NCBI RefSeq assembly: GCF_004010195.1
Contig: NC_057751.1
Location: 2,882,379-2,946,378 of the forward strand
Direction: 5' to 3'
From: Chiloscyllium plagiosum
Taxonomy: Eukaryota
DNA length: 64,000 bases
Of the stretch, positions 1 to 64,000 are shown one piece after another (the stretch's first letter is position 1; each line of letters opens with the position of its first letter). A model generated the notes under the pieces. The model was not told where the DNA came from and made no database searches. It was given only the letters and a program-made list of their open reading frames with translations. The position numbers and the translations under genes were made by a program.

Positions 1-559
1 GCTTGGGTGTGAGCTGGATAAGAGTTCAAGTAGCGAAATGAGAAATTTTAATTGTATATTGTGTTTTTAGTTTTACCCATGACTATTTCCTGTTCCACTG
101 ACAACATCACACGCTAATTTAAATAAACCAAATCAATGTTGAGATTGGATAAATGACAGTGATAATTCCACAACTTCCCAATGAAGGGCTCACACCCTTA
201 CCCCTTACAGTGCTGCTACTCAGTTGCTGTGCTTTTCCAGCACCACACTTTTTGAATCTGCTGCGTACACCTTATTCATCACCGGTCTATTTTCTCGTGA
301 TCAAGGAAGGCTGTCTCTTCATTCTTCCATCGAAGGTGAGTGTCATCGGCAAGACCAACATTTGTGTTGACCAAACCTAATTTAGTCGAATGACTTGGAT
401 GAAGCACTCAAAGTGTAATGGAGACTCAAGCACATGACAGTGATTCTGGAGTCACATGTCACCCAAACTTGGGAAGGATGACATAACTCAGGAGATAGTA
501 TTAGAGTCTCCAGCTCACAAAATAGGACAGAGTGCTTGGAAAAGGTCAGAAATCAAACT

Positions 560-2476
560 TCAGGCACATTGGATAAATGAATAAAAATGAGAAGAGGGAC
601 CGTTCATACAGGACTGACAATGTTATATCTGAATGAACACAGTATAAGGAATAAGGTAAATGAGATTGTGGCGCAGATTGAAATTAGCAGAGATGACGTG
701 TTGGGCATCAGAGAGACATGACTGCAAGGAGATCAGGATTGGGAGCTGAATATTCAAGGATATACATCCAATTGAAAATACAGGTCGGTGGGGAGGGAGG
801 TGCAGTTGCCTTATCACTAAGAAATGAAATTAGATCAATAGTAATAAATGAAGTAGGGTCAGACAGCGTACAATCTGAGGTGGCAGAGCTGGGTATGGTG
901 GGTATGACCAAAAGAAGGTACTAGAAAAACTGAATAGCCTGAAGGTGGATAAATCACTGGACCAGATGGACTACACCCCAGGGTTCTAAGTGAGACAGCT
1001 GAAGAGATGGTGGTGATCTTTCAGGAATCACTCGAATCTGGGCAGGTCCCAAAGGACTGGAAAATCACCAGTGTCATACTCCTGGTAAAGAAGGGTGTAA
1101 AGCAAAAGACAGAAAAGTACAGGTTGATTAGCCTAACCTTGGTCTGGACTCCACCGCGAAGGGCGAGATTTCTGAAAACTTAGAAGTGCATGGTAAAATA
1201 GGGCAAAGTCAGCATGGTTTCATCAATGGGAGATCAAGTTGACAAATCTTGGAGAATTCTTTGGTGAAGTAACAAGCAGATTAGACCAAAGTGAACCAAT
1301 GGATATTATCTGCCTGGACTTCAATAAGGCCTTTGACAAGGTGCCATACAGGAGGAGGCTACTGAGTAAGATAAGGGCCCATAGTGTCAAAGGCACGCTT
1401 GGCTATCTGGCAGAAAGCAGAGAGTGGGGACAACAAGGGTCTTTCTCAGGATGGCAGCCGGTGACAAGAGGTGTTCCGCAAGGCTCAGTGTTGGACTACT
1501 GCTTTACACTTTATACATTGACAATCTAGGTGAAGGAACTGAGGGCATTCTGGTGAGGTGTACAGATGATACAAAGATAGGGAGAGGGACAAGTAGCATT
1601 GAGGAGGCGGGGAGCCTGCAGAAGGATGTGGACAGCTTTGGAGAGTGAGCAAAGAAGTGGCAGATGGAGTACAACGTGGAAAAGTATGAGGTCATACACT
1701 TTGGTCAGAAGAATAGAGGCATGGACTATTTTCTAAATGGGGAGATAATTCAGAAGTCTGAGGTGCAAAGAGACTTGAGAGTTCTAGTCCAGGATTCTGT
1801 CAAGGGCAAACTTACAGGTTGAGTCAGTAGTTATGAAGGCAAATGTAATGATGGCATTTATTTGGAGAGGACTTGAATGTAAAAGCAGGGATATACTTCT
1901 GAGGCTCTATCACGCTCTGGTCAGACCACATTTGGAGTTTTGTGCGCAGTTTTGGGCTCCATATCTCAGGAAGGATATTCTGGCCCTGGAGCAGGTTCAG
2001 AGCAGGTTCATGGTCCCAGGAATGGAAAGCTTAACATATGAGGAACATTTAAGAACTCTGGGTTTGTACTTGATTGTGTTTAGAAGGATATGTGGGGATC
2101 TGATTGAAACTTATAGTGTACTGAATGGCCTGGAAAGAGTGGAAGTTGGGAAGATGTTTCCAGTGGTCAGAGAGACTAGGACCCGAGGGCACAGCCTTAG
2201 AGTAAAGACAAGATCTTTTGGAACAGAGATGAGGAGCAATGTCTTCAGCCAGAGAGTGGGGAATCTATGGAATTCACTGCCACAGAAGGCTGTGGAGGTC
2301 AGGTCATTCAGTATATTTAAGACAGAGATAGGTTCCTGAGTATCAAAGGGATCAAGGGTTACGGGGAGAAAGCAGGACAATGGGGTTGAGAAACTTCTCA
2401 GCTATAATTGAATGGTGGAGCAGACTCGATGGGCTGAATGGCCTAATGTTTGCTCCTGTGTCTTATGGTCTTATGT
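560..2476 (+). mobile_element. Degenerate CR1/HER1-type LINE (APE fragment, RT, 3' UTR)
   Basis: ORF fragments LDFNKAFDKVP, GVPQGSVL, YIDNL..CTDDTKIG, LYHALVRPHLEFCAQFWAPY and FSQRVGNLWNSLP with frameshifts; ends in the tandem tail tcttatggtcttatg. Confidence 0.9.
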
Positions 2477-2630
2477 TTTTCACTGAACAATGATCGTGAA
2501 CCAGTGTTTACAATAATCAGTGATGGTTTTATTGTTGCAATTACCAAGACAAGTGTCATGATCTCAGCTGATGATACAATTGGGTTGGACAAGTCAGGAC
2601 CCAGAATAGTTGTTTAGTTTAGTTTTGTTT

Positions 2631-3997
2631 AGAATATAGAACATAGACCAAACAGAGCAGAACAGGCCCTTCAGCCCTCAATGTTGCGCCGACCTGTGAA
2701 CTATTCTCAGCTCGTCCCCCTACACTATCCCAAAATCACCCATGTGCTTATCTAAGGATTGTTTAAATCTCCCTAATGTGGCTGAGTTAACTACACTGGC
2801 AGGCAGGGCATTCCACACCCTTACCACTCTCTGAGTAAAGAACCTCCCTCTGACATATGTCTTAAATCTATCACCCCTCAATTTGTAGTTATGTCCCCTC
2901 GTACAAGCTGATGTCATCACCCTACGAAAAAGACTTTCACTGTCTACCCTATCTAATCCTCTGATCATCTTGTATGTCTCTATCAAATCCCCTCTTAGCC
3001 TTCTTCTTGCCAATGAGAATAGACCCAAGTCTCTCAGCCTTTCCTCATAAAACCTTCCCTCCAGACCAGGCAATATCCTGGTAAATCTCCTGTGCACCTT
3101 TTCCAATGCTTGCACATCCTTCCTGTAATGGGGTGACCAGAACTGGACACAATATTCCAAGTGTGGCCGCACCAGCGTTTTGTATAGTTGCAGCATGATA
3201 TTGCGGTTCTGGAACTCAATCCCTCTACCACACCATATGCCTTCTTAACAGTACTATCCACCTAGGTGGGAACTTTCAGGGATCTATGTACATGGACTCC
3301 AAGATCCCTCTGCACATCCACACTACCAAGAATCTTTCCATTGACCCAGTATTCTGCCTTCCTGTTATACTTCCCAAAGTGAGTCACTAATGGGGTGACC
3401 AGAACTGGACACAATATTCCAAGTGTGGCCGCACCAGCGTTTTGTATAGTTGCAGCATGATATTGCGGTTCTGGAACTCAATCCCTCTACCACACCATAT
3501 GCCTTCTTAATAGCACTATCCACCTGGGTGGGAACTTTCAGGGATCTATATACATAGACTCCAAGATCGCTCTGCACATCCACACTACCAAGAATCTTTC
3601 CATTGACCCAGTATTCTGCCTTCCTGTTATACTTCCCAAAGTGCATCACCTCACATTTAGCTGCATTGAACTCCATTTGCCACCTCTCAGCCCAATTCTG
3701 CAGTTTATCCAAGTCCCCCTGCAACCTGTAACATTCTTCCAAGCTGTCCACGACTCTATCGACTTTAGTGTCGTCTGCAAATTTACTAATCCATCTACCT
3801 AAGCCTGCATCTAAGTCATTTATAAAAATGACAAAAAGCAGTGGTACTAAAACAGATCCTTGTGGCACACCACTAATAACCGGACTGCAGGCTGAATATT
3901 TTCCATCAACCACCACTCGCTGCCTTCTTTCAGAAAGTGAGTTTCTAATCCAAACTGCTAAATCACCCTCAATTCCATGCCACTGCATTTTCTCCAA
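2631..3997 (-). mobile_element. 5'-truncated CR1 LINE (RT C-terminal half plus 3' UTR)
   Basis: ORFs 3365..3997 (SGVPQGSVL, FINDLD, KFADDTK) and 2720..3196 ([34 protein letters not shown]). Confidence 0.95.
3126..3649. repeat. 262-bp tandem duplication inside the CR1
   Basis: Units 3126-3387 and 3388-3649 both begin taatggggtgaccagaactgg and differ by a handful of substitutions. Confidence 0.9.
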
Positions 3998-4914
3998 TCT
4001 CTGGTTTAATCACAGAATCATATCTAGATAAGGCTGCAGAACTTCTTAACTGACAAATCCCAAGCTTATGACACAAATAAGAATTTTAAAAATGAGTTAT
4101 TTCCATATAGAAAATAGTTAAAATGACCTTTCAACACTCAGCAAAACACCAGTTTAATCTGTTCTTCAGATTCTCCACAGCAGAGACATAACTGCAGAGA
4201 AATTGCACTCCATGTCAACTCATGAAATCTATGCTTAAGTTCCTCCTTAATTTCCTTGCTGTGGATGATGGAAACAATTTTAATGAGTCAACATGAACTT
4301 CGAACAAATCTTAGAGCTTAAACTTTCTCAGTTCTGAAAACTTGCAGAAAACTTTCAAATCTAACTCTCCTGATTTGAAGCTTGAACAGCAGGTCGCTTA
4401 AAGTGCACATCAAACCATCAAACTTACTCTTTAACAAAAACCCTTTTCTCATCCAGAAAATGTCCAAACTATTTCATATTTTCCAATATTTTCACGTAGT
4501 GCTTCAATTTAAAAATAACTGCCCAATAACCTGCAAGACAGTCAATCATCAGAAATACAAAAGCAGCCATTAAAAATGTTGGAGATAGAACAGTCAGGCA
4601 AGTTTGACAACAATGTGCTGAGGGGATTCTGTGGACAATGATTAAATGGACTCTTCAAAAAATAGAGGAACTCAAATGTCAAACATTTCCTGGAGTCTGC
4701 AGTACACCAACCAAGTGGTTTGGGATGGTGTTTTAAATGCACTTAATCCTCACTCCACCCCTCTTATTTTCACCCTATCTGCAATTCCTTGTGTTCCTTT
4801 CTCCCTCTGACTCTTTATAGCAGTGCGGTGTAACTCAAATACTCCTTGTGACAGTAAGTTTCACATTCTCACTGCTCTCTGGGTAAAAAAAACGTTGTAA
4901 GAATTCATACAATC

Positions 4915-5050
4915 TGAATTCCCTGATTGGGGCTGTTCGTCTGGTCCTGGCTAACAGATATAAGCAGAAATGGTAGACACCCTGTTCACTGTGAGAGCTG
5001 GCTCTGAGGGAGCTGGATCAGTATCAAGTTATTTGCACATGTAAGTAAAT
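4915..5050 (+). mobile_element. LTR-like fragment related to 13680-13858
   Basis: Shares ccctga(t/c)tggg, cctggctaacag and ggctctgag blocks with the solo LTR at 13680. Confidence 0.45.
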
Positions 5051-5164
5051 GGTCTTTCCGATCTGGTTCTTGAATTTCTTCATGGGTCCCTTCAGTTATT
5101 GTTCCCTGGTTTTGAACTCCTTCACAAATGAAACATCCTCCACCTTGCTGAAGCCCTTCAACTA

Positions 5165-6756
5165 ATGCTGTAAAAATGCTACGGCAATTATCATGGGGGA
5201 TTTTAATCTACATGTCGATTGATCAAACCAGGTCGGTCAAGTTGACCTTGAGCAGGAGTTCATTGAACGTATCTGCAATAATTTTCTTGAACAATATGCA
5301 ATGGACCGACGAGAGTGCAAATTATCCTTGATCTGTTCCTGTGTAATGAGACAGGAATGTCAAGTATTGGCAGCAGAGATCAAGTCAATCCTGAGAAGGG
5401 TATAAAGGCACTCGGAGTAGACTGAAGAGAGAAATCAGGAGGGCAGAAAGGGGACATGAGACAGCTTTGGCAAATAGAGTTAAGGAGGATCCAAAGGTAT
5501 ATTATAAATATATTAAAGACAAAGGGGTAACCAGGGAGAGAATAGGGCCCCTCAAAGATCAGCAAGGCAGCCTTTGTGTGGAGCAGCACGAGATGGGGGT
5601 GCCACAAAACGAGCATTTTGCATCAGTGTTTACTGTGGAGAAGGACGTGAAAGATATAGAATGGGGGGAACTAGGTGGTGACACCTTGAAAAATGCCTTG
5701 AGGAGGTCCTGGATATCATAAAATACTTAAAAGTGGATAATCCCCAGGACCTGATCAGGTGTACCCTAGAACTCAGTGGGAAGCTAGGGAAGTGATTGCT
5801 GGGCCTCTTACTGAGATATTTGGATCATCGATAGTCACAGGTGAGGTGCCGGAAGACTGGTGCCACTATTTAAGAAGGGTGGTAAGGTCAAGCCAGGGAA
5901 CTATAGACCGGTGAGCCAGACGTCGGCGGTGGGCAAGTTATTGGAGGGAATCCTGAGGGATAGGATGTACATGTATTTGGAAAGGCAAGGACTGATTAGG
6001 GATTGTCAACATGGCTTTGTGCGTGGGAAATCATGTCTCACAAACTTGATTGAATTTTTCAAGAAGTGACAAAGAGGATTGATGAGGGCAGAGCAGTGGA
6101 CATGATCTATGTGGACGACAGTAAGGCGTTTGACAAGATTCCCCATGGGAGACTGGTTAGCATGGAATACAGGGAGAACTAGCCATTTGGATACAGAACT
6201 GGCTCGAAGGTTGAAGACAGAGGGTGGTGGTGGAGGGTTGTTTTTTCAGACTGGAGGCCTGTGACCAGTGGAGTGCCACAGGATCGGTGCTGGGTCTTCT
6301 ACTTTTTGTCATTTATATAAATGATTTTGATGTGAGGATAAGAGGTGCAGTTAGTAAGTTTGAAGATGACACCAAAATTGGAGGTGTAATGGACAGCAAA
6401 AAGGGTTACCTCAGATTACAACAGGGTCTTGATCAGATGTGCCAATGGGCTGAGAAGTGACAGATGGAGTTTAATTCAGGTAAATGCGAGGTGCTGCATT
6501 TTGGAAAGGCAAATCAGGGCAGGACTTATACATTTAATGGTAAGGTCCCAGGGAGTGTTGCTGAACAAAAAGACAATGGAGTGCAGGTTCATAGCCCCTT
6601 GAAAGTGGAGTCACAGGTAGATAGGATAGTGAAGAAGGCGTTTGGTATGCTTTCCTTTATTGCACAAAGCATTGCATGCAGGAGTTGGGAGGTCATGTTG
6701 CGGCTGTACTTTTGGAATATTGTGTGTAATTCTGGTCTCCCTCCTATGGGAAGGAT
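5165..6756 (+). mobile_element. CR1 LINE ORF2 remnant with internal deletions
   Basis: MGDFN-like APE fragment near 5195; PLFKKG..PGNYRPVS, QHGFVRGKSCLTNLIEFF, YINDFD..KFEDDTKIG, MEFNSGKCEVLHFG. Confidence 0.93.
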
Positions 6757-7027
6757 TTCACACATGCAACACCCTCTGCATGAAAAAGTTGCCCCTTAGG
6801 TCCTTTTGAAATCTTTCCCCTCTCCCCGTAAACCTCTGCCCTCTTGTTCTGGACTCCCCCACCCCAGGGAAAAGACCTTATCTATTTACTCTATCCATGA
6901 CCTTCATGATTTTATAAACCTCTATAACATCAGCCCTCAGCCTCCGATGCTCCAGGCAAAACAGCCCCAGCCTATTCAGCCTCTCCCTTTCACTCAAACC
7001 CTCTAAGCCTGGCAACATTCTTGTAAA
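6757..7027 (-). mobile_element. Inverted continuation of the preceding CR1
   Basis: The reverse complement begins ttgaaagggttcagaaaagatttacaag, the sequence that follows gaaggat(gttgtgaaac) in the other copies at 39355 and 55603. Confidence 0.85.
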
Positions 7028-7329
7028 TCTTTTCTGAACCCTTTCAAATTGGGACAGGTAAGTGGAGCTGATGCCACAAACATAGCAACCATGATCTTAT
7101 TAAGTGACAGAGCAGGCTCGAAAGGACGGACGGCCTACTCCTACCCCTCGGTCAGATGCACTTACGTTCTTAATCTCAGAGACCACTGTCAAGCCACCCT
7201 CTCAGACTTCCCTTCCAAAAGAAAGGAGACTCTGCCTGTTGTTTCTGAAGACATCTGTTGTCAGTGCGTGGTCAGACATTGAAATGTAGAAAAGAGGAGC
7301 GGGAGTTGGCCTTTCAAACCTGTTGCAGC

Positions 7330-8090
7330 ACAACAGTGTATTCCTGCTTTTCCCTTGCGTCTCTTCACCTCCAACGCTATATCCACTCCTTCTTGAAAAC
7401 ACACAATATTTCAGGCTTGCTTGTTGTTTGTGTGAGGGATTCCACAGGCTCAGCACACTCTGGGGGAAGACATTGCTTCTTACCTCAGTTTTAAATCTTT
7501 GGACTGTGACCACTGGGTCTGCATTCCCTTGCCATCAGGAGTATCTTTCCTGTGTTTACCCTGTCTCGTCCTGTTAGAACTTTGTAAGTTTCTGTGAGAT
7601 CCCCCTTCATTCTTCTGAACTGTAGTAAACATACTGCCAACTGATTCACCCTCTCCTCCTACAATAGTCCCGTCATTCCAAGAATCACCTTTGCTGCACT
7701 CCCTTTTCTAGGAAGAACATCCTTCTTCAGATACAGAGACCAAAAGTGCACACATTATTCCAGGAGTGGCCTCACCAATTGCAGCAAGACATCCTTCTTT
7801 CCTGTCCTTGAATTCTCTTGCTATGAAAGCCAACATCCAGTTTGCCTTTTGGACTGCCAGCTGTACCTGTACACGAACCTCCAGTGCCTGAGGACACACA
7901 GGTCTCATTGAGCATTCCCCTCTCTCAATTTACAATAATCCAAGTAATCATCTGCCTTCCCATTTTTGTTGCCAAACTGGAGAACCTCACACGTATCAGC
8001 ATCATACTGTATCTGTCGTGCACTTGCCTTCTCACTCACCTTGTCCAAGTCACATTGAAGCACTCTGCATCCTCCTCACAGCTCACCCTG
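7330..8090 (-). mobile_element. Older CR1 3' fragment
   Basis: Minus-strand ORFs RFKTEVRSNVFPQSVLSLWN and QLAVQKANWMLAFIAR. Confidence 0.8.
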
Positions 8091-8901
8091 TCACCCAGAC
8101 AGACGGCTGTTGTGATCTGAGATGCAGGTGTCTGTTGGAGAGTTGATCGTGAACTACCATCTCTCAGAATTCCCCCTTGACAGGCTGGGATGTATTAATC
8201 CTGTAATGTACACTCAGTCCATAAGCATCAACAACCATGATCCAACTTGTGTACTTTGATTCTTCCAGTCAATTCTGTTCCTTTCTCGTTCTTGACTGAA
8301 GCTTACCTCTTAATTCAGTGTGAATATTGGAAAAGGGATTTCAGTTTCTCGAGTCTGCACTACCATTCAACAAAACTGTTGTTAATTATGGCCTAAATTC
8401 CATGTTCTATTTTGCCCCCCAAAACCCTTTACTGACTGGTCAATCAAAAACCTGTTGAGGACATGCTTGAATGACCAAGCCTGTAATAATCTCTGGAGAA
8501 CAGAATTCAAAAGGTTCATGACTCTCCCAGAAAAAAAAAAGTTCCTTTTTGTGGCCACCTGAAATTAGGAGAACCTTTTGTTTAAAACATTCTGCCCCAA
8601 ATCCCAGATCCAGCGATGAGAGGAAATGTGTCTGTCAAGCTTCCTCACACTTGTATTTGTTTTGACTATTTGCGCTTCATCTCTAATTGATGCAGACTGA
8701 CCTGTTCAATCTTTCAGCAGAAGACACCCCAGTTCAACTCAGCAATCAGTCCAGTTCATGCTTTGTGAATCGTATACAAGGTGTTGCATAATTCTGGCAA
8801 GTCCTCCTTGCATTTATCCCCTGCATGCCTCACAATGGAAAACAGCATTCCATTTGCTGACCAGATTACTTGGCTGAGCTTCATACTAACTTTGTGTTCC
8901 T

Positions 8902-10110
8902 GTTAAAAATCACACAACACCAGGTTATCATCCAACAGGTTTATTTGGAAGCACTAGCTTTCGGAGCGCTGCTCCTTCCTCAGGTGGTTGTGGAGAATAA
9001 GATCGTAAGACACAGAATTTATAGCAAACGTTTACAGTGTGATGTAACGGAAATTATATACTGAAAAAGACCTGGATTGTTTGTTAAGTCTCTCATCTTT
9101 TAGAATGATCATGTTGGTTTCAGTTCTTTCATATGTAAATCGCAAAACTTTTTTAAAAAGTTACATTCTCAAGTGAACTTTAACAATTAGTGTTATGTCG
9201 GCCCAGATAATGTATTGAAGGTGTTAGCTTTCCTGTGTGGGGCTGTCTCTGCCACAATGGTCAGACTGATTCTAATCTAAAAAACAGATTTACAGAATCT
9301 TACATGGATTCATGCAGTTTTTGAGCAAAGTAAAATGTAATTCTGCAAGTACAAATTCACCCCGCAAATTTATATGTGTGTGTGCATGTGTCTGAGTGTA
9401 AAGGGGTTTATGTCTGTGAGTGAGAGAGGGTCTGCGTGAGTGTGTGTGTCTGTCTGTGTGTGTCCATCTGTCTGTTTATGTGTATTGTGCAATGGGGTCA
9501 CCTGTCATGTGACATGAACCCAAGGTCCCATTGAGGCCATCCCCATGGGTACCAAACTTGGCGATCAGCCTCTGCTCGGTCACTTTGCGTTGTTGCCTGT
9601 CCTGAAGTCTGCCTTGCAGGATGGTCACCCGAGGTTGAATGTCCCTGACCGCTGAAGTGTGCTCCAACTGGGAGGGAACACTCCTGTTGTGTCTTGTCCA
9701 TTTATTCATTGCCATAGCCTCTGCTCTGTCTTGCCAATGTACCATGCCTCAGAGCATCCTTGCCTGCAGCGTATGAGAGAGTCAACATTGGCTGAGTCAC
9801 ATGAGTAGCTGCCACATACATGATGGGAGGTGTCCCCACGCATAATGGTGGTATCCATGTCCACACTCTGACATGTCTTGCAGCGTCTACCATGACAGGT
9901 TGTCTGGTATTGTCCTGAAAATCGGGCAGTCTTGCTACGAACAACGATCTGTTTAAGGTTTGGTGGTTGTTTAAAGGCAAGACGTGGAGGTGTGGGGAAG
10001 GTCTTGGCGAGGTGCTCATCCTCATTGATAATGTGTTGCAGGCCGCGAAGAACATGGCTTGGTTTTTCGGCTCCCGGGAAATACTGGACAACGAAGAACA
10101 CCTGGTGTTC
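8902..10110 (-). mobile_element. Penelope-like retroelement, Neptune type, 5'-truncated (GIY-YIG endonuclease, TG microsatellite, pLTR)
   Basis: Minus ORF 9706..10125 has AFKQPPNLKQ, a CxxxxCxxC zinc knuckle, SCDSANV..LIRC and WYIGKTEQRL. ORF 9476..9745 has QRKVTEQRLIAKFGTHGDGLN. TG-rich tract 9375-9485. Hammerhead motif at the 3' end. Confidence 0.92.
8952..8986 (-). ncRNA. Minimal type-I hammerhead ribozyme motif (family A)
   Basis: CAC CUGAGGA A GGAGC-AGC-GCUCC GAAA GC UA|GUG: intact core, 5-bp stem II, CAC/GUG stem I, palindromic AGCU stem III. Confidence 0.8.
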
Positions 10111-10604
10111 CCTGTACACGTACACTCAAGTCCCTCTGAGTGTTTAAGATATTTTCAAGAAACTGTGCAGGAAATTTTTCCCAGTTTTGTTGAAGTGTGA
10201 GGGCAAGCATGTTAGGTGATGCCTAACCTCACCATCCTGATATGTGAGAAAACTCCACCCATCAGCTCACTCAGACATGACCAAAAACGATGGCTGATTT
10301 TCTCAGTGAACCACAGGCCTCCATTCTGGCAATCCAGGTTTCAGAAACTGCTGGCCATTCAGACTCTGGCAGCTCTGGGTCTGAAATGCAGCTGGATCAG
10401 GTTGACTCAGGGGATTTTAATACGTACAACACAGATGGCCTCCTTCTTCAAGGACCGCAATTTCCCCAGGGGATTCACCATTGAAGAGATCCGTATGGAT
10501 TGGGATTTAGAAATGGTTGCAGGCAATGACAGGGGACAACAGCCACATTAGCCTTTGTCTTTCCAAGCCCTCAGATACAGGTCTTCGAATCAGGGGAGTA
10601 TGCA

Positions 10605-11185
10605 GATTTTTATTTGATTCACTTGTGGGCTGGGCAAGCCTTTGTTGGCCGATATCTAGACCAGAGTGGTGCTGGAAAAGCACAGCAGGTCAAGCAGCAT
10701 CCGAGGAGCAGGAAAATCGATGTTTCGGGCAAAAGCCCTTCATCAGGGCCCTGTCTTTGTTGCCCTGTCCCTAGTTGCCCCTTGAGAAGGTGGGGGTGAG
10801 CTGCCTTCTTGATCCGCTGCTGTCTGTGTGCTGTAGGTAGGTAGACCCACAATGCCCTCAGGGAGGGATTCTGACCCAGCAACAGTGAAGGAACAGTGAT
10901 ACATTTCCAAGTCAGGATGACTTGGAGGAGAATTTGCAGGGGATGGTATTCCCATGTATCTGCTGCTCTTGTCCTTCTTGATGATAGCGGCCATGAATTT
11001 GGAAGGTGCTGTCTTAGAATCTGTGGTGAATTGCTGCAGTGCCTCTTGTAGATGGTGCACACTGCTACTACTGAACACCACGGGTGGGGGAGGGAGTGGA
11101 TGCTTGTGGATGTGGTGCCAATCAAGCAGGCTGCTTTCTCCTGGATAATGTCAAGCTTCCTGAGTGTTGTTGGAGCTGCACGTAT
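10605..11185 (-). mobile_element. 3' end of a second LINE family (CR1/L2 group) with a nested Penelope pLTR
   Basis: AAPTTLRKLDIIQEKAACLIG..VVAVCTIYKRHC resembles an RT C-terminus; related sequence recurs at 26590-27320. Confidence 0.7.
10660..10747 (-). mobile_element. Penelope pLTR fragment (family B) with a decayed hammerhead
   Basis: Minus strand CUGAUGA A GGGC UUUU GCCC GAAA CA UC; stem III ACGU has mutated to ACAU. Confidence 0.85.
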
Positions 11186-11579
11186 CGAAGAAATTCCTTG
11201 AGATAGTTTAACAAGACTTTTTTCTCGGATTATATTAATTATGCTCCACAGTATTATTAGTCTCTCCCTTACCCTGTATTTCTGGTGTGTAATTTGTGTG
11301 TTATGCACACAATCCATACGTCAATGTGTCTGCCACTAATCGTTCTCCTGATAATTTCTCTTTTCTGCTCCGAAAGGACAAATGTTAACTTTCGACACTT
11401 TTAGTTCAATATTTGTAATCTGTTTTTAATATTCTTGGCTCTGAGATTCTCAGGGTTTTTTTTCCACTTTATATTCAGCTTCAGATGACCCTTGGTTGAT
11501 TTCTAAAACATTCCCAGCCCTCAAATATATCCCCATTCCTTCCAGCATGATCATCTCTTCTTGTAACCTCATGCTATCC

Positions 11580-11785
11580 GGATGTAAATTTGCTCGCTGA
11601 GCTGGAAGACTTGTTTTCAAACGTTTCGTCACTATACTCGGTAACATCATCATTTGAGCTCACCAGAGACTCACTGATGATGTTCCCTCATATGTGACGA
11701 AAAGTCTGGAAACAAACCTTCCAGCTCAGTGAGTAAACTTACAACCAAAACCTCAACCTGAGCTACAAATTTTCTCAAAAACTCC
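11580..11785. mobile_element. Fold-back Penelope pLTR pair (family E), decayed hammerhead on each arm
   Basis: Inverted arms ttgctcgctgagctggaag..cgtttcgtcac and gtgacgaaaag..ttccagctcagtgagtaa. Plus arm reads UCA CUGAUGA U GUU..GAC GAAA AG UC UG at 11671-11709. Confidence 0.7.
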
Positions 11786-12632
11786 CTCATCCCATACTAT
11801 CCTCAACCTCTGTTTTAAGTCATAGTTAGATCTTTCTTGTTCAGTTTTCATTTTCAACAGAATGTACTTTTGTTGAGCGCTTTGGTCAATGCATCCCATT
11901 ATTTATTGAGCAGCATACCTATTAGTTCAGTTAACTGATCAATTTTAACCAGCTCTCTCCTCACACCTATTTCATTGGCTGTATTTCAGTTTCAGATTCT
12001 TATTTGGATTGAAGTCAATCATTTACAAGCTGAATGGGAAACTCAGTTGTTGAACAGTGTAATTTGATTTTTTAAGTATTTTGATTGTCACTTGAGGCTA
12101 AACAAATGCTTGACATTAAATGTGAGTTTTACTCTGAAATTTCACATCCAATCAGTAAAACTACAAAATAAATTTGCTACCACTTCCTATCATGAAGGAT
12201 AACCTCCACATCTGCATTGTGTGCTGAAGTGAATTCAGTTGCATGCTAATTAACCAATTTAGCACTGAATATGCCAATAAATTTATCAATTGGGTTAAGA
12301 TGTGAATGTAAGTAAATTAAATAATGAGAAAACATATTTGCAAATAAGTTAACAAGGAATGCATGAATAAATTAAGCAACTGATTTATGTCCTCATTAGA
12401 ATTTGTTTTCCACTTATTTAATTCTTGAATTATTGTTACCCCTGTAACTGCCCTTTTCATTCAGTGCTTGACGATAATTAATGGGTTTATAATATCTATG
12501 GGATGGAACTGCATACCAACAAATAAATTGTTCATCTTCATTTTAAGGTACTGTGTAGTCTGATTTTTCAACTCACATTGGGTGCTTTCTGAAATATTAT
12601 TTTTCTTATCATGACAGAGATGAATGCTCAAT

Positions 12633-12770
12633 AGAGAGTCATGGACCTGTACAATATGGAAACAGACCTTTCCGTCCAACTTGTCCATGCTGACCAGATA
12701 TCTGAAATTAATCTAGTCCCATTTGCTAGCAATTGGCCCATATTGCTCTAACCCCTTCCTAATCATCTAT
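12633..12770 (-). mobile_element. CR1 3' tail
   Basis: Matches the tails at 18025-18190, 23930-24046 and 45366-45500. Confidence 0.8.
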
Positions 12771-13444
12771 ACTTCATACAAATGAATGAACAAACTGCTG
12801 CATAACTGCACTGTAATCACTCAGTGAATGGTAAATATTGAATGGTTCCATTGTCAGTCAAAATCGCTGACAATTTCTAGTTGATGTATAGATGTACATT
12901 TGAAAATAGTTTGCAACAGATTGTAGAAAGTAAACTCAAAACATGACACACTGTCGCACATTCCAAGAACTGTAGCACATTCCAATAATCCGGCAAATAT
13001 AGGCACACAATCACAAGAAACCTTTCACAAACTGGAAACCATGAGATGATTCATCAAAATTCCCAAATCTTAGAATATTCTCAACACATTCTCATTCTTT
13101 GAAACAACAATGGGAATATTGACATCATTTTTGTCAGTGAATGACTTGGAGGCAGGGGTGGCAGATGTGGAGATAACAAACAAGCAACGGCAAACAGAAT
13201 CACAGACAAAAGAGAGTCTCTTCAAACAGGATATCACAACAAACAGAAATGTTCAGGCATCCATGTTCTCATCAAACTTCCAGTTGAACATTGCTCAGCT
13301 ATTCACCGTAACCACTCCCAGTGAGCAGGTCAAAGAGGGGGTGGGGGGGCTGTTTACTCAGTTATGGAATGAAGGTATCACTGGCTCGGCCAGCGTTTAT
13401 TGTTGTGAGTCTGTAGTCACATGTAGGCCAGACCAGGTAGGTTA

Positions 13445-13637
13445 GAGACAAAAAAACCTGCAGATGCTGGAATCCAAGGTAGACAAGCAGGAAGCTGGAA
13501 GTACACAGCAAACCAGGCAGCAGCAGGAGGTGGAGATGTCCATTTTTCAGGTGTAAACCTTCTTCAGGACCTGAAACTTCTCTAACTCCGAATGCTGCTT
13601 AGCTTGCTGTGTCCTTCCAGCCTCCTGTTTGGCTACT
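13445..13637. mobile_element. Degenerate fold-back Penelope pLTR (variant of family B)
   Basis: ctgcagatgctgg tail; inverted arms gtagacaagcaggaagctggaag / cttccagcctcctgtttggctac; minus-strand CUGAAGAAGG remnant near 13560-13569. Confidence 0.65.
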
Positions 13638-13679
13638 GGGTAAGGATTAGAAGAAGGGTCAAGTGTATCTCTGCAAATA

Positions 13680-13858
13680 TGAAATCCCTGACTGGGACAG
13701 TAAACCTGGGCCAATCAGGGAGCCCTGACTGACAGGTAAGAAGAGGAGTTTCCGAGATTCTCTTCATTCGAGGGTTTGGCTCTGAGCAAGCTCACCAGAG
13801 TCCAAGGAAATAAAAGATGACTCAGTGATGAGTTACCTGCCCCTTTGGAGTTATTTCA
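13680..13858 (+). mobile_element. Short solo LTR
   Basis: TGAAAT...ATTTCA inverted termini, CCAAT box and AATAAA; related fragments at 4915 and, reversed, at 40282. No clean TSD. Confidence 0.6.
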
Positions 13859-14329
13859 GTTGCTTTCTCTGAAGGACATTAGTGAACCAAATAGGTTTTT
13901 CTTGACAATCAAAAATGGTTTCATGGTCATCATTAGACTCTAAATTCCAGATTTTGATTGAATTCAAATCCCACCACCATCTGCCATGGGAGGTTTTGAA
14001 CCCAGGTCCCCAGAACATGACCAAGTGTCGGTAAATTGACAGTGCATTGATAATGCCACCACCTACCCAGTAAAGACATTTCTTGTGAAATGCCAACTAC
14101 ACTTTTTGGTCACAGTTCTGGTCTCACCCAGAAGTAAGCGTATGTAATAGATGGACAGCATCGTTTGGACAGTTACTTGCACCTATTTCAAGAGACACTC
14201 ATTGCCAGAGGAGGTGGAGGGTGTCGTCAGGAGAGGTGTACCTGTCATGTTTCACCCTGAGAAGACTGACTTTAGCTTGTGGCTTTGTGAACTAGCAATC
14301 ACTTTCTGCCCTCTGCCACAGGAACATTC

Positions 14330-15120
14330 ATAGACACATAGGGCTGAAGAGCAGCAGGAGATCTTCATCCCCATGTGCCTGCTCCACATTGAATCAGATC
14401 ATGGCTGACTTGTTTGTGGTCTCAACTCCACTTTCCTGTCTGCCTCCAATAATCCTTGACTCCTTTGTCTTCTGAAAATCTCTGAAACTCAGCCTTGAAG
14501 AATTCAAAGACCCAGCATCAGAGGAAGAGAATTTCACATACAATTAAGTAAGACCTCTCATTCTGAAACTGTATCCCTTCATTCTAGTCTCTCCTGTAAG
14601 GGGGAACATCTTTCCAGAATCTATGTTCTCCATGTTCCTCAGGATCTTATATGTTCAACTCCAGTAGATAAAGGCCTAACCTGTTTGACAGTTCTCCATA
14701 ATATTACCCGTCAGTTCCAGGAATGAGTCTCAACTCTATCCTGCTTCTCCCTCAGTTTTTGAACAAGGAGACCAAAGCTGGACACAGTACTCCAGATGAG
14801 GGTCTCACCAAGGTCCTGGACAATGTAATTTCCTTGCCCTGAGATTCTGTTCCCCTTGCAACAAAGATAGACATTCCATTTGCCTTCGTCATTACTTGTT
14901 GTTTCTGCAAGCTAGCTTTCTGTTTGTCATGGACCAGTTGCTCACCCCATACCTCGGAGTTCTTCATTCTCTCTTCTTCTCTCTCTCTCTCTCTCTCGAC
15001 TTCAACAATATACTGCTTTTCTGTTCACTCTGCCAAAGTTGACAAATACATCTTTTCCCACAATATTCTCAATCTGATCCTTTCGGCCAGTTAATTCAGC
15101 TGTCTATCACTGGGCAACCT
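14330..15120 (-). mobile_element. Old CR1 3' fragment
   Basis: Minus ORF TKANGMSIFVARG..SRTLVRP, followed by a CR1-like 3' UTR. Confidence 0.65.
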
Positions 15121-15159
15121 CTCTGCCTCCCCTTGGCAATTGATTTCCAGCCTTCCACA

Positions 15160-15610
15160 TCCATCAAAGTTTTACCTGCACATCCACCAATATCATTTAT
15201 TGTATCCGTCGCTCCCGAGACTGGGCGCCTCCTAGCAGAGCGCTTTAGGGAACATCTCCAGGACACCCGCACCAATCAACCACACCGCCCTGTGGCCCAA
15301 CATTTCAACTCCCCCTCCCACTCTGCCGAGGACATGGAGGTCCTGAGCCTCCTTCACCGCCGCTCCCTCACCACCAGATGCCTGGAGGAAGAATGCCTCA
15401 TCTTCCGCCTCGGAACACTTCAACCCCAGGGCATCAATGTGGACTTCAACAGTTTCCTCATTTCCCCTTCCCCCACCTCACCTGATGAAGGGCTTTTGCC
15501 CGAAACGTCGATTCTCCTGCTCCTCGGATGCTGCCTGGCCTGCTGTGCTTTTCCAGCACCACTCTAATCCAGAATCTGGTTTCCAGCATCTGCAGTCATT
15601 GTTTTTACCT
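15160..15610 (+). mobile_element. Penelope-like element fragment (GIY-YIG C-terminus plus family B pLTR)
   Basis: FTCTSTNIIYCIR, then ETGRLLAERFREHL..VAQHFNSPSHS..EECLIFRLGTLQPQGINVDF; this links family B pLTRs to a GIY-YIG ORF. Confidence 0.92.
15481..15512 (+). ncRNA. Minimal hammerhead motif (family B)
   Basis: C CUGAUGA A GGGC-UUUU-GCCC GAAA CG UC|GAU; the core is intact but stem I is very short in this copy. Confidence 0.65.
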
Positions 15611-15737
15611 AACTGATTTCCAAATCTAGCATAGTGTCATCAGCAAATTTAGTGACCATCTCTTTGGTCCCTTCATTCATGTTGTGGAGGCCAAAACATT
15701 GGAAGTTTTGAAGAAGCAGTTAGATATAGTTCCTCAG

Positions 15738-15845
15738 GGAGAAAGTGAGGACTGCGGATGCTGGAGATCAGAGTTGACAGTGTGATCAGGCAGCATTCGA
15801 GGAGCAGGAAAATTGACATTTCAGGCATAAGCCCTTCATCAGGAG
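15738..15845 (-). mobile_element. Family B pLTR fragment
   Basis: gagaaagtgaggactgcggatgctggagatcagag...aagcccttcatcagg. Confidence 0.8.
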
Positions 15846-18024
15846 AAAGCAGGAATGGGGTGCTGACTTGGATGATCATTTTGAACGGGGAATGCCCAGT
15901 GGCCTGCTCCCATTCCTATTCTCTGTTTTCATTTTCCATTGATACAGGTTGTAAATATATGAGGCCTCAGCACTGACGTCTGTGACACCCCAAGCCTTAC
16001 CATTTGCAAACAAAATCCATTTGTACCTATTGTCTCTGTATACTGTTTGCAAACCAATTCTTGATCTGTGTGAATATATTATCTCACGACAACATGTTGT
16101 AACCTTTGGTTGTCACTCGTTGCTTTGAGATCGTTTCTGGATCTCTGCAGCGCCTTGACATCCTTTTCAGAATATAAAGACCGGACCTCCACACAATATT
16201 CACGCATATCCAAAGTAAGGCTTGATACAAGTTTCACAGAATTTCTCTGCTCCTCCATTCTATCTCTGTTGCAAGGAATCCCAGTGCTAGGTCTGCTTTC
16301 ATTGTTGAATTATTCACCTGAATTGCTGACGTTAACTGTCCATCGATTTTTTGAGTAACCATTTGTTATGAACCAGTTATCTTTAATTTATTGGTTTGGA
16401 CACCAAATTGGTAAGCTGTATTAACTTGCTTTGATTAATATATATTTATGGAAGGTTCATGGCTTTGAAGTTTCACTTTGCAACCTTGCAGGTGAAACTG
16501 TGCCTGAGGGAAAACAAGGTAACAGGAAAGCAAAATTAAACCACACAGTTGCATCTCAAAGCAAGATATCATGTCCTGGTTGGTTTTGAGTTGTGACAGG
16601 TCTTTTATCCATTGCAGATGCAATCTGACCAGATGCATGACTTGATCAGACATCCTCACCAGCTTGTGTTCTTTCAATCCAGTGGAGTTTGTCATGTGGT
16701 TAAACAGGAACAACAGCTGAAATGAGATGGAACAGCAGTAAATCAGAGTAGGCACATATAGGAGGAGGTCAGAGACAGAAGCAGAAGGAATATATCACTG
16801 AATTAAACATTTATTCAAACATATTCATGCTTGGTGAATGCGTTTCTATTAAGCTTTGATTTAGCTCTTATGATTCCAGCAGCTCAATTCAACACTCACC
16901 TGCCCTGAAGGAACTGGTTTGATAAAGTTCCCAAGAAGGCAACTTAATTCAAAATTTTGTTTCTTTACTTTGTGGTGCCCAGAAGGGATTTTTCTTTTAT
17001 AAATTATCTATAGATTTACAGCAGTGGAAGTGTGAAATGATATCACCTTTTTTTGTATTAATCCCAGAGGAAGTATGAGTTCTGGCTCAGTTCCCAGGCT
17101 GTTGCAGGGATAAGAGTGGGGTTGTACAGACCAGGTCTCTGATCCCCAGCTAACACCTAAAATCCATTAATTCAATGCCCTGAAGCCTTCTTAAGCACAT
17201 TGCAAAAGATTGTTCCTCCAGTGAGTCAGCTGAATTGTGCAAGCTAAAGAATGAAAGTTATCAGCAATTTGTCCGTTCCAAAATGATTAAATTGGAATAT
17301 ATTAATGGGGTATGATGTTATTTTAATCAAACTGAGTAGGCAATGCTGCAAAACCACTGTTATCACCAGCACTTAATGATGGTTTGAATACCTGAATCCC
17401 TTGTTTAGTTATTACTGTGACTATTAAGAGCAGATCAGATTGGCTGTACCATTGGATGGAATGGCATGTCCCTGCATTGTAATGCCACTTATTTTCTGCA
17501 GTTCACTGACACAATTCCCTCCAGTCAGTTGGTCTCATGTTCCCTGTGATATGAATTGTACACTTTTTCTTCCCAGTAATTGGTAAAGTATCATGCAACA
17601 TGGGGATCATGGCAATGAGGAGACCTCCTGAAACACACCCTTACGCACGCAAAATCTTCCTCCAAAGCAGCAACAGAGTATTATTTCCGCACTGCCTTGA
17701 TCCTTAGTCTGAGTTCGTCTGTACACAATGGATGGGGAGAAACAGTTCCACAACAGAAAGATGAAAAACAAATGGCTCATTCGCAAAAGAAGCACAAACA
17801 AGATGAGGGAATTTTTTTTTGTTCTGCAGTGAATGGTTAGAGTTTGGAATGCTCTGCCTCAGGGTGAAGGCTGATTTGATTAAAAATTCAAAATGGAGTG
17901 AGACTGTTGTCTGAAAAGGAAGGAGTTGCTGAGTTCTGGGGCAAGGCAGCAGAATGTCACAATGTGAATTGCTCACTTGGAGGGCTGGGACAGATACAAT
18001 GGGCAGAGTGCCCTCCTATTCTGT

Positions 18025-18190
18025 GACAGAGTCAGAGAGATGTGCAGCCAGGTAACAGAACTTTCAGTCCAACTTGTCCATGCTGACCAGATATCCTAAA
18101 TTAGTCTAGTCCCATTTGGAAGCATTTGGTCCATATCCCTCTAAACCCTTCCTATTCAGGTACCCATCCAGATGTCTTTGAAGTGTTGTC
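18025..18190 (-). mobile_element. CR1 3' tail
   Basis: Same tail family as 45366-45560. Confidence 0.8.
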
Positions 18191-19230
18191 ACAGTCAGCT
18201 GTAAAGGTTCACTGCTCCTTTTTTTCACATCCCACCTGGTACCTGCTCACTCTCTTCCTCCCTTTTTAACGTGCTGTTGTTTTGATCTCTGTTTTTAAAA
18301 GTTCCAAAACAATGCAACAGCTTAATAAACAGTAATTATTGCTCTAAGATCCAGGGGAAATCAGTTCGAACCCTGAAAAATCCTCAGACAATGAGCAGCT
18401 TTTGCAGCCACAGTTTTTTTTCCCATCCACCATCTTGGAATGTCTGGACTCCTTCAATTCTGTGATTCTGTGTCCTTAGTCCCATTTGGTGTTTTAACAA
18501 AGAGGAGTGTCGAAGTCTTCTTTTGCAGTGACAAAGACCACAACCCGAACTCTTCCTTGCCAGCCTTTCTCATCTCTCTGTCTCTTTTTTCTTCCACCTT
18601 TCCTGTTCCACCTCTCTCGACATATATTTTCACTCTCCCCTTTCTCAGTGCCCTCTTTGACTCCACCGTAGCCGAGGCCTTGGCTTCAACAGTTTAAGCC
18701 CCTCTGCCTCCATTAATTCTGAGTTCAACATAATGCTGAGCACCTTGTCCACTTGCCTCTGGTCTCAGCCACGAGGGTTCCCACCACCAATCCAATTGGC
18801 AGGCTCTCCCTGAATCCCATGTGATCTAACGTGACTAATCAGTCTACCATGCAAAACCTTCTCAAGTCTCATTCAACAGATTTCCTCACATATCCAACTC
18901 TTTGTCCTGTCTTCTTGAGGGTGATTGATCTCAGTTGGATGAATGCAGTGCAGAATGGTACCAACAGCATGGATACAATGCCGACAACAGCGATGCTAGT
19001 TTGCAAAGACCTTCTTCACTTGGAGTGATGCCTCTCCAGCTGTTATATAATTTTTGAATGGACAGAGGCAGCAATAATATAATACATAGAACTGTGTTTT
19101 GGAATACAGCCCTTCAAGCCTCCTGCAGCATTTCATGACATTGTGATCAATCTGTATCCAAACCTCGACCACTTGCTTTCATTCCAGAACCCTGGGCTTG
19201 CAAACAAATCTGTCAATGTCAGATTTCAAG

Positions 19231-19375
19231 TGATGTGGAGGTGGACTGGGGTGGAGAAAGTTAAAAATCACACAACACCAGGTTATAGTCCAACAGCTTT
19301 ATTCGGAAGCACTAGCTTTTGGAGCGCTGCTCCTTAATTCGGTAGCTGCCTGACTAGTGACCTGTGTGATTTTTA
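19231..19375 (-). mobile_element. Family A pLTR fragment with a decayed hammerhead
   Basis: gttaaaaatcacacaacaccaggttatagtccaacag, as at 8902 and 39451; the core is mutated; both flanks read agatttcaaNtgat. Confidence 0.8.
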
Positions 19376-20485
19376 GATTTCAAATGATTCATTGAGAAAG
19401 CATGTCTTGCTTTTTGTGAGAGATACTTGCACACCTCTCTTACTGTTTGTGTGCAGAAGTGCTCCTGAACGTCTCCATTGAAGGTCTGATTATTGCTCTT
19501 TCTGTGAGGCCACCTGTGCAATACTCACTAACCAGCAGAAACTGTCCCAATGAAAGGGAATAATCTTGAGGGACATCAGTCAGTACTCTGATCAGTACTC
19601 CAACTTCTACCTGATCCACCATCCACAGCTGAACACAAAGCACTCATGGACCAGAGAACAACTGTCCACATCCCCTGTCGGTGTCTTCCCCTTCCCCGGC
19701 GAAACCTGACACCCCAGTCCACCTCATCAACCCCTGACATTGCTTCAAATGTCTTGCTTCCCCAGATCCACCTTTCCAAGGTAATCCTGCCCTAATGGGC
19801 TGTACTGTAATTTGCTCAGTTTACTGTGATGGGAAAGCAGCACTCCGCACTGTTCATTTGCAAATAGACCAGCAACTTGGGAAAAGGAAGGAAGATCCTG
19901 TGAAGTACGGATCAGGCCATGTTATTGGAGACTATGTGCAATTCCCATCCTGTGTTTAATCTTCAAAGAAAGGCAATGGTTTTGTGTTAACCTCACTGCA
20001 TCAGTAATCAGGGGGCCTGGGCTTCCATTGAAGGGGTGTGGTTTCAATCCCACCGTGGCTAATGAAATGTAAATTCATGCAGGAAATATCCGGAACTGAT
20101 ATCTGGTCCCACTAACAGTTAAGCATGATAACTGTCATCAGTCACTATCAGGTACACCTGATAGTGGGCAGGAAATCTGCCATCCTCTGCCAGTCTGCTC
20201 TCATGGCACTGCAGATCCATTATAATAGAGTGTCTGAGCTTTACCTGCTCTCTGACATGGCTGAGTCAGCTGCTCATGTGTAGCAACTGGGACTGGGTGA
20301 TAAACCATGGCCTTTCCCACAGTATGCACAGTCCAGAAAAGATGAAATAAAAACTCCCTGGCATTGTTGTGTCTCCACATTGATTACCCATGAAATACAC
20401 CACAGGATATGCAGTGATGCACAACAGTGTTATCTTTTTAGTCATGGAATAGCAACTCAATCTTTCGAGGCCAGAGAATGAACAC

Positions 20486-20602
20486 TTCCTGATGAAGAGC
20501 TTATGCCTGAAACATCGATTCTCCTGCTCCTCAGATGCTGTGCGTTTCCAGCAACAGACCCTCGACTCTGATCTCCAGCATCTGCAGACCTCACTTTCTC
20601 CT
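20486..20602 (+). mobile_element. Family B pLTR fragment
   Basis: ttcctgatgaagagcttatgcctgaaacatcg...ccagcatctgcagacctcactttctcc. Confidence 0.8.
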
Positions 20603-21271
20603 ACTTGCAGGGGTGGTGTCAGGGTGCTCCTTTCCCTCTCCCTCTTTCTGAACCTAAACTGATATTGAGTCTGCCATCCTCCCCCCCATTGATCCCCATT
20701 CGATTTACCAATCAGCTCAGTCTTTGGGCTGCTGATTTCTCATCCTCCCAATTGATTCATTAAGTGATAGAGAGAGTGGTGCAGTGGTCCTGTTCTCAGC
20801 ATTGCAAACTCTGGTTTCGGGTCCCACTCCGGGACTTGGTGACCAATGAAGGTGTGTTCATAACGCAGCCAAACTGGTTAATTATCAACCAACAGTATCT
20901 TTCAACACCCCCCAGTGGCAGGCCTGAAACATCTCCTGGCAGTGATGCTCAGTGCAGAGTGTGCCCCACCAGCTACAGCCTGTGCCCTAAAGCTTGTGAC
21001 CTGTTTCAGGAGAAACTGAAATCAGATGTCATTGTGTGCTCTGTCTGCCTCACACATTATAATATGTGGAAAGTCCTCTAATTGCAAAGTGATAGATAGT
21101 TGGTCCCGCTGTTCACTAACAAATATGAAATGCCTTTACCAACGATGTGTCCAGCAATTGCATTTGTAACAGAAATATGAGTATTCAAGTCAAGCTGGCA
21201 GGCTGTGCTCGAAAAAGCCACAGCCATTGAAATTCTCTGCAATCTGCTCACTGCTTTTAGCCAACATCATT

Positions 21272-21977
21272 TGTTACGAAGATGTGGGTGTACTGTACTA
21301 TTAAGAAAGTTAAAAGCTAGCAGAACTACCAGATAGCACCAAGTGTTCTGAACAAAATATAAGGAAACCTTTTGGTCCAGCAGTTAATGCAGCTGGTTGT
21401 CTTGGAGACAAAAATAAATTCATGTTCAGCCAATCAGTCTAAATTATACCCCAAAATACCAAACTCCAATCAATTTTGAATTTATTGACAATATTAAAAG
21501 CCAATGACACAATCTGATGTTTTGGGGGTATAAGACCAAGAGAAATTGAACAGTTGGAAGACAACTGCCAGAAGACCGATAGATGTAGGCTGCTCGTCAG
21601 AACTATCTGAGAGGTACCTGTCCAGGGAAGGAGTTTGCACAGAGAACAACAACACAGACCAGGAGAGCAACTCGACAGAGGAAAATATAAAGAGCACATT
21701 CGACTGCTGCTGATTTTGAAATTTGAATTTTTGAGTCAATTTTAATCAGTAGTTTTATTGGACTAGTATTATAGAAGGGAAAGTAAAAGATAGGTTAGAG
21801 GAAGGAGTTGTAAATAGCTGTTAGTTAATTACTCTGTTGTACTTTAAGAAGTAAAGTTGTTAATTTTTACATTAAATAGTTCTTGGCCTCTTGGATTTTC
21901 ACAGATTACTGCACAGGATAAAGCTTTTCTGTGTTGCTGGGTTAAATTGAGCAGGAGCGTTTACCCATGACGTAACA
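21272..21977 (+). mobile_element. Solo LTR, about 706 bp
   Basis: TGTTACG...CGTAACA 7-bp inverted termini, CCAAT motifs and a TATA-like ggtataag near 21527. TSD imperfect (catt/attt). Confidence 0.7.
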
Positions 21978-22562
21978 ATTTCTATTGTGATAAACCCCGG
22001 TTTACCAATCCCAAACCTCACAGCAACCCTGTGCTACATTAATCGACAGAGCATTGACCTTCTGGAATCTGGAAGCAGTTCTGAGATCTTAAATCAAATC
22101 TAATCATTTGTACCAGAAATCATAGCTACCGTCTGAATCAATTATAGGAGGACTCTCCCTGTGAATTATTTCTGCGTGAGTGGGCTGAAGACAATTATTG
22201 ACAATATTGACTGTGGTCATTCGGTGCGGCAAGTGAGCAGGAACAACTTACAGGGTGCACTTACAGTGATGTCATTTTGTTAAAAAGCCTTGATTACCCT
22301 GCCATACTCAAAGGAGAAAATTATATGTGATCCTTCAAATGACCGATGAACATATTGGACTGAGTACTCTTCATCAAACAATCAAGTGATAGTGCAACAC
22401 AGAAGGAGACCATTCAACCCATCACTGCCTGTGCTAGCTTCTTTGTGGATTATTTTCCCTTCCTTGGTCTTGCCAGGGACGGCGGTGAATGCTAATTCAA
22501 TTGTAACCTTCAGAAGAAAATGAAAGAAAAGAAGTCAAGATGACAATTGATGAAGATAAATA

Positions 22563-22928
22563 CAGTAGCGCCTTGACATATGAACGACCCCGTTCATGAA
22601 CAAATCACTTTACAAACAGGATTGTACGTAAAATTTTGCTTCAACATACGTACGAAAATCAAGGTACGAACGAAGGTACGAACGCAAAAAGCCCGTTTGC
22701 GACCACTTCGTCTCATTGTTCCGCTTTGCTACGCACTTGTTGAACACAAAAGCTCTTGGGCCCCGCGTGATCTCATTCAGTTCCGTCTTTGGCGCGTGCG
22801 CGGTGAACAGCTGTCCAAGCTCTCTTACGCTATCCGAACAACGGGAAACATTGATTCAGTTCGCAAACTCTTCGGTTCGTGAACCGGGTTCCCGGAACGC
22901 ATTAAGTTCGTAAGTCGAGGCGCTACTG
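22563..22928. mobile_element. Tigger/pogo-like (Tc1/mariner superfamily) MITE
   Basis: 23-bp TIRs: CAGTAGCGCCTTGACATATGAAC versus the right end reverse-complemented, CAGTAGCGCCTCGACTTACGAAC (20/23). TA at 22561-62 and 22929-30. No transposase. Confidence 0.92.
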
Positions 22929-23509
22929 TATTTGAAAGGGGAAAAAAATCCTTGCAATGTTTTCCTATGAGGTGTTGATCATATCCAATTCTGTTTTTTT
23001 ATATCCTGTTTCAAAATCTTCTTCTGGAAGTTATTGCTGCATCTGCTTCGACTGTCCTTTCCAGCAGTGAATTGTCATTCATAACAGTGTGGAAGAGATC
23101 AGGGGTGACTTGATTGAAGTGGATAAGATCCTGAATGGTCCTGACAAGGTGAATGTGGTAAAGATGTTTGCTCTTTGGAATGACTTCAAAAGCAGGAGTA
23201 GTGTTTAAAAATTAACAAGAGTGAGTTGAGGAGAATTTTGTTCTCTCTGAGGGTTGTGTGAATTTGGAATGTTCTGCCTTTGAACACGGTGTAGTTGGGG
23301 GTCATTGAATAGTTTTAAGGCAGAGCTGGCTGGTTTCTTGTTCGGTAAGAGACTCAAAGGTTCTCAGAGGAATCTGGGAATGTAGAATTCAAAACACAAG
23401 CAGATCAGCTGTGATCCGACAGAGGGGGCCAAATGGCCAAATCCTGCTCTGAATTCATCAGATCGGATATTCATAGGCAAAAGTAAATCCAGGGCAAGGA
23501 GGTAACAAG

Positions 23510-24046
23510 ATGGAATATTGCGTGCATTTCTGGTCTCCCTCCTGTCAGAACATGTTGTGAAAACTGAAAGGATTCAGAAAAGATTTACAAGGATGTTGTC
23601 AGAGTTGGAGGATTTGAGGCTGAACAGGCTGGGGCTGTTTTTTTCTGGAGCGTCGGAGGCTGAGGGGTGACCTTATAGAGGTTTACAAAATCATGAGGGG
23701 CACGGATAGGATAAATAGACAAAGTCTTTTCCCTGGGGTCGGGGAGTCCAGAAATCGAGGGGATAGGTTTAAGGTGAGAGGGGATGGACTTAAAAAGGAC
23801 TAAAGGGCAACTTTTTCACGCAGAGAGTGGTGTGTGTGTCGAATGAGCTGCCAGGGGAAGTTGTGAAGGCTGGTTCAATTACAGCATTTAAAAGGCATCA
23901 GGATGGGTGTATACATAGGAAGCATTAAAGAGATATAGGTCAAATTCTGGCAAATGGGATGAAATAAATTGAGGGTATCTGGTCGGTATGGACGAGTTGG
24001 ACCAAAGAGTCTGTTTTCGTGCTGTACATCTCTATGACTCTGACTC
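23510..24046 (+). mobile_element. CR1 3' fragment; an older CR1 piece precedes it at about 23090-23450
   Basis: Colinear with 39310-39993 and 55560-56050; ends tctatgactc. Confidence 0.88.
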
Positions 24047-24644
24047 TAAAACGTTGCTTCGAATTATCTGCAGCCGAGTCATGTTCTGTACTTTGATCAA
24101 CCGAGGATCACAGGAGCAAGATATTTTCTGCTCGGGGTTTTGATCTGATTTTTCACCTCCTGGAGATATGGTCTGCATTTTGGTTTGAAGGGTTAGGAGT
24201 TTATTTATTCTGATGCACAAAGGTTCACGGTGATATAGGACAGGTTGGATGTACCTGAGGATCTGTTTGTGTATTAGTTCATTCTCTCAATGCACATGGA
24301 AGAGAACACATTATTTGATTAAAGGTGAGATCAGCCTGCCAATCCATCTTTTTCCCTTTTATTTCTTGCGAACATGTCACGTACCTTGCTCTGCCAATGA
24401 TTCTATTGTATCAGTATCATGTGTTTTCTCCCTGGACCAAGCAATTAGTTTTGGCCTTTCGCTCTCTGTTGTCAGGCACTGTTCACTGCTGTGCGCGATT
24501 AATTTTCAAAGCAGCTCTGCTTTTCTGATGTACCTTCAAAGTGATTAACAGAACATGATTCATGTTTTACAGGTGCCTTGAGTGAAAACATCCTTGGACT
24601 GCAGAACAAGCTGTCCAGCGTCACATTACAAGCTGTTTTAAAAA

Positions 24645-24900
24645 GAAGGATTTCAATTTCGATTGCTCCTTCACCAACCTCAGGATGTCCCAGAGCAGTT
24701 TGCAGCTCATAGTGTGCTTTGTTTTCAAAATGCATCACTGTTGTCCCAGAGGAAGGGCAAGATAGCCAATTGTGCACTGTATGTTCTCAGTGCACAATGT
24801 GGTCATGGCCAAATCATCTGTTTTAGCCATGTTGATTTGACAGATCAATATTGGCCCCAGGACACGAGGGAGAACTCCCCTGCTGTTCTTGGAAAAGTGC
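24645..24900 (-). mobile_element. Deu-domain SINE (SacSINE1/AmnSINE-like), degenerate
   Basis: Reverse complement resembles 46225-46520 (ggggagttctcc..gtcctggggccaatatt..atcaacatggctaaaacagat). Confidence 0.55.
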
Positions 24901-25280
24901 AACAAGATATTGTACGTCCAGCTCGAAGAACACTTGGCCTTGGTCCAAGAAAGCTTTCAATTTAACTTCACAGGTTCCCTATTTTGAACACAAATCTGGA
25001 TGGTGAAGAAAGCAAGTTTAATGAAATGCCTTGAAATGGTGAGAGAGCCAAAATTACACACAGATCTTGTTGAATGGGAAATACCTGATTGAAAGCATCC
25101 AATGTTAAAGTGAGTGGTTGTTACCTTCTTGTTGTTGACATTAACAAAGCAAAACAATTGCATAATTGCTGTGTCCATCGTGAGTCAAATCCCTGAGGTG
25201 AAATGAAGAAGGGCAGGAGAGTTCCTCTGGCTGTGCCCTTGGCCTGTTTTTACCACAGTCCACAGGTTAGCCAAGATGTT

Positions 25281-25470
25281 CAGCGTGGTGCTGGAAAAGC
25301 ACAACTGGCCAGGCAGCATCCGAGAAGCAGGAGAATCAAGCGGGAACCCTGATGAAGGGCTCTTGCCCGAGCAGTCAATTCTCCTGCTCCTCGGATGCTG
25401 CCTGATCTGCTGTGCTTTTCCAGCACCACACTCCCGACTCTGATCTCCAGCATCTGCACTCCTCACTTTC
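25281..25470. mobile_element. Family B fold-back pLTR
   Basis: Inverted arms gtggtgctggaaaagcaca / tgtgcttttccagcaccac plus a tail; the hammerhead GAAA is mutated. Confidence 0.85.
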
Positions 25471-26799
25471 GCCATGGTGTTGAGTTGCCTGTTTTTGCAT
25501 AGCACGTAACTGTATAATTCATTGTAGTGTAATGTTGTGTTGAAAAGATTTTGGTTTTTCCAATTTTCAATTCCATGCAGCAAGATTCAAAGGGAAAATT
25601 GATTTCGAACAATGATGCACTCACAAAGGTAATGATACTGCAATACCCCTTGGTTTTTTGAAACTCCATTCAATGTGCAAAGTGTCTGACATGCCTTTTA
25701 AAGAAATGTCAATGTCTCAGACAAGGGCTTGATTTCAATTGCAACAGTATTTTTTAGTCATTCATGGGATGTGGACATCTCTGACTGGGACAGCCCTTCC
25801 TTAACTGCCCTTGAACTGAGTGGCTTGCCAGGGCCCTTTCTGAAGTCAGCCACTTTGCTGTGGATCTCAGATCACATCTTTGCCAGAACTGGGTAAGGAC
25901 AGCAGACCTCTGTCCCTTGGCTTGCACCTACTCAATGCAGAGACAAGAATAAGATGCCAAGAGTTGAAGATGGTCACCAATATTATCCAATAGGGCATTC
26001 AGAGAAACATCTTCACCCAGAGGATGTGGAGAATCCGGAATTGACTATCAGAGGGAGTGATGGAAATGGACAGAAACGTAAACTCATGAATACCTGAGTG
26101 GAAAGTGTAGAAGGAGATGCTGACAGGTGAGACAGAGGAGGAGTGTGGCACCATGTAAACTGACATTGCTCAGATTGGTTGAATGGCCTGTTTCTGTACT
26201 GTAAATCCGACATAATATCCACAAACTTTCTTCTGATCATCTTATTAGGTTTTGTTTTGATATCTCCTGGAGTCATACATTCTCAAAACTCTTCTGTGCA
26301 AAAATGATCCCTGGACTCACACTAAACTGACTCTCTTCCAACTTGAAGACAGTAAAGTCCAGTGCCAGAAAGTTCCTTTCAGTATTTGGACTTGAACCTC
26401 ACAGCGAATATTTCTGATGCTTGGATGTGGTGGACAATGAGGTTTCATTTTTCATAAGATGGTCGACGTTGGCTCCTGAACGAGTAATGTGCTGCACACA
26501 AGCCAACATATCTTCTTCCCTGACTGTTTTATCTGCAACAAAGGGTGACAGACTTTCAGATCTCTCGTCAGCAAACGGCATTTTTTTAAAAATTCATTGG
26601 TAGGATGTGGTCATCACTGGCTGTCCAGAAATTGTTGTTTGTCACTCGTTGTCCTCAAGAAGGAGGTAATCAGCTGCCTTTTGTACCACCGTTGTCTGTG
26701 TGCTGCAGGTAGACCCACAATGCCCTGAGGGAGGCAATCCAGGGTTTTGACACAACACTGCTGAAAGGACAGCAATGTACTGTATATTGCCAAGTCACT

Positions 26800-27110
26800 G
26801 CAATGTGGAAGCAGGCCAGTTGGTCCATTGAGTCCCCACTGAACCTCCCACACAGACCCACCCCTCAATCCCATCCCTGTAACACTGCATTCCTCATGGC
26901 TAATCCATTTAGCCTGCAAATCCCTGGACACGATGGGTCGTTTGGCTTGGCCAGTCTACCTATTCGGCACATCTTTGCACTGTGGGAAGAAACCAGAGCA
27001 CCCAGAGGAAACCCACACAGACACGGGGGACAGTGAACAACTCCATCCCAGGGCAGAAACAAACCCCAGTCTCTGGTGCTGAGACAGCAGTGCTAAACAC
27101 TCAGCCACGG
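26800..27110 (-). mobile_element. HE1-type V-SINE nested in a LINE 3' fragment (26590-27320)
   Basis: Reverse complement of the 40718 SINE (gtgtctgtgtgggtttcctctgggtgctctggttt). Confidence 0.8.
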
Positions 27111-27889
27111 CGCTCAGTGAGTGAGTGTGTGGCGAGGAGGGGAACTCACAAGTGATGGTCTTTCCATGTATCTGCTGGCCTTGTCCCTCTGGAAGTGACT
27201 GTGGCTTTGGGTGGTGTGATGCTTGATGAACTTCTGCAGTCACCTTGTGAGTGTGACATGCTGTCACCACTGAGCTTCAGTGATGAGGAAGTAGATGTTG
27301 ATGGATGTGGCACTAATCAGGTCTTTACCTGGTTTCTCATTTCAGCTTTTGGTCGGTGGTAACCCCCAGGATGTTGATAGTGCCTCTCAAGTGGAACACT
27401 TCCAAAGATAGACGTGTGTTTATAAAGCATTTTTCACGACCTCAGGGTTTCCTGAAATGTTTGACAGCTAAAGCAGTCAGTGCTGTAATCTCAGAAACAC
27501 AGGAGCTGCTTCAGACATGGCACAAAGATGATAAAGACGAGATCATCGATGTTTATGCCTGACATTGGTCAAGAGATGAATGTTGGCCCAGGCCATCAGG
27601 AAGAAACACCCTCCTCCCACTTTGCTTCTCTGTGAAATCCTGTGATGGGAAGCATCACACACATTAGAGAATTAGTTCCAACTCATTATCAGGAAGTGGT
27701 TTCATTGTTTAGTTTCCCTTTTCAACTGAATCATTTCAAATAATTTTCTACTGTGAGAAACTAAGCAAGAAATAGTTCAAGTTATTTCCTGCAAATCTCA
27801 AACAACCCTTGGTGAGTGCAAGTAGCAGCCTGTTTATTGCATAACAATGTGCAATTCATTTGCAAGGTGGTCACAAGTCTATGAACAGT

Positions 27890-28420
27890 CTCAGTTTACA
27901 TCTGGAATACTTTGAACAGTTTTGGTCCACTTATCTCAGGAAAGATAGACTGGAGTTGGAGGTGGTCCAGAGAAGGGTTCAATCAGTATGGCTCACGAGT
28001 ATGGAAGGATTGTTTGATGAGGACAGGTTGAGGAGGTTTCGCCTGTACTCACTGGACCAGAAGAATGAGACCTTATTGAAACATACAAGATTCTGAGAGG
28101 ACTTGGCCAGATAGACAGGGAAAGGTTATTCCCTCTTGTAGACCAGAGGTCATCATCTCTTTATCATGCATTGACCATTTCACCAGAGATGAGAAGGAAT
28201 TTCTTCTTTCAGAAGGGAGTGAATCGATGCAATCCCTGTCGACAGAGGGCTGTTGAGGATGGGTCATTATGTATCTTCAAGGCTGAGATAGACCAACTTT
28301 CAATCAGGAAAGGAATTGGCAATTGTGTGGAAAAGCAGGAATGTGGAGATCAGGATTATCAGATCTGGTTAATTGGCAAGGCAGACTGGATGGGCTGAAT
28401 AGCCTCCTGCTCCTACCTTG
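27890..28420 (+). mobile_element. Old CR1 3' fragment
   Basis: HLEYFEQFWSTYLRKD..VVQRR and EMRRNFFFQKGVN. Confidence 0.8.
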
Positions 28421-30496
28421 TTCGACGCATTTCATCTGAAATGCTTGGAGGTATGTCTGAAAGAGGTGAAAGCTCTCACCATTTCATTCATCACAGTCTC
28501 CTCTGCATTCACTGACATGATTTGAATGTTAATTCTCTTTCTGGTTTTGTTTGGATTTGAGGTCAATGTGTGAACTCTCGCTGCTGGTCTCAGAGGGAGG
28601 AAGATTAACTTGAACAGATTGGGTAATAATGCAATGTGTTTGGTTTGAGATTGACCTCAGTCAATTCTGATTAACAAATTACTTCCGATTCTGCACAACT
28701 CAGCCCTGTTTGACCTTATTCAGAGAACACAAGTAAGCTCCTCAGCAGAAAATCGCACTTGACTCTGTAATGATGAAGTGTTTGGGCAGAGGTCGGATTT
28801 CAGTCACTTCATCATTTGTTGTTGAAAGCACAATGTTGCTTCCTAGTGAGGTAGAGTGAGTTTTCAATAAATAACCCATCATGCTGTGATTATGTGTGAG
28901 CAGGCTGTGACCCCTGACTGACCCTAGGCTGGCACTGTCCACCCTGGTGGCCAAGATAGGTGCACTCCATGATAGGTGCCCGCTCCCATCACCACCTCCC
29001 CAGCCTCAGTTAAATTCTGCAGTTTAGCTACAGGACACAAGGTGGGCCTTTCAACGGAGCCTGAAAATCAGACCTGCAATTCCCTCGAGTGGCTTCAAGG
29101 TCAGGCGAAATAGAGCACTTGTATTTCTCCAGCTTCTTTCCGGAGGGTCAGACATCTGTCAATGAACTGTGGTCACTGTTGTCAGGTAGGAAAGATGCTT
29201 ACATCTTTGGACAGCATGCTCCCACGAACAGTCACGCAATCAAGCTCAAATCATCAGTCCGCTGGAGTTAGTCAAAGGATGGCAGGGATCGAAACCTCAG
29301 GGGGCCGTTTTGGTGAATTTTCCTGTTCCTCTGGGACCAACAAAAATAACTGAGTCCCAAATGTTGGGTATAATTCTCATCTTGGCTCGCCTGTGGAACC
29401 GCACACCCCAAGCCTAGCCCAGTTCAGGTCCACAGTGGCACGACTCTCCATGTCCACACAAGAAAGGCTCTTGTTTGCTGAAACTGACGTGTAGTTGCAC
29501 GTTCTCACTGGAGCCCCCCTTTTAACGTGGAGATTATTATATTAAGGACTCGACTGCTCTCTCCCACACCAATCTGTTCAGACACATTTGATGGATTTCC
29601 GAGTTTCATGTGTGATTGACCCGACCTCACGGATTGTAAAAGTCAGTCTTGAATGTTGTGAACAGGCTGCAAAGGTAAAATTATGAGGACAGGTTAGATA
29701 GACCAGGTTCATGTTCCTTCAGTTGAAGAATTAAATGTTAAAGGGCTGATCAAATCAAGATGTTCAACTAAAGGATTTGATGACTCAATCAAGTGAAACG
29801 ATTTCCTTTGTGATGGAGAGAGACCAGAACAAAGAGCCAGTTTTTGACTTTTAAATGTGAACGAGTCCATTCAAGGGTGAGGGCAGAAAGCACACTTCAC
29901 ACAAAAACGGAGTGGAAATCTGCAATCCCCTCCCTCCCTCCCTCCTTCCCAAGCCTTCGATGAAAACCTCAAGGGCTGGGGTTCAATGGAAAACTCCGTT
30001 TTTGCTGTGGAAGGAGATGAAGGTTGACAGAACTGAGGTGGGGAGAATGGGTTGAGGTACAAATGACACAAGATGGAATTAGATTCAGATGAGATTGAGG
30101 TTTATTGTCACATGTGCTCAGGTGTGGGGTACAAACAAACAGTGGACAATGTCACCATTCCTGACACTATCTTAGATACAAAGGTATCAAAGTACAAAAT
30201 CTTTAGTACAGAAATGGAAACGTAAAGAGATCATTTTAAAAAGCACAGCAGTTTCTTCCTTGGATAAAAGTAGAAACAAAGAAATTAGTTATTAAAAACC
30301 TGACAGTCCTTTGTTAAGCCATGTTTCTGTGGCCGAGCAACAAAGTTGTGGAGTTTAATGTGCTTGTCCTGTCACTATGAACTACCACCAAGTCATCCTT
30401 GAGCCCATTACTGTCCAAGAATTCCTGAAAATTAACCCCAATGAACTGTGAAGGTAACTCCCAATGTGCAATCCAGCCCCTACTCCTGGAAAACTA

Positions 30497-30744
30497 AAAG
30501 AGAAAATGCTGGAAAATCTCAGCAGGTCTGGCAGCATCTGTAAGGAGAGAAAAGAGCTGACGTTTCGAGTCTAACTGACCCTTTGTCAAAGCTATAAAAA
30601 GGGAGAAATAGGGAGGTAAGGGTCAGTTAGACTCGAAACGTCAGCTCTTTTCTCTCCTTACAGATGCTGCCAGACCTGCTGAGATTTTCCAGCATTTTCT
30701 CTTTTGGTTTCAGATTCCAGCATCTGCAGTAATTTGCTTTTATT
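30497..30744. mobile_element. Young fold-back Penelope pLTR insertion (family C) with 11-bp TSD
   Basis: Apparently perfect inverted arms (30497-30583 vs 30618-30704); TSD ctggaaaacta at 30486-96 and 30745-55. Confidence 0.92.
30555..30593 (-). ncRNA. Minimal hammerhead with U3-A8 variant core (family C)
   Basis: AGCU UUGACAA A GGGUC-AGUUA-GACUC GAAA CG UC|AGCU. Confidence 0.75.
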
Positions 30745-31189
30745 CTGGAAAACTATGTCGCTGGATCTTTAGAAATGCGCAGCCTGGGACCACTGTCCAT
30801 GAGGTGATAATTCTCCTCAACTTCACTTCAACAGATAAGCATCAATCAAAAAAACAAAGGGTTACTGTCAATACACGTGTTTGGTGAAAGTTCATCACAC
30901 ACTTCTGTCATCTGAGAGCTTGGATTCAAAAGTGAAAGCACTGCTTTCAGGTTGATTTGTACATCCACGTTGAGTGTTAAGGAAGAGGAAGTGGGCGGGC
31001 TGAACCTGGTCAGGTTTTGTGAGGCTGAATGAGCTTCCTCGCACTGTCATCCCCAATGACTTCACTGACTGCTAAAAACATCTCAATGGTACCCCTCTCT
31101 TCTGACATATCTTGGATTCTAACATCTTTCCCAAAATGGAATAATTTTTGAACTGGGTGCTGCTGCCAATTGTTAACCCCAGTGACAGT

Positions 31190-32370
31190 GATTTACCAGG
31201 ATGTTCTGAGACTGGAGATTTTGAGTTGGAAGGAGAGGTTAGATAGCCTAGGACCTTGTTCCCTGCAGAGGCGGAGGCTGAGAGGTGACCATGCCGAGGT
31301 TTATAAATTCAGGAGGGGCATAGAAAATGTAAACAGCGAAAGTCTTTTTCCCCAGTACGGGAGTCCAATAACCAGTAGTGCTCCACAAGGATCTGTTCTA
31401 GGGCCTCTGCTCTTTGCGGTTTTTATAAATGACTTGGATGAGGAACTGTTAAGGGTGGGTTAGTAAGTTTGCTGACGACATGAAGGTTGGTGGAGTGGTG
31501 GATAGTGTGGAAGGCTGTTGGAGTTTGCAATGGGACATTGACAGGATGCAGAACCAGGCTGAGAAGTGGCAGATGGAGTTCAACCTGGAAAAGTGTGAAG
31601 TGATTCATTTTGGAAGGTTGAATTTGAACACAGATTACAGGGTTAAAGGCAAGATTCTTGGCAGTGCAGAGGAACAGAGGAATCTTGGGTTGAACATCCA
31701 TAGATCCCTCAGAGTTGCCACCCAGGTTGATAGGGTTGTTGAGAAGGCGTATGGTGTGTTGGCTTTCATTCTCAGGGGAACTGAGTTTAAGAGCTGAGAG
31801 ATTATGCTGCAGCTTTGTTGAGTCCTGGTTAGACTACACTTGGAACATTGTGTTCAGTTTTGTTCACCTCATTATAAGAAGGATGTGGAAGCTTCAGCGA
31901 GGATGCAGAGGAGATTTACCAGGATGCTACCTGGACTGGAGGGAATGTCTTTTGAAGAAAGGTTGAGGGAGCTCGGGCCTTCCCCATTGGAGTGCAGAAG
32001 GATGAAAGGTGACTTGATAGAGGTGTACAAGATGATGAGAGGCAGAGATAGAGTCGATAGCCAGAGACTTTTTCCCAGGGCGGAAATGGCTGTCTCGAGG
32101 GTTTATAATTTGAAGGCGATTGGAGGAAGGTTTAAGGGAGATGTGAGAGGTAGGTTCTTTGCACAGAGAGTGGTGGGTATGTGGAATGCACTGCCAGCAA
32201 TGTAGTAGAGTCAGGGATATTAGGGACATTTCAGTGATACTTGGATAGTGGTAAAATGGAGGGTATGTCGGTTAGTCTTAGATCTTAGAATTGAATAAAT
32301 GGTTGGCATAACATCGAGGGCCAAAGGGCCTGTACTGTGCTGTGCTATACTGTTCAATGTGCTATGTTCC
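31190..32370 (+). mobile_element. CR1 fragments: an older piece 31190-31350 joined to a younger RT/3' UTR
   Basis: PQGSVLGPLLFAVFINDLDE, WQMEFNLEKCEVIHFG, FAQRVVGMWNALP. Confidence 0.92.
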
Positions 32371-32957
32371 CAGACTTGCTGAGCTTTTCCAGCAGTTTCA
32401 GTGTATGTTTCTGATTTCCAGCCTCCGCAGTCCCTCTGGTTTGATTAGTTCCTCTAGGGATTTGATTGTTGCTGGTTCCTGCGCTGTGATGGTGGCAGGT
32501 TGTTTAAAGCCTGTGCTCTTAAAGAGGTGATGTGACACTTGCTCTTTCTTGTGAGACAAGCTGTCTGCTCTTCCCCAAGTCTACCAGAGAGCCTGTCAAA
32601 CGCTGAGCCTGCTTTTGCCTGCAGGCAAAGTGGTTCATTTTCTCATCCAACTTGGTGTTATTGGAAAAATTTACTTGCAAGAACCTCTGTCTGGAACAAA
32701 AGGGTGTGTTGGTCAATTGTGAACTTGGAGTGTGTGGGTGATACAAGATGTCTGCTATCTCCAGGCCAAGATTTGCTGAGGCTGGGGCACAGTGATCAAC
32801 AGACAACTGAATTGCCTTCCAGAGTTTGTGCAAAAAGATAACAGATATCCGGCAAAAAGATTTCACTCAGTAACTGTTCATAAACCTTTGTCCCAGCTTT
32901 GAGGTTTTGCAAGTTGAAGGTGTTGTGGTTCTGTTCGCCGAGCTGGATATTTTTGTT

Positions 32958-32997
32958 GCAAACGTTTCGTCCCCTGTCTAGGTGACATCCTCAGTGC
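32958..32997 (-). ncRNA. Minimal hammerhead (family D), left arm
   Basis: GCA CUGAGGA U GUCaCCU-AGAC-AGGgGAC GAAA CG UU|UGC. Confidence 0.75.
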
Positions 32998-33447
32998 TTG
33001 GGAGCCTCCTGTGAAGCGCTTCTGTGGTGTTTCCTCCAGCATTTGTAGTAATTTGTATCTGCCGTTTCCGGTTGTCAGTTTCAGCTGTCCACAGTAGTGG
33101 CCGGTATATTGGGTCCAGGTCGATGTGTTTGTTGATGGAGTTTGTGGATGAGTGCCAAGCTTCTAGGAATTCCCTGGCTGTTCTCTGTTTGGCTTGTCCT
33201 ACAATGGTAGCAACATGAATTCGACTGGGACAACACTACCATTATAGGACAAGCGAAACAAAGAACAGCCAGGGAATTCCTAGAAGCATGGCACTCATCC
33301 ACAAACTCCATCAACAAACACATTGACCTGGACCCAATATACCGGCCACTACTGTGGACAGCTGAAACTGACAACCGGAAGCGGCAGGGACAGGCCACGA
33401 GAAATGCCGGAGGAAACATCACAGAAGCGCTTCATAGGAGCTCCCAA

Positions 33448-33487
33448 GCACTGAGGATGTCACCTAGACAGGGGACGAAACGTTTGC
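33448..33487 (+). ncRNA. Minimal hammerhead (family D), right arm
   Basis: Identical motif on the plus strand. Confidence 0.75.
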
Positions 33488-35569
33488 AACACAAATTTCC
33501 AGCTCGGCGAACAGAACCACAACAACGAGCACCCGAGCTACAAATCTTCTCCCAAACTTTGAAGTTGAAGGTGTTGCGGTCTGTCCTGAACTGAATGGTG
33601 ATCAATTTCTTCTGACTGGAATCAATGTACAGACTCACTCGGTGCTGTTAGTGGCAGGAAAGGTAGCCAATAACATTTCACATTGCATCACAGTGTCCAT
33701 CTGAAACAATTGCAGGATGCCACATTTCATGAGAAAAGGGTGCTGATTGGTTCTCAAGTTGGCTTGGATTGGTCGAGACTTTGTCACGGCAAATGCATCA
33801 GGCATCTTTTGTCCCCCAAGTTGTCATTCATTCCAAAGATATCACGAGATCCCGACAAACAAACGCAGAAATTGCTGGATAAACTCAGCGGGTCTGTGGA
33901 GGGAAATCAGAGTGAATGTTTCGAGGGCAGTGGGGAGGGGTGGAGTGAGGGGAAGGGTCTCCAAATTCTGCCCAGTTACAAAATGACATTGCACATGAGG
34001 TTTGCAAGGTCATGTGGGCAGATTATGATCAGTCCTGTGTCTGTTACTAACAGCCAAAGGGAACTGCTGTCCCACCAGTGATGACCCACCAGTCACTGGG
34101 ATGTCCTGCCCTGACATATCACATTTGTCACGCGTGTGGATATGACATCTATTTGGTTCATTCAGTGTTGTAGGTCCAGTCTTGGATTTCATCTTGAGAA
34201 GAAAGGTGAGGGAAAGACTGATCAAAGAGGTGGATTAGAAAATAATTCTAAAAGGAAGGCTGGAAGGCGGAGGTGAGAAAGTCACAGGGTGGAGACTGTG
34301 GAAGGTCAGTTTGTTACACCTGGAAAATTCTCCATGCTTTTGCTGACATGATAAGGCAGATTCTTTTATGCCCCATCCAATTAAGATACTACCCTCAGCT
34401 CAGTATTGAATCCTCACCAGCTCAGGTCTTGAAGCCATGAGTTTCTGATTGAGACAGTAGTGAGACTGACTGACTGTCAGGACAAAACAGTATCTACCGC
34501 ATCGAGATTGTGAACAAATGAATTCTCTCTCCAGAGAGGGTTCCGTTTCTCAACAAGTCAGCCTCATAGCCTTGTCCCCGTCCGAATACCTTCTCAGCTT
34601 TGCCATTAGCTCCACCTCTGACTCATTGCCTGCCACTCTGATCCCCATGTAGTGTCGAACTGTTTTTGTCAGAGGTGTCAGAAAGCATTTTCATCACAGT
34701 TTCTGTTTATTTACTCCTCATGCTGTCTCTCCACCTTCACACCCAAATGCTAACCTAACATTCTCGGTGACTGGGAAATTCCAGGTTGGTTTTCGGAACC
34801 CAGCAGGGAGTTATTCTATCTTTAAACCAACAATGATTTTGTTATCATCATCCCCAGTAGCAAGAAGACAGCATGGGACAGTCATGAAATTCCCACTCAC
34901 TCAAGGAGCACCTGTTGCTACCTTTAATATCTTTTAAAATTCTTTTCCTTATTTTCAAATGCCAACATTGCCTGACCCCTCTATCTCCAGCATTTGTTGT
35001 TATCAATACAATTCCAGCATCTGCAGTAAGTTGCTGCCTCTGTCCGTGTAACCTGTTCAGTCCCACAGCCGACTGACATATCTATATGCCTCCGCAACAC
35101 TGCCTTTGGTAGCTCAGCTTTCACCTCCCTCAGGACAAATCCTCATGACACCTCTTTGCTCAACCACCATTCCATCCTTCTCTTCAAATGCTCTTCTCAG
35201 CCTCCCTCATTGACCAAGTGTTTTAGTTGTGAGTGTGCCTTTACATTGTCGGGAGCTTACCTTGAATAACTCAAGGGTTATGTATATTTATATCTAACCC
35301 CATCAATCAGTCTGTCAGACTGGGAGTGCAGAAACAGCATACGTGGAACTCAGTTGCTCTTGTTTTAATGTTTCCAATTGAGGTTGTACTGTTTTATGAT
35401 GTTAAACTAACTAAACCAAGCTGTTAATCAGTCTCTGAGGGGTGATTGATTCTGATATGAAGATCATCAACATGGCATGTTTGTTTTATCATAACTAGTA
35501 CACGAAAGAAGATCTGACAAATTAAACTAAGAATACACATGACAGCTTTTAAGGTGGCTTAACATAACA

Positions 35570-36102
35570 TACACATAAAGCAATACAGCACAGAACAGGC
35601 CCTTCAGCCCTCGCTGTTGCACCGATCTGTGAACTAATCTAAGCCCATCCCCCTACACTATCCCAAAATCATCCATGTGCTTATCTAAGGATTGTTTAAA
35701 TCTCCCTAATGTGGCTGAGTTGACTGCATTAGGAGGTAGTGCATTCCACGGCCTTACCACTCTCTGCATAAAGAACCTGCCTCTGACATCTGTCTCAATT
35801 TGTAGTTATGCCCCCTCGTACAAGCTGACATCATCAGCCTAGGAAAAAGACTTTCACTGTCGACCCTACCTCATCCTCTGATCATCTTGCATGTCTCTAT
35901 CAAATCCCCTCTTAGCCTTCTTCTTTCCAATGAGAACAGACCCAAGTCTCTCAGCCTTTCCTCATAAGACCGTCCCTCCAGACCAGGCAACATCCTGGTA
36001 AATCTCCTCTGCACCTTTTCCAATGCTTCCACATCCTTCCTGTAATGGGGCGACCAGAAGTGGACACAATATTCCAAGTGTGGCCGTACCAGCGTCTTGT
36101 AA
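35570..36102 (-). mobile_element. CR1 3' fragment, same subfamily as 2631
   Basis: [44 protein letters not shown]. Confidence 0.93.
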
Positions 36103-36109
36103 AGTGCAA

Positions 36110-36890
36110 AGTGGTGTTGGCAGAGACAGTCCAGATAATACCTGAGACATATGAACATTAAAACAGGGAGCAAGAATAGGCCAGAGAGAATGACCAGACA
36201 GACATAGACAGGTTAAGGTGAATGGGCAAACACTTGGCAGAATACAAACCCAATTCACATCTGTTCACATGGAAGAATATCATGTAGGGAAACATGACGT
36301 TATCGAACAGCCGAGGAGGTGAATCTGAAGTAAATGGGACAAGAATGCAGAGAGCTGCAGGACAGAGGGATCTGGCACTGTTCACACAGGCAGCCACAAG
36401 AAGTGAGCACCCAAGTTCAGGAGCAAGTAGGGAAACCCAATTGAATCTCAGCCTTTATTTCAAAGGAGATGCATGTTTCAAAAAGGGACAATCTTATAAA
36501 AACTATACAAGGCACAGCTGAAAGTCTGTGAACAATTTTAGTCCCCTTCCCGAAGGGAAGATATCCTGGCTTTGGAGACAGCCCAGAGAAGATTCACTGG
36601 GCTGATCCTTGGGGGTGAAGGTTGAGTAGGTTGGGCCTGTACTCATCGGAGTTTAGAGGAATGAGAGGTGACCATCTTGACAAATGCAAGATTCACAGAG
36701 GACTTGAGAGGGTATATGTGGAAAAGTTAATTCCCCTCATCAAAGAATCTCTGACCAGACAGCAAAATCTCAGAGTAAGTTGTCACCTATTCAAGCCAGC
36801 AATAAGGTCACGTGGAATTGAAGATGATTAGGTTAGCCCTGCTCTCATTAAAGGTGAAACGGACTGAATAGGGTGAATGGCCTTTTAGTC
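36110..36890 (+). mobile_element. Old degenerate CR1
   Basis: SRLGLYSSEFRGMRGD and QRDLA-like RT C-terminal remnants. Confidence 0.65.
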
Positions 36891-37699
36891 TTAAAGTCTC
36901 TGGAGGAATTGTTTGATTATAAAGAATCTTCTGTATGTTCCACTGACTAAAACTACTTCTGGAAATGATTTAAATTGGGACAAAACATTCTGGAAGTGTG
37001 GAAATATACAAAGCGAAGATATGGACAAGACAAAAAAACATATCAACTCTGTCCACGACAGTCTCCTGTCTTGAAATCTTCTGACGTGGCCTGCTTTTAC
37101 ATTCTGAATGATGATATTCCTGGAGCTGATTTATGATGTTCAAGGTTCTGTATAAATCCAAGCAGTACATCATTGTGTTTGTTCCATATTCCCACCCCAC
37201 ATATTGTCAGGCAGGTCCTACCGGTGTTAGGATGAGGTGTGAGCTCTGTCACTTCCCGGAATTGTCTGAAGAATGGATGATAAAAGAACTGAAATGTAAT
37301 TTTCAAGAAGAGGATGAGAAGGGGACTGTAAGCAAGCCAGATAAAGGAGAGACAGAGACATGACTGTAGGCACTCGGGTGTGAAGGGATAAAAGGATTAG
37401 GCTTTAGAGAACTAGACAGTCAACGTGTATTGGGTGTAAATCTTATTTAATTGTGCAGACAGACATGAGGTGTTTCAGCATAGAGACATCTTAAACCTTT
37501 AAACACATTGTTGCTAGCACAGTTAGTTTACTCGCTGACGATCAGAGAGCACGGAGACCCACAGAAATTGCAGTTTATTCCTTGCTCTGTACTGAGGCTT
37601 TGCTGATCTTAGTTTCAGCTGATATCGAAAAGGAAGAAGACTTGTACTTCTGCTTTGGTTGTGTTGACATCACAGGTTAAATTCCATATTGCAGAAGCA

Positions 37700-38000
37700 T
37701 CATTTTGTTCTGAACGTGCCTGACAATGTGATAGCGAGCAGGTAAGCTGGATTTTGCTCTGTTGATTGAGGGATAAGTATCGTCCAGGAGAATGCTGATA
37801 AAATTGTGACATGGAATCTTTCATATTCACCTGAAGAGACACATGGGTCATTGGTTTTCTGTCACATCTGAAAGGTGGCACCTCCCACAGCACTGCACCG
37901 AACTGACAACCTCCGTTTATGTGCTGTAGCTTTGGAGTGGGATTTGAACCAGGGACCATGTAGCTGAGAGTTGACGGTGTTACCCACTGAGCTGTTACCA
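37700..38000 (-). mobile_element. Deu-domain tRNA-derived SINE
   Basis: Minus strand: A-box-like agctcagtgg, B-box ggttcaaatccc, then a body similar to 41925 and 46225. Confidence 0.6.
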
Positions 38001-39409
38001 ATACATTGATCTGATTCTCTATTGAAGCCTTTTACAATACCAGGATATCTCCGTCCATCCGTCAACAACAACTTGCCATCTGTTGAAGGTGTTGAGTATA
38101 GTTACACATCTTATGAGGCTTTCTGAGAGTTATCCAAAAGAATTTGACAGTGAACCGCAGGGACATCAGGAGAAGTACCCGAAACTTGGTGAAAAGTGTA
38201 GGTTAAAAGGAGAACCTTAAAGAGCAGAGAGAGCTAGGGATGCTGAGAGGTTCATGGAAGGAAGTGAATTTCGAGCAGAAATGAAAGTGAGGGTCAGGGA
38301 CAGTATCTAGTTGAAAAATTGAAGGAATCTGAGGATATATCCTTGGGCAACATGAGGAGTAATGTTGCAGGAACATAAAGGGAATCCTTTGCAAGAGATT
38401 CTCTGGGTACACTTAGATCCAAGTGGAACCAGCTGAGTGCGAGAACCAATAAAGAGCTTTTTGATCTGCAGTGTTACAGGGAATGCTGTTGTGAAATGGT
38501 GTACAGCAAGATCCCATCAACAGCATTGAGCTCAGGAGCAGGTCATCTGCATTTTATTGATGTTTATTAGGGTGCAGTACAACACAACTGAGCAAGAGCA
38601 AGGCAAATAGAAATAGCAACAGGTTCTCTTTTTGTGTTGTCTTGGCCTGTGAAAATGCTGCATCTGAATTCCCTTTGTTAACTGACCCCAAGGTAGCTGG
38701 TCAAGTACAAAATTTAACATGAATCCTTGCCTTGATTGGAACTTCATTGACAGAAGGCAGCATGAGATATACTTCCTTCCTTCCTGCCTGCAAGCCCCCA
38801 TCACCCAGCAATCTCTCTTTCTCTTCTTGTGAAAACAAGAATCAAATGAATGACCATCCTTTTGGAAAGGAATACCGTAGCTTCTCTTCAACAGAAACAC
38901 GTTTTAATGATGAAACATAATGGTTAGTAAATTTGCAGATGACATGGAAATTGGTGGTGTGGTGGACAGTGAAGAAAGTTAAGTCAGAATATAGAGTACC
39001 TCAGAGGATCTTGGGTCAGATGGGCCAATGGGCTGAGGAGTGGCAGATGGAGTTTAATTTAGATAAATGCGAGGTGCTGTATTTTGATAAAGCAAATCAG
39101 GGCAGGACTTATATACTTAATGGTAATGTCCTGGGGAGTGTTGCTGAACAAAGAGACCTCGGAGTGCAGGTTCATAGCTCCTTGAAAGTGGAGTCGCAGG
39201 TAGATAGGATAGTGAAGGCAGCGTTTGGTATGTTTTCCTTTATCGGTCAGAGTATTGAGTACAGGAGTTGGGAGATCATGTTGCGGCTGTACAGGACATT
39301 GGTTAGGCTACTGTTGGAATATTGCATGCAATTCTGGTCTCCTTCCTATTGGAAAGATGTTGTGAAACTTGAAAGGGTTCAGAAAAGATTTACAAGGATA
39401 TCACCAGGG

Positions 39410-39540
39410 TTGATGATTTGGAGATGTCGGTGTTGGACTGGGGTGCACAAAGTTAAAAATCACACAACACCAGGTTATAGTCCAACAGGTTTAATTGGAA
39501 GCACACTAGCTTTCGGAGCGACGCTCCTTCATCAGGTGAT
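39410..39540 (-). mobile_element. Family A pLTR inserted in CR1
   Basis: Splits the CR1 sequence ccagggttg|gagggtttgag; matches 8902-8990. Confidence 0.9.
39504..39538 (-). ncRNA. Minimal hammerhead (family A), second intact copy
   Basis: CAC CUGAUGA A GGAGC-GUC-GCUCC GAAA GC UA|GUG; differs from the 8952 copy only at N7 and loop II. Confidence 0.8.
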
Positions 39541-40424
39541 TGGAGGGTTTGAGCTCGAGGGAGAGGCTGAACAGGCTGGAGCTGTTTTCCCTGGAGCGTT
39601 GGAGGCTGGGGGGGGGTGACCTTATAGAGGTTTATAAAATCATGCAGGCACGGACAGGGTAAATAGACAAAGTCTTTTCCCTGGGGTCAGGGAGTCCAGA
39701 ACTAGAGGGCAGAGGTTCAGGGTGAGAGGGGAAAGATTTAAAAGAAACCTAAGGGGCAATGTTTTCACACAGAGGGTGGTGTGTGTATGGAATGAGCTGT
39801 CAGAGGAAGTGGTGGAAGCTGGTACAATTACAACATTTGAAAGGTATCTGGAAGGGTATATGAATAGGAAGGGTTTGGAGGGATATGGGCTAAGTGCTGG
39901 TAAATGGGACTAGGTTGGGTTGGGCTATCTGGTCAGCATGGATGGGTTGGACCAAAGGGTCTGTTTCTGTGCTGTACATCTCTATGACTCTGTGAGTGGC
40001 CTGAATTGGAGCTTATTGATTGGAAGTGTGATTCTGGGATTGATAATGAACTCCAATTCCTCTGGTACCCACTTGCTGTAGAAGGCTTCGAGCTTACCCA
40101 TTCCCCGTGGAGACCACATGCTCCTTTTTCAAGGGCATCCAGGCTACAGAGAATCAGAGAGATGAGGTGGACAATCAAATTGTAAGCAGCCAGGAGCAGA
40201 CGTACATGAAGGTTCATTGATGTTCCCCTGTACTCTGACTTTCAGTATGAGGCTATAGGGTAAAGTGAGGGACAATCGCTTTGAAATAACTGCTGGTATT
40301 CCATCACCAAGTCAGCAGATCTTCTAGTGACCAACCAGCTTGGAGTCAGCTCTCGACTGAGGAAGTTCTGATCCCCTGTTCAGATTGGTCAGTCTGCGCT
40401 TTCCTGCTTGGCTCGGGTTAATAA

Positions 40425-40509
40425 GAAAAGGGCTTATGCCCGAAACGTCGATTCTCCTGTTCCCTGGATGCTGCCTGACCTGCTGCGCTGTTCCAGCAAC
40501 ACATTTTCA
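40425..40509 (+). mobile_element. Family B pLTR piece with 14-bp TSD, inside a reversed LTR fragment (about 40282-40570)
   Basis: gctcgggttaataa at 40411-24 and 40510-23. Confidence 0.88.
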
Positions 40510-40717
40510 GCTCGGGTTAATAAACCCAATCATTGGCCCCATAATCAACCAGGTCCAGCTGGTCCCAAGCACTGCTCTCCTCACACTGGGGCTCCCACCT
40601 CACATGACAACACAGAATGGTGGAACATGTACTCCTCAAGGCTACCAATGATTTTGTCCTGTCATTAATGCAGGTTAATTCACTGGGTACGCTTGGTCAT
40701 CACTGGGTATGCTTTGT

Positions 40718-41021
40718 GGGTGGCACGGTGGCACAGTGGTTAGCACTGCTGCCTCACAGCACCAGAGACCCGGGTTCAATTCCCGACTCAGGTGACTGAC
40801 TGTGTGGAGTTTGCACATTCTTCCCGTGTCTGCGTGGGTTTCCTCCGGGTGCTCCGTTTCCTCCCACACTCCAAAGATGTGCAGGTCAGGTGAATTGGCC
40901 ATGCTAAATTACCCGTAGTGTTCGGTGAAGGGGTAAATGTATGGGTGGGTTGCACTTCGGTGGGGTCAGTATGGACTTGTTGGGCGGAAAGGCCTGTTTC
41001 CACACTGTAAGTAATCTAATC
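40718..41021 (+). mobile_element. HE1-type tRNA-derived V-SINE, full length
   Basis: A box TGGCACAGTGG, B box GGTTCAATTCC, V-domain gtgggtttcctccgggtgctcc, CR1-like 3' tail, and a taatc terminal repeat. Confidence 0.9.
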
Positions 41022-41640
41022 ACCAATGCATCCTGGCCCTCCCGTGCACTGATCTGACTGGATATTTGCCGGAGCAGGGAACACTGAGGTGGGGGTGCAG
41101 GGAAGGTGCTGAGAGGATGGGAATGGTGCGGGAGGAGAGGCCTCAGCTGTGATGGTGGTCAGCTGAGATTACTGGGCTCACTGATAAAGGATGGGCCATT
41201 CACCACAGCAGATCCTCGGATTCCTGACAACCCATCCCAGGAAAGATGAGAACCTCTTTGTGGGAGGGAGAGAAGAGACAATGAGCACGGTACACTGCAC
41301 GTAGGTCATGTTAGCCCTGGCAAACACTCGCTGGCCTGACTGTGAGACTGAGGATAGCTTCCTTTGGATCGTTCCAGGACGTTCACATCTTCCCCTGTGA
41401 CTGGGTGATGGCTCTTGCTGTCTGCTCTGGGTCCCTCTTTGTTCGCAAATATATTTTCTTCAGCAGCTGCCAGAGTTCAGGGTTCAACACATTCAGTTGA
41501 ATAAAAGCAAGAGTGTGTCGGACATTTCTCAGCAATGGAATGATTGGGAGACTCTTTCTTTTTCTCCCTGTGATTTAATCATGTCAGGAAATGAACAGCA
41601 GCCATCTCAACAACATGGAACACTGAGGCACTGAAGAGTA

Positions 41641-41660
41641 GCACTGCCCTCTGCTGGCAG
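41641..41660 (-). promoter_or_regulatory. Candidate CTCF binding site
   Basis: Minus strand CTGCCAGCAGAGGGCAGTGC matches the CTCF core CC(A/G)(C/G)(C/T)AG(A/G)(G/T)GGC(A/G). Confidence 0.55.
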
Positions 41661-41924
41661 GGAATGGATTCCATTCCTGGCACTGAGCAACATCAAGTCC
41701 CGATCACACAACCACCTCCTTCTCTGAGGCTGGACTTATCATTGTCTGAGGACAGAGAGGAAGTCTGTTCCAAGGCCCCACTTTGACACCCACCTCCATC
41801 ACCATGAAGACTGCTGACTGTCCCCAGAAAAATGGTTGGGGACGTTTCTTGGTCTTAGAGAGTGCAGCCCTCTCGCTTCTTATATCAAGTACTCTCCTCG
41901 AAACTTGAGAGCAAAGCTCCAAGC

Positions 41925-42330
41925 TGACACTCCCTCAGTGCAGTACTGAGGGAGAAGGGAAATGCCTTTCAGGTGAGATGTTCATACCAAAGCCCTGACT
42001 TCTTGATTCTGCTGATGTGGGAGATGTCATGGACCTTGATTTGGAACAGCAGTAAAGTTCTCCCCAGTACCCCTCAATCAATGTAACAAAAACAGATTAC
42101 AATCCAATCATTACCACCTTGCAGTACCTGGTACATCACTGTGCATAACATGGCTGTAGCATTTCTGACGTTACTGAAGTGTGGACACTTGAAGAAAGTG
42201 GTTCATTGGTACTTTGCAATGTCTAGTAGCAAGTGAGGACGCAGATGCTGGAGTGTCAGTGTCGAAAAGTGTGGCGCTGGAAAAATGCAGCAGGTCAGGA
42301 GGAGGAGAGTCAATGTTTCGGGCAAAAGAT
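41925..42330 (+). mobile_element. Deu-domain SINE followed by a minus-strand family B pLTR fragment (42230-42330)
   Basis: ctgacactcc..gtgcagtactgagggag head and Deu-like body; aagtgaggacgcagatgctggag..tttcgggcaaaag. Confidence 0.6.
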
Positions 42331-45300
42331 AATTATTAAAAGTGCTTATCTTCCTTTGTTTTTCTCTGTTCCTCATTCACCTAAGAGTTGAAGCACTTTC
42401 AAACAGCTCCCCTGCTTTCTGAAGTGAATGGCACCCTTCAAACCCTCCTTAGCAGCCATCTATTCAACCTTGTCCTGAATGATTGTGTTTGGACACATGT
42501 TACTCCCAAGCTGCAAGGGCTGGAGAGGTTGGCTGTGAGGAAAGAGAGACTCCTGTTGGCTTGTTGTGCGTGGAAATGCCTGCACAGTATCTGTCTGCAA
42601 ACAGCAGGGGTTTGTGTTGCTAGGCTGGGGCACAAAACACATGCGGATGGAGCCAGCACTGACTTCAATTGGCAGCATGAATGAGCCCCAATAACATCTG
42701 CCTCACCAGTGTCTTTTTCATTGTTGTGTCGAGACAGTGCAGTGTTTCAGTCAGCTTTTAACAGAATTGTAAGCGCTTTATCATTCCACGGTTCCTCTGG
42801 GATTCCTTTAAGCTATTGCTGAGGAGCTGTGCAACCTGCACGTGAATCAAAGATCTCCAACAGCAACTTTTATTTAGTTATTGTCCAAACCAGACCTCCC
42901 AGTATGGAGGCAGCTGAGTCCCTACATTGTACATTTTTTAAAAGGGAACTGGAAGGTACTGTGTTCCAGACGTGATTCGACTGGACCACCAATCACACAA
43001 TCAAAACACACGTCATTCTTACAATACAGTTAAAATACAACAAAAAGAAGAAGGAGCATAATTTAACTCGATTGAAGTACCACACAAGATAACATACTGT
43101 TTAACCACCAATCTTCAACTCTTCCAATACAGGCAGTACCTCATAAACACACCTTAGCAAAGGCCATTCAGTGACATGGCTAGGCTATTATTCTCATGTG
43201 CTGTCTCTCTCCAGTCCAGTGAAAAGAAAATCAAAAGGAACAATCTGCCCCTTTGATTTATTTTAGGAGGAAGCAGCTCTGTCTAAAACTTCAGTATCGC
43301 AGCAGAGAACTCATCTTTCAGGTCCAGCAATCAGCAAAACCAAACCAAAACCCTTTTGGGATTGTGTGGGCCCGACCTCATCCACTCATGAGTCTTCTGT
43401 CTCACTTCAAAAAAAAAACACTCAGGGAGAACTCGAAGCTGTTTCCCAACTGTCAGCCTGACGGAGACATCCTGGTGCCACTGTGACCACAGGCCTCAGC
43501 AAGGGGAACGGGACAGAAAACCATCTCTGAACAACACTGTCTCATCACCCATTGGTATAACCCCGTGAATGTAACACGGTGACGCTGGAGCCACTGCATA
43601 GAGCTACTGGGTCAGCCAATGAAACATCACACAGCAGTTCAGGATCATCTGAAAAAGCAGATGAGCATTTTGAACACAGGACCATAAACCTACTCCTTCA
43701 CTTTGACCAGCTGAAAGACTGAGCAGGATTCTCTGGGATCCTGCTGTGCCGGGCAGAGGCAGGCAGGTGCCCCTGGCCACCTCTTCCACCTCAGCTTCCT
43801 CTCCTGAGAAAGGGATCAGTTCTCTGGGCAGTCAGTTTGAATTCCATTTGACGTCAACAGTGTGGGTTCAAATCCCTCACCGGCTACGGTTACCATGAAG
43901 TACTCTCCTTTTCAACCTCTCTGCCCTCACTTGAGGCATGGTGACCCTGGGATGAAACCAGCCGTCTCGGGCTCTACCTCTCTCACTGTGGAGACTTCAG
44001 CTTTCCTTCTACTTCCCCGAGTGCAGGCAGGAGGAGCAGCACAGCCTGCATCTATTTGGAGGGCACCTCCCTCCGGGGCAGCGGGTTCATTAAAACCGTG
44101 TTTCCTGAAAATGCCCCAAGGAGCCAAAGCTCAGCAGCTGCTGATGTCAGTCTGCTGCCTGGATGTAAGAACCACGCCTGGGGTGAGTCATGGAAGTGGA
44201 AGGAAATTCAAACATTCAGTAAGAACATTTGGTCAAGTGGAAAGTGCCCCATGTCACAGGTCAAGAGGGGAACCTGAATGGACAGCATTGCCATTTCAGG
44301 GGGTCCTCACTTGTCTGGCATCGTGTGAGCATCAGAACGGTGAGCACACAGGTTCGATTCCAGCTGAGCTCCAGAAAGGAAGAAGGTGGAAGTGGTTTCC
44401 ACACCCTCAGAATCAGGTCCACTGAAGGACAGAGGAGAGAACCAAGAGACCTGAATGAGAGGGAGAGACCACCACAAACACAGGATCTGCACATGGAGGT
44501 AAAGGGACCTCACGGTGAAGGGGGCTGGTGGTCACTGAGATACTTGTTCCTCAGTCAGTATGGAGGCTCTGCTGAATCCCAACTCAGATGGAGTGATAGT
44601 CCTGAGGGAAGATGATCAAGACTGAGCCCTCGAGTTGCGAAGCATGAGCAGTGATCTCATTCAAACGTACAAAGTTATTTCATAAATCAGTGGGCTGGAT
44701 AGTGGAAGGATACTTGTGCATGCTCTGGCAAGGGAGTCACAGGCTCAGAGTAAGCAGCAAGCAATTCAGGACTAAACATCTTCCCTCAGGGGGTAGGGAA
44801 TGTCTAGTATTCTCTGGCCCAGATGGCTGTGAATGCTCAGCCGTTGAGTTTATTGGAGATAGAGATAGAGAGGGAGAGATGGATTCCTAGATCTGAAAGA
44901 CTGAGGGAAAAAGGGATAGTGTGGGAAAGCAGCATTGAAGACCTCATTGAATGGTGGGGCAGGTCTGAAGGGCTGAATGGCCTGCTCCAACCTCTTCTGT
45001 TCTGTGGCACACCAGTGCATTAGCCAGCGGGCAGCTGCCCTCTCTACTGCTGCTAAACAACACATCAGCATCCCTAACTGATGGGCCAGGGTAGACCCGA
45101 GAGTGCACAGGTACCGCAGCCTGCAGGGGTAGGCTGGTGCTGCTCTGAAACACCCTCAGGAAGACCGATTGACAGTCCCTTATCCCATCTCACATTCCTG
45201 TTGTGCAGAGGTGAGATTTACAAAACCTCCTGCCCTGAGGACAAGCAGCAGCCTCAGTGACAGCTGCCATCTGTTCACGAGCCCTGTCTCCGGTTAACAG

Positions 45301-45365
45301 CCCCGATCAGGGGACTCGTTCCAATCACTACAGGCAGCATGTCTGCAGGTCTCACATTCCTAAGG

Positions 45366-45988
45366 TCATAGAGTCATAGAGATGTACAGAACGGAAACAG
45401 ACCCTTCGGTCCAACCCATCCATGCCGACCAGACATCCCAAACCAATTTCGTCCCACCTGCCAGCACCCAGCCCATATCCCTCCAAACCCTTCCTATTCA
45501 TATACACATCCAAATGCCTCTTAAATGTTGCAATTGTACCAGCCTCCACCACTTCCTCTGGCAGCTCATTCCATACACGTACCACCCTCTATGTGAAAAA
45601 GTTGCCCCTTAGGTCTCTTTTATATCTTTCCCCNNNNNNNNNNNNNNNNNNNNNNNNNNNNNNNNNNNNNNNNNNNNNNNNNNNNNNNNNNATAGTCCAA
45701 CAGTGGCCTAACCAATGTCCTGTACAGCCGCAACATGACCTCCCAACTCCTGTACTCAATACTCTGACCAATAAAGGAAAGCATACCAAACGCTGCCTTC
45801 ACTATCCTATCTACCTGCGACTCCACTTTCAAGGAGCTATGAACCTGCACTCTCTTTGTTCAGCAACACTCCCTCGCACCTTACCATTAAGTGTATAAGT
45901 CCCCTGCTAAGATTTGCTTTCCCAAAATGCAGCACCTCACATTTATCTGAATTCAACTCCATCTGCCGCTTCTCAGCCCATTGGCCAG
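45366..45988 (-). mobile_element. CR1 3' fragment spanning a gap
   Basis: QVHSSLKVESQVDRIVKAAFGML and VRVWNELPEEVVEA; tail ctatgactctatgac. Confidence 0.93.
45634..45690. other. Assembly gap (57 N)
   Basis: Run of N. Confidence 1.
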
Positions 45989-46224
45989 TCATTATCAGCA
46001 AACGCTATATTGCTCACATGGCTAAGGCAGTGCTCATCCATCAGAAATGACTTTGAATGTCATCATCCATGTGAGAGGGGATTCCCAAGGTCTGAGAATG
46101 CTTCACATAGTCCACTGGGCTCTCAGTCAGCATGCTGCCAAACATCTTTTCAGATCAGACAGTAATGCAGAGCTGACACACGTTTATAAGTGTGACGGTC
46201 CAGTTTGAACGTGGCCTCGCACTG

Positions 46225-46520
46225 TTGGAGATCTTTCAAATGAGTCTTTAAACTGAGGTCCCACTGCCAGTCCAGGTGGATGGAAGGGATCAACAGCACA
46301 ATTTCAGAGAGGCCTGGGGAGTTCTCCCCGGTCCCCTGTCCTTCAGTCAACATCACAAAAGCCGTGTGTCTGATCATTGTCACCTTGCTGTTTGTACGAG
46401 CTTGCTGTGTGTGAATTAGACTGTTGTGTTTCCTCCAACCCAGTAACAAACAGCCCTCACCACAGGACTGCATTGCCTAGAAAGCACTTTGAGATGTTCC
46501 TGTGATCACAGCGAATGCTC
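46225..46520 (+). mobile_element. Deu-domain SINE
   Basis: ggggagttctccccgg..tcaacatcacaaaa..gatcattgtcaccttgctgtttgt..agcttgctgtgtg. Confidence 0.6.
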
Positions 46521-47270
46521 CACAAATTCACATCTTTATTCAATTTCAGCAGCCCAGACATTTGGAAGTGACAGAAACTGCGATTTGACAGATCAAATCC
46601 TAGAATTCCCTCGATCCCTGGGAACAGGATTCAAACACAGGCCGTGCAGATGGAAGGAGAGAGATCAAGTCCCCTTCTGAAATAGAATGAGGAGGACAGC
46701 ACTGGTAACCACTGGGGTTTGATTGAAAGAGAGAGAGAGAGAAAGTCTTGCTTTGCTTCAGTACCACTCAGTGCTTCCCAGAGTTCTGTACAATTACTGG
46801 AACAGGCAAACTGATGGTAACCACACTGCAAAACAGACACTGCTGGAGAAGCTCAGTATGTCAGGTGTCATCTGTAGGAAGACATCAGAGTTATCTCAGC
46901 AGACCTGCTGAGTTTCTCTGGCAACTTCTGCCGTCATTTCAGACCTCCAGCGTCCTCATTCCTTTGTTGTAGTTTATTCTCTGTCGGATCCTGTTGTGTG
47001 CAATTTGGTTCCTGCATTTTCTGCATTTGATAAAAATGCTTAATTAGTGAAGCATTTGTGGAGCTGCTGGGCTTGTGAAAGCAGTGAAATTTTTCGTCTC
47101 TCTCTTGGTTGATGCCATGTGTGGCTGAAGCCTGATTGAAGGAGACACGGGGTGAGTAGAGCCTGTGGTTTACAAATCAACAAGAGGACAGGAGAGAAAA
47201 GGACAATCAGCTCAGGTTTCATGTAAAACACGATATCAGTAGTGAACAAACAGCTGCCCTGACCCGATAC

Positions 47271-47462
47271 AGAGCTGAAAAATGTGTTGCTGGAAAAGCG
47301 CAGCAGGTCAGGCAGCATCCGAGGAGCAGGAGAATCAATGTTAGGGCTTATGCCCGAAACGTCGATTCTCCTGCTCCTTGGATGCTGCCTGAGCTGCTGC
47401 GCTTTTCCAGCAACACATTTTTCAGCTCTGACCTCCAGCATCTGCAGTCTTCACTTTCTCCA
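47271..47462. mobile_element. Family B fold-back pLTR with degenerate TSD
   Basis: Inverted arms plus a 32-nt tail; flanks gacccgatacagagc and gacctgataccgagc. Confidence 0.88.
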
Positions 47463-47869
47463 GACCTGATACCGAGCCTATGTACCTGGTTCCTCCGGTA
47501 TGAAGTGGAAATTCCACAATGTCGGAGTATGTCTCAGAAAAAGGAGACTCAATCTTCCCATCCTTCGGTAAAGTGTTGTTTACATGGAGCTGTATAGAGG
47601 ATTTTTCTCCATGAGGCCGATCAGCTTTTTCAAACTGTTGTCCCAAAGTCATCGTGTTAATGACCTATCCCTGCCTGGTGGTGCCCCTCTCGTCTGATGT
47701 TCCCATGACTCTTCGACTCATTACTGCCAGGGTACTATGGAACAGGCTGCATCCTGGCACCGGTGCTGTATTTCAGACACTTACAGGCGCCCAGTTCAGC
47801 ACTGTCATACAGGAACTGCCGGGCACTGTGAAAGCAGTATTCCAGGGTGTGGCAGGTAAGACGAAATTT

Positions 47870-48400
47870 ATGCTCAATTGCAGTCAGGCACCGGGAAGAC
47901 CAAGTGGTCAGGGCAGATGGCCTTTACACATGGGGTCACCAGGGTAGGCCATGCCAACAGAGCGGAGGTTACCACCCAGTCAGTCCGGTGCATATAGTCC
48001 AGAGAAACGCCCAGCAATACTAGAAGAAGGTCAGTGACCTTCTCAGCTCTGGGGGGTCACCATCTTCTCCCTGTTAACTCACACTCACTCCCCTCTGCCA
48101 GTGCACCAACGTCACACGGAGGTTCATGTTTCACCACTCTCACCATTACATGGCAGCAGCATCCCTCACTCACTTCTCCTGAACTGTTCACACTCGGTAT
48201 GGGCTCTGCACCACATCCTTACTCCCTCAGGAGACCTCCCCACCCTTAGCCCAGCTGCAGCAGTGTCACTCACTTCCATCTCTGTCATTCCTGCCCCCTT
48301 TCCATTCAGGGCACAACAAATCCCAAAGAGGAAGGAGAGAGAGTGGGGGGTGTCAGTCATTTGACTCCACACCCTCTGTGTAGAGAGGATTTGGCCCATG
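47870..48400 (+). mobile_element. Probable PIF/Harbinger relic (Myb/SANT-like ORF remnant)
   Basis: 47999-48049 translates QRNAQQY*KKVSDLLSS, matching the R-x3-Q-C-x-K-K-x2-D-L motif of Harbinger Myb/SANT-like proteins. Confidence 0.5.
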
Positions 48401-48577
48401 CAGGTGAAGACTAGAACAATTATCGCTCCTGTTAGAATGCTAAAACATCTCAGGTCCTAGCAACCAAGTAAGACACATGATCCACTGCAGTGTTCGTGTC
48501 CCTTTAGCTGCCACTGTGCCTTGAATCTGAACGTGTGACACCTGTATATGTGGGTTGTGGCAGATTCTTAAAGTTGC

Positions 48578-49077
48578 NNNNNNNNNNNNNNNNNNNNNNN
48601 NNNNNNNNNNNNNNNNNNNNNNNNNNNNNNNNNNNNNNNNNNNNNNNNNNNNNNNNNNNNNNNNNNNNNNNNNNNNNNNNNNNNNNNNNNNNNNNNNNNN
48701 NNNNNNNNNNNNNNNNNNNNNNNNNNNNNNNNNNNNNNNNNNNNNNNNNNNNNNNNNNNNNNNNNNNNNNNNNNNNNNNNNNNNNNNNNNNNNNNNNNNN
48801 NNNNNNNNNNNNNNNNNNNNNNNNNNNNNNNNNNNNNNNNNNNNNNNNNNNNNNNNNNNNNNNNNNNNNNNNNNNNNNNNNNNNNNNNNNNNNNNNNNNN
48901 NNNNNNNNNNNNNNNNNNNNNNNNNNNNNNNNNNNNNNNNNNNNNNNNNNNNNNNNNNNNNNNNNNNNNNNNNNNNNNNNNNNNNNNNNNNNNNNNNNNN
49001 NNNNNNNNNNNNNNNNNNNNNNNNNNNNNNNNNNNNNNNNNNNNNNNNNNNNNNNNNNNNNNNNNNNNNNNNNNNNN
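48578..49077. other. Assembly gap (500 N)
   Basis: Run of N. Confidence 1.
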
Positions 49078-49317
49078 AAATGGGGATTGTCTGTTGGGTT
49101 TTCGGAGAGGTTAAGTTACTCAGTATTCTGTTTTCTGTGGTTTGTGTTTCATTCGGTACTCTTGTAAATAAATTCTGTTTTGTTTAAAACTAAGTGGTTT
49201 GACCAGCTACATCCCTCCTGGAATATCTCTGTCACACCTACTTAAACCAACCAGCCAAGGCAGGGTCTGGGCTACTTTCTTGAAATGTTTTGAGGGGAGC
49301 TGGCCTGATCCATAACT
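49078..49317 (+). mobile_element. Probable LTR 3' part emerging from the gap
   Basis: T-rich run, AATAAA near 49167 and a U5-like end (ccataac); TGTGACA just left of the gap at 48534 may be the start. Confidence 0.4.
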
Positions 49318-51319
49318 GAAGGCACCTATCCTCTCCCTCCCTGATATCCATCTTAAAAAGCGGTGAAGGGAACATCTCTTGTCCCATCTCCAGGCACTGG
49401 GTAAATCCTTTCAGAACCATGCTATTACATAGCTGGCATTACTGGGCTCCAGCCATAACACCTACCTGTAATGGTCACGGTTACTTGGGGAAGGGAGTTG
49501 GACTTTCTCCTGCTCCTCGGATGCTGCCCGACCAGCTGTGCTTTTCCAGTAGCACACACTTCGACCACAATGGGTTAATGCCCAGGGATCGTGAGGAATG
49601 CAGTGCTCAGAGGGTCAGGGTCTGACTGGGCGTTTCACTCTTTGAAGAAGCTCACCTCTCACCTTCACAGAATGAATCACTGACCCCTCCCAGTCCAAGA
49701 GTTGGTGCTGCCATATTTGTTTCCATTCTCTCCTTGTGATGTACGATGTGATGGAAGGCAAAGACGAGGAGACTGAGTGAGACTCAGACTCGCCCTCTCC
49801 CAAGATGACAACTCTTGTCTCCTCAACCCCATCAAGAGCCCAGCCCACCCCATCTCTGTGCATCAGCATTACCCCCCTCGTGCTAGCCCCCATACTCCAG
49901 ATCCACATGCCAGCTTTGAGAGTGCATTGTCCCCGACCGGAAGCCTGGATCATTTGCTGTCGTTCACTGCCAACAACACCTCACCCCTCCCTCTTTCTAA
50001 GTGACCCTATTCCCTCCCCTGGTCAACCACTTTCCCCCCCACCTCATTACCCACACCGTTACCCACCTTGGCGACTGGGGTACTTGCTGCATCCCAGATT
50101 CTGACTCCAATCCCCGCAGGATTGACCCCTGGTGAACCCCAACCCCGCCCTGCATTGACCTTTACTGCACGGGCTGCCCAGATTGGCTTCCTGTCGGCCG
50201 CTCCCTTCAGCATTGTAACCGGGCAGTCCTGGGCACAGTGAGAGACCAGAGTTCTGACTGAGATGTGCCCAGCTCCCCAGCAGTGAGAGCCCTGGGCCCA
50301 CACAGCTGACCACAGGCCTCACCTTGCTCGACAGTTGGGACAGCTCTCCTGATAGTGATCACCCGAGCTGGATACCTGACCATGGCCAAGACCCTGGATT
50401 CTCCCTGCACAGCAAGCCTCACCATGCTGCACATATTATCTGTCAGCAATTGACAAGCTACTGGAGGAGGCCATTCTACCCTCTGAAGGCTGACACGGTT
50501 AAATTAGATTGGACCCACCTCAATTCTCCGTGAATGTTTGCCCGGCGAAGAGGGAATTGTCTGGATTGACTCTGAATGCAGGAGTGGATTCATCATGAAT
50601 TTTGTTGTGAAGAAGGCTGACAGGAGTCCAAACATTGGCTCTGCTTTCTCTCCACACATTCTGCCAGACTTGCTGAGGTTCCCCAGTTATTTCTGTTAAT
50701 GTTTCAGATCTTCACCGCCCTCACACAGTGTCGTTTTATTTTAATGGATTGCTTGTGTTTACTTTTCCAAACAGCGCTCACTCTGTGATGATGGTGGTGG
50801 GGGGTGGGTAGTGTGGGGGAGGTGTTTCATTGACAGGTCTGAATTTAAATCTCATGCAGGAGCACACACTGCATTCTCTCCTTTTGCACAGTTTTAAAAT
50901 AATCTGCTTTTACCCTGAGGAGGTGTCATTGACCTGAATCATCTCCCCGTGTTGGGCGAGTGAAGGGCTCAGGGTGGGAACGTGGAAAAACAAACTCAAG
51001 CAAGGAATCTCGGAATACAATCACAGGCTGGTGAGACCTTGGAAATCCAAACAAGTCAGAAAGTGTTACTGTTGGCGTTGGAAAACAGGCAGGATAAACT
51101 TTCAAACTGGATCTTTGAAGACTGTGCAGTGCTGGCTGCCTTATTGGCAAAAGGATGACGAGGCATTGCAGAGGCTACAGAGTAAACACCAGAAATAGGT
51201 ATCCATTTTGGGAAAGGACTGACAGCAAGTGGTCAACTTGCTCTTAAAAAAAAAAGAAGATTGAGAGGTGACCGGATTGAACTCTTTAAAACGGTGTAAG
51301 TTATTAAAACTTCACTCCT

Positions 51320-51900
51320 GGGACTGGGCCAGGGTTTATTGCCCATCCCTAATTGCCTGGAGGGTAGTTGAGATTTGAACACTTTGCTGAGGATCTGGAG
51401 TCACATGTCGGCCAGACCAGGTAAGGATGGCAGATTTCCTTCCCTCAAGGGCATTCGTGAACCATATGGGATTTTCCCCAAAATCAATTCACAGTCATCA
51501 TTAGATTCATGGTTCCAGATTATTAGTGAATTAAAATTCCACCATCTGCCATAGCAGGCTTCGATTGAGGTCCCTGGAATATTACCTGGATCTCCAGGTT
51601 AATAATCCATCGATAATACCATAAGGCCATTGCCTATCTCCTTCAGGATTTGATCCAGTGACCAACAGTCGAATTTGAATTCAATTTGAAAAAGAAAGGA
51701 ATGAAGAGTCTAATGATGACCATGAATAGATTGTCAGGAAATTCCCACCTGGTTCACTAGTGCCCTCCCAAGAAGGAAATCTGCCATCCTTACCTGGTCT
51801 GGCCTACATGTGACAGCAGAAGTGATTGTCATTTAACTGCCCTCTGGGTAATGAAGGACGGCCTAGACAGCAACACTCCCGTCCCGTGAATGAATAAAAA
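51320..51900. mobile_element. Two SINE copies of one family in inverted orientation
   Basis: gtcacatgtcggccagaccaggtaaggatggcagatttcctt (51400-51441) is the near reverse complement of aaggaaatctgccatccttacctggtctggcctacatgtgac (51773-51814). Confidence 0.8.
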
Positions 51901-52274
51901 ACAGTTCATCGACATCTGTCAGCTTGCTTGGGCATCTGACAGAGGGTCCCAGACCCTGCTTGTGATCGTGACACAATGATTCCCAGCTGTCAATGCAAAA
52001 TGATCACCAATAAAAGTCCAGCAGGGAATTCAGAGGAACCAGCTTCCCCTGGTGTGTGCTGAGCATGGAGCCTGCAAGCGCTAGGTTCTGAACAAGGGTC
52101 ACTGATCCCAAAACATTGACTGTGCTTTCTGTCTACATCTGCTGCCAGACCTGTGGAGTTTCTCCAGCAAGTTCTGATTTTCTCCTGGGAGTGGCTGAAG
52201 TGAATTGTATTGATGCATATCAGGGGAATCTGTGCATACAGGATGAGAGAGAAGGAAATCAATGGATATGATGA

Positions 52275-52405
52275 TGTTGTGGTTGTGTTCGCCGAGCTGG
52301 GAATTTGTGTTGCAGACGTTTCGTCCCCTGTCTAGGTGACATCCTCAGTGCTTGGGAGCCTCCTGTGAAGCACTTCTGTGCTATTTCCTCCAGCATTTAT
52401 AGTGG
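52275..52405 (-). mobile_element. Family D pLTR
   Basis: Near-identical to 32921-33050. Confidence 0.9.
52312..52351 (-). ncRNA. Minimal hammerhead (family D) with GUC cleavage triplet
   Basis: GCA CUGAGGA U GUCaCCU-AGAC-AGGgGAC GAAA CG UC|UGC. Confidence 0.8.
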
Positions 52406-52653
52406 TCAGAAATGATCAGGCCACTGACTGAACTTCATTCATTACCCATGGCCTGTTCTCCATTTACCAGCTAACAACCAGGGGAGCTGAGTATGTCCAA
52501 CAACATCAGACTCTTAGAGTTTATAAAGACAGGAATTGATTTCATTGGACTAACAGCACAGAAAAATACCATTCGGCCCAACCAGTCCATGTTGGTGTTT
52601 GAGCTCTGTTTCAGCCTCCTCCATTGTTTATCACCTCATTCTATCATCATCTC

Positions 52654-53180
52654 CAAAGTTTGTGAGAAGATTTGTAGCTTGGGTGCTCATTGTTCCCATG
52701 CAAGGACTGCACGAAACACTATACAGGACAAACAGGAAGACAGCTAACGATCCGCATCCATGAACACCAACTAGCCACGAAATGACACAACCAGCTATCC
52801 TTAGTAGCCACACACGCAGACGACATGCAACATGAGTTTGACTGGGACAACACTACCATTATAGGACAATCCAAACAGAGAACAGCCAGGGAATTCCTAG
52901 AGGCATGGCGCTCATCCACAGGTTCTATCAATAAGCAGATCGACCTGGACCCAATATACCGGCCACTGCAGTGGACAGCTGGAACTGACAACCGGAAGCG
53001 GCAGGTACAAATCACTATAAATGCCGGAGGAAACATCACAGAAGTGCTTCACAGGAGGCTCCCAAGCACTGAGGGTGTCACCTAGACAGGGGACGAAAGG
53101 TCTGCAACACAAATTCCCAGCTCGGCGAACAGAACCACAACAACGAGCACCCGAGCTACAAATCTTCTCCCAAACTTTGA
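52654..53180 (+). mobile_element. Family D Penelope fragment (GIY-YIG plus pLTR) preceded by an inverted tail
   Basis: PCKDCTKHYTGQTGRQLTIRIHEHQ..HEFDWDNTTIIGQSKQRTAREFLEAW. The hammerhead at 53066-53106 has two substitutions (A9 and stem III). 52654-52694 is the reverse complement of the 3' tail. Confidence 0.92.
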
Positions 53181-54527
53181 TGACCTATCCTGAGCTCTGG
53201 TTGATCATCCCAGAGGTGGTGACATAGCTCAGTATCATGTGTTGCTCAGCAATTTGGTGCAGCGGGATGGCACTGTGTTAAAGTTGCCACGGCAGTGGAG
53301 GTTGTTGTCTTTAACTTTGGTCCCTGTCTACCCTTGACAGTACTTCCATTTAAATCTCTCCCAACCTTATCACAGCCTGTCCTGTGAACATCAGTTTGTT
53401 TTTGATGCCTGAAGCATTTGAGATAGCCAAGAACTTGTGCCAAGTAATTCAAGCCACACAGCAAAAGGGAAATTACGAGTTGAGAAATTTCACCAGTAAC
53501 TGATGTGAAGAGTGCAGTTGAAGAAGGAACCGGAACAGCACGATTTCAGCTGATTAGCCTTTGTTATTCAACCACTCATCCCGGGGAAGCCGAGTTCCTT
53601 GTTTGAAATGATTCATCTTGCTGCTGATGACAGAGTTACCAGCCAAGATCACTGTCTTCCTCCCCACTTCTTTTTGACAGGCACTTATTCAGCAGAATTA
53701 ATTTCATTTCAAAGCTCCGTCATGTATTTTGTTTGCAAAGCCAAATGTGTTTCTCACCTCAGGTTGATTTCCAATGCATTCAACAAAAACAAACCATACC
53801 CAAAAATATTTATTGGTGCTTTTCAAAAGGTGTTTGTTTCAAGCATACAAAATTCTCAGGATGCTGTTTGACAGGGAACTGAGAATGATTAAATGAGTTG
53901 CTACAGAAGGAGAGAAATGCTTCCCTCTGACAAATTGGCAATCAAACAGTTCAGGGTGATGTCAGGAAGCAGTTCTTCAAAGGTTGCTGATGGTTTCTCA
54001 ATGAAGTTGTTAAAGACACACAAGTCATGGACATTGTGTGATTGAGGACTGGGATCATATCCAGAGAGATTCAGCTGGGGCACCAGTGCAGCCAGGATGC
54101 TGTATCCTGTGACCAAGCTAATTATCACAGAAAAGGGTTGTACCTGTTTCCTATTTCACTGTCCGCTTTGGGCCCATCTAACTGAGGGGAGGGGAAATCT
54201 GGAACACTTCCCCCACCGTCACCACACACACACACACACGGAGATACAGCAGACATAAAACATTGTAATTCTGAAGGGCAATTAAACATTCAAAATGTTT
54301 TGTTGGATGAGGATGTTCCAGGTTCCGGGATCAAGGCAATGTGGATGGGTCTGAATTGCAATTGTCACTTTGTTGGACAGAATGTGACTCTTGCTGCAGA
54401 GAGTGGTGCTGCCAAAGATTTTTAACCTGCACTCGACAGGACAAATACAGGCATGCCAAATTGCGAACAGTCACAGCAATAAACACTGCAGGAACAGTTT
54501 TCATCTTTTAAATGGACTTTAAATTGT

Positions 54528-54782
54528 TGAGTCAAAAAGTGTGGCGCTGAAAAACTACAGGCAGTCAGGCAGTATCTGAGGAGCAGGAGAGTCGACGTTA
54601 CGGGCGTATGCCCTTCATCAGGAATGTGGGTGGGTGGGGGGCTTCCAAGGGGTCTGAGAGATACATGGGAGGGGGATGCAGCCGGGGGGCAGGTAGCTTG
54701 CAATGTGGTAGGTAGATGCAGGCGGGGGGGGGGTGATGGTGACAGGTTGGAGTGGAGGGTGGAGTGGACAGGTGGGAAGTTT
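54528..54782 (-). mobile_element. Family B pLTR with C-rich 3' UTR
   Basis: Minus strand cacattcCTGATGAagggcatacgcccGTAAcgtcga; GAAA is mutated. Confidence 0.8.
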
Positions 54783-55129
54783 GAGCCTGGGTGAAATTTG
54801 ACATTGTTGCATTTGTCCTGTTGAGTGAAAGTCTGCAAGGTGGAACAGGAGCAGGGGTTGAATGACCTTCTCCTCCTGTTTCTGTATTCCTTGAAGCTCC
54901 CAAACTGAGGTGAGTACAAATCGATGAAGTCACAGATTTGCTTGTGAAATCTGTGGCCAAATGAGTTCAATGACACATCAGGACTCCTGTTCACTGGGTA
55001 ATTTGCAAAGCACTGAATGTTTTACTGATCACTGGGATGTGGCATTAGTCAGATTCTCACCCGAGTGCAAACTGTGCAGGCTTAACACTGACAAAGATAT
55101 ATTCAGTGTGGGCTTGTGAGGTGGTTGGT

Positions 55130-56050
55130 TCCTTTGGGAAAGATTGCCTTAGCTTGGGCAGGACTTATACACTTAATGGTAAGGTCCGAGGGAGTGTTGC
55201 TGAACAAAGAGACCTTGCAGTGCAGATTCATAGCTCCTTGAAAGTAGATAGGATATGTATTTGGGAGAAAGTGAGGGCTGCAGATGCTGGAGATCAGAGC
55301 TGAAAATGTGTTGCTGGAAAAGCGCAGCAGGTCAGGCAGCATCCAAGGAACAGGAGAATCGACGTTTCGGGCATAAGCCCTTCTTCCTGAAGAAGGGCTT
55401 ATGCCCAAAACGTCGATTCTCCTGTTCCTTGGATGCTGCCTGACCTGCTGCGCTTTTCCAGCAGGATATGTATTTGGGTATGCTTTCCTTTCTTGGTCAG
55501 AGTATTGAGTACAGGAGTTGGGAGGTCATGTTGTGTCTGTACAGGACATTAGTCAGGCCACTTTTGGAATATTGCATTCAGTTCTGGTTTCCCTCCTATC
55601 AGAAGGATGTTGTGAAACTTGAAAGGGTTCAGAAAAGATTTACAAGGATGTTGCCAGGGTTGGAGGGTTTGAGCTCGAGGGAGAGGCTGAACAGGCTGGG
55701 GCTGTTTTCCCTGGAGCGTTGGAGGCTGGGGGGTGACGTTATAGAGGTTCATAAAATCATGAGGCGCATGGATAGGATAAATAGACAAGGTCTTTTCCCC
55801 GGGGTGGTGGAGTCCAGAACTAGAGGGTGAGAGGGGCAAGATTTAAAAGGGACCTAAGGGGCAACGTTTTCACACAGAGGGTGGTGCGTGTATGGAATGA
55901 GCTGCCAGAGGAAGTGGTGGAGGCTGGTACAGTTACAGCATTTAAAAGGCATCTGGATGGGTATATGAATAGGAAGGGTTAAGGGGGATATGGGCCAAAT
56001 GCTGGCAAATGGGACTAGATTTATGTAATATACCTTGCTGGCATGGACAG
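55130..56050 (+). mobile_element. CR1 3' fragment interrupted by a Penelope fold-back
   Basis: GRTYTLNGKV..QRDLA and LYRTLVRPLLEYCIQFW. Confidence 0.92.
55266..55462. mobile_element. Family B fold-back with 16-bp TSD
   Basis: aggatatgtatttggg at 55250-65 and 55463-78. Confidence 0.93.
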
Positions 56051-58169
56051 GTTTATCAGAAAACAGTGCCATCAATGAGAAGGAAAGAGTGTCAGCATTG
56101 ACATTGCTGCTCATGTATTATCAGACTTACATGTGCACAGTTACCATGAAACCTCATTGTCGGGTAGCCCATTTCTGATTTCGTCAGACATCAAATGGTG
56201 TGGCTGTGTCAGGGGGAGGCCCTTTATTAGTTTGAGATCTCCACATTTGAATGAACATAATAAAAAGCCGTAGACAATATGGTGCTTGACACAGGGATTA
56301 GGATGTAACTGGGTTAGGATTCTGAATGATGCTTACTTTCTCTGGAATCACGTTACAGGAGACAGAGTCGAGAGGGCAGTAGATCTCAATGAACAGCTTC
56401 AGTCACGTCTTTCGAAATTATTTCCACCACCTTTTCCAGAGCAATGCACAAGTTGAGAGGGGGAAACCCAATGGAGTGTCAAGACAAAGATAACCCTCTG
56501 TTAAATTGGACAGGTTGGGGCTTAGGATTTCAGGTGGGTCAGTCATGCCAAGTGCAATGGTTGTCTGGTGGGCCTTGACAAAGTGTTAAATGCAGGTGGT
56601 GGCATCTTGAATGAGCAGAGATAACTGGCCAGGAAATAACGTTGCCATTGCTGATTCGATCAAGAGGAAACACAGATTTGCCCACAAATGTTTTCACCCA
56701 ACGTTTTGTCTCCAGTTCCAGAAGAAACTCAGGAAATCAGGGATGCTGGAAGAGCAGTGGAGATGATGGAGTGAACGTGAGAGCAATGAGACAGACCAAT
56801 GAGAGGACAATAATGGGATTGAATCAATGAATGAGAATGATGGATTATACCTCAAGGTTTTCATACTGCCTCTTACTCACCTCTTCCAATGATTAATTCA
56901 TACAAGTTTGACAAATCATCAGACAGTGGTAAACAATGAGTGGGTGTGTGCAGTCATGAGTTCCAGCAACTTGGACTCCAGCACATTGTTGATTTACAGA
57001 CTGATGTCCTGTGGTGTCTCAGTCCAGCAGATTCTGAACAATTGTTAATTGTTGCAGCGAACGTGCCTGAAGATGGGTTGGTTTAGTGTAACAGTCTGTG
57101 GGTTTAACACAGTGTCTGCACTTGTGTGGTGCCTCTCACATCGTGAGCCATCTCAAGTGTTCTGGAAGAACACAACCAAACAGACTTGGGACATGGAGTT
57201 CCATGAAGCTGGGATTGAGTCTCACTCCCAGAACAGACAAGCCCACTGTAAACACTCCTGTTAAATAGGAGCACCAACTCTTCTTTGTACCTCTACCTGA
57301 GTGAGTGAGAGATCGAATGTTATTTACATGATGGTCACATCTGTGGACATGGCTCAGCAGTGAGCAACACTTCTTGCTAATCCATTCACCGTTTAGACCA
57401 CTCTCAGAGCGCTGAAGCACAGAGATTTGTTGAGTTTTTCAGCTCCCAGTCACCATATTTAAATGAGGGAGCAAGCTGCAAATGCCTGAGAAGACCCTGG
57501 AGTTAACTGCTCACTGAAGTGTATGCACACTTGGGTAATTTGGGTTGGCTTTCTCCAGACCTAATTTAGCTTGTCATTCATCGTCGGCATTGAATTTGAA
57601 GTCTCAGTTTAAATCCCATAATTGCCAGTATGAAGGAGATATTTTTCAAGAGTCCAGTAAAAGACCTGCTCGGGTAAGAACAAGCTGAAGCTGGACCATC
57701 ATCAAGTGTCTCAAGTAGGTGTCTTGTATTTGCAACATATGTAAGTCATCCACTGAGCACCGACTGTGACTTACAACAGGGAGCTGGGACTGAGCACTTC
57801 AGGGAGTTATGCACAGCAAGGAAAAGAAGTCTTCAGCTGCTGTTACCTCATCTTTTCAGCCTCCCAAGAGTTGACTGCTCAGGAGAAGAAGCTGGTTCAT
57901 AGGTACGTGTCTGAATCAGGTTTATTCTATTCCTGAGGCTCAAAATGGTGTCATTTCAACAAGTGGTTTGCGGCAGAGGTGAGAAAGCAGAGATGGACGG
58001 GCCAACTGGATTGAGGCCGGTGGTGTGGCAAAGCACAGGATGATTCGGGTGCAGGGAACAAAGCTGATGGATGAGTATTTTGAGTCTTCAAAATGGAAGT
58101 AAGGCCCTCAGGTTATGATCAAGTCTTGAGTTTTTTCTTTTTCTGAATACTCAAATTCCCATGAAATGA

Positions 58170-59105
58170 AAAGCATGGGTGGGGATAATTCGAGTGAAGA
58201 GAGTGGGGCTCTGAGAGCAGTGAATGAATGGCTAAAATTTTGCGGTGAAGACAGGAGAAAGTTCAGTGTTCCCCACCCACCCAATGCCAGGGTGAAACAC
58301 ATCTTCTCAGTGCAGAGGGGAACATGGAATGGCAGGGAAGGAACCCAGTTATCACCATCAATTACTGGTGGCAAGAACATTGATAGGGTGAGAAAGGAGA
58401 TCCTGCTAAAAGATTTTGGATAGAGAGAAGCAAAATTAAATGTCAGAATGTCTGTGGTAATAATCTCAGGGTTATTCGCTGAGCCAAAGGCAAACTGCGA
58501 TCAGATAAATCTAGCCAAGGAGTGAAATGTTTGGCTCAAAGATTGGTGAGGGAGGAATATGTTTCAATCCATGGGCACTGGCACCAGTACTGGGCCAGAA
58601 GGGAGCTGTTCCAGTAGGACAGGCTTAACCTGAACACGTCCTGGTGAATCAAATAATGAGGGCTGTACAGAGGAGTTAGAGAGACAGGGGGAGGGTTCAG
58701 GTAAGGAGAAACAGAACCCTCCAAACCAACAGCATGTGACAGCATCACAGAGCAGGTATTAGCATAATGATACCCAGAGTGGGACAGGAAGGAACAGAGC
58801 ATACAAATGGAGAGAAACACCTGCAATTAGGTTTCAAAAGTAAAAATAGTCAAAAAGAAAGATTGGTGGCTGTTAAATGCACGTATTATCTGGAACAAAA
58901 TAAATGAATTAATGGCAAAATAGAGGTTAAAGGGTGTGATGTCATAGCCATTATGGAGACCTGGTTACTCAGAGCTCAAAGCTGGGAATGAAATATTCAG
59001 GTCTATGGGAATTTTCGGAAAGGGCAGGCATGAAGGAAGAGGTGATGGGGTAGCTCTCTTCGGGCAAGTGTAAATAAGGACAACAGCAAGAATTGATCTT
59101 GGATC
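58170..59105 (+). mobile_element. 5' part of an old CR1: ORF1 SGNH esterase remnant plus start of the ORF2 APE domain
   Basis: PNARVKHI..GKNIDRVRKEILLKDF, VIISGLFAEP, GHWHQYWARRELFQ*DRLNLN (DGLHLN-like), then NARII.NKINEL and DVIAIMETWL. Confidence 0.75.
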
Positions 59106-59149
59106 AGAATCATACAATCCCTACTGTGCAAGCCTGGCTGTAACCCTGG

Positions 59150-59433
59150 AATCAAATGGCTTAGAAAGGGTGGATGCTGGGAAATAGTTTCTATCAGGCG
59201 GGGATACGAGGACTCGTGGGCACAGCCTTAGGATTAGAGGGGGTTGATTTAAAACGGAAATGAGGAGACATTTCTTCAGCCAGAGAGTGGTGGGCCTGTG
59301 GAATTCACTGCCATGGAGCGCAGTGGAGGCCGGGATGTTAAACGTCTTCAAGGCAGAGATTGATAAATTCCTAATCTCACAAGGAATGAAGGGCTATGGG
59401 GAGAGTGCAAGTAAGTGCCGTTGAAATGCCCAT
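59150..59433 (+). mobile_element. CR1 3' fragment
   Basis: TRGHSLRIRG..EMRRHFFSQRVVGLWNSLP read directly from the sequence. Confidence 0.85.
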
Positions 59434-59722
59434 CATAGAATCATAGAATCCCTACAGTGTGGAAACAGGCCCTTCGTCCCAACAAGTCCATACTGACCCT
59501 CTGAAGAGTGTCCTACCCAAACCCATTCTCTTCCTCATGATTCTACCTTTACCTCTGACTAATGCACTCACCTACACATCCCTGAACACTATGGATAATT
59601 TAGCGTGGCCAATTCACCCAACCTGCACATCTTCGGACTGTGGGAGGAAACCGGAGCACCCAGAGGAAATCCACGCAGGCTCCACACAGACAGTCACCCA
59701 AAGGTGGGATCGAACCTGGGTA
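59434..59722 (-). mobile_element. HE1-type V-SINE, 5'-truncated
   Basis: Reverse complement of the 40718 family; tail gattctatgattctatg; B box ggttcgatccc. Confidence 0.85.
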
Positions 59723-59879
59723 CCTGTCCCTGGGAGTCATCAAAGCAGTGACTTAAAACTACATCCTCGTACAGAAAAAGTCAAGTAAAACTGAGCAGAC
59801 TTTCGAACAAATATGAGGAAAATGTCAAGAAGTAATCAGAAAAAATCAGTAAGGTCAATAAAAAAACACTCCTGAATGA

Positions 59880-60150
59880 AGGGGAAAGGAGACAGGGAGG
59901 GATAGAGAGAGAGAGAGAGAGAGAGAGCAAGGAGAGGGGGATATGGGAGCATGAAAGGGAGAGAGGAAAGACAGAGAAATAAAAATCAAGAGGTGCAAGA
60001 GAGAGCCCCGATCTAAACCAGACACACAGCAAAAACAGAGGGAGATCGAGAAATAAACGGTAGAGTCAGAGAGATAGAGAACCACGTGAGACAAAGAGAG
60101 GGACAAGATGAAAGACATTGGGACAAACAGAGAAAGAGAGAGAGAGAGGA
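59880..60150. repeat. GA-rich low-complexity tract with (GA)n
   Basis: Visible purine-rich run. Confidence 0.85.
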
Positions 60151-62022
60151 GATTCTCCTCAGAGTCAGTAAACCTTAGTGACTGTGAGAAAGGTTACTGC
60201 CAGTGTCAGTGAAGGAGCTGAGCACCAGGAGGATGAGGAGCTTCACGTTGAGGCTGAGCTGAGAAGTCAGTCAGAGGGAGGTTTCTGTGGAGGGACACTG
60301 ACTGTCTCCCAATTCCTGCTTCCTCCACACAGTGAGCAGAGAAAACCCTCAGTCATGATTGAATGGCCTTACTTACACTCTTATTTCTTATGGGACCAAT
60401 CTATTTTGGATCTGATAATATGCAATGAGTCAGGCTTAATAAATCATCAGAAATTAAAAGGCCTCTAAGGAAACAATGATTTGAAGAAAGTACGGTTGAG
60501 TGAACGGCAATATTGGTCAGAGTGAGGATGAGCTTGGCACGTGGAGGAGGGTGCTGATGGATGGGCATGATTCAGGAAGGAGCAGAGAGCCCAGAGACCA
60601 TCCTAATGGGGGAATGGAGATCAAAATGGACAGGACATCTGCTAACTGGAACCTGCTAACTGGAAATTCGGACATTGATGTCAACCTTCAGAAGAATTGC
60701 AGATACAGTGGGATCTTGTGGATTTTGAGGAGAAATGAGAAGCGAGCTGCATACGTTTGGGGAAGGATGAGCTGAGAGGCTCTGGGGCACAGATCCCCAG
60801 GTGAGATGAGGGTTGTGACATCTTGGTGACTGTCGTAGACAGAATGACTTGATGCTGGATGATGGGGTCATGGTCCGGGGGGAGATGGGAGGAGATAGCT
60901 GAGAGCTGGTGCTTCAGGTCAGTACGCCAGACGACAGCAGCATCACCCTTGTAGACCAGGCTTAATAACAAAGTCAGGGTGGGATCGGAGAGCACCGTTC
61001 GGGAGAAGATTGTTTGGGATGGGCAACGGGGGTGGAGGTGGAGGGTAGAGAAATCAAGGCAACTGATGTCACAACAATGGTTCCCCAGCTACAGGTCATG
61101 TGCAGGTAACAGCCAGAGGGAGAGTTCTAAATGGAAGGAGAGTGTTGGGGGCAGGGAAGGGGTCTGTGGGACTGGGAAAGGTCTCTCTCCACTTGAATGG
61201 CTGTGGAGGTGACAGAAGAAGAAGTCAACATCACGTCACGCCCGAAACCCATTGAGGCCGGAGCAGAGAGTGATAAAACAAAGACCTTTGCTGAGTACGG
61301 AACATGCAGCGTCAGAAAGCGGAAGATCAGAAGGGGTAGTAAATACCCATTTGAGCTTGGTAGTGGAACTCCAGCCAATGGCAGCTCAGCTCCTAAGGCA
61401 AGCTGCATTCACTCCAACAGCCACTGCCATGCCAGAGAGAGAGCTATCAATGTAAACACCATCTAAACCAACATGAAGAGTTGATGCCTCTCCATCAGGT
61501 CCTTGGGTGAGGGATTGAAGCCACTGATCTGATTCACATTGAGCAGTTATGGCTGCTGCTCTCGCCTTGACAGTGGTTGAGAGCATCGTGTCAGCTGCAC
61601 AGGCAGTGAGGAATGACACACAATGTCAGACGTTGGTTGATGAATTTATAATGGTCTTCCCACAGGGCCATCTGCTCTCTGGTTCCACCTCCACCTTCCC
61701 CCGTTGGGTTTCCTCATTTATTCAGGAAGACAACTTTGCCAGGACTCTGGGCGCCTGTTCTCGTTTAACACTGTTACTCGGAACTGCTCGTTCATCTCAG
61801 CTCGCTCAATGACATCTCACAGGTTTACAAATCTCACTCCAAGTCGGACCGTTCTGTGATAGCCAGGAACCCAGGTGCAAATTAATGTTGTTCCCCTTCA
61901 TTCCTGACCGATTCCCAGTCTGATCCGGACTGACCACAGTCACATGCTGGACTTTCCTTGAAATTCCCGTCCTGCACTCTGGGGAGTGAGCTCTCCTTGT
62001 CTCTGGTCAGTGCCCTTCTCCG

Positions 62023-62155
62023 AGGGGTTTGATGGATATGGGCCGGGTGCTGGCAGGTGGGACTAGATCAGGTTGGGATAGCTGGTCGGCATGGACGGGT
62101 TGGACCGAAGGGTCTGTTTCCGTGCTGTACATCTCTATGACTCTATGATTCTATG
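62023..62155 (+). mobile_element. CR1 3' tail
   Basis: Matches 39870-39993; ends ctatgactctatgattctatg. Confidence 0.88.
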
Positions 62156-62186
62156 TCACCGTTGTCGAACTGTTAATGCTGTCGAG

Positions 62187-62317
62187 GTAAAAACAATGAC
62201 TGCAGATGCTGGAAACCAGATTCTGGATTAGAGTGGTGCTGGAAGAGCACAGCAGTTCAGGCAACATCCGAGGAGCAGCAAAATCAATATTTCGGGCAAA
62301 GGCCCTTTGTCAGGAAT
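62187..62317 (-). mobile_element. Family B pLTR, subfamily of 15481-15610
   Basis: gtaaaaacaatgactgcagatgctggaaaccagattctggattagagtggtgctggaa is the reverse complement of 15551-15608. Confidence 0.88.
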
Positions 62318-63828
62318 GCTGTCTGCCTTTCAGACACCTGTAACAACTGCTTTATCCACATTGTTGCACAGAATCCTATTCTATCTCTCACCCAGTCAGA
62401 CAGTACTATCCTCTCTCATCCATGACAATTTAAAGCCTCATATCACTAGCCGACAGAGAGTGAGGATCCTACTGAGTGGAGACCACTCTTTCTGAGGAAG
62501 CTCAAATGCTTGAGGCTTCACAGTTGTATGACTCAACAGATCATTGTCGGTGTTATTGGTGTGAACCAGAAACTGTACTGTTTGTCCTTTTTGGCAAAAT
62601 ATGCATGTCTGTCAACAGTGTTCTCCAGAAAGGTTTTGTGTGATGTGAGTCAGATTGTGGGAAGATTCTGAAGGTCCTCCGGGGTTGGCAATTCTGTGTT
62701 GGCAACAGTATGGTCAAACCGTTTGTGCTCTTCCCCTCAGGTGCACACCTGGAAGCGGAGTGTCACACAGGACTGGAAGTACACAAGGTCTTGTGTCAGA
62801 CTGGGTCAATGTGGCCCCACCTGAGCCAGAGATTGCACATTGAAGTCTCACTCCAGGATTCGATGGCCACAGACACTGTGTTCACAACCTGGCCAAGCAG
62901 AATGAGTATTAGTGTGTAAATCCTTCCAACCTGCCTGAGGCAGCAGCTGTGTCAGTGTGTGTGTCGGTGTATGTCTGTGTGCGTGCAGAGGGCAGCGTCC
63001 TGGTCAGCTTAAAGCAGAGGGTGACTGCAGCCCAACAGCCTCTCCATGGTTAAAACCTCCACACGCAGGTTACTGCCCTGGGCTGTACTGAATGCAGATT
63101 GCCCCCTACATTTGGAGGAGCTATCAGAAGGTAGAAGGCTGGGAGCCATGACACAGGTGATGGTCCACATTGACTGAGGACCACGTGCAAACATTTTGTT
63201 TGGCTGCTCTCCATCCACACGTAGGGGAGCTGTATTCTGTCGGAGAGTGCACAGGAGCAAGCCAACAAGATGGAGGCTTCTCCTTCTGGGGTCTGCCATC
63301 TTCCTTTTCAGGGGTTCACAAGCTGCAAGGCTGATTCAACTGTTCACCTGAGGAGCATCATTGTTCCAACAGCCGAACCAAGTGTCATCAAACACAACGG
63401 AGCTAGGAATAATCAGGGGCCAGCTATTTCATTGGAATGCTGAGCCAGCTGACATTGGTTTCGGCCTCAATGCAGGAATTTTACACCGGGATTGCGGCAT
63501 GTCTGGAGGGGCAGAGGGTGAGGGGTTCAAATCAAATCAAGTTCACTGCGAAACAAGGAAGAGATTGAAAGTGATGGTCACCAATAAGATGGGCCAAACA
63601 ACCTGGCACACAGCCACTGTGGAGATTCAGTCAGGCACGGACAAAATAAAATGTTCCCATATTGAGGAAGTCATCCTTGTTCTTATACTAAGTACTTTAT
63701 TCACTCTGTATGCCATTGTGCAACTACTCAATGAGGAGAAAGTGAGGACTGCAGATGCTGGCGATCAGAGCTGAAAATGTGTTGCTGGAAAAGCGCAGCA
63801 GGTCAGGCATCGTCCAGGGAACAGGAGA

Positions 63829-63862
63829 ATCGACGTTTCGGGCATAAGCCCTTCTTCAGGAA
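63829..63862 (-). ncRNA. Minimal hammerhead (family B), left arm
   Basis: UUC CUGAAGA A GGGC-UUAU-GCCC GAAA CG UC|GAU. Confidence 0.7.
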
Positions 63863-63896
63863 TTCCTGAAGAAGGGCTTATGCCCGAAACGTCAAT
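63863..63896 (+). ncRNA. Minimal hammerhead (family B), right arm
   Basis: UUC CUGAAGA A GGGC-UUAU-GCCC GAAA CG UC|AAU; the first stem I pair is disrupted. Confidence 0.55.
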
Positions 63897-64000
63897 TCTC
63901 CTGTTCCCTGGATGCTGCCTGACCTGCTGCACTTTTCCAGCAACACATTTTCAGCTGCAACTACTCAATGCCTGTTCTCTGTCAACTCTATTTATAGGAG

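Follow-up and report, generated by a model that had tools for sequence, protein, structure and literature searches.

Minimal hammerhead ribozymes (min-HHRs) of Penelope-like retrotransposons (PLEs) were published in 2014 (Cervera & de la Pena 2014, PMC4209133). In the accessible text of that account they are type I motifs without helix III that have a palindromic 15.2-16.2, a single nucleotide separating position 9 from 10.1, and a G10.1-C11.1 pair; they form several covarying families per genome, mostly as single truncated copies, with opposite-strand close pairs and a U3-A8 variant. For PAc, a Poseidon element of the green anole, an internal start of reverse transcription (RT) and the use of uncut RNA in vitro have been described (Frangieh et al. 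2024, PMC11167929). A CX2-5CxxC linker ahead of the endonuclease is a feature of the Neptune clade (Craig et al. 2021, PMC8557442), and the same authors call the function of PLE hammerheads unclear. Further background comes from the hammerhead dimer result of Lunse et al., cited here through a review (PMC6765202), and from a retrozyme preprint whose sampled genomes included one chondrichthyan (bioRxiv 10.64898/2026.07.22.740005).

We analyzed a 64,000-nucleotide stretch of the Chiloscyllium plagiosum genome (the window), for which five covarying hammerhead families (A to E) had been proposed. All features of that original prediction had already been published as typical of PLE min-HHRs, insofar as the accessible text of PMC4209133 lists them, and the window motifs have all of the listed hallmarks in common with them; the kind is already known. 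We consider it very likely that the window motifs are min-HHR sequences in the pseudo-LTRs (pLTRs) of PLEs. The fuller explanation, in which these PLE min-HHRs are predicted to cut only as pairs and the window copies are likely inert, is the best overall, and we hold it to be quite probable.

All ten predicted sites bear the motif, and position 3 and the strand could be located for each (Table 1). The conserved core (CUGANGA...GAAA..UH) is matched at 11/11 positions in A, B, D, and E; family C differs solely in being a U3-A8 variant, not C3-G8 (A8 in all of the first 100 genomic matches). G5, G12, A9, A13, and A14 are retained in all families. Helix I has 2 to 4 bp with three pair types at 2.1-1.1, as in type I topology (in B, 2 bp and then U.U), helix III is missing, and the self-complementary stretch is ACGU in B, C, and D and AGCU in A. 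The three named B copies all carry the motif, and just one of them, at -63859, is intact: the copy at 15481 no longer has the native 5' strand of stem I (AC in place of UC; 1 bp), and in +63866 position 1.1 is A and stem I is down to 0 bp. Both members of the E pair are defective, +11674 by an A at 15.2 that breaks the palindrome and -11653 by an A at position 3. The estimate of about 20 intact or decayed motifs in the window was close to our reading of the descriptor and flank listings, which counts 24 mostly kept, 12 passing the descriptor, and 7 with all five features.

Table 1. Hammerhead-bearing PLE copies and associated features in the window (signed numbers give the strand and position of C3 or U3)
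Feature	Position	Strand	C3/U3	Details
Family A min-HHR, intact	8952..8986	-	-8983	Stems I and II of 3 and 5 bp; palindromic AGCU; cut predicted after 8955
3' end of probable Neptune-type PLE	8902..10125	-		Broken linker/GIY-YIG frame 9706-10125, then CA-rich spacer; TATAAAT 9017-9023, hammerhead, AATAAA 8940-8945, short tail
Short decayed B copy	10655..10747	-		Upstream of family A remnant
Family E pair, head-to-head	11580..11783	both	+11674	Both decayed; kin of D
Family B copy	15043..15610	+	+15482	GIY-YIG C-terminal frame, internal deletion, hammerhead 15481-15510, long tail
Decayed B copy	15739..15844	-		
Family A copy	19232..19338	-		Broken off within core
Decayed B copy	20486..20600	+		
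Decayed B copies, head-to-head pair	25282..25470	both		
Family C head-to-head insertion	30490..30743	both	-30589	Minus arm, intact U3-A8 hammerhead 30555-30593; plus arm begins within core
Family D head-to-head insertion	32921..33563	both	-32994, +33451	Intact hammerheads 32958-32997 (-), 33448-33487 (+)
Probable Poseidon-type endonuclease C-terminus	33211-33405			Inside D insertion 32921..33563
Short family A copy in LINE fragment	39415..39547	-	-39535	Intact hammerhead 39504-39538, long tail
B copy	40428..40513	+		Begins within core
B copies, head-to-head	47270..47460	both		Joint within hammerhead
Second D head-to-head insertion	52275..53180	both	-52348	Intact hammerhead 52312-52351 (-); decayed one +53069
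Decayed B copy	54536..54629	-		
Short B copies, head-to-head pair	55265..55463	both		
Short decayed B copy	62183..62318	-		Target-site duplication
Short B copies, head-to-head pair	63736..63956	both	-63859, +63866	-63859 intact (cut predicted after 63832); stem I broken in +63866

A reduced descriptor lacking the features under test gave 113 matches in a sample comprising the window and six 200-kb blocks (1.197 Mb of non-N sequence) versus 13 in the reversed sequence, and all five features together gave 31 versus 0. Exactly one extra nucleotide past A9, predicted for every family, was present in 98 of the 113 matches (control, 1/13), G10.1-C11.1 in 70 (control, 3/13), and a palindromic 15.2-16.2 in 62, with CpG decay. 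Four exact patterns produced 64,690 genomic matches on both strands, and their reversed controls none. A looser scan of the window alone returned 7 matches against a shuffle mean of 0.43 (maximum, 4) at the strictest core setting; at two relaxed settings it did not clearly exceed the shuffles (7 versus a maximum of 6; 2 versus a maximum of 3). The Rfam match sought for the motifs was not obtained, since no hammerhead model was among the 24 window matches at E<=10; miRNA-like Rfam matches were rejected as fold-backs of head-to-head copies. A short motif that Rfam does not detect could be a chance product of a repeat-rich genome, a reading that we regard as refuted and give next to no weight: it is contradicted by the 31 versus 0 full motifs, the empty reversed-pattern controls, the covariation, and the constant place in PLE ends.

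Base pairs were counted by script on core-anchored natural copies because MAFFT misaligned the families. Across the five families 36/40 cells were paired (shuffle mean, 21; reached in 0/20,000 shuffles), with both-sided changes at eight pairs, and the catalytic 3-8 pair itself changed from C-G to U-A in family C. The covariation that had been claimed thus stands, but the number of independent lineages is about three rather than five, because B and C, and likewise D and E, have tails in common (identity of 72-77% and 71%; in the tail comparison, 46 and 50 of 70 positions identical versus 36-37 after shuffling). With one copy per lineage, 19/21 cells remained paired (8/20,000 shuffles). Core identity was 9-11/11 between lineages whose tails were at shuffle level; the core, stems I and II, and the palindrome are retained across lineages with unrelated flanks.

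Among 194 B copies, 0/21 non-CpG core and stem columns varied between subfamilies versus 22/92 tail columns (Fisher p=0.012). Together with the eight two-sided pair changes, this comparative pattern supports the proposed selection on the hammerhead fold in active lineages; evidence within A is weaker (n=41), and a reading frame overlaps the motif in D and E. The inserted copies themselves are not under selection, as core and stem CpG columns of B copies have decayed by 15-29%, and the window copies are likely inert remnants of insertions. The notion that dispersed copies serve the host as active ribozymes in its own transcripts could draw on the roughly 65,000 exact-pattern copies on both strands and on B reads from both strands of poly(A) RNA. 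We judge it very improbable given the CpG decay, the 7/24 complete window copies, and the mostly head-to-head arrangement of partners, which leaves one sense hammerhead per transcript. Furthermore, the B reads were not biased to either strand, and neither their starts nor their ends piled up, the cut included, which is a weak test; for loose B read ends at -4, the existence of two B subfamilies is a confounder.

The predicted Penelope-like origin was borne out for A, B, and D. In full-length A elements each of the two pLTRs carries a hammerhead, the distance between the two being 3.6-3.7 kb (at 2062 and 5765 in locus L309 and at 1797 and 5354 in L312), and between the pLTRs lie the reverse transcriptase, a CX4CX2C linker, and GIY-YIG. 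RVT_1 scored above cut-off in 2/3 A frames, and the top Atlas match for the A protein was an HTH_animal/RVT_1/GIY-YIG cluster. The broken frame of the window's own A element has 75% identity to the reverse transcriptase-bearing frame of locus L106. In B, Pfam GIY-YIG was at or above cut-off in 2/2 frames, the linker is present (L081), and a reverse transcriptase thumb region was recognized by eye in L108. The combination of reverse transcriptase, C-terminal GIY-YIG, and linker suggests that A and B are Neptune-type PLEs. Hammerheads of B and D were seen in the 3' pLTR, directly behind GIY-YIG-type ORF ends on the same strand. The D frame is without the zinc linker, as would be expected of a Penelope/Poseidon-clade PLE (VVYKIPC..YIGQTGR..REFLEAWHS); its Pfam GIY-YIG match is weak (E of 0.04-0.06 in 2/4), and the reverse transcriptase core was not recovered. 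Families C and E are likely of PLE origin as well, C by tail kinship and one reverse transcriptase fragment (L038) and E by kinship to D.

For B, C, D, and E, the loci examined yielded no direct pair of pLTRs, and the broken frames of the window itself gave no GIY-YIG match in Pfam. Joints of a 5' pLTR to an ORF were absent from the sample copies of every family and were recovered by protein search for A alone. There the ORF's ATG is at +120 from C3, placing the hammerhead outside the ORF, in the 5' UTR; in D, stem II opens with an ATG that precedes the predicted cut by 28 nt. The gapped assembly yielded no full-length ORF free of breaks, and long open frames at genome matches were rejected as runs of N.

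Cleavage is predicted solely when two hammerhead copies join through the four-base palindrome. Neither monomer folding (z of -1.9 to +0.3) nor cofolding favored the active hammerhead or its dimer, as expected for a 4-bp intermolecular helix. Judging from published relatives, the cut after position 17 would need a second hammerhead and probably an element protein too, and would be slow; we think this step fairly likely. Alternatively, the fold might be kept for pairing, protein binding, or overlapping coding and be cleaved rarely, if at all, in vivo. Copies do cross the cut site, and poly(A) reads are unbroken there; in D/E/H the extra U falls within an AUG (A9-U-G10.1) whose frame continues without a stop across the D tail, and the frame upstream in D ends at a stop in stem II. 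Insertion in vitro persists in anole hammerhead mutants (PMC11167929), and Craig et al. describe clades without a hammerhead in addition to calling its function unclear (PMC8557442). We nevertheless find a non-cleaving fold unlikely: the catalytic 3-8 pair covaries while G5, G12, A9, A13, and A14 stay constant, the A hammerhead sits outside the ORF, and the anole ribozyme cuts with protein and requires C3 and G8 (PMC11167929).

Copies picked by their tails often began at the hammerhead, with 5' ends at -19 to +10 from C3 in 126/194 B and 22/41 A copies; ends per 10 nt peaked at 0 to -9 (0.59 in B and 0.46 in A, versus 0.04-0.08 upstream in B), and by eye 18/30 C copies lay at the same edge. 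These are true insertion edges, because exact target-site duplications flank 21/60 solo short B copies versus 0.55 in mismatched pairs. Upstream of the A hammerhead, TATAAAT is at -40 in 7/8 long copies and at -36 in one; in long C copies it is at -35 to -37 (3/3), and 4/10 A loci begin at the A 32 nt below it. The B box is TTATCT at -34/-36, not a canonical TATA. In D, TATAAAT is at -53, and there is no 5' pile-up (5/8 tail-picked copies extend beyond -100 and 8/10 hammerhead-picked loci beyond -75).

An edge of another origin, with RT stalling, folding back, or switching template as it leaves the hammerhead, or with short non-autonomous masters being amplified, is a possibility that we take seriously without favoring it. 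Head-to-head partners within 1.5 kb are common (97/194 in B, 24/41 in A; same-strand neighbors, 44/194 in B), often with palindromic joints such as AGCT, and self-priming accounts for head-to-head palindromes in Arkhipova 2013 (PMC3846280). A pyrimidine-rich stretch lies just upstream in B and C, D has no peak, and elsewhere the peak is 30 nt wide, not one base. A cap-derived G was dropped as support, being suggestive in B and absent in C: by hand count the letter before ATTCC in B was G in 68 and A in 32 (background, 39% G), with many of these G's deriving from an inverted arm or duplication, and the corresponding letter in C was C in 39, A in 48, and G in 13 of 100 listed joints. A structure block, though, would be expected on the 3' side of the stems, which RT meets first, and the peak is instead beyond the motif altogether. 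In A and C alike, the distance from TATAAAT down to the edge is about 32 nt. The edge is found in A, in C, and in two B subfamilies, and the joints vary in a way that a single short master would not produce. A 3' splice site (pyrimidine run plus AG) as the cause of the C edge was rejected, there being no common upstream exon in the 100 listed joints.

One RNA run, whose source species may not be C. plagiosum, shows a poly(A) tail ~28 nt behind an uncut A hammerhead. Poly(A) reads on an A copy had a sense-strand bias and, at +55/+58, A tails that were not templated (276 and 330 reads), 12-15 nt past AATAAA/ATTAAA, and read depth was unbroken across the predicted cut site. This RNA may be host read-through, and a cleaved 3' piece of 30 nt would escape such data. 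Genomic A copies end past the poly(A) site, at ~+85 or at +120, the position of the ORF's ATG. The 5'-edge pile-up and the poly(A) site, set against the longer genomic copies, suggest an LTR-like U3-R-U5 layout.

In the mechanism we propose, the Neptune-type hammerhead would lie right where the pLTR transcript begins, with a TATA-type box ~30 nt upstream; RT would begin in the 5' pLTR tail, just ahead of the start codon, and mostly run off the 5' end of uncleaved RNA, yielding copies of 90-130 nt, often two head to head. On these steps our confidence falls slightly short of evenly balanced. Read-through, a template jump, or a circle formed by cutting and ligation would account for longer copies. 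Taken jointly, and much more tentatively, the Neptune-type pLTR might act like a retroviral U3-R-U5, with a TATA box, start site, R, and U5: R would correspond to the hammerhead plus poly(A) signal, and a U5-like tail would reach the start codon, where RT primes. Hundreds of thousands of short copies would then be integrated "strong-stop" cDNAs whose template was capped RNA that had not been cut; the dimer-only hammerhead would pair both R copies of one transcript; and cutting and ligation, or a template jump, would carry the RNase H-less reverse transcriptase from 5' to 3' to copy the whole element. The copy ends predict, to the base and inside a 130-nt span of one pLTR, where the transcript starts, is cut, and is polyadenylated and where RT begins, so that whether cleavage serves full-length copying or is bypassed becomes a testable question. 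We found no published description of the 5'-end pile-up or this layout; the supplements of PMC4209133 and PMC11167929, or Repbase, may hold one and may describe these families and host group.

Compared with PAc, the window families also have a pLTR hammerhead, two 3' ends 30-40 nt apart in the tail, and templates that are apparently uncut (PMC11167929). The distance from ATG to predicted cut is 28 nt in D versus 26 in PAc; in A, by contrast, the ATG is 120 nt downstream of C3. PAc was assayed, while cleavage by the window families is a prediction, and the 5'-end pile-up and the poly(A) site behind the hammerhead do not figure in the accessible PAc account. With the Neptune and Penelope/Poseidon clades (PMC8557442) the families have in common a reverse transcriptase with C-terminal GIY-YIG, the linker being present in A and B and absent in D, as well as 5' truncation, partial tandems, an inverted 5' copy, and a tail. 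Non-LTR retrozymes (bioRxiv 10.64898/2026.07.22.740005; PMC7229834) are likewise short, non-coding, PLE-derived units with a type I hammerhead, but they form head-to-tail arrays. No such arrays of hammerhead units were found here; window copies are kilobases apart or inverted, dispersed or head-to-head, and traceable to coding PLE ends. Relative to the min-HHRs of PMC4209133, whose accessible text does not name cartilaginous fish or map transcript ends, the helices of A to C are shorter, at 2-4 bp for helix I and 4-5 bp for helix II. The load is unusually large, with 64,690 exact matches, where coelacanth has ~4,000 and Xenopus ~9,000 (PMC4209133), counts obtained by differing search methods; provided that the sample rate of 31 per 1.197 Mb applies throughout, complete motifs would number ~90,000. 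These sequences add families to a class known since 2014.

Each of the ten places put forward in the original prediction carries CUGANGA (UUGACAA in family C) and one extra base, then a stem II followed by GAAA, two bases and UH, along with a short stem I. A descriptor that left the tested features free was applied to 1.197 Mb of non-N sequence (the window plus six blocks) and, as a control, to the reversed sequence, yielding 113 and 13 matches, respectively. Exactly one extra base followed A9 in 98 of the 113, as predicted; G10.1-C11.1 was present in 70, a palindromic 15.2-16.2 in 62, and a stem I of 2 bp or more in 68, and all five features coincided in 31 matches versus 0 in the control. 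Within the window, 12 copies passed, 7 of them complete. Exact patterns searched across the 3.56-Gb genome matched 45,844 times for family B, 10,183 for A, 7,377 for D, and 1,286 for C, with 0 matches each in reversed sequence; E-like copies occurred in the sampled sequence. An Rfam scan missed every motif in the window.

The window motifs are genuine and were correctly identified, and their kind is already known. Cervera and de la Pena 2014 (PMC4209133) describe minimal type-I hammerheads in the pseudo-LTRs (pLTRs) of Penelope-like elements (PLEs). Their account includes families that covary inside one genome, an inserted base separating 9 from 10.1, G10.1-C11.1, the palindrome, and the U3-A8 variant; copies often lie close together on opposite strands, and cleavage was low and confined to dimers. 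A review (PMC6765202) credits Lunse et al. with dimer cleavage.

Some details require amendment. At three places the motif stands with a lost or broken part (see table), and the family C hammerhead is sound with a U3-A8 variant core. Nor are the five families separate: because B and C share tails (46/70 letters identical), as do D and E (50/70), against 36 to 37 when shuffled, while tails of A, B/C, and D/E match each other only at shuffle level, we recognize about three lineages. At least three further types (F, G, and H) occur in the sampled sequence. The extra base is G in type F; stem II spans 6 to 7 bp in type H, whose long copies carry TATAAATA ∼50 nt upstream of the hammerhead. The word TTCCAGC is common to the otherwise unrelated tails of B, C, D, and E; it could serve as a signal for RT to bind or start, and in B and C it resembles a branch point together with a 3′ splice site.

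Coordinates of features in the window and at other genomic loci (L-numbers)
Feature	Position	Remark
Family B hammerhead	window 15481	motif present; own stem I strand gone, site follows internal deletion
Family B hammerhead	window 63866	motif present; stem I broken
Family E hammerhead	window 11674	motif present; palindrome broken
Further hammerhead types F, G, H	L144:15-52, L142:8255-8290, L167:2983-3024, L151:7841-7882	
TTCCAGC (examples)	window 15547-15553, 33497-33504	
Family A CUGAUGA variant (example)	window 39535	minus strand
LINE-type RT fragments	window 1197-6799, 28069-32205, 35871-39619, 55444-55830	and others
Assembly gaps	window 45634-45691, 48578-49077; L101-L128	
Head-to-head copies	window 30536-30665, 33154-33292, 47261-47438, 55337-55437, 63833-63892	long hairpins
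Family C copies sharing 7 letters	G000:C1:17926859 (L038), G000:C2:74574795	

The predicted covariation was upheld. When variable pairs were scored on core-anchored natural copies, pairing was kept in 36 of 40 cells with one copy per family (shuffle mean, 21.0; 0/20,000), 19 of 21 with one copy per lineage (8/20,000 shuffles), and 92 of 99 across 11 types. These probabilities are inexact, since shuffling takes no account of relatedness and good motifs had been selected. Eight pairs were altered on both sides across families. Among 194 B copies, a second letter reached at least 10% in 0 of 21 non-CpG core, stem, and extra-base columns versus 22 of 92 tail columns (P = 0.012), a contrast inflated by some CpG-related tail columns; N7 and loop II were variable. 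No clear core-versus-tail contrast was seen in family A (41 copies). The CpG columns of the B motif departed in 15 to 29%, from which we conclude that master elements, rather than their inserted copies, were constrained.

PLE hallmarks named in PMC8557442 were present throughout the copies: truncated 5′ ends, an inverted copy placed head-to-head, and two 3′ ends 30 to 40 nt apart. Neighbors were head-to-head for 97 of 194 B copies (22 tail-to-tail), 24 of 41 A copies (0 tail-to-tail), and 6 of 8 D copies. A broken linker/GIY-YIG frame lies ∼700 nt upstream of the window's family A copy. Genome searches for family A elements returned four loci. In two of them (L309 and L312) each pLTR has a same-strand hammerhead, at a spacing of 3.7 and 3.6 kb, respectively; between the two hammerheads lie RT (RVT_1), a CX4CX2C linker, and GIY-YIG, each interrupted by frameshifts or gaps. 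The A open reading frame starts with ATG at +120 (positions count from C3 of the core); in CUGAUGA variants, the core AUG opens an 8-codon frame ahead of it, ending in a UAG across the cut site. Family B has an upstream GIY-YIG above the Pfam cutoff and the same linker as A. For family C, the sole clues are kinship to B and one RT fragment (44% to A), joined to the hammerhead in L038 by 7 letters that also lie upstream of a second C copy, which may reflect repeated template switching or else a deleted subfamily.

The window is rich in LINE fragments, and several hammerhead copies sit within them. Two LINE frames tested contained Pfam RVT_1, and we take the RT fragments to be CR1/L2-like. Assembly gaps often fall inside inverted or full-length PLE insertions, creating false long open frames. 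The head-to-head hairpins score weakly in Rfam as miRNA precursors and could yield double-stranded RNA on read-through.

Copy ends were counted on copies chosen by tail rather than hammerhead, with long natural copies as the alignment reference; copies below 78% identity were dropped beforehand. The 5′ ends fell at the hammerhead 5′ edge (−19 to +10) in 126 of 194 B copies, with 16 beyond −100, and at that edge in 22 of 41 A copies, with 5 beyond −100. The share of B copies ending per 10 nt dropped from 0.59 at 0 to −9 to 0.04 to 0.08 upstream of −30. By eye, the start lies at the edge in 18 of 30 tail-picked C loci, inside it in 5, and upstream in 7; some of these loci are paired arms of a single insertion. 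An inverted arm lay upstream of 66 of the 126 short B copies; of the other 60, 21 had an exact target-site duplication spanning 8 nt or more (0.55 in the control). A hidden subfamily could have produced the B edge but was ruled out, since only four of these 60 share upstream sequence with one another.

These ends suggest an LTR-like (U3-R-U5) layout: a TATA box, a transcript start at the hammerhead edge, the hammerhead with a poly(A) signal, and a tail to the start codon. Short copies would be cDNAs of the uncut 5′ transcript end. TATAAAT lies at −40 in A and −35 to −37 in C long copies, which puts it 32 nt upstream of the A at which many short copies start. B long copies carry TTATCT at −34/−36 and an initiator-like TCATTC/TTATTC. 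Two B subfamilies with differing flanks both retain TTATCT at the TATA position; its reverse is a GATA-type site. On an A copy, raw poly(A) reads were mostly sense, showed no drop across the predicted cut, and had nontemplated A tails at +55/+58, positions preceded by AATAAA/ATTAAA and followed by GU-rich sequence; they come from one run (X19) of uncertain species, may be host read-through, and would miss a short cleaved piece. Genomic A copies end at +85 or +120, past this site; it follows that the polyadenylated 3′ end lacks the sequence where RT starts, whereas the 5′ UTR (or read-through RNA) contains it.

Against this layout, family D has TATAAAT at −53 and no 5′-end pile-up, the 5′-end peak is broad, and poly(A) reads on a B copy gave nothing comparable to the A signal. 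G preceded the B edge in 68 copies versus 32 with A, a cap-like excess confounded by inverted arms, and family C had no such excess: in 100 joints the base before AGCU was C in 39, well above G (13). TATA and initiator motifs have already been noted in rotifer pLTRs, and the D. virilis promoter is internal and TATA-less. Our literature search, whose reach stopped short of supplements, subscription papers, and Repbase, found no report of the layout. That it is combined with dimer-only hammerheads pairing both transcript ends, so that RT copies the whole element, would be a novel case but seems to us rather doubtful. The copy ends offer a lead, open to testing, on the relation of PLE hammerheads to copying and to the ends of the transcript.

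Frangieh 2024 (PMC11167929) shows protein-assisted cleavage, insertion from uncut RNA, and a tail defined by internal RT starts. Family D has an upstream endonuclease-like frame with a weak Pfam match and no linker, stopping inside stem II, and A9, the extra U, and G10.1 form an ATG that opens a frame through the tail. The anole Poseidon element in that account is similar, with an ATG at the hammerhead opening a frame.
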